This document shows positions 1 through 64,000 of a DNA stretch of 64,000 nt, in pieces. The notes beneath the pieces were generated by a model. That model searched no databases. It saw nothing but the letters and a program-made list of their open reading frames with translations, and was not told where the DNA came from. Position 1 is the first letter of the stretch; the number at the start of each line of letters is the position of its first letter. The stretch is taken from the NCBI GenBank assembly GCA_051313645.2, contig JBNRSN020000023.1, positions 77,128,001-77,192,000 of the forward strand. The letters run 5' to 3'. The translations under genes and the position numbers were made by a program. Source of the stretch: Centroscyllium fabricii (Eukaryota).

Positions 1-52
1 GAAAATGCTGGAGAAACTCAGCAGGTCAAGCAGCATCTGTGAAGAGAGAAAC

Positions 53-91
53 AGAGTTAACGTTTCAGGTCGATGACCATTCATCAGAACT
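53..91 (-). ncRNA. Minimal type I hammerhead ribozyme in Penelope pseudo-LTR fragment (1-91)
   Basis: Minus strand reads GAGTT-CTGATGA-ATGGTC ATC GACCT-GAAA-CGTT-AACTC: intact core, helix I GAGTT/AACTC, palindromic helix III. Confidence 0.75.
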
Positions 92-617
92 CCCCTTTAA
101 GAATTGGACGGTGCCAGTGTGTCTGTGTTCCATTGCTGACTGACATCACATGAGCTTCGCCAGCGCTCTGAGGTAACGCCTCACTCCTCGGCCTTTGCGC
201 CTTGAGAGGTGTGTCGCATCTGATTTAGCGCTCCAATCACTTCTCGGGGTGATAAAGGCCAAATTTGCTGTTGGAGGCGATAATTAGCGTTAGGCGCTAC
301 ATTTTGCGCACCGCCGAGAACGGTGCCCCAAACGGGGCGATACCAAATTTTTCTCCCTATGTTCCTATAATAATTGTTCAAGAATAAGAAAAGGCCTCAC
401 AAACATTTCCCATATTGAGCCCACCTATCCATCTTCTCACCATATGCCTCAGAAATGCCTGCAACAGTCCTTGTCCAGTTAAGCTGTCCACTTCAATAGC
501 CGTCCCTGCTACTATGCCGTACCACTGATCTCTTTCGCAAATGCTTCCTTGGTCTTAAACCAGTTATTTTGTGCTCATAGCTATGCTGAGTTATATCTGC
601 CTTAGTTACCAGAACGT

Positions 618-1490
618 CCAGGACGATTTGGACAAGTTGGGTGATTGGGCATAAACATGGCAAATACACTATAATGTGGATAAATGTGAGGTTATCCACT
701 TTGGTGGCAAAAACAGGAAGGCAGATTATTATTTGAATGGCAATAGATTGGGAGAAGGGGAAGTGCAACGCGACCTGAGTGTTCTTGTGCACCAGTCGCT
801 GAAGGTAAACATGCAGGTGCAGCAGGCGGTTAAGAAGGCAAATGGTATGTTGGCCTTCGTAGCGAGAGGGTTTGAGTACATGAACAAAGATGTCTTGTTG
901 CAGCTGTACAGGGCCTTGGTGAGAACGCACCTCGACTATTGTGTCCAGTTATGGTCGCCTTATCTGAGGAAGGATGTTCTTGCCATGGAGGGAGTGCAGC
1001 GAAGATTCACCAGACTGATACCTGGGATGGCAGGAATGACATATGGGGAGAGATTGTGTCAATTGTGCTTATACTCACTGGAGTTTAGAAGATTGAGAGG
1101 TGACCTCATCGAAACCTATAAAATTCTGTCAGGCCTGGACAGTCTAGATACAGGAAGGATGCTCACGATGGCCGGGGAATCCAGAACCAGGGGTCACAGT
1201 CTAAGGATAAGGAGTAAGCCATTTAGGACAGAGATGAGGAGGAATTTCTTCACCCAGAGAGTGGTGAACCTGTGGAATTCTCTGCCACAGAGGGCGGTGG
1301 ATGCCAGTTCATTCAATATATTCAAGAAGGAGTTGGATATATTCCTTAAGGCTAAAGGGATCAAGGGATATGGGGAGAAAGCAGGGACAGGGTACTGAGT
1401 TTGGATGATCAGCCATGATCTCATGAAATGGCGGAGCAGGCTCGAGGGGCCGAATGGCCTACTCCTGCTCCTATCTTCTGTGATTCTATG
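618..1490 (+). mobile_element. CR1 (HER1-like) LINE, 3' fragment
   Basis: ORF 676-1398 is a CR1 ORF2 C-terminus (KCEVIHFG, LYRALVR, RTRGHSL, FFTQRVVNLWNSLP); 3'UTR ends in GATTCTATG. Confidence 0.93.
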
Positions 1491-1796
1491 TCTAAATCTG
1501 GCTGTATTTGAGGAAAGGATGGACCACTGCATCACTCAGTTAACCCTTGGAAACTGAGTCAGGAAATGTCACAGGTTTAAACTCCTTGATTGTCTCATCG
1601 GTAGAAGATACTGCTTAGTGCATAACCAAACCACAGGTCAGACAGTTCCAGCTTTGATAACGGCTGGAGCAGTTCTAGCTCAGTTGGCCTCTGCACCTTT
1701 CAGGGAGGAGGAGAATCAGCAAAGGTTCCCACTCTTTGATCTCTTGAGCAAGCTGCTTCTTTTGAGAAGTGGATGAGGATGGGATTGGGCTTGGAC

Positions 1797-2444
1797 AGGG
1801 CCGGCCTTAGGCCAATTGAACCTATTTGACCCAATGGGCACCCATTACTTTAAAGTCCATACTCAAAACCCGAACACCTTCAAACCAAACCTGTGTCTTA
1901 TTCTTTTGAGCTGCAAAAAGGCACCAATCAATAATTAGTCTCGGGCTAGAAATGCAGGCACGGAGCAGTCATGCACAACATGACTAATTATAGCAACCTT
2001 GAAGGAGATCTGGATCACTTTACTTTCACATTGATGCTAAGGTATCAGACTGGGCGCTGACTTGAGTTTAGCCAGCCCTGTGTGATGTGTAATATCATAT
2101 TGCTGAGGTTCCACCCTGCTCGCAGTACCTCACTCATTGGTAGATTACAAACATATGATGCGCACGCATTCCGACCTCTGACCCCTTCTGTCAGGGGATC
2201 GGAATTGCCGGTTTCGCGCGCATGCGCTATGCATGCACGAAACCGGCACTTTGGATGGGCCTACACGTGAGTACCCAGCGCGTACTCACGCGTCCACAGC
2301 CGAATTTCTGGGCCAAAATGAATTTTGTTTAGTTATTATTTTTTTACATTATTTTTCAGGCTTCATTAAAATGATTAATCTTAAGTCCAGGGGGCCCCAC
2401 CAAAATGGTCCAAATTGGGCCCCGCAATTGTTAAGGCTGGCCCT
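1797..2444. mobile_element. hAT-type non-autonomous DNA transposon
   Basis: TIRs AGGGCCGGCCTTA / TAAGGCTGGCCCT; 8-bp TSD GCTTGGAC at 1789-1796 and 2445-2452. Confidence 0.8.
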
Positions 2445-2659
2445 GCTTGGACTGTGACATCTTCCACTGAATAGCTTGCCAATGCTCACTACATGCCGAG
2501 TGAGCAATTGCGCTGGGTGCTGGTGGAATTGTTATACCCCCTGAAGCTGTATCCGAGCAAGAGTTAGCTGGGCGGAGATTCCACTCGGTTGCGCTGGGTT
2601 ATTTTCAGCGCGAAGCTTCTAAAATCGGCCCAACTGGGGCAAAAAGGCTCGAGGAATTT

Positions 2660-3122
2660 CAAGAGCCTCCTCCCGCCTTTCCTCATCTAACTCTATCAGC
2701 GTAACCCTCGATTCCCTTCTCCCTTATACGCTTGTCCAACCTCCTCTTAAATCCATCGATACTATTCACTTCAACCACTTCCTGTGGTAGCGAGTTCCAC
2801 ATTCTCGCCACTCTTGGGGTGAAGAAGTTTCTTCTGAATTCCTTATTGGATTTCTTGGTGACTATCTTATATTGATGGCCTCTCCCTGTGTCCACTCTAT
2901 CAAAACCTTTCAGAATTTTAAAGACCTCTATTAGGTCACCCCTCAGCCTTCTTTTTTCAAGAGAAAAGAGACCCAGCCTGTTCATCCTTTCCTGATATGT
3001 GAACCCTCGCATTTCTGCTGTCATCCTTGTAAATCTTCTCTGCACCCTCTCCAGTGCCTCTATATCCTCTTTCCAATATGGCGACCAGAACTGCGCGCAG
3101 TACTCCAAGTGTGGTCTAACCG
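2660..3122 (-). mobile_element. CR1 LINE fragment (older subfamily)
   Basis: VRPHLEYCAQFWSPY...RRLRGDLIEVFKI...RNFFTPRV in ORF 2683-3222. Confidence 0.9.
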
Positions 3123-3741
3123 AGGAACAATTACCTTCTAAAACACTGCCCGATTGCGGTGGTTCATGGAAGATTTTACATTCGGTGATATTCAAATGAG
3201 TTTGAGCAGGAACCTGAACCATAATTTCACGTGGGGAAAACTAGCGCAGTTTTGAGCGCCATTAGCACCCGAATTGCAGATTGCACCCAAAATGGAAACT
3301 TTAATGTCTTCAGGATGGGAGTGGAGACAATTTAGAAAAGCAAAAAGATTTTTCTGCAGCTAGTTCACATGCTAAAATGTTAACTGCTCGGTCCAAAGGA
3401 CCTGGGGTGAGGGATTCGTGCATCTGCTTGCATATGCTAATAAGGACTAATGAGATTCAATGCTTAGAGAATATCCTGTATCCTGGGGAGAATGGCTCAA
3501 GGTTCACTACAACAGCAGCTCTGAGGTAATATTACTTCTGACAGAAGTATTAAGTTACAGTTTAAACACTTGCACCATGTTAATTTAAAAAGAAAAATGT
3601 TGCAGTTAACTGTAGTGATCAAGGGCACCTTTGACAGCCCAGTGAGCAACAACACTAGATGTACAGACCAAAATATCCCAGGTTTGATCACTGATCTGTA
3701 CTGAGTTAGTTGCAAGATTCTGCAAATCCATTGGCAGGATA

Positions 3742-4075
3742 GGCGCACCAACGTCAGTGTTCTTGCTCAGACCAACATCCCCAGCATCGAAGCTCTGACC
3801 ACGCTCGATCAGCTCCGATGGACGGGTCACATCGTCTGCATGCCCGATACGAGACTCCCAAACTAAGCGCTCTACTCAGAGCTCTGACGCGGCAAGAGAG
3901 CCCCAGGTGGGCAGAGGAAACGCTTCAAGGACACCCTCAAAGCCTCCTTGAAAAAGTGCAACATCCCCACCAACACCTGGGAATCCCCGGATCAAGACCA
4001 CACAAAGTGGAGGAGAAACATCCGGGAAGGCGCCGAACACCTCGGGTCTCTTCGCCGGGAGCAAGCAGAAGCCCC
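3742..4075 (+). mobile_element. RTE-clade LINE, RT C-terminal fragment
   Basis: Frameshifted translation TNVSVL..IPSIEAL..QLRWTGHIVCMPDTRLPK...GKRAPGGQRKRFKDTLKASLKKCNI. Confidence 0.8.
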
Positions 4076-5409
4076 CAAAGTGTGGACCAAGTGATGTACA
4101 GGGTCGACATACTGGCTTGTTGAAAGAGAAACAGACCCAGTAATTGAAGTCAAAATGGTTTTTAAGTACAGGCCTGGAGAGTTGGTTCACGTCCGACATG
4201 ATGCCAACTTTGACCAGCCATTAGAACGTACTCACAGTTATACAGGAAGTAACTGCCCCACCTCCCCGAGGGTCCAACCATTTTACAGAGATACACATTT
4301 ATCTTTTACATGGGGAGGGGCTTCTGACACCTTAAAGATAACAGAAAATGATTTCATTCTCTTCATCCCTTTGGCTGTTAAGTTTCATTTCTGCAGAAAC
4401 TGGTCACAGCTTATAGGATTTGTTCCTGTTGCTCTGTAAGCCAAGCAGAGGGTTGTTAATATATTAACGCTTTGTGAGCTCATCTACTATAGATCTACCT
4501 TTCTTACAACTAAACTTTAATACTTGCCCTCTGTATGTATTCAATTTCTAATATTCTACTTCAATTTCCTATGGTGACTACATTTCACAATTATTTCTTT
4601 GGCTGTAAAGACTGTGACGTCCCGATCCCCTCTCGGTGCTCCACCAAGTTAGAAACACACCGCAACCATCACGGCCGTCGACCATATCGGCGATGCAGAC
4701 CCCTGGGGCAGGTAATTGAAGACCAATACCTTCCAAGCCATCTCCTCGACAGGTTCAGCACCATGGAGGTGGCCGTGACACAGAGGCAGAGTGGGGATTT
4801 TCCATTCTCAGGCAGCACACCTGAATGGTGTTGCGCTGATTACCAAACAGCCAGAGGAAGCATGGGGAATGTGAGCCCAGGTGGGCCGCATTCTCTTGTT
4901 GACACTAATCACTCTGGCAGCCTTTATATACAGAGCACAAGGACAAAAGGGAGAGAGTACATTGGAAATCGCTACAGAGAAGTTGCCGAACCTCTCCCTG
5001 GACCAGAGTCGCCTTTCCAGCTCCTTGGGCGGTAAGCGGCCATTGGCCCAGAAACTTCGGATTTAAAGGGAATTCTTGAAGTGAAGCTTGTGAATATTAT
5101 AGAAGATTGGAATCTGTAAAATGCATAAAGGCTGAGACCTGTGTTAAAGACTGAAACCTATGTTAATCAATCTTTTCCTTGTTGAATTCTGGACTCCGGC
5201 TGATTGGTTTTGGATTTGCTTTGCCGACCACACCCTCGCATAGTTGGGGCAGTCTACAAGACATCCTGAGGCGCTATATAAATGCAAGTTCTTTTGACTT
5301 TCTTTAATGCAACCGTACTCATCCAGGGAAGCGGCGAACATCCCATCAGATTCCTGACTTGAGCCTTGTAGATGGTGAACATGATTTGAGGTAGCAAGAA
5401 TTATTATTT

Positions 5410-6621
5410 TTTATTCATTGATGGGATGTGGGCGTTGCTGGCTGACTAGGCCTGCATTTAGTGCCCATCCCTAATTGCCCTTGAGAAGATGGTGGTGAGC
5501 CACCTTCTTGAACCGCTGCAGTCCATATGGTGTAGGTACACCCACAATGTTGTTAGTAAGGGAGTTCCAGGATTTTGGCCCAGCGACAGTGAAGGAGCGG
5601 TGATACAGGTCCAAGTCAGGATGGTGTGTGGCTTGGAGGGGAACTTGTAGGTGGTGCTGTTCCCATGTGACTGCTGCCCTTGTCCTTCTACGTGGTAGAG
5701 GTCGCGGGTTTGGAAGGTGCTGTTGAAGGAGTTTTGGCGAGTTGCTGCAGTGCATCTTGTAGATGGTACACACTGCAGCCACAGTGCGCCGGTGGTGGAG
5801 GGAGTTAATGTTGAATGTGGTGGATGGAGTGCCAATCAAGCGGCCTGCGTTATCCTGAATGGTGTCGAACTTCTGGAGTGTTGTTGGAGCTGCACTCATC
5901 CAGGCAAGTGGAGAGTATTCCATCACACTCCTGACTTCTGCCTTGTAGATGGTGGAAAGGCTTTGGGGAGTCAGGAGGTGAGACACTCGCCACAGAATTC
6001 CCAGCCTCTGGCCTGCTCTTGTAGCCACAGTATTTATATGGCTGGTCCAGTTCAGTTTCCGATCAATGGTAACCCCCAGGATGTTGATAGTGGGGGATTC
6101 AGCGATGATAATGCCATTGAATGTCAAGGGGAGATGGTGGGAGTCTCGCTTGTTGGAGATAGTCATTGCCTGGCACTTGTGTGGTGCGAATGTTACTTGC
6201 CACTTGTCAGCCCAAGTCTGAATGTTGTCCAGGTCTTGCTGCATATGGACACGGACTGCGTCAGTATCTGCCGAGTCTCGAATGGTGCTGAACAGTGTGC
6301 AATCATCAGCGAACATCCCCACTTCTGACCTTATGATGGAGGGAAGGTCATTGATGAAACAGCTGAAGATGGTTGGGCCTAGGACACTGCCCTAAGGAAC
6401 TCCTGCAGTGATGTCCTGTGGTTGAGATGAATGACCTCCAACAACCACAGCCAACTTCCTTTGTGCTAGGTATGATTCCAACCAATGGAGAGTTTTCCCC
6501 TTGATTCCCATTGACTTCAGCTTTGCCAAGATCCTTGATGCCACACTTGATCAAATGCTGCCTTGATGTCAAGGGCAGTCGCTCTCACCTCACCTCTTGA
6601 GTTCAGCTCTTTTGTCCATGT
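5410..6621 (-). mobile_element. CR1-group LINE (second lineage), 3' part of RT
   Basis: ORF 5471-6322 with MFADD, QQDLDNIQTWADKWQVTF, YKAEVRSVMEYSPLAW; homologous to 49425-50640 and 62535-62750. Confidence 0.88.
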
Positions 6622-7550
6622 TGCAGCCTTTAGAATCAAATAGAAGGACACAGCCCAGAGGGCATCCATTCGGCCGATCGTGCCTTTGCACTGTTCCTTT
6701 TATTGAACGTCTCACAACATTTCAGCATCATACCATGGGATATTTACCCAAATAATCAGACTTTTCTTTTTTTTGTTTTGCTCAACAGTCGGCAGTCAAG
6801 TCATCCCGTAGGGCCAAGTCCTATCTGATTCAATTTGGCTTTAGAAGTTAGGATGGATGAGCTTTTTAATCAGTTAAAACAGAGAGCGCAGGTGCACTCT
6901 AGCCCAGGGGAACACTTGGGTTGCTTACCTCTGTTTCTCTACTTTCAACCGAAGCTACCATTACATGAATCCTCATTAGACGGATATAGATCATGAGCCA
7001 TGAGGCTGAGGGAGATTAATCTTGATACAGTTATCTATCACTATGCTCGGAGAAGGAGAGAGATGAGCTGTTACATGGAGTCGATGACCTGATTTCAGTT
7101 AATCCAGAAACCCAAGGGCCACAGGAGATAAAGGTAATGAATTCCAAATGACATTCCCTGAACGTGGGCACTGTGATGAAGAAATCAACCAACTAAATCA
7201 CAACTGTGTCCATCTTCTCTGCGATACATCATTCCGTTAATTGCAGGTGGTGGTGATGGTGGCGTGTGAAATATGGCTGAGCTTCTTCAAGTGCCAAGGA
7301 GGGAGTCTATTCCATCACTGATATTTAAGGATTCATCGACATGCTACTGGCAAACTGCATGTTGATTGGAACCCAACTTCCTGATAAACAAGGCTGGGCA
7401 TATCAGATTAATTGAAGAACAGAGATTGTAATGTTAGATTAATCTTTAGCTGCTTTCACTGTGACATTGAGAAATTTTACACAGGCCTCCATCTACTTGG
7501 AAGCTTTACCTTTGATTGTTTGCCTTCCTTATGAGATGAGATACAGAAGG

Positions 7551-8012
7551 ACCAAGTCATTAAATATATTCAAGAAGGAGTTAGATATATTTCTTAGAGC
7601 TAAAGGCATCAAGGGATACGGGGAGAAGGCCGGGTGCTCCGGTTTCCTCCCACAGTCCAAAGATGTGCGGGTTAGGTTGATTGGCCACGATAAATTGACC
7701 CTTAGTGTTATGGGGATTGAATATGTGGGGTTACGGGGATAGGGTGGGATATGTGTCAGTGCAGGTTCGATGGGGATCGAGGGATATGGGGACAAGGCAG
7801 GGACAGGGTAACTGGGTTTCGATGATCAGCCATGATCTCATTGAATGGCGGAGCAGGCTCGAAGGGCCGAATGGCCTACTCCTGCTCCTATCTTCTATGT
7901 TTCTATGTACGGGGTACTGAGTTTGGATGATCAGCCATGATCTCATCGATTGGCGGAGCAGGCTCGAGGGGCCGAATGGCCGACTCCTGCTCCTATCTTC
8001 TATGTTTCTATG
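7551..8012 (+). mobile_element. CR1 3' end with nested 5'-truncated HE1 V-SINE (about 7630-7908)
   Basis: V-domain GGGTGCTCCGGTTTCCTCCCACAGTCCAAAGATGTGC; two successive CR1 tails ending TTCTATGTTTCTATG. Confidence 0.85.
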
Positions 8013-8086
8013 ACCTTTAGCATTGAGCTGGATCACGATGTGCTGAGAAGACGTAATTGGTGGGGTGGGGCGGGTATAGAGATATT

Positions 8087-8612
8087 AACAACAACAACAA
8101 CAACTTGCATTTATATAGCACCTTCAGTGAAACGTTCCCAAGACATTTCCCAGGAGCGTTATCAGACACAATTCGACACCAAGCCCCATAAATAGATATT
8201 AGGGCAGGTGACCAAAAGCTTGGGCAAAGACTTGGATTTTAAGGAGCGTCTTAAAGGAGGAGAGAGAGGCGGAGAGGTTTAGGGAGGGAATTCCAGAGCT
8301 TAGCGCCTAGAGGGCTGAAGGCTCGGTCCCTAATGGTGAGGTGAAGGAAGTGGGGGATGCGGAAGAGGCTAGAGTTGGATGAATGCAGAGACCTAGGCGG
8401 GGGGAGGGGTAGAGGGGTATGTCGGGCTGGAGGAGGTTACAGAGATAGGGACAAGTGAGGCCATGGAGAGATTTGAACACGAGGTTGAGAATTTTAAATT
8501 CGAGGCATTGGCAGACCGGATGCCAGTGTAGGTCAGCGAGCACCGGGGTGATGGGTGAACGGGACTTGGTGCGAGTTACGATACAGGCAGCAAGATTTTT
8601 GGATGCGCTCAT
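8087..8612 (-). mobile_element. L2 LINE 3' end
   Basis: PITPVLADLHWHPV..FKILNLVFKSLHGL; (AAC)n tail with AACTTGCATTTATATAGC. Confidence 0.85.
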
Positions 8613-8984
8613 TTATAGAGGCTAGAAGATCAGGAGAGCATCCTTGTTGCTTGGTCGCTTTGGTTTGCACAAAGCTATGTATAGTTCCACTGACAGGTGT
8701 GGACAAGAAAATAGTTATAGACTGCATGCTCACAATGTGACTATGAGCAAGTCCCTTCTCGTTTTCTGACAATTTTGACGCTACTGTTATCCATCCAGTT
8801 CCAGAATCCTGGCTACAGGAAGGATGTAGCTGAAATGGAAAAGGTGCAGGGAAGAGCAGTTGGAATCATTGGGAGACTAGCAAATAAAACATATGATAGA
8901 TTGGCAGAACTGAATGCTTCCCATTCGAGAAGAGACGACTGAGCTGGGTGGAGCTATTCATGAGTCCGGCAAGTCGGCAACGCC

Positions 8985-9872
8985 TCGATTAAAAAATTAT
9001 CATCCTTGTTTTCAAATCCCTCCACCGCCTTGCCCCTCCCTATGATTCACCAGGCTGATACCGGGGATGTAAGGAATGACGTGTGAGGAGAGATTGGGTC
9101 GATTGGGCTTACACTCGCTGGAGTTTAGAAGAATGAGGGGGGATCTCATTGAAACTTGTAAAATTCTAACAGGACTGGACAGACTAGATGCAGGAAGGAT
9201 GTTCCCGATGGCCGGGGAGTCCAGAACCAGGGGTCACAGTCGAAATATAAGAGGTTAGCCATTTAGGACTGAGATGAGGAGGAATTTCTTCACCCAGAGA
9301 GTGGTGAACCTGTGGAATTCTCTACCACAGAAGGCAGTAGAGGCCAATTCATTAAATATATTCAAGAAGGAGTTAGATATATTTCTTAAGGCTAAAGGGA
9401 TCAAGGGATATGCAGAAAAGGCAGGGACAGGGTACTGAGTTTGGATGATCAGCCATGATCTCATTGAATGGCGGGGCAGGCTCGAGGGGCCGAATGGCCT
9501 ACTCCTGCTCCTATCTTCTATATTTCTATCTCTGTAATCTCCTCCAACCCTCCGAGGTCTCTGCACTCCTCATTTCTGCCCTCTTGAGCATGCTCGATTT
9601 TAATCGCTCCACCATTGGCGGCCGTGCCTTCAGCTGCCCGGACCCAAAGCTCTGGAATTCCCTCCCTAAACCTCTCCGCCTCTCTACCTCTCTCTCCTCC
9701 TGTAAGACGCTCCTTAAAACCTACCTCTTTGACCAAGCTCTTGGTCACCTGCCATGAGATCTCTTTCTATGGCTTGGTGTCAAGTGTTTTTTATTGCTCG
9801 TGCTCTTGTGTAGCGACTTGGGATGTTTTCCTACGTTAAATGTGCTATAGAAATATGAGTTGCTGTTGTTGT
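8985..9872 (+). mobile_element. L2 3' end interrupted by CR1 fragment (about 9043-9527)
   Basis: L2 motifs GGRAFS..PKLWNSLP..KTLLKTYLF and a (TGT)n tail flank a CR1 3' end. Confidence 0.8.
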
Positions 9873-9975
9873 TAAAATTAATAAACCTCTGGGATGTAGA
9901 AGGTCAGTTAGGGATAATAGAACAAGGGGACATGAGTATAACTGGACAAGGGTAAGTTCAAGAAGGACATATCCA

Positions 9976-10262
9976 GTGTTAGGGGCCCAGGTTCAAATCT
10001 GGCCTCGGGTACTATCTGTGTGGAGTTTGCACATTCTCCCCGTGTCTGCGTGGGTTTCCTCCGGGTGCTTCGGTTTCCTCCCACAGTCCAAAGATGTGCG
10101 GGTTAGGTTGATTGGCCAGGATAAATTGAACCTTGGTGTTAGGGGGATTAAATATGTGGGGTTATGGGGATAGGGTGGGATATGTGTCAGTGCAGGCTCG
10201 ATGGGCCGAAATGGCCTCTATCTGCGCTGTCGGGCTTCTATGATTCTACGATGATTCTATGA
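9976..10262 (+). mobile_element. HE1-type V-SINE, short-tail variant
   Basis: B-box GGTTCAAATC, V-domain, GATTCTATG tail. Confidence 0.85.
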
Positions 10263-10330
10263 TAAGAAAGCATTAACTTACTGAGGGAATGGTCTATTTT
10301 TGAGCCATTTGAGCCAACTGACCAAGGGAT

Positions 10331-10455
10331 GTTGTCGAAGCATTGTTCCACGGAAGCTCAGCGTAAGTTCGAGGAACAGCAACTCATCTTCCCATTAGGC
10401 ACTTTACAGCCTTCCGGACTCAATATCGAGTTCAACAATTTCAGAGCACAACCTC
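10331..10455 (+). repeat. Left copy of 125-bp direct duplication (Penelope GIY-YIG C-terminal fragment)
   Basis: Matches 13327-13451 with one mismatch; encodes QRKFEEQ.LIFPLGTLQPSGLNIEFNNFR. Confidence 0.92.
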
Positions 10456-12174
10456 GCCGTGTCGAGAAATTTAGCCAGATTGGTATCGTGGTCCTGCTGG
10501 TCGTGGCCGCAGATGGTCACGTTGTCCAGGTAAGGGAAGGTGGCCTGCAAGTCATTTTGATCAACCATACGGTCCATCTCCCGCTGGAACACTGACACTC
10601 CGTTGGTCACGCCAAAGGGGACCCGGAGGAAGTGGTAGAGCCGACCGTTCGCCTCGAAGGCGGTGTAGGGGCGGTCAGCTTTCCGGATCGGGAGCTGGTG
10701 ATACGCCGATTTAAGGTCGATCGTGGAGAACACCTTGTACTGGGCGATCTGATTGACCATTTCCGAGATGCGGGGAAGGGGGTAGGCATCGAGCCCGGTG
10801 TAGCGGTTGATAGTCTGGCTGTAATCGATAACCAGACTTCACCACTACAACTTGGGCGCGCCAGGGGCTGGTGCTGGCTTCAATAATCCCCTCCTTTAGC
10901 ATCTGCCCGACTTCCGACCTGATAAACGTGCGGTCCCCCTCGCTGTACCGCCGACTCTTAGTGGCGATAGGTTTGCACTTCGGATCGAGGTTGGCGAACA
11001 GTGAGGGGGGATCGATTTTCAGGGTGGAGAGGCCGCAGGCCGGGGTCCGCTTTGGGAGGGGGTTGACCCGGCTACTGAGGGTGAGTGGGGGAAGGGTCCC
11101 GCCGAACTCCATTGTCACACTCCTGAAGTGGCACTGGAAGTCCAGACCTAGTAAGGCTGGGGCACACAACTGCTGGAGGGTATACAATTTAAAATTACGG
11201 TACACGCGTCCCTGGACAGTGAGCGTGACGGAGCAGTCGCCGGTGACGTCCGCGGTGTGGGACTGTGAAGCTAATGAGACTTGGTAGTTAGTGGGCAGGA
11301 CCTGCAGTCCGAAGCGCCGCACTGTATTAGGGTGAATAAAGCTCTCGGTGCTGCCCGTGTCAAAAAGGCAGTTGACCGTGTGATCGTTGATCTTGATTGG
11401 CCTTATGGAGTTAGACAGGGTGTGGGGCTTGTCCTGGCTGACTGTAGGTCCGGTCGCCGCAGCCCCTGCTGAAGGGAGCTGCGCACAAAATGGCCGCCCC
11501 CCTGGCTCGCACGTGGGGGGGGCCTGACAAGATGGCCGCCCCCCTGGCTCGCACATGGGGGGGCCCTGAAAACAAGATGGCCGCCCCCCTTGATCGCACA
11601 TGGAGGGGCCCTGTATACAAAATGGCCGCCCCCCTGGCTCGCACGCGGAGGGGACCTGACAAAATGGCCGCCCCCCACAAAATGGCCGCCCCCCACAAAA
11701 TGGCCGCCCCCTTGACTCGCACGTGGAGGGACCTGGGGGAAGACAAGATGGCCGCCCCCCTGACTCGCACAATGAGGGACCTGGGGGAAGACAAGATGGG
11801 GTTAGTATAGATTCATTTGCAGCCTGCTCGCACATCGAGGGACCTGGGGGAAGACAAAATGAGGTTAGTACAGCTTCAGTTTCCTGGCGTGCTGGTGCCC
11901 TTGATCCGCCCGCAGCGACCCGCTGTGCAGGCTCTGGCGGCGCTGGCGGCTGAGTCCGTGGTTTGCGGTCAGTGACCCGCTGTGCAGGCTCTGGCGGCGC
12001 TGGCGTCGGAGCCCGTGATTTGCCGTCTGCGAACCACGGTGAACGCACTGCCGATTTAAAACTCGTTGCTGGCGGGGCCCGTGATTCGCACGCAGCAAGC
12101 CGCTGTTGAGGCGCGGTGCCCGTGTTTCGCACGCAGCCGGCCGCGTAGGAGGGTCGCGTTCGGCTGGTTGCCAT
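10456..12174 (-). pseudogene. pol: Aspartic protease and partial RT (frameshift near 10830, truncated)
   Basis: LFDTGS, LLGLDF, SPWRAQVVVV, DLKSAYHQ, VPFGVTNG, YLDN. Confidence 0.88.
11480..11860. repeat. In-frame coding minisatellite (GGRP repeats)
   Basis: Eight CAARATGGCCGCCCCC cores, spaced about 18-47 bp apart. Confidence 0.9.
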
Positions 12175-13043
12175 TGCATCGGGGGGGGCGCTTGCCGTCG
12201 GGATAAAGCACTGCTATAGCAGCTTACCTGCTGGTCCTGGGAGCTCTCACAGGCACTGTTGTACCTTCTTGGTGCTGCAGCTGCTGGACTGGATCTGCAG
12301 ACTTTAGAGAAGTGTCCCTTTTTGGAGCATTTGTCACAGGTCGCCGTCTTGGCTGGGCACTTTGCCCTGGGGTGCCATCCTTTGCCGCAACAATAACAAA
12401 GTTTCGGCTTAGTGTCCGTGGTGGCCGTCGCGGCCATGGTGGGGCTCTCAATCTGTGGCGCTTGTTGGGTCGCGGCCCAAATGTTGTGAGCTTGATAGCT
12501 GGCCCCACCGTACGTCTGAGATTTGTTGCGGGCCCCTTCCACCGTGTTTGCTAGCGCGGTTGCCTCTTCAAAGGTCAGGCTTTCCTTTTCCAGTAGCCTC
12601 TGACGTGCTACTGTGCATCTTAGTCCTGAGACGAAGGCGTCCCGGAGGAGGAGGTTTTCCTCCTGTAGCAGAGTCGTGTGACCCGTACAGCCACAGGCCT
12701 TTATCATGCCCCGGAGCGCTTGCGCAAACTCGTGGTTTGACTCACCGGGTAGTTGAGGTCGGGTCGCTAGTAGGTGGTGGGCGTAGACTTTGTGAGCAGG
12801 GCGCTCGTAGTACTCCTTGAGGGTCGCCACCGTATCTTCGTACGTTGTGTGGTCCTCGATGAGGGAGAAAACCCTGCTGGAGATCTTTGACAGCAGTACT
12901 TTGAGTTTTTGCGCACCCGATTCAGCCTTGGCGACTTCCATATAGTTCTCCAGCACTCTGAACCAGAGCTTGAAGGTGATCGGTGCTGTGGCATCCTGGG
13001 GGCTGATGTCCAGTACCCGAGGGCTTACCGCTCTGCTCTCCAT
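11865..13043 (-). CDS. gag: Retrotransposon Gag with two zinc knuckles
   Basis: LRDAFVSGL, CYCCGKGWHPRAKC...CDKCSKKGHFSKVC. Confidence 0.85.
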   Translation of the reverse strand: MESRAVSPRVLDISPQDATAPITFKLWFRVLENYMEVAKAESGAQKLKVLLSKISSRVFSLIEDHTTYEDTVATLKEYYERPAHKVYAHHLLATRPQLPGESNHEFAQALRGMIKACGCTGHTTLLQEENLLLRDAFVSGLRCTVARQRLLEKESLTFEEATALANTVEGARNKSQTYGGASYQAHNIWAATQQAPQIESPTMAATATTDTKPKLCYCCGKGWHPRAKCPAKTATCDKCSKKGHFSKVCRSSPAAAAPRRYNSACESSQDQQVSCYSSALSRRQAPPPMQWQPAERDPPTRPAACETRAPRLNSGLLRANHGPRQQRVLNRQCVHRGSQTANHGLRRQRRQSLHSGSLTANHGLSRQRRQSLHSGSLRADQGHQHARKLKLY

Positions 13044-13064
13044 TGTAAATTTATTATTTAAAAT

Positions 13065-13326
13065 TGTAGCGTGGTCGCTAACCTAATTAAAAGACGACTC
13101 GTAGTTACAGTTAATACTAGGCTTTTAATTAATAAAGAATGGAGGTATCTCCTCGGCAGATTACATACCGGAATGAAAGGGGCTGGGTCAGACCACACCT
13201 TTATAGTGCTCCCACCTGGGGGGAGGAGTCGGGGGTGTGGCTGACCTGGCTCCCAGTAACATCTTAGCACACAGGTATACAACAATGGTAACCCATATAA
13301 GGGTTACCCAAATAAGGGTTACCACA
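13065..13326 (-). repeat. 5' LTR (262 bp)
   Basis: TGTGG...GCTACA ends; TATAAA near 13200 and ATTAAA on the minus strand; boundary inferred from a single copy. Confidence 0.75.
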
Positions 13327-13570
13327 GTTGTCGAAGCATTGTTCCACGGAAGCTCAGCGTAAGTTCGAGGAACAGCACCTCATCTTCCCATTAGGCACTT
13401 TACAGCCTTCCGGACTCAATATCGAGTTCAACAATTTCAGAGCACAACCTCAGCCCCTATCATATTTTATCCACACGTTTTGTCTGTGTCTGTTCTCCTC
13501 TCCCACATGACAGCTGTCTTTCATTCTGCCAGCGCAATTCACACTTCATCTGGAGCCATCCTTTGTTTCT
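13327..13570 (+). mobile_element. Penelope 3' fragment (contains right copy of the 125-bp duplication)
   Basis: GIY-YIG C-terminus followed by a pyrimidine-rich UTR similar to 58448-58810. Confidence 0.75.
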
Positions 13571-13695
13571 TAACCTTGAAGTCCCAGCCCTTCTGGGCTA
13601 CCCCAGATCAGGGGTATTCCCCAGACGTTCACCTTCAACTTAAGTTAGAGATAGCCGAATTCAATAAGATAGCCAAATTCCATAAGATACTTTTC

Positions 13696-14148
13696 TTTAT
13701 TCATTGATGGGATGTGGGCGTCGCTGGCTGGCGAGGCCTGCATTTAGTGCCCATCCCTAATTACCCTTGAGAAGATGGTGGTGAGCCGCTGCAGTCCATA
13801 TGGTGTAGGTACACCCACAATGTTGCGTAGCAGTTGTTTACAACTGAGTGGCTTGCTAGGCCATTTCAGAGGGCATTAAGAGTCAACCACATTGCTGTGG
13901 GTCTGAGGTCACATGTAGGCCAGACCAGGTAAGGATGGAAGATTTCCTTCCCTAAAGGACATTAGTGAACCAGATGGGTTTTTGCAACAATCGACAATGG
14001 TATCATGGTCGCCATTACTAAGACTAACATTTAATTCCAGAACTAAATTGAATTGAATTTAAACTCCACCAGCTGCCTTGGAACCCATATCCTCAGAGCC
14101 TCTGGCTTACTAGTCTAGTGACATAACCACTACGCCACCGCCTCCCCT
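13696..14148 (-). mobile_element. tRNA-derived SINE with CR1-group tail
   Basis: Tail matches 5410-5555; body recurs at about 20381-20521, 23080-23240 and 55940-56160. Confidence 0.7.
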
Positions 14149-14600
14149 TAAATGGGGCTAAAGTTTCAGGCTAACTCTCTCTAAAGGAAAGGAATGAATG
14201 AAGATGTTACCGTCCTCCGGGTAGTACCTTTAATAAGTTGAACTAGACTGTAACCTTCTGGATATTATAAGGGTCTGGAATACCCCCCAGAATTTTGTAA
14301 CTCCTTACAAAAGTGTGTACAGAATTTGTGAGTTCGCGAGTCTATACAGAATTACTCTTTGAGACAATTCTAAAAATATATCGTTTTTTTTAAGAGCTGA
14401 CACTCAGTTACCAGCTGTTGAATCAGTCGCAACATTAATAATTCAAAATACAATTAGCTTACATTTCTTATTTCTCGGAGATCCTTATCCTCAAATCTTT
14501 ACTTCGTTACATTTCTTGTTTCTTTCTTATTTCTAAATCCAGAATATCCGCTAAAAATCAAACACTTTGACTTCCCCAAGACTCAAAGTTAAAATCTTAG

Positions 14601-15679
14601 TGTCACAGATGGGAATTCCCCTTTAAGGAATCCATTTTGATTTCTATGTTTTTGTTCTCTGTTTGGTATCTTGTTAGCCTGTTGAACCTCACATACCTGT
14701 GTGTTCCTCGTTCTCTATACCTGCATCTTATTGGTTAGCACTAATGTATCTTGTTTGCTTGCTCGGCTTATAAGCTGGGTGCTTAGACCAGGGAGTTGCC
14801 GGATCATTACTACTTTATACTACCAAGTAGCTTGTAACAACTTTGCAGTATTAGGACACACAGAGGTGTTGTTCTAGCTCCGTGGGAGGCAGTGAGCTGG
14901 TGGATATGGATTTCTCCTTCTGAAGACTCTGGTAGAGTGAGTCCCTGCTGAAGGGCGGACTCTGGAAGATTCCTAAAATCTACATTCTGGACACTGTTCT
15001 CATTCACCTGAACTCAGGTTTGGACATTCCATTTATACATTATGGACATTGCTCGTTATGATCTGAACTCTGGAGTATCCGATGGAGGCTGTGTTGGTAG
15101 GGCTTTTCCCTGCTAGTGAATAATGGATTTCTCCTTCTGAAAACTCTGGAAGAGTGAGTCCCTGCTGTAGGGCAGACTCTGGGAGAGTTCCATTTCTTAT
15201 TCTGGACATTGCTTTCTATTACCGGAACTCAGATATTGGACATTTCATTTCTACTGCAATGAGGTCTTTTCTGTAAGTAGGATGCTCTTTGCCGAGTGTC
15301 CTGGGAGTTTGAAATAAGGCTTGTTTCCAACTTCACAGAGGAAAACTATATCCAGGGATGCTCTTGGCCGAGTGTCCTGGGGGTACAGTTGGACATTGTT
15401 TGCAATCACCTGTACTCAGTATTGGACTTTTCATTACTACTACATAGGAGGCCCTTTCTGATTAGGATGCTCTTTTCTGAGTGTCCCGAGGGTTCAGTTT
15501 CTGTATTAAGCTTGTACCAGTTCGGAAGAGAACTTGTTTTCGGTTTCTAACTATTTATGTATTGTAACATTTTGAATGTATGCATGTATGTTTTGTTACA
15601 TTTTATGAAATAAAGGAATCTGAGTTTTAGACTGTTTTCTCAGTGTCGTGCATTTGGGCCCCACCACCCAAACGTTACA
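14601..15679 (+). mobile_element. Solo LTR (1079 bp)
   Basis: TGTCAC...GTTACA ends, 5-bp TSD CTTAG on both sides, TATAAG near 14769, AATAAA near 15609, internal duplications. Confidence 0.82.
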
Positions 15680-16299
15680 CTTAGAGATGGTGCCTGTAAA
15701 GTTGAGAAACGCTTGGCCCGTTCAGCGAATTCTGACTTCTTGTTTAAAAAAAGGTTTTATTTTTATACCCTTTTGGCAGTGGTTTCTTCTTTGATGGTCT
15801 CTGCTGATGTCAGCTAATTGTCTTTATTGATAGAAGAGCTATCTTACTGTCAATTCAACAATGCATGCATAATTATTTCTCTACCTTTAGGTGTTCCAAA
15901 AACCATCATAAAAACAATGACAGCAATGGTTTCTGTTTGATGTCATTCTTAAAAAAATGCTTTTATTCAATTCTTAATATTGGCTTTACTGTTTTTTTGC
16001 AGACATCGGGGTTAATTTTCATGGAGCTGCCAGGTAGGTTTTTGGGTGGCCGGGGAGGGGAAAATCACTAAAACGGAGGTCCGTGACCCCTCCTGCCGGT
16101 TTCCCGCCCGCTTGTCAGTTTCACCCGGTGGATCCGATCAGCCCACCTCAGTCCCGCCCGGCATCGGCAGGGATGGGAGTTAGGCTCATTAGGGGCCCTT
16201 AATTGTCATCGGTAATGCCATTTTAAGAGCCCATTGTTGTTTTGAGCCTCTTCCCACGCAAAGCCCGCCTGTTTGGAATACTGCCATTGAAAGCTGGCA

Positions 16300-17540
16300 G
16301 ACACACAATCGGCTTGGTGATTTCCACCTCATCGTTCGACAGTTCCGATGGGCCACAACGAAAAATCGCATAGACCTCCTCAGAAGACAACCACGGGACA
16401 CAACCAACAGAGTACCCTTTGTCTTCCAGTACTTACCTGAAGTGGAGAAACTACGCCATGTTCTTCGCAGCCTTCAACATGTCATTGATGATGATGAACA
16501 CCTCGCTAAGGCCATCCCCACGCCTCCACTACTTGCCTTCAAACAGCCGCCTAACCTCAAACAGACCATCGTTCGCAGCAAATTACCCAGCCTTCAGGAG
16601 AACAGCAACCACGACACCACACAACCCTGCCACAGCAACCTCTGCAAAACGTGCCAAATCATCAGCACAGATACCATCATCACACGTGAGGACACAACAC
16701 ACCAGGTACATGGTACATACTCATGTAACTCGACCAATGTTGTCTACCTCATACGTTGCAGGAAAGGATGCCCCGGGGCATGGTACATCGGCGAGACCAT
16801 GCAGACACTACGACAACGGATGAATGGGCACCGCGCAACAATCGCCAGGCAGGAGTGTTCCCTCCCAGTTGGGGAACATTTCAGCAGTCAAGGACATTCG
16901 GCTTCCGATCTTCGGGTGAGCATTCTCCAGGGTGGCCTTCGAGACACACGACAATGCAAAATCGTTGCGCAGAGGCTGATAGCCAAGTTCTGCATCCATG
17001 AGCATGGCCTCAACCGTGATATTGGATTTATGTTGCGCTACATGTGACCCCGCCTGACGTAGAGTCATCCAGACTCGAACCATCTTTGGCTTGTTCTGCG
17101 ATTTTAAGTAAGAAAAATCGTTGTTTTTAAAAAAATCATTCTGTGGGATTTTCAAGGTCAGCAGACTGTATCATTTGACCCTTTGTGACTGCACCCTTTG
17201 ATCTCAGGCTGACTGATATGTTAGAACACCTTTGATTGCTTTGATGTCCCTCAGCTGAGGTGTGATGTGAAACAGTTGGAGAGACCACATTGTTCTCTCT
17301 CTATATATATGCTATGTTTAAATGAATCTCTTAGAATATGTTAATACGCCTTTGTGTGCTCTGTCTGGCTCTGCTAAGGTGAGATGTGGGCGAGATCGGA
17401 TTTCTCCCTTCTATGTGCGTTCTTCAAGTCAGTCTCTCTCTTTCACCTGAAGAAGGGGCAAAAGCTCCGAAAGCTTGTGATTTAAAATAAAACTGTTGGA
17501 CTATAATCTGGTGTTGTGTGACTTCTTGCATTTTTCCACC
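16300..17540 (+). mobile_element. Penelope-like element 3' part (GIY-YIG endonuclease ORF 16442-17047 and pLTR)
   Basis: QPPNLKQ, CKTC, NVVYLIRC, YIGETMQTLRQRMNGH, HF, GLNRD. Confidence 0.92.
17443..17480 (+). ncRNA. Minimal hammerhead ribozyme
   Basis: TCAC-CTGAAGA-AGGGGC AAAA GCTCC-GAAA-GCTT-GTGA. Confidence 0.82.
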
Positions 17541-17724
17541 TTCAAGTCATTGAAGCACCTACCGCAGAATGGCTTGCTGGCCTCCAACATGCTGTCTCCC
17601 TAGGGTGCCTAAGATTAGTGGGAAAAAACCTTTAAAAAAAAACTTACCTACCAGCTGCTTCCCAGTACCTCACAGATTACATGCCCCACAGCTGTCAAGA
17701 GCCTGCCTGTGTAACAGAGCGCTT

Positions 17725-17945
17725 AAACCTGTCAATCATCAAGTTGCTGTTAGTTTCTGTTTACATTGGATTCTAAAGCCACAATCCACTGAAACCACAA
17801 ACAAACAGAACAGACTAGTTAGAGCTGTCAATCATCGAGTTGCAGTTACAATCTGTTTACATTGGATTATGACATCACAATGCCCTGAAAGCAGAACGAA
17901 AAACACCAGCCCACTTAGAGCTGCCAATCATCGGCTCTGCAGCTT
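17725..17945. repeat. Degenerate 96-bp tandem repeat inside MITE
   Basis: CTGYCAATCATC recurs at 17729, 17825 and 17921. Confidence 0.75.
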
Positions 17946-18084
17946 ACACAGTGGGCAGCCCGCCAGCTTTCCCGCCGGCTTTGGCAGGGGCTTCCCACAC
18001 TCGGGGATTTAATTGGCCAATTGAGCCAAAATTGCATGGGGCTTCCACACCCTTCAGAAAGCAGGAAGATAAAGTGATCAGCGA

Positions 18085-18277
18085 TATTGAATCTAAGTCT
18101 TTCTACTTAAACGCAAAGAGAATTCAAACTACCAAGCTGTAAAAAAGCTGTCTAGTTTAATCAACAGTTAAAAGAGAAACTGAAACTAAAAAGTAAAAGA
18201 ACCTCATGGCTGTGCAGTGCTGTAGCAGCGCCACCACAGGTGGGAGGATAACACATACATACACAACATACATAACA
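18085..18277 (-). mobile_element. Short solo LTR-like element
   Basis: Reverse complement of 37002-37193, with high identity. Confidence 0.7.
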
Positions 18278-18579
18278 AGTGGGGAACCCACCCATTTCCC
18301 ACACCTTCAGGAAAATTTACCCCTTTGACTCTCCTTATTCTCCAAGTTCAATACAAACACAATAACAATTGCTTGGTGTCTCTATTGAAGTTATATCTTC
18401 AAAGCCTTCTTGGTATGGTTTTTGCTATGTATATATTAAAGACACTTTGACCAGGGTGATTCATGCATTTCTAGCTATCTCAATTGGTTGCATATTTAAA
18501 TGTGTTTCCTGTTATCCAAGTTTAACATAAAACTATTTGACCAGCAGATGTTTCATTGCTTGATGTCATGTTTCAAAGG

Positions 18580-19531
18580 CAAGAAGTCACACAACACCAG
18601 GTTATAGTCCAACAGTGTTATTTTAAATCACAAGCTTTTGGAGCTTCTGCCCCTTCATCAGAAGCTGACTTAAAGAACGCACATATGGGAGGAAGAGAGA
18701 AATCTGATCTCCCACATCTCACTTAGCAGAGATAGACAGAGCACACAAAGGCGTATTAACATATTTTAACACATCAGTCTGAGATTAATGAGGCACAGTC
18801 ACAAGGGGTCAAATGCTGCAAAACACACAGAATGATTAAAAAAAAAAGTAATTTCCTTACAAGACAAAGATGTTTCTAGTTTGGATGACTCTATGTCAGG
18901 CAGGGTCACATGTAACGTGACATGAAGCCAATATCACGGTTGAGACCGTCCTCATGGGTGCGGAATTTGGCTATCAGCCTCTGCTCGACGATTTTGTGTT
19001 GTCGTGTGTCTCGAAGGCCGCCTTGGAGAATGCTTACTCGAAGATCGAAGGCTGAATATCCTTCACTGCTGAAATGTTCCCCGACTGGGAGGGAACACTC
19101 CTGCCTGGCAATTGTTGTGCGGTGTCCGTTCATCCGTTGTCGAAGTGTCTGCATGGTCTCGCTGATGTACCATGCCCCGGGTCATCCTTTCCTGCAATGT
19201 ATGAGGTAGACAACATTGGTCGAATTACATGAGTATGTACCATGTACCTGGTGTGTGGTGTCCTCACGTGTGATGATGGTATCTGTGCTGATGATTTGGC
19301 ACGTTTTGCAGAGGTTGCTGTGGCAGGATTGTGTGGTGTCGTGGTTGCTGTTCTCCTGAAGGCTGGGTAATTTGCTGCGAACGATAGTCTGTTTGAGGTT
19401 AGGTGGCTGTTTGAAGGCAAGTAGTAGAGGCGTGGAGATGGCCTTAGCGAGGTGTTCGTCATCATCAATGACATGTTGAAGGCTGCGAAGAACATGGCGC
19501 AGTTTCTCCGCTCTGGGGAAGTACTGGACAT
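18580..19531 (-). mobile_element. Penelope-like element 3' part with pLTR
   Basis: Homologous to 16430-17540; hammerhead at 18628-18662 has GAAA changed to AAAA. Confidence 0.9.
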
Positions 19532-19729
19532 TTTTGGCTAACTAATTCCCATTTCAAACCTTGTTTACAACTTTGTTATCAACTGATCTTATCTCAGGAG
19601 CCTGTATTCTGTTTACAGCCTGCGTGCTGAGACTTGTGTCTTGTAAATCCAGTTTGTCTTTTATTAATAATAGAATTCTGTTCATAGTATCGTGTATTTC
19701 TCTGAATCATGGCTATTCCTTCACAACCT

Positions 19730-19950
19730 GTCGCATTACCATCTCCTTTTACTTCTTTAATTCTCCTGCTTTTTATCCTATCACAGACCTTCCCTTTTGT
19801 TCTTTCATCCCCTCCCCCTTTTCGCAGCCCTTAAACTTGCTTTAAAATCTGTTCCATTTCCTACGAAAGGTCATCCACCTGAAACGTTAACTCTTGTTTC
19901 TCTCTTCGCAGATGCTGCCTGACCTGCTGAGTGTCTCCGGCATTTTCTGT
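19730..19950 (+). mobile_element. Degraded Penelope pLTR fragment
   Basis: AGGTCATCCACCTGAAACGTTAACTC...GATGCTGCCTGACCTGCTGAG, like 1-91. Confidence 0.7.
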
Positions 19951-19952
19951 TG

Positions 19953-20198
19953 CAGGATGAGCACCGTTAATCCGGCACCCTCGGGACCAGGCTGGTGCCG
20001 GACAAGTGAAAACTCCGAACGATTGAAGCTTCGGCGAGCGCATGCGAAGGCCGGCGGCCATTTTGAATGGTCTGCGCATGCGCCCGCCGAAGCATCAAGC
20101 GCGGCCATTTTGCGCATGCGCAGACCAGCCGGCCGGATTTGTTCCAGATGACTGAAGTTAGCGGATCACCGGTGTCCGGATTAACAGTGCTGGACCTG
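19953..20198. mobile_element. pogo/Tigger-like MITE
   Basis: TIR CAGGATGAGCACCGTTAATCCGG / CCGGATTAACAGTGCTGGACCTG; TA on the right flank (left flank TG). Confidence 0.78.
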
Positions 20199-20523
20199 TA
20201 TTATTGTACAAGCAAGTTGGTGAGATCTGTCCAAGGTCAAATTAGACAAGTATCTTGAAGAGAAACAAATTATCGGTTACAACTGCTAGAGAAGCAGGAG
20301 AGTGGGCATGATGATTTATAATCCTTTCTGACTTTGAGGTTTTCTATGTTTCAGATGTATCCAGTTTACCTGGCACTACCAGGGACGGTAGCATAGCGAT
20401 TACATTATTGGTAATCCAGATGCCTGCGCTAATGATCCAAGAAGCATGATTTCAAATCCCACCACAGTAGTTGGGGAATTAAAATTCAGTTAATTAAATA
20501 AAATCTGGAATAAAAAGCTAGTA

Positions 20524-21112
20524 GAGGTTGTGCACCGTTAATCGGTTACCCGATAAGCCGGCAGTTTCAGTCTTCCAGAACAAATTGCCCCAACTACCCT
20601 GCGCATGCGCAAAATGGCCACCGCGATTGATGCTTCAGTGAATGATCTGTGCATGCGCCGCCGAACGGCGAGTGCAAGCGCAGATCATTCACACTGGCCG
20701 GCGTGAAGATTTGAATGATCTGCGCATGCGCTGCCGAACGATCCCGGGCCGGAGCTTCCCGAGCCAGGCCCCGCCGAGCCTTACCGAGCCTTCCTGAGCC
20801 AGGCCGGGGCTTCGCGAGCCGGGCCTCGACTCGCCTTCCCGAGCCTTCCTGAGCTGGGCCTCGCCTTATCAGGCATTCCCGAGCTGGGCTGGGGCTCCCC
20901 GATCCGGGCCGGGCCTTACCGAGCCTCCCCGAGCTGGGCCTTACCGAACGATAAGCGCATGCGCGGACTACTTAAAATGGCTGCTGGCCCTTCGCGGCAG
21001 CCATTTTGAATGGTCTGCGCATGTGCTCACTGAAGTTTCAATCGTTCGGGATATTGCACTTTCCCGGCACGGGCCTGGTCCCGCCCGTGCCGGATTAATG
21101 GTGCTCAACCTG
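20524..21112. mobile_element. pogo/Tigger-like MITE with internal GC-rich tandem repeats (20740-20950)
   Basis: Same TIR family; TA TSD at 20522-20523 and 21113-21114; interrupts a SINE. Confidence 0.8.
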
Positions 21113-21959
21113 TATTAGCAATGGCGACCATGGGGGCGATTTTGCCAGAACTGGGGAGGTGGGTTTGGAGGCGGGACTGCTGGGAAAATGGCAGAATCTA
21201 GGAGCGGGTATCCATCGTGCCCCCAACCCGCCTCCGTGTCATCATCCCAGGAGGTGGGTCCCCGACCCAGGCCGGGTCCCGTCTCCTTGAGGCGGGAAGG
21301 GATTTTGTGCCAATTAACTGCCTGTTAACAGGCAGTTTTTTGGCTAATCCCTATTTATCATCTAAAGTGCGGGCTTCCCGATGGCTCCGAACCTCGCCAG
21401 GGTCAGCAAGGTGAGCCGTGGGTACGCGGGGGTCTGCGGGGTTGACTTGTCCGGTGTGCAGGTGAGTGATGAGTGTAAGTGTGGAGAGGTAAGTGTGTGA
21501 GGTGAGTGTTGAGTGTTTTAATAAGATTACTGACCTTTGCTTCTTCCTCCAGGCTTCATCCCTTTAGGCTGTGGAGTTGCTTCATCCCACCGGCAGAGAA
21601 AGCAGAATGGCCGCTGCATCCTTAAATGCAGCAGCAGCCTTCTGCTTTCTGCTTTCTGTTCAGGAAGGCTTTCTAAGTGAGTCTTCAGTAAAGACTCCAC
21701 TCAGAAGACAGATTGTCAGTGTTTCACAGAGCCGTCAAACGATGACAGTTCATCTGTCAAAAGCTCTTGACAGATGAAACGGCACTCGCTGACGTCATCA
21801 GTCACCAGCTTTCCCTTAATTAGCCTGTTGAGCCCACTGGGCGGGCTTAACCAGGTCAATCTAGGGAAAATAGCTTGGGTTGGCCGGACGTCGATGGAGG
21901 TGGGTGTTATGTCTGCACACTGGGTTAGTGTTGCATTAGAGTACACAAAGTTATTATGT

Positions 21960-22854
21960 GGGGGGGCTTTTTGGAGGGCCGTGAGTGTGGAGCTACGGTG
22001 GGGCGGTGTTAAAATCGCAATTCTGGCGGGCGGGAAGCCAACCCACTGGATCCCCGCCCATTTGCAATTTTCCTCAGGCAGGTTTTGCCGCGTCGAATGT
22101 TTCCCGCCGGCGGGGATGCAGAATGAGCTCATTGAGGGCCATTAATTGGATGGGTAATCCTATTTTAAGGGCCCTCAGCTATTTTAGCCCTATTCCCACC
22201 CAAACCCCACCTGGTGGGAACCCCGCCGGTGAAAGGTGGTGGGAACCCAGTCGGCTGGGTGTCTGCCACCTTCAAGGCATGGGCACAGCACCCACACACA
22301 GCTTGCTAGCCTCCACCATGCTGGAGGTGCAGCTGCCACCCAAGGGTGTTAAACATCAGAGCCCCAAAACATAGAAATCACTCACCTTTAAATCCATGCT
22401 ATTCATATAGAGATCGGCGTGCTGCGCTGTTTGTGAGCGAGGCTGTCAATCTCCCAGGGGATCAGTTTCTGTTTACATTCCATTGAAACCACAAACAAAC
22501 AGTGAGTGAGTTCAAATGTTTGTTTCAAGTGTTCCCTTTCATAATGTGACTCATAAAGGCTATGTCAACATGGAAACAAAGGAACCACTTGAGCACTGTC
22601 AATCACGCTTAGTGGTTTCTTGCTACTCAGACTATTCAGGCCTGTCAATCAACAGCCCGCCCCACTCAAACTGTGAATGAAAAGGGTTGAGTTCCCGCCC
22701 AATAGTGTGTATAGGAAGCCCAGCAGACCGGCGGGGATTTAATTGGCCACTTGAGCCAAAATCGTTCAGGCCTCCCAGGCCCTTGGGTGGGTGGGACAGA
22801 AAGCTGACCCGCCCAAAACCCGACAGCTTCCCACACCTTTTTAAAAATTCCCCC
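21960..22854. mobile_element. Harbinger-type MITE, family B
   Basis: G-run / AAAATTCCCCC termini; colinear with 45733-46617. Confidence 0.72.
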
Positions 22855-23736
22855 GTTATGTCTGAAATCTGTGATAGGGACTCGATTGCTTTTGTCTGTG
22901 ATTGCGATAGATACTTGATTGCTTTTGTCTGTGTGATTCGTTGGACTCCATTAAAAAAAGACACGAGTTCAGTTTGAGAGGCTGCCATTGATTTCACCCT
23001 GCAAACGCAACAGTGGGACTAAAACCCAACAAGCAGCATTCCCGCCTCCATCGCATCCCCATTGGTAAAATCACCGACTGGATTGTCGTAAAAACCCATC
23101 TTTCCTTTCGGGAAGGAAATCTGCTGCCTCTACCCGGTCTGGCCGATATATGACTCCAGACCCACAGCAATGTGGTTGACTCTTAACTGCCCCTCTGAAA
23201 TGGCCTAGCGAGCCACTCTGCTGTACCAAAACCACTACGACAATCTCTCTAAACTAGAAGCTAAACAAACAAATCACTCCGCGCGGGCCTTGGCTTTTCT
23301 AAGCCATGCACAAGGCTGCAAATTTGTTGAAGTGCGTTGACAGCCTCCAGCAATTTATCCACTTGACCTCCAAAAATACCTTTCCATCAAATTAGTAATT
23401 GCGCTAGTTGCTGCTCCAGCTCCCACAGAATTGATGCTAAACATATGGGCTATTCATATCTGAGACGAGTCCGGCAACTTGCAGGGTCAGGTGCAGGTGA
23501 CAAGCATTTTATCCATTGCTCATACCCATCAGAGACAGCAAAGGACCTGGTACATTTTTTAAATATTAAAATGGTTGAAGTTGGCGTGGACATTTTGTCC
23601 CAATTTATAGAGACACCTGGGGTTAGAAATGGAGGTAGCGCAAAGGGTGCGATATTCTATCAACTACCCATTATTTTAATTCTCCGCCTCACCCCCCAAT
23701 CTGCTCTCTCTATCCTTGTTCCAATGAAGAAAAAAA

Positions 23737-24193
23737 GACTTGCATTTGTATAGCGCCTTTCACCACCACCGGACATCCCAAAGTGCTTTACAGCCAATGA
23801 AGTACTTTTGAAGTGTAGTCACTGTTCTAATGTAGGAAATACAGCAGCCAGTTTGTGCACAGCGAGCTCCCACAAACATCAATGTGATAATGGCCAGACA
23901 ATCTTTTTCAGCGATGTTGATTGAGAGATAAACATTGGCCAGGGCACCGGGGCTAACTCCCCTGCTCTTCTTTGAAATAGTGGCACGGGATCTTTTACCT
24001 CCGCCTGAGAGGGCGGACATAAAAGGTTGAACGTCTCATCTGAAAGACGGCGCCGCCAACAGTGCAGCATTCTCTCAGTACTGCACTGGAGCGTTAGTCT
24101 AGAGTTTTGTGCTCAGGTCTCTGGAGTGGGACTTGAACCCGCGACCTTATGACTCAGAGGCGAGGGCCCCACCCACTGAGCCACAGCTGACAC
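23737..24193 (-). mobile_element. SacSINE1-like Deu-domain SINE
   Basis: tRNA-like head, Deu-like AAAAGATCCCGTGCCACTATTTCAAAGAAGAGCAGGGG, L2-type tail. Confidence 0.8.
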
Positions 24194-24195
24194 GA

Positions 24196-25518
24196 GCTCA
24201 GTGTAAGCTCGAGGAACAACACCTCATCTTTCGATTGAGCACTTACAGCCTTCCAGACTCAACATTGAGTTCAACAATTTCAGATTATAACCTCTGCCCC
24301 CAGTGTTTCAGACAGCAGGTGTTGCTGATGATTCTGCTGTTCCCATTTACACCTCCTCTAGACCCATCTTTTGTTTCTTAACTTGTCCCATTACCATCTC
24401 CTTTTGCCTTGCACCAACATCCTTTTTGTCATTTAATCTCCTGTCTACCACCCTAGGACAGGCCATCCCTTTCTTATTTTCTCCCCTCCCCTCTTTCCCT
24501 GCCTCTGTTCTTGCTTAAAACCTGTAGCAACTCTAACTTTTTCCAGTTCTGATGAAAGGTCACCAACTTGAAACATCTGGGGGTAATTTTTACGGAAGCG
24601 CTGGAACCTGGCGGGGATTGGTCTGGGCGGCTTCCGGTCCCGCCCGCCCAACCAGCTGGGAAGCCCACGCAATTTTAGGTTAATGAGGTTGTTAAATCCC
24701 CATCGGCGGGAGCGGGAGGTAATTAGGTTATTCGAGTCAGGCTGCAGCGGAGCTGCGAGCACTTTGATTGACAGTTCCAGCACTGGTTGTTGTCAGTTCC
24801 CATGGCAACACTCCACTGTGACATCGCAGTGGAGTGGAGCCAATGGGAAAGGCCAAGTGCTGGTGACTGACAGGTGGGCGGGCGGGCTCCGAATTGCTCA
24901 CAGCTCGCAGCGGCTGTGAGGCCATTGTGAGAACTGAGATTGCTCAGTTTCTGTTCTCAGCTGATACTGAAGGCGGAACGGAGTTACTATCTCCTCTAAG
25001 GTGCCGGAGGCATGCCAAGCATTTGGCAGCATGCCCTTCATACCTTAAAGGAGAAAGTAATAAATTCAGGAAGTCATACAACACCAGGTTATAGTCCAGA
25101 AGTTATAAGCAGCGCTGTGCTCCCACTGTGTTTCACCCAGCGGGGTTTAAGGTGGCGGGGTTAGGGCGGAAAACGCGGCAAAATGGCTAAGGGCCCTTAA
25201 AATGACATTAAAGATGCCAATTAAGGGCCCTTAACGAGGTGACAACCCATCCCCGCTGGTCGGCGGCGGGAAGGTTTCGGGGCGGGGAATCTGGCCGGGT
25301 GAAAATGAGAAAGCGGCGGGGGTCCGGCGGGGAGGGGCGGGACCCGCCGGTTCCGCTATTTTGCTGGCCGGGCCGCCGAAAACCCCGCCTCACGGGGACA
25401 TGAAAATTCCCCCCATTAACTCTGTTTCTCTCTTCACAGGTGCTGTCTGACCTGCTGAGGGTTTCCAGCATTTTCTGTTTTGATTTCAGATTTCCAGCAT
25501 CGGCAATATTTTGCTTTT
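24196..25518 (+). mobile_element. Penelope 3' end and pLTR split by a MITE
   Basis: KLEEQHLIFRL; hammerhead CTGATGA..GAAACAT resumes as TAACTCTG at 25417. Confidence 0.8.
24577..25413. mobile_element. Harbinger-type MITE, family A
   Basis: GGGGGTAATTTT / AAAATTCCCCC termini, probable CAT TSD; inverted homologue at 57255-58447. Confidence 0.78.
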
Positions 25519-27422
25519 GGACCCATTATACTGCCCGCCCGATATTGGGTTCCACGAACATCAGTAGAGCTGAATAACTGGCGGGGCCCCGTACACCAGA
25601 CGGTCGATGCAATAGCATCCACTTCCCGCCACCACGCAAGATGGTATTTTTGATGCAGGTAGGTTGGGAGTGTCAAGTGACCAATAGGTTAGCTCAGGGC
25701 GGCGGGGTCATGGGTCAAGGAGACACAGGGTGGAATTTTCATTGAGGAGTTGGGTAGGAGGTGGGACTACAGCTTTCAGGGTTTCAGCTCCGTCTCCATC
25801 GAGTTCTAGCCAACCCACGCGATTTTGACTTGATTGAACTTGCTGAGCCCGCCCTTCTAAAACGGGAGGGGGCCTAGCGCAGCTGGGCCACCGGGGATTG
25901 GAGTGCCGGCAAAAGAGCCCGGCACTCGAGAGAAGTGCTGGACTCACGGAGTGCAGCCGGCACTCTGTGGGTGGGGGTGCGGGTCAGGAGGCCGGGGACG
26001 CTAGAGGCCGGGGACGGTAGAGGGGGCAGGTGCTAGCAGACGGCCAGCAACAAAAATGGCCGCCCGTCACCGCTCCTTTAACTTGCGCTGCCCCGGCTGC
26101 AAGTACGGCCCCCAGCTGACCCTGTCGGATGTTGCGTCCGGTGGTAAGTCAGGGGGTGCTACTGAATATCATGGCCAGGGCGCGAGCAGGGTGCTAACGG
26201 CTACCGCCACCACCAGCCTCCAGCTGAATTTCACAGGAGGTGTGGGCAGCGCCATTTCCAGGCGCTAGGTGCTTTGCGCCTTATGCGCGCCCCTCCTAGG
26301 CCGCTAACGGCTTGCGCAAGCAACGTAATTTCTCCCCCATTAAAATTAAGGGTCTGTATATGCTTTCTACAAGATGTCCGCACCATCTGCATTAATTATT
26401 TACCCTACATCTCATGTCTCCTCCCACTTGCTCTTCTCATGTTTGGTTTTGCTGCGCCTGTTGCGATTTTATATATTGCTGTCCGTTGACGTTTTTTAAT
26501 AACTGCCTTCGACTGCCCGGGCCCGGGGTAATGCTGAGCTCTTTGAAAGACCACTGGCTGCTGCTGAGACTGTGAACAGGCCTTTTGAATCACGGAAACC
26601 TATGGCACGGAAGGAGGCCACTCAGACCGTCGTGCCTGTTGCTGGCTGTTTGAAAGAACGGTCGTGTTTAGTCCCGCACCCCCGCCTTTTATCTGTAATC
26701 CTGTAAGTTCCTCGTCCTCGAGTGACCGCCCAACTCTCTTTTAACATTATTTGTAGCGTTCCCTTGTAGAGTTCCATTTTTGTTGCTCATATACTTGTCA
26801 GCATGGAGATTGTTTGTTTGCTTTTTTTGGTTTTGCTTGAAGTGTGCAAGCTGGTACGGATCTGCCCTAACACCCTGAGTCCCAACATAGAAAGTTAAAA
26901 CCCTGCTGGGATATTTAAATAACTATAAGGAACTGCAACTGCAGGAGTTCTAGCTCTGTGGGTGTAAGAAGCCCTTGGGGGTGATTTTCGCCGAGTACTT
27001 TAGGTGCTAAAGAATAACAACATAGCGAGAAGATTTGAGTACAGGAGCAAGGATGTCTTGCTGCAGTTGTACAGGGCCTTGGTGAGACCACACCTTGAGT
27101 ATTGTTTGCAGTTTTAGTCACCTTATCTGAGGAAGGATGTTCTTGCTATGGAGGGAGTTCAGCGAAGATTCACCAGGTTGATACCTGGGTTGGCAGGAAT
27201 GCCGGATGAGGAGAGATTGGGTCGATTGTGCTTATACTCGCTGGAGTTTAGATGATTGAGAGGGGATCTCATTGAAACTTTAAAAATTCTTGCAGGCCTG
27301 GACAGACTAGATGCAGGAAGGATGTTCCCGATGGTGGGGGGAGTCCAGAACCAGGGGTCACAGTCTAAGGATAAGGGGTAAGCCATTTAGGACAGAGATG
27401 AGGAGGAATTTCACAGGTTCAA

Positions 27423-29992
27423 TGTTGTGCTGGTAGCAACAATAAATAGTCGGACACAGATCAACAACAAACAAGAGGTCTTTACTCGGCCAATGCCAAG
27501 GGGGAAACTGAATACAACTTGCAGTACAGCGCTATTTATACCATGTGGCCTAAAGAGGTATTACAGTAATCTTCCACCGTACACAAAATAGTGCAGCTCT
27601 GTTATAGGCTCACAGGCTGTCCATCATACGCCTTATCACATACACTACATCCCTCCCCTTTTGGATAATACGCCGCCCCTTGTCTTACAGAGAAGGTACA
27701 TTATTACAACAGTTAAGAGAAAACTAATTAACGTAACAATCGGTTAATCTATACCAACATTTTTAACTGACATTGTACAAGAGTGTGTTAAACATTTTTA
27801 CAATGGCAGTACGTATAATTGTCCTCAACAGTTTAACCCACATCTTTCAGCTTAGTTCTTCCCTTACGATGATTTTGTTTCGGTCTTTCAACATCATTTA
27901 CGAATTCTAGGGCACTCTCGTAGCCATGATCTCATTGAATGGCGGAGCAGGCTCGAAGGGCCGAATGGCCTACTCCTGCTCCCAGCTTCTATGTTTCTAT
28001 GTTTCTATGTAGTCCTCTGGCGGTGTTAACTTCTTCAAGGGAGGCAGATTTTGGTACACCGTCGTTTGCTGTGACAATTTACCCAACTGGGTTTGCATGT
28101 CCTGCAGTTGTTGCTTGAACTCACCACCATCAGTTTTAGCTTTGTCTGTCCATAGCTTAGGGTGGTTTCTAAAGTCGACTTCCCGAGTGGAAATCTCTGA
28201 CTGCCATTCTACAAATGGTATGACTGAGCGCAATCCGTCAAGTAGGCTTTGCATGTCCAACCTCTGTCGGTCCACTTTGTCCACACACGCACATAAATCC
28301 CCTTCTAATTTTTCGACTCTCTCCTCATCCTGGTTGCGAGTTTGCAGGTTTGGTCTGCCTAGTTCACCGTCTTCTGCTGGGGGAATTGTGTTGTTCAGTG
28401 AGTCCCAGTCTATAGTGAGTCCCTGGTACTTCCTTGCATTCAACTTCGGGCTACCCCCACTGCTGTTTTTGTTTGTTCTACAGACTCTTGCAATATGGCC
28501 TAACTTGCCACATCGCTGGCACGTCATGTCTCGGAACCAACAACTAGTGTGAGCGTGGTTTGATCTGCCACACCGGTAGCACTTGGTGGATTGAAGTATG
28601 CCTACCAGTGCATCATGGCTTGGTTCTCCAGCAGAAGTTATGTCGAACGCTTGCTGCAAGGTCAGCTGCCGCTTTGTTAATAACTGTCTCTGGGTGGCTT
28701 TATCACTCATGCCACAGGCCAACTTGTCTCTCAAGGTATCCATCAAAACATCTCGAAACTGGCAATTCCTCACTAATCGGCGCAGTTCAGCCAAGTACAC
28801 CGCTATCTACTCCACTCTGCGTTGGGTGTGTCGATAAAAATGGTATCTTTCCGCGATTACAGACAATGCTGAACTGAAATGGTCATTTAGCGTTTTTACA
28901 ATCTGGTCAAATGATTTATCCGTTGGCTTCTCTGGGATAATCAGGTCTCTCAAAAGTCCGAAAGGTTGTGGACCCATGCAATTTAAAAGGGTCACTGCTT
29001 TTTGGTCTGCCGACACCCCATTTATTTGAAAACAAATTTCTACTTGTTATATATAAGTGTCCCAGTCTTCCTCACTGGCATCAAATGGAGCAATGAATAA
29101 TCCCGTCAACATTTCGAGTGCTCTGTTCATGTCGTTTGAGCACACCACAAAAAACTCTCAGGAAAATATTTTCAAAATGGCGTCTTCACGCCCTTTTCCC
29201 CAAGATGGCGTATTTTGCGCCCTTTTCCTCCAAGATGGCGTCTTTCGCGCCTTCTTCTTCTTCCTCGCAATGTCTCCGCGGTAATCTCCCAATATTTTCT
29301 TGTAGGCTTCCCGCCTTTCGCTAGGCTTCCCGCCTTCTTCTCCACCACAGTTTCTACGCGGTAATCTGCTTCTGCCCCGCTATATCCCCGTGGTCTACTC
29401 GGTGGTGGTGGTGTCCGTTTTCACTCGCGGTAGGTCCTCGCTACCCAGTTAAAGTGTTCGCCCCGTTTCCCCCACCGGGAGTTTCCCGAATCACCTGGTC
29501 CAAACTCTGTGGCTTCGGGCCTACCTGGCCCCTGGAAGTTCACCGTACCTTTCCTGGTCCGTTGTCCTGTGGCTGGAGAATCAACCGCGATTCTCGACAG
29601 CTTCCTGACGGCTGTGTCCGTTTGCTGCTTTGGGCTGTACTGCTCGGTCGATGCCCAATTCTCAAGACTGTCTGCTGGAGAAGTCTTTCTTTTCCAAACT
29701 GCTTCCGTGCTGCAACAGTGATGGCTGTGCTATAGCTAATGAATTCTTCCACTATCTCGTCGCCAGTGTTATGCTGGTAGCAGAATAAATACTCGGACAC
29801 AGATCAACAACAAACAAGAGGTCTTTACTCGGCCAACGCCCAGGTGCAAACTGAATACAACTTGCAGTACAGCGCAATTTATACTAGGTGGCCTAAAGAG
29901 GTATTACAGTAATCTTCCACCATACCCAAAATAGTGCAGCTCTGTTATAGGCTCACAGGCTGTCCATCATACATCTTATCACATACACTACA
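27423..29992 (-). mobile_element. Gag-only (non-autonomous) Mag-like LTR retrotransposon
   Basis: LTRs 27423-27649 and 29767-29992; PBS TGGCGACGAG (tRNA-Ser-like); PPT AAGGGGAGGGA; TSD TTCAA/TTCAC. Confidence 0.9.
27833..29130 (-). pseudogene. gag: Gag with two CCHC-type knuckles and a C-terminal extension; two stops and an 89-bp CR1-tail insertion
   Basis: FDASEEDWDTY, AERYHFY, LRDKLACG, CYRCGRSNH..C, CQRCGKLGHIARVC; frame is restored when insertion 27924-28012 (TSD GTAG) is removed. Confidence 0.82.
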
Positions 29993-30579
29993 TTCACCAG
30001 AGTGGTGAACCTGTGGAATTCTCTACCACAGAAGGCCATTGAGGCCAATTCATTAAATATATTCAAGGAGTTAGATATATTTCTTAAGGCTCAAGGGATA
30101 CGGGGAGAAGGCAGGAACAGGGCACTGAATTTGGATGTTCAGCCATGATCTCATTAAATGGTGGAACAGACTCAAGGGGCTGAATGGACTACTCCTGCTC
30201 CTATCTTCTCTGTTTCTAACAGCAACTTGTATTTATATAGCGCTGTGGCGGCACGCCCACTGGGACACCGAATCCGCCACGGGAACTCCGCGGAGCAGAG
30301 CCCCGCTCATCCAGGTGACGCGACGACGTCACCACGTCTGCCGAAGCGATGACGTCACCAACCGCGGGACTGTTTAAATATGCTTGTTGCGAGTGGTTCA
30401 CACTCTTTCTTGTTTAGCTCTAGTGTATTAAAGTTGTGTTTTCTCTAGCTCTGGCTCATGTGTGGTTCCTAGGCCTGGCAGGCGCTACAGTGGTGACCCC
30501 GAATTGGAACGACTTCCAAAGTAGAAAAGCTGCCGCAGGATCTGGGACCACCAGCCAAAGAACTTTTTAAACAGAAAAC

Positions 30580-33336
30580 ATGGCAAGACCAAGGAACCAA
30601 GCTCCACGAACGCAAGGACTTGGCCAGAACTTCGGACGTGGACTAACTCTACCCGAGTTCTGGGAGCAACGGCCAGCGGCCTGGTTTATGTGCATCGAGA
30701 CCAGCTGCCGCACACATGGCATCCAGGGGGACGACCGCTACGACCTGGTGTTCTCAGCCCTACCGCAAACGACGATCGATCGGATGTGGTCAAAAATACA
30801 GCGTGTGCCCACTACAGGCAGGTACGAATCCCTTAAGGCCGCGCTTATAATTTTTTTTACCCCCTCTCAATTTGAGCGCGACTGCCAGCTCCTTGACCTC
30901 CCCGAACTCGGGGACGCAGGCCCATCGGACCTCTTAGGTCAGATGCAACCGCTCACACCCAATCCGGCCTCCCTGTTCCACACCGTCTTCCTCCTTAAAT
31001 TACCCTGCTCCATCAGACCGGCCTTGGCGGCCCTTGGCCAACGGAGCGATGACGAGCTCGCGGAGGAAGCCGACAGGCTCATGGAGGCGCAGCGCACCCG
31101 CTCAACCACGTGCGACCCTAACTCCGCATCGGTAGAGCGCAGCCAATCATCCCCCAGGCCCACCTTCACGCCTGAACCTAGGGCCCCGCGCCCACCTAAG
31201 CAACCGCGTCCCTCTAGCACCGGCAGGTGCTACTACCACACGCGTTTCGATAACAAAGCGCACCGCTGCGTCCAGCCATGCGCGTTCAAGCCACGGCCCA
31301 ACTCAGCCCCCACCATGTCTGTAGGCCACACAGGAGCACTGCTCTTTGTTACAGACAGAGGCACAGGCCTTAGGTTCCTCTGCGACACAGGCGCGCAGCA
31401 CAGCATCGTGCCAGCCTCCCCTGCAGAAACCAAACAAGGCACCCGGGGCCCGCCACTAGCGGCGGCCAACGGCTCCAGTATCAAAACGTACGGCACCCGC
31501 AAGCTCACTATTACTCTTGCAAGCCACACGTGCACCTGGGATTTCGTCACAGCCCAGGTCACCTCACCCCTCCTCGGGGCAGATTTCCTCTGCGCCTACG
31601 GCCTACTGGTCGATGTGACCCGGCGCCGCTTGGTCAACATAAATAATATGACGACCATCCCATGCTCCATGGGGCCCGCACTCCTGGCCCACGTGGCAGC
31701 CCAATGCCGCTCACGGAACTCCGATGCCTACGGCACACTACTCGCAGAGTTCCCTGCCCTAACCAACCCCACGTTCACCGCCCGCCGGGCCAAACACGGG
31801 GTAGAACACTTTATTACGACCACAGGCCCGCCCGTCCATGCCCACGCCCGTAGGCTCGACCCGGCCAAACAGGAGATCGCGCGCACCGAGTTCCGCACCA
31901 TGGAGCAGCTCGGCATTATCCGCCGCTCCAAAAGCCCCTGGGCCTCTCCGCTCCACATAGCCCCCAAGCCAGACGGGGGTTGGCGCCCCTGCGGCGACTA
32001 CCGCCGCCTAAACAACGCCACCACCCCGGATAGGTACCCCGTACCCCACATCCAGGATTTTTCCGCCAGATTAGCAGGCTGCACGATCTTTTCTAAGATC
32101 GACCTGCTGCGTGGCTACCACCAGGTTCCGGTGCACCCGGCGGACATTCTTAAAACGGCCGTCATCACCCCCTTCGGACTCTTCGAGTTCCTCAGGATGC
32201 CCTTCGGCCTTAAAAACGCGGCCCAGGCCTTCCAGCGCCTCATGGACTCGGTCCTGCGGGATCTGAAGTTCATTTTCGTCTATCTAGACGACATCCTTGT
32301 GGCCAGCACCTCCCCTCAGGAACACCTCCTGCACCTCAGGACCCTGTTCCAGCGCCTGGCCGAGCACGGTCTCATATTAAGCCCGACCAAGTGCAAATTC
32401 GGCCTCGATACCATTGACTTCCTCGGCCACCGCATTTCCCAAACAGGGGCCATACCCCTGCCCTCCAAGGTGCAGGCGGTACAGGAATTTCCCCGCCCGC
32501 ACTCCATTAAGGGGCTGCAGGAATTTCTGGGGATGGTTAATTTTTATAACCGCTTCATCCCGGGAGCAGCCGCACTCATGGCCCCTTTATACCAGGCCAC
32601 CCGTGGGCAGTCCAACAAGGCTGCAGTTGAGTGGACGGCCGACGCCACCACCGCTTTCACCGCAACTAAAACTGCCCTGGCAAACGCCACCCTCCTAGCC
32701 CACCCTAGGCCCAACGCCAGAGTAGCCCTCACCACCGACGCCTCCGACCACGCGGTCGGGGCCGTATTCGAGCAGTGGACCGGCAACTCGTGGCAGCCGC
32801 TGGCCTTTTTCAGCCGGCAACTCCGGCCCCCAGAGGTTAAGTACAGCGCCTTCGATAGGGAGCTCCTCGCTCTCCATCTGGCAGTGCGACATTTTCGCTT
32901 CCTCCTGGAGGGCCGCCACTTCACAGCCTTCGTCGACCATAAGCCGCTCACGTTTGCGATGGCTAAGGTCGCCGAACCCTGGTCGGCCAGGCAGCAGCGC
33001 CAACTCGCGGCCGTGTCGGAATTTACGACCGACATCCAACACATTTCCGGCCGCGACAACGTGGTCGCTGACTGCCTCTCACACCCCACCATTAACGCCG
33101 CCCTAATGGCGGTCGATTACGCCCAGCTGGCCGCAGACCAGCTGGCCAACCCTGACCTGCTCAATGCAGCAGCAAATCTCCCTGGCCTCCACTTGGCCAA
33201 TATCGCACACGGTCCCGCTGCCACCGTCGTCTGCTGCGACGTATCCCAGTCGCAGCCCAGGCCCGTCGTCCCCCACGCATTTTCAAGACCCTCCATGACC
33301 TGTCCCACCCCGGCACCCGCGCGTCCATTAAATTAA
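30580..33336 (+). CDS. gag-pol: Gag-protease-RT-RNase H polyprotein (frameshift near 33280)
   Basis: CHCC knuckle [50 protein letters not shown]. Confidence 0.93.
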
Positions 33337-34394
33337 TCTCGGCCCGGTTCGTATGGCGCGGCCTGCGCAAGGACGTTCGCGCCTGGGCCAGCTCCTGCAT
33401 TGCCTGCCAGCGCTCCAAAGTGCATAAGCACATCAGGGCACCGCTGGAAACTTTTAAAGTACCGGCCAGACGCTTTGACCGCGTCCATATCGACCTCGTC
33501 GGGCCACTACCGCCATCCCGGGGCCACACGCACGTGATGACCATGGTCGACCGCAACACTCGCTGGCCAGAAGCAGTCCCCCTCACCGCCACCGGCACCA
33601 CGGACTTGGCCAGGGCGTTCATCGCCACCTGGGTCGCCCGCTTCGGCGTGCCCACAGACATCACCTCCGACAGAGGACCCCAGTTTACGTCGGCATTATG
33701 GGCGGCCATCGCCCGTGACCTCGGGGTGACACTACATCGAACCACCGCATACCACCCACAAGCGAACGGGCTATGCGAACGGTTCCACCGCTCAATGAAG
33801 GCATCACTACGAGCCACACTCAAGGACGCGTCGTGGACCGACCGCCTTCCATGGGTTCTCCTCAGGCTGCGCTCGGCAGTCAAGGAAGACCTAAACGCCT
33901 CGGCAGCAGAACTCATCTACGGCCAAACATTAACAGTGCTGGGCGAGTTCCTAGCTGAGCCCAACGCTCCCTGGTCAGCCGACCAGTATTTAAAAGACTT
34001 TGCCAACCCGGCATGAGCTTTCCAGCCACTACCAGTGGCCCGGCACGGAGAGCCGGCAGCTCGGGAGCCGGACGGCATCAAAAACGCTAAATTTGTGTTC
34101 GTCCGGCGCGACGGACACCGATCTCCACTACAGCCACCGTACGATGGCCCCTACAGAGTGCTTCGGGCGGGAGCTAAAGCTTTTGAAGCACAAATGGGCA
34201 ATAGAACTGAAACTGTGACAATAGACCGGCTCAAGCCGGCACACGTTATAGCGGGCGAGACGACGGTCCCCGCACAACCACCACAACGCGGTCGCCCTCC
34301 CGCAACAAAACCCGCCCACACTCCACCGCAGAACCAGAAGCAACAGGCAACACGGTCCGGCCGCATTATCCGGCCACCACAACGGCTCACATAG
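33280..34394 (+). pseudogene. Integrase (HHCC, DDE, GPY) with TGA at 34014
   Basis: HPG..CIAC, HIDLVGP, SDRG, YHPQANGLCERFH, PYDGPYRV. Confidence 0.9.
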
Positions 34395-34880
34395 ACTCTT
34401 TTACTATTCCTCCCGGACGGATTCTGGGGAGAGCTGTGTGGCGGCACGCCCACTGGGACACCGAATCTGCCACGGGAACTCCGCGGAGCAGAGCCCCGCT
34501 CATCCGGGTGACGCGACGACGTCACCACGTCTGCCGACGCGATGACATCACCAACCGTGGGACTGTTTAAATATGCTTGTTGCGAGTGGTTCACACTCTT
34601 TCTTGTTTAGCTCTAGTGTTTTAAAGTTGTGTTTTCTCTAGCTCTGGCTCACGTGTGGTTCCTAGGCCTGGCCGGCGCTACAGCGCCTTCATTGTAGTAA
34701 AACGTCCCGCGGGCGCTTCACAGGAGCGATTATCAAACGACATTTGACACCGAGCCACAGAAGCAGATATTAGGGCAGGTGACCAAAAGCTTGGTCAAAG
34801 AGGGAGGTTTTAAGGAGTGTCTTAACGGAGGAGAGAGAGGTAGCGAGGCGGAGAGGTTTAGAGGGAATACCAAAGCTTAG

Positions 34881-35288
34881 GGGCGGCACGGTGGCACAGT
34901 GGTTAGCACTGTTGCCTCACAGCACTGGAGACCCGGGTTCAAATCCAGCCTTGGGTACTAACTGTGTGGAGTTTGCACATTCTTCCCGTGTTTGCGTGGG
35001 TTTCCTCCGGGTGCTCCGGTTTCCTCCCACAGTCCAAAGATGTGCGGGTTAGGTTGATTGGCCGTGATAAATTGACCCTTAGTGTTAGGGGGATTGAATA
35101 TGTGGGGTTACGGGGATAGGGTGGGATATGTGTCCGTGCAGGCTCGAGAGGGATCGAGGGATATGGGGACAAGGCAGGGACAGGGTACTGAGTTTGGATG
35201 ATCAGCCATGATCTCATTGAATGGCGGAGCGCGCTCGAAGGGCCGAATGGCCTACTCCTGCTCCTATCTTCTATGTTTCTATGTTTCT
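34881..35288 (+). mobile_element. Full-length HE1-type V-SINE
   Basis: A and B boxes, V-domain, CR1 tail; flanked by CTTAGGG-like duplication. Confidence 0.92.
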
Positions 35289-37001
35289 TAGGGCCTCAGC
35301 AGCTGAAGGTACGGCCACCAATGGTGGAGCGATTTATAATCAGGGATGCGCAAGAGGCCAGAATTAGAGGAGCGCAGATATCGTGGGGGTGGGGGGTGGG
35401 GCTGAAGGAGATTACAGTTAGGGAGGGGCGAGGCCATGGAGAGATTTGAAAACCAGGATGAGAATTTTGAAATCGAGTCGTTGCTTAACCGGGAGCCAAT
35501 GTAAATCAGCGAGCGCAGTGGGTGATGGACAACCGGGACTTGGTGCGAGTTAGGACACGGGCAGCTGAGTTTTTGATGACCTCAGGTTTACGGAGGGTGG
35601 AATGTGGGAGGCCAGCCAGGAGTGCATTGGAATAGTCAAGTCTGGAGGTAACAAAGGCATGGATGAGAGTTTCAGCAGCGGATGAGCTGAAGCAAGGGCG
35701 GACACGGGCGATGTTACGGAGGTGGAAATAGGCGGTCTTAGTTATGCCGCAGATATGTGGTCAGAAACTAATTTCAGGGTCAAATTTGACACCAAGGTTG
35801 CGAACGGTGTGGTTCAGCCTCAGACAGATGTTAGGGAGAGGGATGGAGTCAGTGGCGAGGGATCGGAGTTTGTGGCGGGGACCGAAAACAATGGCTTCGG
35901 TCTTCCTAATATTTAATTGGAGAAAATATTTGCTCATCCAGAACTGTATATTGGACAAGCAGTCTGACAATTTAGAGACCGTGGAGGGGTCCAGAGTTGT
36001 GGTGCTGAGGTACAGCTGTGTGTCGTTGGTGTACGTGCGGAATTTGACGCTGTGCTTTTGGATGACGTCGCCAAGTGGCAGCATGTAGATGAGAAATAGG
36101 AGGGGGCCAAGGATCGATCCTTGGGGGACCCCAGAGGTAACGATGCGGGAGCGGGAAGAGAAGCCATTGCAGGTGATTCTCTGACTACGATCAGATAGGT
36201 AAGAATGGAACCAGGCGAGTGCGGTCCCACCCAGCTGGACGACGGTGGAGAGGCGTTGGAGAAGGATGGAGTGGTCAACCGTGTCAAAGGCTACAGACAA
36301 GTCAAGACGGATGAGGGGGGATAGTTTACCTTTGTCACAGTCACAAAGGATGTCATTTGTGACTTTGAGAGCCGTTTCGGTGCTGTGGCAAGGGCAAAAT
36401 CTGATTGGAGGGATTCAAACATGGAGTTGTGGGAAAGATGGGCACGGATTTGGGAGGCGACAACACATTCAAGGACTTTGGAGAGGAAAGGGGAGTTGGA
36501 GATGTGGCTGTTGTTTGCAAGGACGGATGGTTCAGGATTTGTTTTTTTTTAGGAGAGGGGTGATGACAGCAGATTTGAGGGAGAAGGGGACAGTACCTGA
36601 GGAGAGAGAACCGTTAACAATGTCAGCTAACATGGGAGCCAGAAATGGAAGTTGGGTGGTCAGCAGTTTGGTGGAAATAGGGCCGAGGGAGCAGGAAGTG
36701 GGTCTCATAGACAAAATGAACACGGAGAGGTCATGAGGGAGATCGGAGAGAAACTGGAGAAAGATGCGAGTTCAGGGCTAGGGCAGGGGGGAACCTTAGA
36801 GGACGTTTGGCCCAGAGGGCTAGGGGAAGGAAGGGAAGTGGCAGAGACAGCTGAACGGATGGTCTCAATCTCAGAGACAAAGGTCCATGAGCTCCTTACA
36901 CTTGTTATCGGAGGTGAGGGTGGAGGAGACAGGAGAGGAGTTTAAGAAGACGGTTAGCAGTGGAGAATATGAGCCGGGGTTTATCTTTGCATTCCAGAAT
37001 A

Positions 37002-37193
37002 TGTTATGTATGATGTGTATGTATGTGTTATCCTTCCACCTGTGGTGGCGCTGCTACAGCACTGCACAGCCATGAGGTTCTTTTACTTTTTAGTTTCAGT
37101 TTCTCTTTTAACTGTTGATTAAACTAAACAGCTTTTTACAGCTTGGTAGTTTGAATTCTCTTTTTGTTTAAGTAGAAAGACTTAGATACAATA
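37002..37193 (+). mobile_element. Short solo LTR-like element
   Basis: TGTTATG start, 5-bp TSD AGAAT, second copy at 18085-18277. Confidence 0.72.
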
Positions 37194-38284
37194 AGAATGA
37201 TTCTGGAATACTGAGTAATGTTGGCAGATGACAGCAGGGCCCGATAATGCTTTGTGGTACAGCCAGATCTGGTGGTGAATGGCTTAACCAGTTGTCTGCC
37301 ATATCCTTTCGAGTCTGTTTGGGAATAAACACGGCATTGATGTCGATTTCAAATGCTACTTAAAGGGACACTCACCACTTAAAGGGATACTCACCATTTC
37401 ATGATCTTTGCTGCTGGGGCTGTGAAGAGGGCCTCTGAAACATATCGGAAGACTTTCCCGGGCACTTTGTCAAGACTTCACCAACAATCCCTTGAATGCA
37501 GACTCTAGCAACATTTATTCCAGAAATTCACTGAGGACTTCACCTAAAAAGAGTGAGTGCTGGGCTACTCCACCTTATTGGACACCTTGTAGGAGTCACC
37601 AAGCAAACTGGAGTGCTTGGTCATGGGCATCTTGCTAGGGGCCCCCCTTTGGTCTGGATGAGGAATAGGAGGAGAACATGAGGCTAGGCAGAGCAGCACC
37701 ATAAGAACATCAGAAATAGGAGCAGGAGTCGGCCATTTGGCCCTTCGCGCCTGCTCCGCCATTCAATGAGATCATGGCTGATCTTCTGCCTCCACTCCAC
37801 TATCACCATATCCCTTAACTCCCTTCGTTCCCAAAAATTTATCAACCTCTCTCTTGACTATACTCAGCGACTGAACCTCCACAGCCCTTTGAGTAGAGAA
37901 TGCCAAAGATTCACAACCCTTTGAGTGAAGAAACTTCTCATCTCAGTCCTAAATGGCCGACCCCTTATACTGTGACTGTGACCTTGTGTTCTAGATTACC
38001 CAGCCCGGTGAAACATTTTCCCAGCTTCTATCCTGTCAATCCCTTAAGAATTTTATATGTCTCAATTAGATCACCTCTCATTCTTCTAAAATCGAGGGAA
38101 TATAGGCCCAGTCTGCTCAATCTCTCCTCATAGGGCAATCTCATCCCAGGAACCAGTCTGGTGAATCTTCACTGCACTCCCTCGAAGGCAAGTATATCTT
38201 TCCTTAGGTAAGGAGAGCAGAACTGTGCACAATAGTCCAGGTGTGATCTCACCAATGTCCTGTATAATTGTAGTAAGACTACTT

Positions 38285-38979
38285 GGGGGAAAAAATTTGG
38301 TTGCTTGTCCCTCCCGTTAGGTCCCTAAGAGGGCTGCCAATGGGGTGCAAGCCTGGGCTGGTGCCTCATGCGATATTCAGTGGGGCGCTGGTGGGGGCGG
38401 TAGCCAGTAGCACCCCGCGGCACTTTGCCACCGGCGATGATGTCATCGAAGTGAGCAGCGCCCGCTCGTGCCCCGGCCGCGAACTTCAGTTGCACCCACT
38501 TCGCCTGATGCTGCCAACGACAGGGTCAGGGGGGCGTGCTTGCAGCAGGGGAGTGATAATTAAAGGTGGGGTGCCGGGCGGCCATTTTTCTTGCTGGCCG
38601 ACTGCCAGCACCTGCCCACTCTGCCGATGCCCCCCAGCAGTGTGCTGGCTGTGCTCCGTGAGCCCGGCACTTCCCTCGAGTGCCGGGCTCCTTCAGCGGC
38701 ACTCCGATCCCTGGCGGCCCAACGGGGCTTCAGCCCGAACCGCGTTAGACCACTCCCCTTTAGTCAGGGGAGGAAGGCCTGCAGTACCGCGGCGCGGCAC
38801 TCTGAAATTCAGTTGTTGCGCCGAAAGAGCAAGGTCGGGTGCCTGCAGTAGCGCCCGACCTCCTACTTGGGGCGCTAAAACCGAATTTCCCAAGGAGCAG
38901 CACGAGCGTTAGCCGGGCGCTAAAAGTAGCGCACCGCCGAGGTTAGCGCCCCAAAATGGACGCCACCAAATTTTTCCCC
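38285..38979. mobile_element. Harbinger-type MITE, family C
   Basis: TIR GGGGAAAAAATTTGG / CCAAATTTTTCCCC; related pieces at about 92-357 and 25850-26340. Confidence 0.72.
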
Positions 38980-39288
38980 GCACTAATCTCTTTGTAACAA
39001 AAGCTAACCTATCATTTGCTTTCCTAATTGCTCGCTGTATGTGCATGATAACTTTCTGTGATTCATGTACAAGGACGCCCAGGTCCCTCTGAGCGCAAAC
39101 ATTTCCCAGTCTCTCTCCAGTCAAAAAATATTCAGCTTTTTTATTTTTCCTACCAAAGTGGCTAACTTCACACTTCCCCACATTATATTCCATTTGCCAT
39201 GTTCTTGCCCACTCAGTCAACCTGTCTATCTCTCTGCAGCCTCTTTGCATTCTCCTCTCTGCTTACTTTCCCACCTAACTTTGTATCA

Positions 39289-40511
39289 ATACCAGTTCGC
39301 CTACCGTGGGAACAGATCTACAGAGGATGCTATCACTACGGCTCTTCACTCTGCACTAAACCACCTGGATAGCAAAGATACATATATCAGAATGCTGTTT
39401 ATTGACTACAGCTCAGCATTCAACACCATCGTCCCCAGCAAATTGTCTACCAAACTCCTCACCCTCGGCCTGAACACCTCCCTCTGCAACTGGACCCTGG
39501 ACTTCCTAACCAACAGACCACAGTCTGTGAAGTTAGGCAACCTCACCTACCCTCCCCTTACCCTGAACACGGGGGCCCCACAAGGTTGTGTGCTCAGCCC
39601 CCTCCTCTACTCCCTCTTCACTCACGACTGTGCGGCTGTCCATGGCTCCAACACGATCATCAAGTTCGCGGATGACACCACGGTGGTTGGCCAGATCACC
39701 AACAACGACGAGTCAGCCTACAGGGATGAGATCCAGCGCCTTGTGGGTTGGTGTGCCGACAACAACCTGGCACTAAACACCAAGAAAACTAAGGAGATCA
39801 TAGTGGACTTCCGGAGGACTAGAAGCAGAAGACACACCCCCATCTTCATCCAAGGGTCTGAGGTGGAAAGGGTGTCCAGCTTCAAGTTCCTTGGGGTCCA
39901 CATCTCGGAAGATCTCTCCTGGTCACTAAACACCTCTTCTCTGTTTAAGAAGGCCCAACAGCGCCTGTACTTCCTAAGGAAGCTGAAGAAAGCCAGGCTG
40001 TCATCCGGCATCCTCTCCAACTTCTACCGCTGCACAATAGAAAGCATACTGACAAGCTGCATCACTGTCTGGTATGGTAATTGCACTATCTCGGACCGGA
40101 AAACCCTGCAGCGGGTAGTCAAAACTGCCCAACGAATTACCGGTACACAGCTACCGTCAATGGAAAGCATCTACCTCAAATGCTGCTTACGGAGGTCTAT
40201 GAACATTATTAAAGACCCCACACACCCCAGCCACAGTCTGTTCACCCCTCTGCCCTCCGGGAGACGCTACAGAGCAATTTGCACCCGCACGACTAGATTT
40301 CAGAACAGCTTCTTCCCCAGGGCTGTCAGCCTCCTGAACTCTAAAAAGAAACTCCGGTACCTGCACGCCTGATAATGAACTTTACTGTATGCAATTTGCA
40401 TGTAATTTATTTATTTTGTTTGCACTACTCTCGGGAGAGTCGAGTCTTCGTCTCGTTGTATTGTACTAGTACTCTGCAACGACAATAAAACTTGAATTGA
40501 ATTGAATTGAA
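39289..40511 (+). mobile_element. Rex1/Babar LINE, 5'-truncated, RT reading frame open to 40372
   Basis: [56 protein letters not shown]; (TTGAA)n tail. Confidence 0.92.
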
Positions 40512-40569
40512 TCATCAGCAAACTTAGATATATCACACTCAATACCTTCATCTAAGTCATTGATGTAGA

Positions 40570-40810
40570 CTCAGATGCTGCAGAAGAGAGGAACAGGAGG
40601 GCGAAGAGGGTGAACTGGCATCCTTCCCCTCCTGCGGGTAGGGGACATCGCTCCTCCTCTGGACCTCCTCCACCAGGACCTCCAGTGCAGCATTCAAGAA
40701 CCTGTGTGCCCTCTCCCTCGGTCCCTGAGCCATCCTGCAGCGTGCTGCAGCGTGCCAGCCAGCGCGCTCCACACCTTCAGCGAGGAGCCCACATATACCG
40801 CTCAACGAAC
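40570..40810 (-). pseudogene. Probable Harbinger Myb/SANT-like ORF N-terminal remnant
   Basis: RERAHRFLNAALEVLVEEVQRRSDVPYP resembles helix 1 of Myb/SANT-like DNA-binding domains. Confidence 0.5.
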
Positions 40811-41049
40811 ATCGCCCTTATCAGCACTTGAGTGTCAAACCTGTAGGTTTCTGGTTCAGCAGCTCCGGCCAAGTTCAAGTTATGCTAATCAGCAATTAGG
40901 ACCAAAATTGCCTGCTAAAACCAGATTTTCAAACAGGCGTGTCTAATTAGCACAGCAACCATTTGGCGCCTGTTTACATCCTTTGGCCAAAATAACACTC
41001 AAGTCCGCACTATCCCATCTTTGATGTTACAACACAAAGTATTTGTAAC

Positions 41050-41425
41050 AGCACAGAAACAGGCCATTCAGCCCCACTGGTCCATGCCGTTGTTTATGCT
41101 CCACACCAGCCTCCTCCCACCCCTCTTCATCTCACCCCATCAACTTATCCTTCCATTCCTTTCTCCCTCATGTGTTTATCCAGCTTCCCCTTGAATACAT
41201 CTGTGTCACTCGTCTCGACCACTCTCTGTGGGAGCGAGTTCCACATTCTCACCACTCTGAGTAAAGAAATTTCTCCTGAATTCACTATTGGATTTATTAG
41301 TCACTATTGTATATTTATGGCCCCTGGTTCTTGTCTGGCCCACAAATGGAAAAATCTTCTCTACGTCTACCTTATCGAACCCTTTCATAATCTTGAGGAC
41401 CTCTATCGGGTTACCCCTCAGCCTT
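41050..41425 (-). mobile_element. CR1 3' fragment
   Basis: RRLRGNPIEVLKIMKGFDKVD..TRTRGHKY..RNFFTQ. Confidence 0.85.
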
Positions 41426-41439
41426 CTCTGTTGTTGAGA

Positions 41440-41950
41440 AAGGTTCTGCACTTATGAGAGTGGCCTCAATCGGGATCTTGGCTTCATGTCACGTTACATG
41501 TAACCCCACCTGATGTAGAGTCATCCAGACTCGAGTCGTCGTTGGCTTGTTCTCTCTACACAGATGCGGCCGGACCTGCTCTGATTTCCAGCAAAACATT
41601 TTTATTTCATTTTATTTTTTATTGCTTTGTTTGTTTTTTGTTTTTCATACAGCATGTGCAACATTTGACCACTTGTGACCCCACCTCATTGTTCTTTGAT
41701 GGAATGTTTTGCTGACTGACCTGTTTGGACACCATTTACAGCTATGATTGCTGTGATTATCTCTCTGCCGTGGTATGATAAAGGGCAGTTAGAAAAATTA
41801 CCTGTAATCATCTGGCATTGTTTTCTGACTATATATGCTGTGCCTATATGCATCTCTTCACTTCACCTGACGAAGGAGCAGCGCTCCGAAAGCTTGTGAT
41901 TTCAAATAACGCTGTTGGACTGTAACCTGGTGTTGTGAGACTTCTTACAT
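41440..41950 (+). mobile_element. Penelope ORF end and pLTR
   Basis: GLNRDLGFMSRYM end; pLTR similar to 17050-17540. Confidence 0.82.
41862..41899 (+). ncRNA. Minimal hammerhead ribozyme
   Basis: TCAC-CTGACGA-AGGAGC AGC GCTCC-GAAA-GCTT-GTGA. Confidence 0.85.
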
Positions 41951-42014
41951 AGAGAAAAGAGCCCCAGCCTGTGCAATCTATTTGGTTTGCACATCATGTG
42001 TACTATGTAGGCGC

Positions 42015-42667
42015 ATAGATACTAGAACTAGGGGGTCATAGTCTCAGGATAAGGGGTTGGCCATTTAGGACCGAGATGAGGAGAAATGTCTTCATAGAAA
42101 CATAGAAGATAGGAACAGGAGTCGGCCATTTGGGTCCTCAGGCCTGCTCCGCCATTTGATGAGATCATGGCTGATCATCCAAACTCAGTACCCCAAACCT
42201 GCCTTCTCCTCATATCCCTTGATCCTTTTAGCTCTAAGAAATACATCTAACTCCTTCTTGAATATATTTAATGACTTTGCCTCAATTACATTCTGTGGTA
42301 GAGAATTCCACAGGTTCACCACTCTCTGGGTGAAGAAACTCTTCCTCATCTCTGTCCTAAATAGCTTACCCCTTATCCTTAGACTGTGACCCCTGGTTCT
42401 GGACTCTCCGACCATCGGGAACATTCTTCACTCAGAGGGTTGTGAATCTTTGGCATTCTCCGCCCCATAGGACTGTGGATGCTCAGTCGTTGAGTATATT
42501 CAAGGCTGAGATCGATAGATTTTTGGACGCTAAGGGAATCAAGGGATATGGGGATAGGGCGGGAAAGTGGAGTTCAGGTCGAAGATCAGCCATGGTCTTA
42601 CTGAATGGTGGAGCAGGCTCGAGGGGCTGTATGGCCTTCTCCCGCCCCTAACTCTTATGTTCTTATC
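42015..42667 (+). mobile_element. CR1 3' end with a younger CR1 3' end (42094-42424, minus strand) nested inside
   Basis: Outer copy resumes TTCACTCAGAGGGTTGTG after the inverted inner copy. Confidence 0.82.
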
Positions 42668-43722
42668 ACCCAGAACTAATTAGGCTGGGATTAACTCTTC
42701 TGCTATGTGACTGAAGAAGCTTGGCACTCATTGAAGTACTGGCCAACATTCATTCCCAACCAATGCACCACCAATTGCTGATTGTGGGATCTTGCTATGT
42801 GCATACTGGCTGCTGCATTTACCGATAGAAGAGCCTCTGTACTCCAGAGCAATTCCTTATTTTTGAAGGCCTCTGAGGCATTTGTGAAAAATGAGGTTAG
42901 ACATTATATAAATGGAAACTTCCCTTGCAATTTTAGTAGGCCAATTAAATATCCCTTTTCATAATCGCCTTTAAACTATTCGGTGTGTCTTCAGACGCTA
43001 CAGTTGCGACGTAGATGACTTTTTAAATATTCAGAAGTACATTTACCATCCCAATTCTCTAGGCAATCTACTTTAAAATGATCCCAATAGAATTTCAACG
43101 TGCACTTTGAAAAGTTTACATTACATTGGAGAAAGAAAGTTTCGCAACAGTGCATATTAATTGAGTATTTCAAAAAGTATTTAAGAGCGAGGTGAAATGG
43201 TTAGGAATAGAAGCAAAAGCAAAATGTGATTTATGTGCATACACGCCAGATTTGGAATGTACTATTACACAGTGAAAGAATTCTATAGCTGTCAGCTGTA
43301 TCACTCCTTTATTCGTGTTTCTCGTCATGACTCACTTTACCTCTGACAAGTTGCTAAACAATTTTGGGCCAAAGGGACATGTTTACCTCAAGGCCTTGCA
43401 GTGTGAATGAATAATTTATAGAATTTAGTTTCTTTTGTGGGAAATAAGGGTCTCAAATTGTTAGCATTCATGACAGCTTTTGCCTTGTCTCAATTTGAAG
43501 AAGCATTTCCTTCAGAAACCTTGTCTTTTTTTATTCCTTTCTGTTCCGGAAGGCATCGACTAGAGCTGGTTCTACGGAGGCTAACGCGCCTGGGTACCCC
43601 GGCAAGCCGAACCTCCCTCGTGCGGGAAACTAGGCAGTGAGCGTTGGCTGGCTGTTCAATGGCCGGGCGGGGGGAGGCGGTGGTGGAGTTCGCAGTGAAA
43701 CCCACGCTTGCCCTTGTAGCAG

Positions 43723-43739
43723 AGCCACTAGGGGGAGAC
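43723..43739 (+). promoter_or_regulatory. Candidate CTCF site
   Basis: AGCCACTAGGGGGAGAC matches the CCASYAGRKGGC core with one mismatch; lies in a CpG-rich patch. Confidence 0.4.
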
Positions 43740-43968
43740 ATCCCGATCTCCCCAAAGAGTCAGAATCATCATTACAGAGTTGGTCCCGCCCCTGTTTCCC
43801 CATTGGTGAGTTGGACCAACGTTTCTGGTCCCTGATTGGTCCTGCGGGCTGTCCGTCAAAAGCCCCATCATGCTTTGCATTTTCACGCCTTTTGTTAAAC
43901 AGTCGTTTTCTGGATCGACACAATAAAGACCTGTTTACGTTTGTTCTGCATTTCTTGATGTTATCATT

Positions 43969-44685
43969 GGCCCAGAAATTCCCGTTATCGCATATCGGGT
44001 TTAAGCTCTGGTGCGGGTGCACCAGAGCTTAAACCCGCAGGAAGGAGCCGGTGCACACGTTCCAGGACTTCCTGTGCCGCCTAGCGGGGGGGTCACTGCT
44101 CCCTGCAAGGTCCATCGCAGGGAGCATCGCACTACAGGACCGCCCAGACATCCCGATGGTTTTTTTTGATTTTTCAGCGGACCAAGAGAAGAGAAATCAA
44201 CGCTGGAAAAAAGCAGTCGTTAACACAAGTTTTCATCTGGTAAGTGTATATTTTATTGATTTTAATTGTTGATTTTTCAGGTTTTTAATTGTTGATAACT
44301 TTAAAGACAGGTAAGTATTTTTTAGACCTGTTTGAAGTTAAAAAGAATTTCTGCAAATTTTAGTTTTTTCTTTAAAATAGGTTATTTTTGTTAGTTGGGG
44401 TAATGTTTAAAAAATGTGGTGTTTGTAAAATTTTATTTTTGTGTTTAAGTGTCTTTTGAGAATCTCTCCATTCAAAACTCGCACAGATTTCTCCCTGCCA
44501 ATCAGCTGGTCTCAAAAGCCAGTTCGCAGTAATTACGCCCTTCAGATCTCGCACGGAGCTCTGAAGTGGGGGGGGGGCGGTAATGGGAATTTCTCTGTGC
44601 AAAAAATCAAAAGGGAATATGGGCAATTAAAGTGCGTTAAGCAGCTCTGCACCCGCATGAAAGGCTCCACTGCAATTTCTGGGCC
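43969..44685. mobile_element. PIF/Harbinger MITE
   Basis: Perfect 12-bp TIR GGCCCAGAAATT, 3-bp TSD ATT. Confidence 0.85.
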
Positions 44686-45732
44686 ATTGATTTCGATGAG
44701 TCACCCTTATCCATTGTCCAAAGCTTCGAGGTTGGGACCACTTCATAGCAATCAGGAGTGGGAGGCCTGGTTGATATTCCCTTTCTTGTGCCTGCCGAAG
44801 CAGCATTACGGCCATCCCGTCTGAGAGCAGCTAACACAGCTAACACTTCTGAATGAAGACAGGGGGGAAAATTGACAGTCACGGAACCCAACGTGAGTTG
44901 GTACCTTCAGGAGAGGAGGCGGCAAGGAAGGTGTTGAAGTATGAGACATAACCCTGGCCGGCAAAGAGTTACTATTTCTAGTTAACAATGTGCAAATACT
45001 GTATCACTTTTCTAACCTTGTATTTGTGGAAGCAATTTTGCCAGTCGACATTGAGCCATGGATCATGTGGCAAACCTCTATAATTGGCTAAATGGATACA
45101 GGCTATTTATCTTGGCTGTCGGCTTATGCATTAGTGCTTCAGGCATGAATTCTGATTGAAATGTTTGAACACAGGAGGAAAAAAAATTGCTATACCTCAT
45201 TCCTTTTAACAGAACGAGTTTTGATCCTTCACGCTAAGGACACAACAGTAGAGAATTTGCCACAACAAAGCACAAACTGACAACCACCCCACTTTTGGGA
45301 AAATAGGGACACCTGGGACAAAGGAGGCTCTGTTTCAAATGGGGCCTTAAAACACTCAAGAAACTCAATACCATCCAGGACAGAACAGTTGCCCCCTTCC
45401 ATTTGGAATTGATATCTGCACTCCCCATCACTCTTTTTTGGCTGCAGTGTGCACGATCTACTGAACGCACTGCAGCAAATCACCAAGGTTACTTTGAGAG
45501 CACCACCCTCCCCCGTGACCACTACCACCATCAAGGGCAAGAGCAGCAATGCCGGAGGAGCACCCATCACCTCCGTTGCCCTCCGAGTTGGCATGCCATC
45601 CTGATTTGGTTCCAGGGATGAGGGCATACAGCTACGATAGCAAAAATACTGTGGATGCTGGAAATCTGAAATAACAACAGAAAAAGCTGGAAAAACTCAG
45701 CAGGCCAGGCAGCATCGGTGGAGAGAGAACAG

Positions 45733-46617
45733 AGGGGGGGAATTTTAGGAGGTCCCTGAGTGCGGGTTTTTGGCCGGTCAGTTTCAAAAATTCCAATCCG
45801 GCGGGCGGGAAAGCACCCCGCCGGATCCCCGCCCATTTGGGATTTTCGTTGGGTGGGTTTTCCCGCCCCGCATTTCTCCCACCCGCCGCTGGCGGGGATA
45901 CAGATTGAGGTCGTTGAGGGCCCTTAATTGGATGGCTAATCCTATTTTAAGGGCCCTCAGCTATTTTAGCCCTCTTCCCAACCAAAACCTGCCTGGTGAA
46001 AACTCGCCGTTAAAAAGGTGATGGGAACCCAGGCGGCTGGGTGTCTACCACCTTCAAGGCATGGGCACAGCACTCACACAGCAGCTTGCTAGCCTCCACC
46101 ATGCTGGAGGTGCAGTTGCCACCCAAGGGTGAGAAACTTCAGGGCCTAAAACATTGAAATCATTCATCTTCAACTCGCTCCTATTTAACAGACATCGCGC
46201 TGCAGCGCTGTGTCTGTGACCAAGCTGTCAATCACCCAGGGGATCAGTTTCTGTTTACATTCCATTGAAACCACAAACAAGCATGACTCACTTCAACTGT
46301 TTGTTTCGTGGTTTCAAGTGGTTCTTTCAAAGTCTGACTCACACGGCTATGTAAACATAGGAACAAAGGCAACACTTCAGATCTGTCAGTCAAGCTTAGT
46401 GAGTTCTTACTACTCAGGCCTGTCAATCAACAGCCCGCCCAACTCAAACTGTGAATGTAAAGGGCTTTGCTCCCGCCCATTATTGTGTATTGGGAGCCCG
46501 ACTGTTCGGTGGGGATTTAATTGGCCACTTGAGCCAAAATCTCTCGGGCCTCCCAGGTCCATGAAAACTGACCCGCCCAAAACCCGCCAGCTTCCAACAG
46601 CTTTTTTAAAATTCCCT
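45733..46617. mobile_element. Harbinger-type MITE, family B
   Basis: AGGG..AATTTT / AAAATTCCCT termini, 3-bp TSD CAG at 45730-45732 and 46618-46620. Confidence 0.85.
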
Positions 46618-46620
46618 CAG

Positions 46621-46656
46621 AGTTAACGTTTCAGGTCGAACCCCTTCTTCAGAACT
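46621..46656 (-). ncRNA. Minimal hammerhead ribozyme
   Basis: AGTT-CTGAAGA-AGG GGTTCGA CCT-GAAA-CGTT-AACT; helix II is short. Confidence 0.65.
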
Positions 46657-46984
46657 GAGAGAAAGGCAGGAAAAGGGAAGGTTTGTGAGAAGTAAAGAGA
46701 CATTAAGAGATATTCATGGCGAGATGAGATGGTAATAAAACAGATTAAGAAACAAAAGATGAAGTGTGAAATGCGCTGGCAGAATGAAAGACAGCTGCCA
46801 TGTGGGAGAGAAAAACAGGAAGAAAAGGCACAAACCGCACAGAGTTACATGAGTAGGCTGCAGAAGTTTGGGTTGTTCTCCTTTCGAGCAGAGAAGGCTA
46901 AGAGGAGATTTGATAGAGGCGCTCAAAATCATGAAGGATTTAGCTCGAGGAAATGAAGAGAAACTGTTTCCAGTGACTGAAGCG

Positions 46985-47254
46985 CCGGGTGCTCCGGTTT
47001 CCTCCCACAGTCCAAAGGGTTAGGTTGATTGACCATGATAAATTGACCCTTAGTGTTAGGGGTACTGAATATGTGGGGTTACGGAGATAGGGTGGGATAT
47101 GTGTCGGTGCAGGCTCGATAGGGATCAAGGTATATGGGGAGAGGGCAGGGGCGGGGTACTGGGTTTGGATGATCAGCCATGATCTCATTGAATGGCGGAG
47201 CAGGCTCAAAGGGCCGAATGGCTGACTCCTGCTCCTAGTTTCTATGTTTCTATG
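46985..47254 (+). mobile_element. 5'-truncated HE1 V-SINE
   Basis: V-domain plus CR1 tail. Confidence 0.85.
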
Positions 47255-47449
47255 AGACATCACTGTGAGAGGAAATGCAGAGTCTTGCTGCATTTTATGG
47301 ACTCCCGGGGACATGTGGGCATTTGCATAAACTTTGTACCCTCATCACCAACTTCATCCCAAGCCCAGTCATTAGAATCAGACTCTTCACAATCTTGCCG
47401 TCCTACAACAACAACTTGTATTTATATAGCGCCTTTAGCATAGTAAACC

Positions 47450-48750
47450 ACTTCAAGGCACTGTTTCCAGTGACTGAAGGGCCGATAATGAGCGGGCACA
47501 GATTTAAGGGGATTGGCAAAAGAACCAGAGGCGACATGAGGAAAAAAGATTTAAGCAAACGAGTGGTTAGGATTTGGAATCTTATCTGAGGAAGGATGTT
47601 GTTGCCATGGAGGGAGAGCAGCGAAGATTCACCAGACTGATACCTGGGATGGTAGGAATGATGTATGAGGAGAAATTGGGTCGATTGGGCTTATACTCAC
47701 TGGAGTTTAGAAGAATGAGAGGGGATCTCATTGAAACATATAAAATTCTGACAAGACTGGACAGACTAGACGCAGGAAGGATGTTCCCGATGGTCGGGGA
47801 GTCCAGAACCAGGGGTCATATTCTAAGGATAATGGGGAAAGCCATTTAGGACAGAGATGAGGCGGAATTTCTTCACCCAGAGAGTGATGAACCTGTGGAA
47901 TTCTCTGCCACAGAATGTAGTTGAGGCCAAGTCATTGAATATATTCAAGAAGCAGTTAGATACATTCCTTAGAGCTAAAGGGATCAAGGGATATGGGGAG
48001 AGGGCAGGGTCAGGGTACTGAGTTTGGATGATCAGCCATGATCTCATTAAATGGTGGAGCAGGCTCGAGGGGCCGAATGGCCGACTCCTGCTCCTATCTT
48101 CTATGTTTCTATGATTCCCTGAAAAGTGTGGATGCTGAGTCTTTGAGTATAGTCAAGGCTGAGATCTCATTGAAACTTATAAAATTCTAACAGGACTAGA
48201 CAGCCTAGAAAGGATGTTCCCGATGGCCGGGGAGTCCAGAACCAGGGGTCACAGTCTAAGGATAAGGGGTAAGCCATTTAGGACAGAGATGAGGAGGAAT
48301 TTCTTCACCCAGAGAGTGGTGAACCTATGGAATTCTCTACCACACAAGGCAGTTGAGGCCAATTCAGTAAATATATTCAAGAAGGAGTTAGATATATTTC
48401 TTAAGGCTAAAGGGATCAAGGGATACGGGGAGAAGGCAGGGACAGGGTACTGAGTTTGGATGATCAGCCGTGATCTCATTGAATGGCAGAGCAGGCTCGA
48501 GGGGCTGAATGGCCTACTCCTGCTCCTATCTTCTATGTTTCTATGGAATGTGCTGCCTGATCGGGCGGTGGACACAGATTCAAGGGCAGCTTTCAAAAGG
48601 GAGTTGGATAAATACTTGAAGGAGAAAAAATTGCAGGGATCTGGGGAAAGAGCGGGGGGAGTGGGACTAACGGGATCGCTCTTCGAAAGTGCCGGCGCAG
48701 ACTCGATGGGCCAAATGGCCTCCTTCTGTGCTGTACTGTTCTATGATTCC
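47450..48750 (+). mobile_element. Cluster of CR1 3' fragments (47580-48113 and 48165-48545 inside an older copy)
   Basis: Repeated RRFTRLIPG, RTRGH and FFTQRVVNLWNSLP motifs with tails. Confidence 0.85.
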
Positions 48751-49424
48751 ATTATATCTCCATTTCTCTGTCATGACTAGGTTACCGGTTACTGACCTGG
48801 AATTCCCTACTCAGCACCACCACCACAAGGACTACACTGGTTCAAGATGAAAGCCCACCACACCCTCCTCAGGGCAACTAGGGGTGAGCAAAAAATGCAA
48901 CTTTGCCACTGCCACCCAGAACCCGAGATGAATCTAAAAATGAATGAGAAAATTTAGATTCACATCAGCTTAATCTACCAAACGTGACATTTAATTAGCT
49001 ATCTCATGTCATCTATCCAGTATTTTGCCCTCAGGGTTTTAAATGAAGCTGATATTTTGGTGCATTGTTGAATTAAATATTTCAACTGAAACTTTAATTT
49101 CATTCCTCCCCGATTGTCAAAATTGGAAAGCTATGAACGGGACTAACTCTACAAGGATTAGCAGGTTGGAATGAATTGAACAGCACTGCAGTCGTCAAGA
49201 TATGGGAAATGACACTACCTACAGAATAACAGAGTGAGCTACAGGCTGGAATCTAATCGAGGACTGCAGATTGTTTATACACAGTCACAGACACCATGGG
49301 ATGATTTACGGGTTGGAAACTAACTGAGGGGTTCAGAAGGCTTATAGATAGAATAATGGATACTTGGGAGTGAGTTAGAGGCTGGAATCTGATCAAGGTG
49401 TTCAGGTGATTTATATATTCAGGC

Positions 49425-50640
49425 TTGAGATGATAAGTGGCAGGTAACATTTGCACCACACAAGTGCCAGGCAATGACTATCTCCAACAAACGTGAGTCT
49501 AACGGGCGGCACGGTGGCACAGTGGTTAGCACTGCTGTCTCACAGCACTGGAGACCCGGGTTCAAATCCAGCCTCGGGTACTATCTGTGTGGAGTTTGCA
49601 CATTCTCCCCGTGTCTGCGTGGGTTTCCTCCGGGTGCTCCGGTTTCCTCCCACAGTCCAAAGATGTGCGGGTTAGGTTGATTGGCCATGATAAATTGACC
49701 CTTAATGTTAGGGGGATTGAATATGCGGGGATAGGGTGGGATATGTGTCGATGCAGGCTCGATAGGGATCGGGGGATATAGGGAGAGGGCAGGGGCGGGG
49801 TACTGGGTTTGGATGATCAGCCATGATCTCATTGAATGGCGGAGCAGGCTCGAAGGTCCGAATGGCCTACTCCTGCTCCTAGTTTCTATGTTTCTATGTT
49901 TCTATGTTTCTAACCACTGCCTTGTGACATTCAATGGCATAACCATCGCCAAATCCCCCACCATTAACATCCTGGGGGGTCACCATTGACCAGGAACTTA
50001 ACTGGACCAGCCACATAAATACTGCGGTAACAAGGGCAGGTCAGAGGCTGGGTATTCTGCGACGAGTGTCTCACCTTCTGACTCCCCAAAGCCTTTCCAC
50101 CATCTACAAGGCACAAGTCAGGAGTGTGATGGAATACTCACCACTTGCCTGGATGAGTGCAGCTCCAACAACACTCAAGAAGCTCGACACCAGACAGGAC
50201 AAAGCAGCCCGCTTGATTGGCACCCCATCGACCACCTTAAACATTCACTCCCTCCAACACCGGCGCACCGTGGCTGCAGTGTGGACCATCTACAAGATGC
50301 ATTGCAGCAACTCACCAAGGCTTCTTTGGCAGCACCTCCCAAACCCGCGACCTCTTCCACCTAGAAGAACAAGGGCAGCAGGCGCATTGGAACACCACCA
50401 CCTCCAATTTCCCCTCCAAGTCAGACACCATCCTGACTTGGAAATATATCGCCATTCCTTCATCGTCACTGGGTCAAAGTTCTGGAACTCCCTACCTAAC
50501 AGCACTGTGGGAGCACCTTCACCACACGGGACTGCAGCGGTTCAAGAAGGCGGCTCACCTTCACCTTCTCAAGGGCATTTAGGGATGGGCAATAAATGCT
50601 GGCCTTGCCAGCGACGTCCACATCCCATGAATGAATTTAA
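49425..50640 (+). mobile_element. CR1-group LINE 3' end with HE1 SINE (49504-49908) inserted
   Basis: Homologous to 5410-6210; SINE TSD TCTAAC. Confidence 0.88.
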
Positions 50641-50669
50641 AAAAAAATATAGAGCAATGGATACCCGGG

Positions 50670-53105
50670 AATGTCTGCGGGATGGTTTTTTGGAACAATA
50701 TGTCGAGGAACCAACCAGAGACCAGGCCATCCTTGACTGGGTATTATGTAACGAGAAAGGAGTAATTACCGATCTTGTGGTAAGGGGCCCCTTGGGTCTG
50801 AGTGATCATAACATGATCGAATTCCTCATTAGGATGGGGAGTGAGGTAGTGGAATCAGAGACTAGGGTCCTGAATCTAAATAAGGGAAACTATGATGGTA
50901 TGAGGTGCGAACTGGGTAAGATTGACTGTGGGATGTCACTCAAAGGGTTGACGGTGGATGGGCAATGGCAAATATTCAAAGGCTGCATGGATGAACTACA
51001 GAAGTTGTTCATCACAGTGTGGCACAAGAATAAAACAAAAAGGGTAACGCAACCGTGGCTGACGAGAGAAATTAGGGATAGCATAAGATCAAAGGAAAGG
51101 GCATATAACCTGGACTAAAAAGCGGTAACCCTGAGGATTGGGAACAGTTTAGGATTCAACAAAGGAGGACAAAGGGATTAATTAAGAAGGGGAAAATAGA
51201 ATATGATAGTAAACTTGCAGGGAATATAAAAACTGACTGTAAGAGCTTTTATAGATATGTAAAGAGGAGAAGATTGGTGAAATCAAGTGTAGGTCCCTTA
51301 CAGTCAGAAGCAGGGGAAGTGATAATGGGGAACAAAGAAATGGCAGACCAATTAAATGCATATTTTGGCTCTGTCTTCACAAAGGAGGACACAAGTAACC
51401 TCCCAGAGATATTGGGGAACATAAGGTTTGATGAAGGGGAGGAACTGAAGGATATCTGTATTTGCAGGGAAATGGTGTTAGGGAAATTGATGGGATTAAA
51501 GGCCGGTAAATCGCCAGGGCCTGATAATCTACATCCTAGGGTACTTAAGGAAGTGGCCCTAGAAATAGTGGATGCATTACTGATTATCTTCCAGCAATCG
51601 ATGGAATCTGGAACTGTACCCATGGATTGGAGGGTGGCTAATGTTACCCACTATTCAAGAAGGGTGGTAGGGAGAAAGCAGGAAATTACAGACCAGTAAG
51701 CCTGACATCGGTAGTGGGGAAGATGCTGGAGTCCATAATAAAGGATGTAATAGCTGAGCACTTGAAAATCAGTGGCAGGATCGGACAAAGTCAACATGGA
51801 TTTACAAAAGGTAAATCGTGATTGACTAATCTGCTGGAATCTTTTGAGGATGTAACTGGGAAAATTGATCAGGGAGAACCAGTAGATGTGGTATACTTGA
51901 ACTTTCAGAAGGCGTTCGACAAGGTCCTGCACAAGAGACTAGCATATAAAGTTAGGGCATATGGGATTGGGGGCAAGGTATTGACTTGGATTGAGATTTG
52001 GTTGGCGGACAGAAAGCAGAGAGTGGGAGTGAATGGGTCTTTTTCCGGGTGGCGGGCAGTGATTAGTGGGGTACCGCAGGGATCGGTCCTGGGACCCCAG
52101 CTATTCACAATATACATTAATGATTTAGAAAAGGGAACTAAATGTAATGTCTCCAAGTTTGCAGATGACACAAAGCTGGGAGGGCGTATGTGCTGCGAGA
52201 AGGATACCAGGAAGCTCCAGGATGATTTGGACAGGTTGGGCGAGTGGGCCGAGACATGGCAGATGCAGTATAATGTGGATAAATGCGAGGTTATCCACTT
52301 TCGGGGAAAAAACTGAAATGCCGACTATTATCTGAATGGCAATAGATTGGGAGAAGGGGAAGTACAATGAGACCTGGGTGTCCTGGTGCACCAGTCACTG
52401 AAGGTGAGCATGCAGGTGCAGCAGGCGGTTAAGAAGGCAAATGGTATGTTGGCCTTCATAGCGAAAGGGTTCGAGTACAGGAACAGGGAGGTCTTGCTGC
52501 AGTTGTACAGGGCCTTGGTGAGACCACACCTTGAGTACTGTGTGCAGTTTTGGTCTCCTTATCTAAGGAACGACGTTCTTGCCATGGAGGGAGTGCAGAG
52601 GAGATTCACCAGGCTGATACCTGGGATGGCAGGATTGACGTATGAGGAGAGACTGGGTAGACTGGGTTTGTACTCTCTGGAGTTTAGAAGATTGAGAGGG
52701 GATCTCATCGAAACGTATAAAATTCTAACTGGTCTGGACAAACTTGATGCAGGAAGAATGTTCCCGATGGTCGGAGAGTCCAGAACCAGGGGTCTTAGTC
52801 TAAGGATAAGGGGTAACTCATTTAGGACAGAGATGAGGAGGAATTTCTTCACCCAGAGAGTGGTGAACCTGTGGAATTCTCTACCACAGAGGGCGGTGGA
52901 GGCTAGTTCATTCAATATATTCAAGAAGGAGCTGGATGTATTTCTTAAGGCTAGAGGGATCAAGGGATACGGGGAGAAGGCAGGGACAGGGTACTGAGTT
53001 TGGATGATCAGCCATGATCTCACTGAATGGCGGAGCAGGCTCGAGGGGCCGAATGGCCTACTCCTGCTCCTATCTTCTATGATTCTATGTTTCTATGTTT
53101 CTATG
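50670..53105 (+). mobile_element. Longest CR1/HER1 copy: ORF2 from endonuclease end to tail, with stops and frameshifts
   Basis: PTRDQAILD, SDHN, KSPGPDNLHPRVLKE, FQKAFDKV, SGVPQGSVLGP, KFADDTK; (TTTCTATG)n tail. Confidence 0.95.
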
Positions 53106-53957
53106 AGTGAGTTACAGGCTGGAATCGAGGCATTCAGATGGTTTATATATCGAATAATGAGCACCTGGGAGTGAGTTACAGGCTGGAATCCAATTAATGG
53201 GGTTCAGATAGTTTATACAGTATAAGGAATAATGGATATCTGTGACTGAGTCACAGATAGTCGATGCACAGGAAGAATGGGCATATTCAGGAAATAATAT
53301 CGGAAATAAAGGGATGGAACAGAGAAAATGGGGCAGATCTCAACTTTATGCGATAGTGTAGAACGTGTGAAATCAATGGGAATGTAAATCGGGAAAGAAG
53401 CAAAACAGGGTGACGGCTCACTATCTGCCATTTTACACGATCACCCAAAGTCAACCCTAATCCATCCCAATCAGTTCTGCGTAGAAAGATTGTCTGCAAT
53501 TTTCCTGCAGTGAGTTTTCCCCACTGGCCAATGTTGAGTTGTGTGTCAGGCTTTGCCAGCACTATCAGGATAAAGTGCTCCCTACAGTTAGGCAGTGTTC
53601 CAAAAAAAAAAAATCTTGTTCGGAGACATTTGATCCCTATTTTAGCTTCTAGCTACGTAATTGGTGCTACTTTACTCTGAAAATCCTTTGTGCTTTGAAA
53701 GTGTAAACACACCACCCTGACCACTCTTCCTCCTCTGTACCTCCTCACTGTGTTGAAATTAAGATTTATCTCCTACTTTTATTCTTTTATACAAACTCAA
53801 CACTATGGAACTCCTCACTTTCCCTTCCTTCAGCAATTTGCAGGCTCAAAGTCTCAATCCTGATGGCAGCCAATCAAGATTTCTCTCATTATCTCTTTTG
53901 ATTGTATTTTCTAAAATATTCATTCGTGGGGTGTGGCCATCACTGGCAAGGTTGGCA

Positions 53958-54714
53958 TTGTGCGAACAACCTGGCACTGAACACCAAGAAAACTAAGGAG
54001 ATCATAGTGGACTTCCGGAGGACTGGAAGCAGAAGACACACCCCCATCTTCATCCAAGGGGCTGAGGTGGAAAGGGTGTCCAGCTTCAAGTTCCTCGGGG
54101 TCCACATCTCGGAAGACCTCTCCTGGTCACTAAACACCTCCTCTCTGGTTAAGAAGGCTCAACAGCGCCTGTACTTCCTAAGGAAACTGAAGAAAGCCAG
54201 GCTGTCATCTGGCATCCTCTCCAACTTCTACCGCTGCACAATAGAAAGCATACTGACAAGCTGCATCACTGTCTGGTATGGTAATTGCACTATCTCGGAC
54301 CGGAAAACCCTGCAGCGGGTAGTCAAAACTGCCCAACGAATCACCGGTACACAGCTACCGTCAATGGAAAGCATCTACCTCAAACGCTGTTTACGGAGGT
54401 CTCTGAACATTATTAAAGACCCCACACACCCCAGCCACAGTCTGTTCGCCCCCCTGCCCTCCGGGAGACGCTACAGATCAATTCGCACCCGCACGACTAG
54501 ATTTAAGCACAGCTTCTTCCCCAGGGCTGTCAGCCTCCTGAACTCTAAATAAATAAACTCCGGTACCTGCACGCCTGATAATGTACTTTACTGTATGCAA
54601 TTTGCATGTAATTTATTTGCACTACTCTCGGGAGAGTCGAGTCTTCGTCTCGTTGTATTGTACTAGTACTCTGCAATGACAGTAAAACTTGAATTGAATT
54701 AAATTGAATTGAAT
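53958..54714 (+). mobile_element. Rex1/Babar LINE 3' fragment
   Basis: Near-identical to 39752-40511; (TTGAA)n tail. Confidence 0.92.
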
Positions 54715-54799
54715 TTAGTGCCCATCCTTTAGTTGCCCTGAAAACGTGGAGTTGGGCCAACTGAGTGGCATTGCTGGGCCACTTCAGTGTGCAGTCAAG

Positions 54800-55530
54800 A
54801 TTGCAGTTCTGGTATCCATATTTAAGAAAGGACATACTTGCTCTCGAGGCAGTGCAAAGAAGGTTCACTCGGTTGATTCCGGGGATGAGGGGGCTGACAT
54901 ATGAGGAGAGGTTGAGTAGATTGGGCCTCTACACATTGGAGTTCAGAAGAATGAGAGGCGATCTTATCGAAACATATAAGATTGTGAAGGGGCTTGATCG
55001 GGTGGATGCGGTGAGGATGTTCCCAATGGTGGGTGAAACTAGGACTCGGGGGCATAGTCTTAAAATAAGGGGCTGCCCTTTCAAAGCTGAGATGAGGAGA
55101 AACTTCTTCAGTCAGAGGGTGGTGGGGCTGTGGAATTCGCTGCCCCAGAGAGCTGTGGAAGCTACTACATTGAATAAATTTAAAACAGAGATAGACAGTT
55201 TCCTGGAAGTAAAGGGAATTAGGGGTTATGGTGAGCGGGCAGGTAAGTGGACGTGAGGCTAGGTTCAGATTGGCCATGTGATCTCCTGGACCAGTTTTCA
55301 ATCGCCTGGATGGGTCGGAGAGGAATTTTCCAGATTTTTTCTCCCAAATTGGCCACTGGGGTTTTTATCTGTTTTTTCGCCTCTCCCAGGTGATCACATG
55401 GGTTTGGGTGGGGTGGAGAGTTAAAATAAAATTGAGGTTAGGATCAGATCAGCCATGATCTTGTCGAATGGCGGAGCAGGCTCAAGGTGCCGACTGGCCG
55501 ACTCCTGCTCCTGTTTCTTATTTTCTTATG
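54800..55530 (+). mobile_element. CR1 3' fragment (subfamily with longer 3'UTR)
   Basis: QFWYPYLRKDILALEAVQRRFTRLIPG...FFSQRVVGLWNSLP. Confidence 0.88.
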
Positions 55531-55926
55531 CAAAAAGTCACACAACACCAGGTTTATAGTCCAACGTTTTATTTTAAATCACAAGCTTTCGGAGCGATGC
55601 TCCTTCCTCAGGCGGCAGAAGAGACTGATTTGAAGATCACACATATCGGAGGAAGGGAGAAATCCGACCTCTTCCCCTAGAGCACACAAGCATATTAGCA
55701 TACCTTAACCTTAAGGTATGCTAATATGCTTGTGTGCTCTAGGGGAAGAGGTCGGATTTCTCCCTTCCTCCGATATGTGTGATCTTCAAATCAGTCTCTT
55801 CTGCCGCCTGAGGAAGGAGCATCGCTCCGAAAGCTTGTGATTTAAAATAAAACGTTGGACTATAAACCTGGTGTTGTGTGACTTTTTGCATTTGTCCACC
55901 CCAGTCCAACACCGGCACCTCCACAT
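55528..55926. mobile_element. Penelope pLTR insertion forming a perfect inverted repeat
   Basis: 181-bp arms 55528-55708 and 55711-55891, CC spacer, 35-nt tail, 13-bp TSD TTATTTTCTTATG. Confidence 0.92.
55804..55840 (+). ncRNA. Minimal hammerhead ribozyme (mirror copy at 55579-55615, minus strand)
   Basis: CCGC-CTGAGGA-AGGAGC ATC GCTCC-GAAA-GCTT-GTGA. Confidence 0.78.
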
Positions 55927-56161
55927 TATTTTCTTATGTTCAATGATTGCTGTGGGTCTGGAGTCACATATAGGCCAGACCGGGTAAGGGCGGCAGATTT
56001 CCTTCCCTGAAGGACATCAGTGAACCAGTTGGGTTTTTACGACAATCCGATAATTTCATGGTCACCATTACTGACACTAGCTTTTAATTTCCAGATTTGT
56101 TAAACTAAATTCAGATTCTCAAACTGCTATCCTGGAATTTGCACGCATGTTCTCTGGATTG

Positions 56162-56865
56162 ATAGAAACATAGAAGCAGGAGTTGGCCATTCGGCCCCTC
56201 GAGCCTGTTCCACCATTTAATGAGATCATGGATGATCATCCAGATTCAGTACCCTTTCCCTGCCTTCTCCCCATATCCCTTGATCCCTTTAGCCTTAAGA
56301 AATATATCTAACTCCTTCTTGAATATATTCAATGAATTGGCCTCTACTGCCTTCTGTGATAGAGAATTCCACAGGTTCACCACTCTCTGGGTGAAGAAAT
56401 TCCTCCTCATCTCAGTCCTAAATGGCTTACCCCTTATCCTTAGACTGTGGCCCCTGGTTGTGGACTCCTCTGGCCATCGGGAACATCCTTCCTGCATCTA
56501 GTCTGTCCAGTCCTGTTAGAATTCTATAAGTTTCGATGAGATCCCCTCTCATTCTTCGATATAAGCCTAATCGACCCAATCTCTCCTCATATGTCATTCC
56601 TGCCATCCCAGGTATCAGTCTGGTGAATCTTTGCTGCACTCTCTCCATGGCAAGAACTTCCTTCCTCAGATAAGGTGACCAAAACTGCACACAATACTCA
56701 AGGTGTGGCATCACGTACACCCTGTACAACTGCAGCAAGGCATCCTTGTTCCTGTACTCGAACCCTCTTGCTATGGAGGACAACATACCATTTGCCTTCT
56801 TAACCGTCTGCTGCACCTGCATGCTTACCTTCTGTGACTGGTGCACAAGGACGACCAGGTCTCGT
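56162..56865 (-). mobile_element. CR1 3' fragment
   Basis: VKKANGML..PHLEYCVQFWSPY..FFTQRVVNLWNSL. Confidence 0.9.
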
Positions 56866-57183
56866 CATCAGTGAGAATGGTGATTAAAAACATCTACCCA
56901 CCATAGTGCAAATTAAAAACTGCAACAAACATCTTTTAAACCATGTACAGCTGATCAAATTTTTTTTAAATCCAATTTCTAATCAATGCATGCCCACAGA
57001 CCCCTGAAGGTAGCAGGACAGTAGATAAGGTGGTTAAGAAAGCATATGAGATACTTTCTTTTATCAGCCAAGTCATAGAATATCAGAGCAGGGAGGTTAT
57101 GCTTGAACTGTATAAAACACAAGTTACGCCACAGCTAGAATACTGCGTACAGCTCTGGTCACCACATTAAAGGAAAGATGTGA

Positions 57184-58854
57184 AATAACAACAGAAAATG
57201 CTAGAAAAACTCAGTAGGCCAGGCAACATCCGTGGAGAGAAATATAGAGCAATTGGGGGGATTTTCATGTCCCCGTGAGGCGGGGTTTTCGGTGGCTCGG
57301 CCGGCAAAACAGCACAACCAATGGGTCGCGACCCCCCTGCCATATCCCCTCCGCTTTATCATTTTCCCCCGCCCTGATTCCCTGCCCCGAAGCCTTCCTG
57401 CCGCCAGCCGGCGGGGATGGGTTGTCACCTCATTAAGGGCCCTTAATTGGCATCTTTAATGGGTGGCACGGTGGCACAGTGGTTAGCACTGTTGCTTTAC
57501 AGCACTAGGGACCCGGGTTCAAATCCAGCCTCGGGTACTATCTGTGTGGAGTTTGCACATTCTCCCCGTGTCTGCGTGGGTTTCCTCCGGGTGCTCCAGT
57601 TTCCTCCCACAGTCCAAAGATGTGCGGGTTAAGTTGATTGGCCATGATAAATTGACCCTTAGTGTTAGGGGGATTGAATATGTGGGGTTACGGGGATAGG
57701 GTGGGATATGTGTCGGCTCGATAGGGATTTGGGGACAAGGTGGGGCGGGGTACTGGGTTTGGATGATCAGCCATGATCTCATTGAATGGCGGAGCAGGCT
57801 CGAAGTGCCGAATGGCCTACTCCTGCTCCTATCGTCTATGTTTCTATGTTTCTATGTTTAATCACATTTTAAGGGCCCTCAGCTATTTTGAGCTGTTTTC
57901 CACCCTAACCCCGTCACCTTAAACCCCGCTGGGTGAAACCCAACTGGAACACAGCACTGGTCATTACTTTCTCCTTCAAGGTGTGAAGGACATGCTGCCA
58001 AATGCTTGGCATGCCTCCAGCACCTTAGAGGAGTAAGTCACTCTGTGGTGGCTGCACCAGCGGTGAGCAAAAACTGAGAAATCTCAGCTTTGCACATTTG
58101 CTCACAGCCGGTGCCGAGCTGTCAAGGATTCAGAGCCCGCCCGCCCACCTGTCAGTCACCAGCACTTGACCTTTCCCATTGATTCCACTCGACTGTGATG
58201 TCACAGTGGAGTGTTTCCATGGGAACTGTCAACAACCAGTGCTGGAACTGTCAATCAAACTGCTCGATCCCCGCTGCAGCCCGACTCGATTGAGTTAATT
58301 ACCACCGGCTGCCACATGCGGGGATTTAATAACTCAAATAAATTTAAATTGCGTGGGCTTCCCACGTGTTTGGGTGGGTGGGCGGGACAGGAAGCCGCCC
58401 AGACCAATCCCCGCCATGTTCCCGCACTTACGGCAAAGTCCACCCCCATGTTTCGGGTTAGGTCCCTTCGTCAAGACTAAAGCAACAAAATGAAACAGGT
58501 AGGAAGGCCGGGGTAGTTGGGAGGGAACAAAGGGAAGAGAAAACAGAAGAGAGAAGACATTAAGAGGTATTCAAAATGAGATGAGATGCTGATGGGGCTG
58601 TGGGCAGGAGATAGCTGTAGATTAGGTGTGAAAAGCACTGGCAGAATGGGAGGCGGCTGCCATGAGAGAAAGAGAAAAAAAAGGTGAAATAAAAGGTGTG
58701 GATAAAAATATAATGGGGGCCGAAGTTATGATCTGAAATTGTTGAACTCGATATTGAGTCCGGAGGGCTGTAATGTGCCCAATCGGAAGATGAGGTGTTG
58801 TTCCTCGAGTTGTTATTTCGGATTTCCAGCATCTGTAGTATTTTGCTATCGTAC
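57184..58854 (-). mobile_element. Penelope 3' end and pLTR inserted in CR1, split by a MITE
   Basis: 13-bp TSD AGGAAAGATGTGA at 57171-57183 and 58855-58867; short inverted pLTR piece at 58810-58850. Confidence 0.8.
57255..58447. mobile_element. Harbinger-type MITE, family A, with nested HE1 SINE (57461-57856)
   Basis: Inverted homologue of 24577-25413; TSD ATT/ATG; SINE TSD TTTAAT. Confidence 0.8.
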
Positions 58855-58999
58855 AGGAAAGATGTGATTGCACGAGAGAGGGTGCAGAGGAGATTTACGT
58901 TGATGTTGCCAGGAATGGAGAATTTTAGCTACGAGGAACGTTTGGACAGGCTGGGGTTGTTTTCTTTGGAACGGAGGAGGCTTGAGGGGAGAAAGAAAG

Positions 59000-59440
59000 A
59001 CGGTAATTTAAATAGCGCCCTTCATGACCACTGGACATCTCAAATCGCTTTGCAGTAGTTTTGAAGTGTAGTCACTGTTAAAATGTGGGAAATACAGCAG
59101 CCAATTTGCACACAGCAAGATCCCACAAACAGCAATGCGATGAAACCAGATAATCTGGTATTTTTTGTTATGTTGGTTGAGGGATAAATATCCGCCAGGA
59201 CACCGTCCCTACTCTTCTTTGAAATAGTGCCATGGAAATCTTTTACGCCCACCTGAGAGAGCAGATGGGTCCTCGCTTTACCATCTCATCTGAAAGCTGG
59301 CACCTCCGACAGTGCAGCACTCCCTCAGCATTGCACTGGAGTGTCAGCCTAACTTTACGTGTTCAAGTCCCTGGAGTGTGACTTGAACCAACAACCTTCT
59401 GACTCAGAGGCGAGTGTGCTGCCCACTGAGCCACAGCAGA
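59000..59440 (-). mobile_element. SacSINE1-like Deu-SINE
   Basis: Homologous to 23737-24193. Confidence 0.78.
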
Positions 59441-59844
59441 CTTTAATTGAGCTGCATAAAATCATGAGGGGCCAAGATAGAACAGATAAGAAGGACCTAA
59501 CTCCCTTAGCAGCGAGGTCAATAACCAGGGGGCATAGATTTAAAGTAGTTGGTTCAAAGTTCAAAGTTCAAAGTTCAATTTTATTTGTCATTGTACAGCG
59601 AACAAACACCATACAACGAAATGCTTACTGCTACCCGACACACCGTGCAACAACAACACGGTGTAAGGATTAGAGGGGAGTTGAGGAGAACTTTTATCAC
59701 CCAGAGGGTGGCGGGGGTCTGGAACTCACTGCCTGAAAGGGTGGTAGAGGCAGAAACCCTCATCACATTTAAAAAGTACTTGGATGTACAATTGAAGTCC
59801 CGTTAGCTACAGGGCTACAGACCAAGAGCTGGAAAGTGGGATTG

Positions 59845-60249
59845 AAACATAGAAACATAGAAGATAGGAGCAGGAGTAGGCCATTCGGCCCTTCGAGCCT
59901 GCTCCGCCATTCAATGAGATCATGGCTGATCATCCAAACCCAGTACCCCGCCCCTGCCCTCTCCCCATATCCCTCGATCCCTATCGAGCCTGCACCGACA
60001 CATATCCCACCCTATCCCCTTAACCCCACATATTCAATCCCCCTAACACTAAGGGTCAATTTATCCTGGCCAATCAACCTAACCCGCACATCTTTGGACT
60101 GTGGGAGGAAACCGGAGCACCCGGAGGAAACCCACGCAGACACGGGGAGAATGTGCAAACTCCACACAGATAGTATCCGAGGCTGGATTTGAACCCGGGT
60201 CTCCAGAGCTGTGAGGCAACAGTGCTAACCACTATACCACCGTGCCGAC
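59845..60249 (-). mobile_element. Full-length HE1 V-SINE
   Basis: tRNA head, V-domain, CR1 tail. Confidence 0.9.
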
Positions 60250-60832
60250 CATAGGCTGGATAGCTCTTTTTCAGCCGGCACGGACACGATGGGCCGAATG
60301 GCCTCCTTCTGTGCCGTATATTGCAATGATTCTCTGAGTCTATAAATCCACACCAGGCCTCTGGTTTAGCAGTTCAGCAACCGCGGTAACTTTTTATTTT
60401 TCATAATGGGATTTGGCCGCTTCACCATCTATTATCAAATGAAATGTGAAGGTGCAGTGGTGCTTCTTTCTTCTTTTGGAGCAGCCCCATGGTGAGTTTT
60501 CACAGTCAGAAGGAAACCGCTTGACTGACTGGCGGCTGAAGGACTATTGGCAGCAGTGTTCCGCTTGCGCTGAATCCTCCTGCTTTGAACATCTCTGATC
60601 CGCATCCCAGAACACAGAAGGTGATGAGCGTATGATTTCCTGCCGTGTCGCACGTGGGTGGTCCTCACAGCTAACATGATCTGACAGGGTCCCTACAGCT
60701 GGCGAGTCTCTGACTGAGAATTCTGTGCGGGTCAGTTGAAAGTATCTGCAGAACATCAAATACGTCCTGAGTTGGCAGCGAGCTCTCTGAATCATTTTTT
60801 AAAATTGCCCTTACTGAGATTGCAGAGAAGTA

Positions 60833-61279
60833 CAGGTTGAGCACCGTTAATCCGTTACCCGAAAAACCGGCAGCTTCAGACGTCCGGCAACGACTGCCCT
60901 GCGCATGCACAAAATGACCGCCACGCGTGGATGCGCATGCCCGGGCCTCGCCGACTGGTTTGCGCATGTGCAACATGGCCGCCACGCTTGGCTGCGCATG
61001 CCTGGGCCTCCCCGAACGATTGATGCTTCGGCGAATGATCTGCACATGCGCCGTCGAACGGCGAGCGCGTGCACAGACGATTCAAATCTTCGGTGGGCAT
61101 TTTGAATAATCTGCGCACGCGCCGCCGAACGGCAAGTGCACGCGCAGAGCTTTGGACATTTTGCGGCGGCCATTTTGAATGCTCTGCGCATGCGCCACTG
61201 AAGTTTCAATCATTCGGAGTTTTCAACAATTCGGCACGGTGTTGGTCCCGACCTTGCCGGATTAACGGTGTTCAACCTG
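60833..61279. mobile_element. pogo/Tigger-like MITE
   Basis: TIR CAGGTTGAGCACCGTTAATCCG, TA TSD on both sides. Confidence 0.88.
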
Positions 61280-61440
61280 TACTTCATATGCTCACACCCC
61301 ATTTCCATTTCTCGTTCAGCCAGCCAAACACCCTAATGCCTGCTGCTGAGTCTGGAGCCCTTCCCAGCCGCCAACCCCCTCCTTTAAAGGGGTATCACCC
61401 CTTTAAGGAGCGGTTATCGGTATATCTTTGGTGACCGATC

Positions 61441-61900
61441 GTGTCAGCCGTGGCTCAGTGGGCAGCACTCTCGCCTCTGGAATCAGAAAGTTGTGGGTTT
61501 GAATCACACTCCAGTGAGTTGAGCACAAAAAACTAGGCTGACAATCCAGTGCACTGCTGAGGGAGTGCTGCTCCAGCGGAGGTGCCGGCTTTTGGATGAG
61601 TTGTTAAACTGAGGTCCCATCTGCTCTCTCAGGTGGGTGTAAAAGATCCCACGGCCACTATTTTGAAGAAGAGCAGGGGGAGTTCTGGGGCCAATATTTA
61701 TCCCTCAATCAACATCACAAAAAGAGATTATCTGGTCATTATCACATTGCTGTTTGTGGGAGCTTGCTGTGCGCAGATTAGCTGCTGCGTTTTCCTACAT
61801 TACAACAGTGACTGCACTTCAAAAAGTACTTCATTGGCTGTAAAGTGCTTTGGGGCGTCCTGAGGTTGTGAAAGGCGCTATGGAAATGCAATTCTTTCTT
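61441..61900 (+). mobile_element. SacSINE1-like Deu-SINE
   Basis: GTGGCTCAGTGG A-box, Deu-like core, L2-type tail. Confidence 0.8.
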
Positions 61901-62144
61901 TATGAAGCAGCAACTGCAATTTGCTGTCAAAATGACATCAGAACTATGACCATTCTGAACTGCACAAAGTGGAATGCAATATTTGTAGCAATCATAAATT
62001 ACTCCTGTTGCTAACTTTAGCAAACGTAAGTTGCGTAAGTACAAAAATGGGACCTTTGTGCTCACACCAACATTTTCACCACGAACAAGAGGAATAAGTT
62101 AGGGCTGCAGTCAATGAAGCGGTGTGTAGTTCCCCTCCCAAGTC

Positions 62145-62533
62145 ACATAGAAATATAGAAGATAGGAGCAGGAGTAGGCCATTCGGCCCTTCGAGTCTGC
62201 TCCACCATTCAATGAGATCATGGCTGATCATCCAAACCCAGAACCCCGCCCCTGCCCTCTCCCTATATCCCTCTCGAGCCTGCACCGACACACATCCCAC
62301 CCTATCCCCGCAACCCCACATATTCAATTCCCCTAACACTGAGGGTCAATTTATCGTGGCTAATCAACCTAACCCGCACATCTTTGGACTGTGGGAGGAA
62401 ACCGGAGCACCCGGAGGAAACCCACGCAGACACGGGGAGAATGTGCAAACTCCACACAGATAGCACCCGAGGCTGGATTTGAACCCGGGTCTCCAGAGCT
62501 GTGAGGCAACAGTGCTAATCACTGTGCCACCGT
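62145..62533 (-). mobile_element. HE1 V-SINE
   Basis: Same structure as the other HE1 copies. Confidence 0.9.
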
Positions 62534-63364
62534 CACACGCCATCCTGACTTGGAAGTACATCGGCCGATCCTTCATCGTCGCTGGGTCACAATCCTGGAA
62601 CTCCCTCCCTAACAGCACCGTGGGAGCACCTTCACCACACGGACTGCAGCGCTTCAAGAAGGCAGCTCACCACCACCTTCTCAAGGGCAACTAGGGATGG
62701 GCAATAAATGCTGACCCTGCCAGCGACGTCCACATCCCACGAACGAATATTAAAAAGCTCTTGAAGTGCCAAAACATTTAAGTAAGCACCTCAATCTTTC
62801 AAGACAGTAAGTGACTTTTAAAGTGATTAAACACTGAAGCTAGAGGTAAAAGCAATTAATTACCCCACACTTAATTTATAGCCCATGGGGCATCTACCTC
62901 GGCCAACTGCCCATTCTTAGTGCCAACTGTGGCTCAGAGAAGCCAGCAGGAGCAGCACGGTCAATTGCTGGGCTGAAGCAACTTAACTGCTCACTCCAAC
63001 TAGAGCGCCATATAGAGCACAGGCTGAGTAATTACATGTACATCACTAAAAACAGAAAATGCTGGCAATACAGAGTGCGCCCATCAGCATCTGAAAGATC
63101 AAAAATTCTGATGAAGGATTTGGACCCAAAGCATTAACCTGTCTTCTCTCTTTTTTAGAAGTTGATGGACCTGTTCTACCATTTTCTGTTTTTTTTTACA
63201 GGACCGGAGAGTTTGATTTAAATAAAAAGGTGGTCTGATTTAGGTCTCCACCAGTGCCAGTCCGAGCTGACTGCGAAGTGATTCAGGGCATCCTCATGCT
63301 GAACCCTCCTGTAGATAGACACCCAATCTTAGCTTTTGTCTCCAGCAACATAGCTTATGGTCAA

Positions 63365-64000
63365 GGATCGGACCCGCATTCGGGGCTCAGACCACACTTG
63401 GGATCGGACCTCCCCCCAACCCCCTCAGGGTAAGGAATCGGACCCCACTTGGGAATGGACTCGCCCCGGGGGTATGGAATCAGACCCCCCTTGGGATTGA
63501 ACTCACCCCAGGGTCAGGAATCAGACAGCCCTTGGGATCAGACTGCCCCCCCATCCCCGGGAGTCAGGAATTGGACCCCCCTGCCCCAGGAGTCAGGTAT
63601 TCATAGAATCATAAAATCCCTACAGTGCAGATAGAGGCCATTTCGGCCCATTGAGCCTGCACCGACACATATCCCACTCTATCCCCGCAACCCCCACACA
63701 TTTAATCCCCTCAACACTAAGGGTCAATTTATCATAGCCAATCAACCTAACCCCGCACATCTTTGGACTGTGGGAGGAAACCGGAGCACCCGGAGGAAAC
63801 CCACGCAGACACGGGGAGAATGTGCAAACTCCACACAGATAGTCACCCGAGGCCGGATTTGAACCCGGGTCTCTAGCGCTGTGAGGCGACAGTGCTAACC
63901 ACTATGCCACCGTGCCGCCCTATTAGGCTGCCTTGGAATTTATTGCCCCGGGGTTAAGGATCAGACTCTTCCCAGAGTCAGAAATCAGACCCCCTTGGGT
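63365..64000. repeat. Degenerate GGAATCRGACCCCC minisatellite interrupted by an HE1 SINE (63602-63920, minus strand, short tail)
   Basis: Recurrent GGAATCAGACCCCC-like units on both sides of the SINE. Confidence 0.7.

Follow-up and report, generated by a model that had tools for sequence, protein, structure and literature searches.

Harbinger-type MITEs use the hammerhead of Penelope elements as a preferred landing site in a shark genome

Some mobile elements return again and again to a single position within a multicopy sequence, and Dada DNA transposons and Tx1-clade LINEs are repeat-targeting elements of this kind. Harbinger3_DR, a reconstructed Harbinger from zebrafish, has the target consensus AAACACCWGGTCTTT (PMC3016246). 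For the hammerhead motif of Schistosoma, the portion of PMC4209133 considered here gives no self-cleavage as a monomer and low self-cleavage as multimers. In the 64-kb stretch of shark DNA analysed here (the window), two family A MITEs and one family B MITE interrupt or adjoin three Penelope hammerheads, all at the places originally predicted.

Elements and host features of the locus

The features of the window are as follows.

1..91, minus strand: intact pLTR hammerhead, the empty-site reference
19858..19947, plus strand: another uninterrupted pLTR, its core decayed
21960..22854, plus strand: second family B copy, in non-pLTR DNA (internal control)
24205..24290, plus strand: 3' end of the frameshifted Penelope ORF hosting A1 (GIY-YIG C-terminus, ...KLEEQHLIFRL..., from translation)
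24545..24578, plus strand: 5' part of minimal hammerhead 1, with helix I strand AGTT and a decayed helix II
24549-24555, plus strand: core CTGATGA of hammerhead 1
24570-24574, plus strand: GAAAC of hammerhead 1, followed by the left TSD copy AT(C)T at 24575-24578
24579..25414, plus strand: A1, family A Harbinger MITE of 836 bp, with ends GGGGGTAATTTT / AAAATTCCCCCC
25415..25500, plus strand: remainder of the pLTR with helix I strand AACT, together with the right TSD, ATT, which is the cleavage triplet
45680..45733, minus strand: pLTR 3, downstream portion, including one AGA copy of the TSD (45731-45733)
45734..46618, plus strand: family B Harbinger MITE of ~885 bp, at the +6 secondary site
46619..46656, minus strand: hammerhead 3 with its core intact (CTGAAGA...GAAAC GTT AAC), plus the TSD AGA at 46619-46621
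57194..57253, minus strand: pLTR 2, downstream portion, including one ATT copy of the TSD (57251-57253)
~57254..58446, minus strand: A2, family A-related MITE (blastn against A1 and the window repeats)
~57461-57855: SINE inside A2 (same blastn comparison)
58447..58478, minus strand: 5' part of hammerhead 2, comprising AGTC, core TTGACGA, helix II, GAAAC and TSD copy ATG
58729..58812, minus strand: 3' end of the Penelope ORF hosting A2 (from translation)

A1 and A2 are 77-86% identical and each break a minimal hammerhead directly after GAAAC. The original prediction placed both at GAAA-CAT; the position behind GAAAC holds, the target being the N-U-H triplet (ATT in A1, ATG/ATT in A2) and not CAT, with one extra C in the left TSD of A1. 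The family B copy does lie near the third hammerhead, 6 bp downstream of its triplet, with the TSD AGA (TCT on the ribozyme strand) instead of the proposed CAG.

The terminal inverted repeats (TIRs) are short (GGGGGNAATTTT / AAAATNCCCCCC, both ends). Genome-wide, family A has 1,978 exact left ends and family B, by an anchored pattern, 1,617. Element ends were set by 148 other copies, and TSDs were judged against these. The 3-bp TSD of family A matches completely in 46 of the 82 copies with both ends (46 of 60 with clean termini) and at two of three positions in 15 more. Where the empty sequence of a hammerhead site is known, the net gain is the element plus 3 bp; the same gain at its hammerhead sites contradicts a Spy-like, TSD-free reading of the third family. 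By tblastn, no transposase match was found in the window or inside A and B copies, and one was found in the flank of locus L108. Two full-length elements with the same TIRs (L201 and L202; PF13359, E 4e-41; PF13873, E 4e-9) share 71-76% identity with family A over 105-300 terminal bases; they are relatives and candidate mobilisers. Families A and B display the characteristics of Tourist-like PIF/Harbinger MITEs, namely TIRs, a 3-bp TSD, absence of coding sequence, high copy number and an autonomous relative.

On the 5' side of the pLTR is an ORF whose end encodes a GIY-YIG endonuclease. The terminal peptide of the A1 host also ends ORFs with a GIY-YIG match at loci L241 and L243. ORFs with this host-type end match PF01541 (E 1.4e-4 and 3.8e-4) with 22.5 and 21.1 bits, both slightly lower than the cut-off of 22.6 bits, and a third ORF gave no match. 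No reverse transcriptase family matched in the three ORFs scanned, all of them partial. A first look at the ORF 3' end of the A2 host gave 58,032 candidates across the genome, in which hammerhead sites of the target type number ~230,000. Among 18 strictly parsed intact hammerheads, CUGANGA occurs in 15, each helix I position pairs in 14-17, and the aligned rows give AGGUC/GACCU as helix II. The predicted fold contains helices I and II but has z = 0, and an Rfam search returned no hammerhead match. The core (CUGANGA, GAAA-N-N-UH) and helices I and II are those of a putative minimal type I hammerhead.

Frequency and independence of insertions at hammerheads

Our sample comprised the first 90 family A copies on contig C1, picked by their own ends. 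In twelve of them the duplicated target is the GAAAC|GTT cleavage triplet in a Penelope pLTR, and one lies at 6 bp distance. Because background DNA holds only ~24 hammerheads per 740 kb, this amounts to ~4,000-fold enrichment at the triplet (binomial P ~2e-34 for 12/90 in a 3-bp window). Strict target specificity was not observed, as most copies lie elsewhere, with 13/90 copies of family A, 8/100 of family B and 4/100 of a third family at hammerheads. The same triplet is used by no fewer than four Harbinger-type families, whose logos differ. Seen from the host side, the triplet is split in 4 of 24 background hammerheads. By this reckoning roughly 12-17% of hammerheads would have their scissile site interrupted and be inactive as a result.

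The insertions are independent, as had been proposed. Among 12 sampled family A matches, 7 are in one orientation at the hammerhead and 5 in the other, which rules out an orientation bias; that A1 and A2 point the same way is chance. The hammerhead label changes 16 times on the MITE tree, compared with 16.1 times after shuffling, a mostly star-like tree that shows the absence of clustering rather than deep structure. The nearest MITE neighbour of hammerhead-inserted copies is a non-hammerhead copy in 16 of 17 cases, and identity is 92.9% among hammerhead-inserted MITEs (maximum 95.6%) and 92.1% among the others (maximum 95.9%). That one or a few composites of MITE and pLTR were multiplied by Penelope retrotransposition or duplication is therefore most improbable. 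One tandem array of four identical junctions, located on C711, would fit such an event. For the bulk of copies it is refuted by the equal identities, the tree and the two orientations, as well as by five TSD types, several host subfamilies and several MITE families. The two tests set in advance, enrichment against pLTR abundance and co-segregation of MITEs with their flanks, thus gave strong enrichment and no co-segregation, from which it follows that Harbinger MITEs land preferentially at the hammerhead genome-wide.

Target sequence and ribozyme function

The target logo from 80 non-hammerhead sites (symmetrised for 77) is palindromic, SAVAC-nnn-GTBTS, and the preferred site spans 13-21 bp (S-A-V-A-C-[HDW]-G-T-B-T-S). 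GAAAC of the hammerhead is a perfect left half-site, the N-U-H triplet falls in the TSD slot, and AACTCTG follows. Other repeats are recurrent targets as well, with 400-900-fold enrichment.

Several observations bear on the ribozyme itself. Only 2 of 4 GAAAY-RTC junctions are hammerhead-like, as compared with ~125/140 GAAAY-RTT junctions, while 3 of ~19 empty background hammerhead sites carry GTC (Fisher P 0.017, or 0.13 if five possibly decayed junctions are reassigned); the target logo disfavours C at this third triplet position. TSD pairs ATT/ATT and TTT/TTT represent insertions into cores that had already lost the helix III pair. Since insertions under-use GUC-type hammerheads yet do occur in broken ATT cores, the elements probably respond to DNA sequence rather than to ribozyme function. 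Of the proposal that a ribozyme serves as landing site, the preferred site stands, whereas a preference for it as a ribozyme is not supported, given the palindromic target, the other repeats, GUC under-use and broken cores.

Other candidate cues were rejected. Hammerhead sites fold ~1 kcal/mol better; a DNA hairpin or cruciform as a general cue showed no excess at the 77 non-hammerhead sites (P 0.72). A preference for ATT over GTT hammerheads, seen with exact 21-mers (35% vs 11%, P 4e-5), disappeared against Penelope-selected empty sites (8/26), and left junctions may hold decayed or donor bases. A CpG preference at the cut was dismissed; non-hammerhead targets are depleted in G at TSD position 1 (5/154 symmetrised half-sites). 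No purine/pyrimidine skew extended past 10 bp.

A weight matrix built on the 77 sites places the hammerhead in the 29th-39th percentile of real sites, or the 64th-70th with TSD positions masked. Multiplied by abundance, it forecasts 0.05-1.3% of insertions at the hammerhead, 10-60-fold short of the 13% seen, and with asymmetric (EM) matrices the forecast was no higher. Among GAAAYRTT sites, hammerheads make up 13% in the background vs 86-89% of junctions. The +6 site, with a plain-matrix score similar to that of the triplet, was used once vs 12 times. A CR1-internal site scoring above the hammerhead was used about as predicted (1.9 vs 3), 8-fold less per copy.

Competing explanations and comparison with known systems

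We consider it probable that several non-autonomous Harbinger families favour the hammerhead triplet since their transposase complex reads this DNA as a good target, without sensing the ribozyme. The MITEs would have been mobilised by full-length relatives that share their TIRs and encode a DDE transposase and a Myb/SANT protein. Ribozyme catalysis would preserve GAAAC-GUH in a very abundant young repeat, and this conserved string might coincidentally be a mass-produced insertion hotspot. Non-additive base readout, perhaps with local context, could supply the 10-60-fold that the simple matrix lacks.

That excess persists under every matrix tried, and at least four families with differing logos converge on one triplet, as would be expected if sequence gave only the register and a pLTR-specific factor added the remainder, making the pLTR a true safe haven. 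Candidate factors are open promoter chromatin, transcription or an R-loop, a bound factor and an evolved long recognition site. A weak halo elsewhere in the pLTR (L029, L040, L073, L088 and L284 among 178 loci) also fits such dedicated or context-assisted targeting, but without the +6 site it is marginal (3/178 vs ~0.8 expected). Moreover, 87% of family A copies lie elsewhere, the 77-site matrix falls short similarly at other repeat hotspots (4 insertions seen for 0.1 predicted, and 2 for 0.04), and sites adjoining older MITE ends are about equally hot per copy (3/90; 3 background sites), so that we regard such targeting as unlikely. Still less probable is a moderate preference amplified by retention, in which GTT-flanked copies re-excise poorly and pile up while copies with canonical TSDs exit tracelessly. 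The part of PMC4561436 considered here reports precise mPing excision that is strongly reduced by a change of the first or third TSD base, and the G so rare at TSD position 1 of other sites is kept in 9/16 family A triplet insertions. Yet ATT and TTT hammerheads are filled at least proportionally (~35% among junctions, 11-31% among empty sites), and the gain in occupancy is limited to the number of re-mobilisation rounds. It appears doubtful that several shark Harbinger families evolved to recognise the constrained hammerhead core as an unchangeable, self-renewing safe haven, disabling the ribozyme in more than one tenth of Penelope copies; if true, a DNA transposon exploits a retroelement at the sole site that it cannot mutate.

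One base position of one repeat takes up about one eighth of a DNA transposon family. This large, quantifiable element-on-element interaction bears on the decay of Penelope activity and on repeat annotation in giant shark genomes. With tens of thousands of insertions whose prior target is known, Harbinger target choice and end-processing (compare the mismatched TSDs) become testable from genome data. Mere sequence coincidence would extend the known selectivity of Harbingers in a striking way; real targeting behind the residual would be a new kind of mobile-element parasitism.

Dada and Tx1 elements are nearly exclusive to their targets, whereas here most copies lie elsewhere and the preference is common to several families. 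The shark elements resemble Harbinger3_DR in the 3-bp TSD within a palindromic consensus, the half-sites (AAAC/ACAC left, GT.T right) and the two-gene autonomous form. They differ in an AT-rich, loose TSD instead of CWG, and in that one site in another mobile element receives 8-13% of insertions, none being described for Harbinger3_DR in the sections of PMC3016246 considered. With mPing and the Tourist-like PIF/Harbinger MITEs, as far as covered by the consulted part of PMC4561436, they share the non-coding structure, short TIRs, 3-bp TSD, high copy number and cognate autonomous relatives; unlike mPing, they are longer (0.75-0.9 kb), with a target motif beyond TWA and strong recurrent use of one repeat position. 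The host motifs agree with the Penelope-like pLTR hammerheads of PMC4209133, in the portion considered, in the CUGANGA core, the extra nucleotide before helix II, the palindromic 15.2-16.2 pair without loop 3, the 4-bp helix I, the location downstream of a GIY-YIG ORF and the predominance of solo copies. Distinct from that portion, which describes no such insertions, are the abundance of ~230,000 copies and the splitting of the triplet by DNA transposons in 12-17% of them.

Family A insertions at the hammerhead triplet

The window lies on contig C745 of a 7.21 Gb genome whose repeats (CR1 and SINE tails) look shark-like, and its sequence confirmed the positions originally given for the three Harbinger MITEs. 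Their ends were set by comparison with other genome copies, not from the window copies alone, which replaced the predicted TSDs (CAT for family A, CAG for family B) by the following:

A1, family A copy, 24579-25414: TSD ATT, one additional C in the left copy
A2, second family A copy: TSD pair ATG/ATT
B, family B copy, 45734-46618: TSD AGA (ribozyme strand: TCT), 6 bp beyond the cleavage triplet

Family A (GGGGGNAATTTT...AAAATNCCCCCC) is about 836 bp long, its copies being 94.5-97.8% identical to the majority sequence; the family B terminus is CCCCTC. The window also carries a 670-bp inverted repeat (16425-17094 and 18859-19528; 92% arm identity, 1.76 kb spacer) and a near-perfect palindrome of about 100 bp (55660-55758), probably a small MITE, which scores under the cut-offs of the miRNA models it matches.

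An exact 29-base pattern of the family A left end gave 1,635 matches, and the first 90 of 100 matches listed on contig C1 were sampled, the flank playing no part in selection. Thirteen of the 90 reconstructed empty sites aligned to an intact Penelope pseudo-LTR (pLTR): twelve hit the triplet, with an offset of 0 or -1, and one lay at +6; pLTR-containing sites scored 66-154, clear of all other sites (≤43). Background came from 74 segments, each 10 kb long and placed at round C1 positions, which are not strictly random and over-represent 200-340 Mb; read manually, they held 24 hammerhead triplet positions, corresponding to about 230,000 genome-wide. A single exact hammerhead 21-mer has 38,190 genome occurrences. 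Family A is thus enriched at the triplet approximately 4,100-fold (P ~2e-34; the share has a Wilson interval of 8-22%), bearing out an excess beyond pLTR abundance. In similarity-ranked samples, 4/29 family A and 2/29 family B copies (one at 0, one at +6) were at a pLTR. Among 1,978 exact family A left ends in the whole genome, 140 are preceded by GAAAY-RTT, and 125 of these were hammerheads by eye (122 once one tandem array was collapsed). Twenty junctions picked as doubtful were retrieved (7 hammerheads, 13 non-hammerheads), while the remaining 120 were classed on six upstream bases only and include the known CR1-type loci L049 and L051. The resulting share of 6.3%, for a single orientation, agrees with 7/90 in the C1 sample. 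A local tandem array with four identical MITE-hammerhead junctions lies at G000:C711:102.95-102.98 Mb.

The shared orientation of A1 and A2 did not extend to the sampled family A insertions, which occur in both orientations (7 vs 5) with ribozyme-strand TSDs GTT, ATT, TTT and GTC. Among 108 full-length family A copies, the 17 in pLTRs show no greater mutual similarity than the others. In a FastTree phylogeny, star-like with only three well-supported branches, the pLTR label required 16 changes vs 16.1 after shuffling (288/500 shuffles as low); the unclustered label upholds the predicted independence of the insertions. At L011, the hammerhead has an additional ATT next to the TSD, which an earlier excision may have left as a footprint before re-insertion.

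Penelope hosts and further families

The hosts of the MITEs are Penelope 3' ends. A peptide with LEEQHLIFRLGTLQPSGLNIEFNNFRS lies upstream of the hammerhead of A2 and, frameshifted in translation, of A1; it was not found in the 250 bp upstream of the host of B. This peptide has 58,032 first-look candidates genome-wide and terminates ORFs, two of three scanned having a GIY-YIG match slightly under the Pfam cut-off. The motif has the anatomy of the minimal hammerhead described in PMC4209133 and is a predicted ribozyme; an Rfam search gave no match. In window 25415-25445 and in all pLTR copies, the sequence 3' of the triplet resembles a branch point and polypyrimidine tract leading to a CAG acceptor, after which comes ATG or GTG (TTAAC-TCTGTTTCTCTCTYCACAG). 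An intron end of Penelope, such as PMC4209133 describes in Drosophila virilis, may therefore also overlap the hotspot. One pLTR subfamily (L221, L228, L277, L280 and relatives) with core TTGACAA or TTGATAA, helix I AGTC/GACT and triplet GTC is possibly the U3-A8 covariant named there.

In the first 100 family B copies listed, eight were clearly at the hammerhead on visual reading of 13 flank bases, the search anchor leaving out sites with C at -13; of 30 retrieved loci, four are at the triplet. A third family, which has GGGCCAGAAATTC ends and an AT-rich target, was at the hammerhead in 4/100, with three confirmed in 30 retrieved, plus L241. Reciprocally, 59 Penelope 3' ends were picked by protein (60 less the window's own); 14 end before the core and two are core-deleted, leaving 43 usable; a TIR element sits at the triplet in four of these and at about +8 in one. 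In background DNA, 4/24 hammerheads are split at the triplet, each by a different family, and both sets pooled give 8/67. The multi-family hotspot is real and large and has single-base precision. A further recurrent TIR-element site lies in the Penelope 3' UTR, about 130 bp upstream from the triplet (L255, L266).

Target recognition

Eighty non-hammerhead sites from 148 loci, with both ends present and a TSD match of at least 2/3 (77 without three adjoining another MITE), gave a logo that is palindromic and carries 6-7 bits: S-A-V-A-C, an AT-rich TSD, G-T-B-T-S. It is near the Harbinger3_DR consensus given in PMC3016246; passages of PMC8151067 offered nothing further on targets. The hammerhead GAAAC is a perfect half-site, and the N-U-H triplet falls in the TSD slot. 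DNA readout is indicated as the cue because GTC-type hammerheads are under-used (P 0.017 to 0.13), cores carrying ATT or TTT on both sides are entered, family A hits other repeats recurrently (a CR1-internal site 3/90, a second LINE-like site 4/90, others 2/90) and hairpin potential showed no enrichment at non-hammerhead sites. Thus, the enrichment supports the hammerhead as a preferred landing site, as originally proposed; its recognition as a ribozyme is not supported. A few CR1-tail insertions also occur (L023, L043, L093). Harbinger MITEs frequently land right next to the end of an older MITE and take over its TSD (L026, L036, L042, L043, L113, L388, L394; window 25521-26341 near A1), with a per-copy heat about that of the hammerhead, in small numbers.

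Weight matrices predict 0.05-0.3% of insertions at the hammerhead, or 0.7-1.3% with TSD positions masked, and leave-cluster-out prediction gave 0.2/90 vs 12 observed. This shortfall speaks for context-assisted or evolved targeting of pLTR hammerheads, which we nevertheless consider unlikely: the matrix is weak, since held-out family B sites average 2.8 bits vs 7.1 in training, and it is likewise 40-50-fold too low for two further clusters, both selected for being hit. For the CR1 site it was correct (1.9 predicted vs 3 observed). A retention trap appears highly improbable. Weighing the signs of DNA readout against the matrix shortfall, we regard the hotspot as probably a sequence coincidence amplified by copy number, in which Harbinger target selectivity would meet a conserved, mass-produced hammerhead motif. 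Known selectivity acting on this motif is most likely, with a 10-60-fold residual left over. Full-text searches listed no article in which Harbinger elements insert into hammerheads of Penelope; Repbase reports and subscription journals lie outside this scope, and prior notice is possible. Harbinger is unmentioned in the main text of a 2026 preprint on animal retrozymes (10.64898/2026.07.22.740005).

Full-length relatives and mismatched TSDs

The Harbinger transposase domain PF13359 has 72,583 first-look candidates genome-wide, in contrast to elephant shark, where PMC9179366 reports finding no Harbinger. Three of the best 30 loci match the terminal 280-300 bp of family A at 72-76%. Two loci have A-type TIRs and a DDE transposase:

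L201: 7.5 kb, TSD AGT
L202: about 5.6 kb, Myb/SANT frame on the opposite strand (scanned in L202)

The arrangement of L202 is the Harbinger layout given in PMC9179366. Both elements are broken relatives; neither is the proven mobiliser.

TSD copies differ in 14/21 third-family loci (L311-L340), typically AAT vs ATT, and in 14/60 of families A and B, a disagreement exceeding what divergence permits. Eight of the 14 third-family pairs are a pure A/T swap at the middle base, with an A-T change rate of ≤3.9%. At the hammerhead sites L254, L316, L334 and L339, one TSD copy still has the host triplet, while its partner is AAT or GAT; differing pairs also occur at L051, L141 and L396. The mismatched pairs suggest that the donor TSD may be carried on the transposon end as a 5' overhang. 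They can be likened to piggyBac, in which the donor TSD is carried over on the transposon end. Such carry-over would also follow from the staggered cleavage modelled for mPing (PMC4561436).
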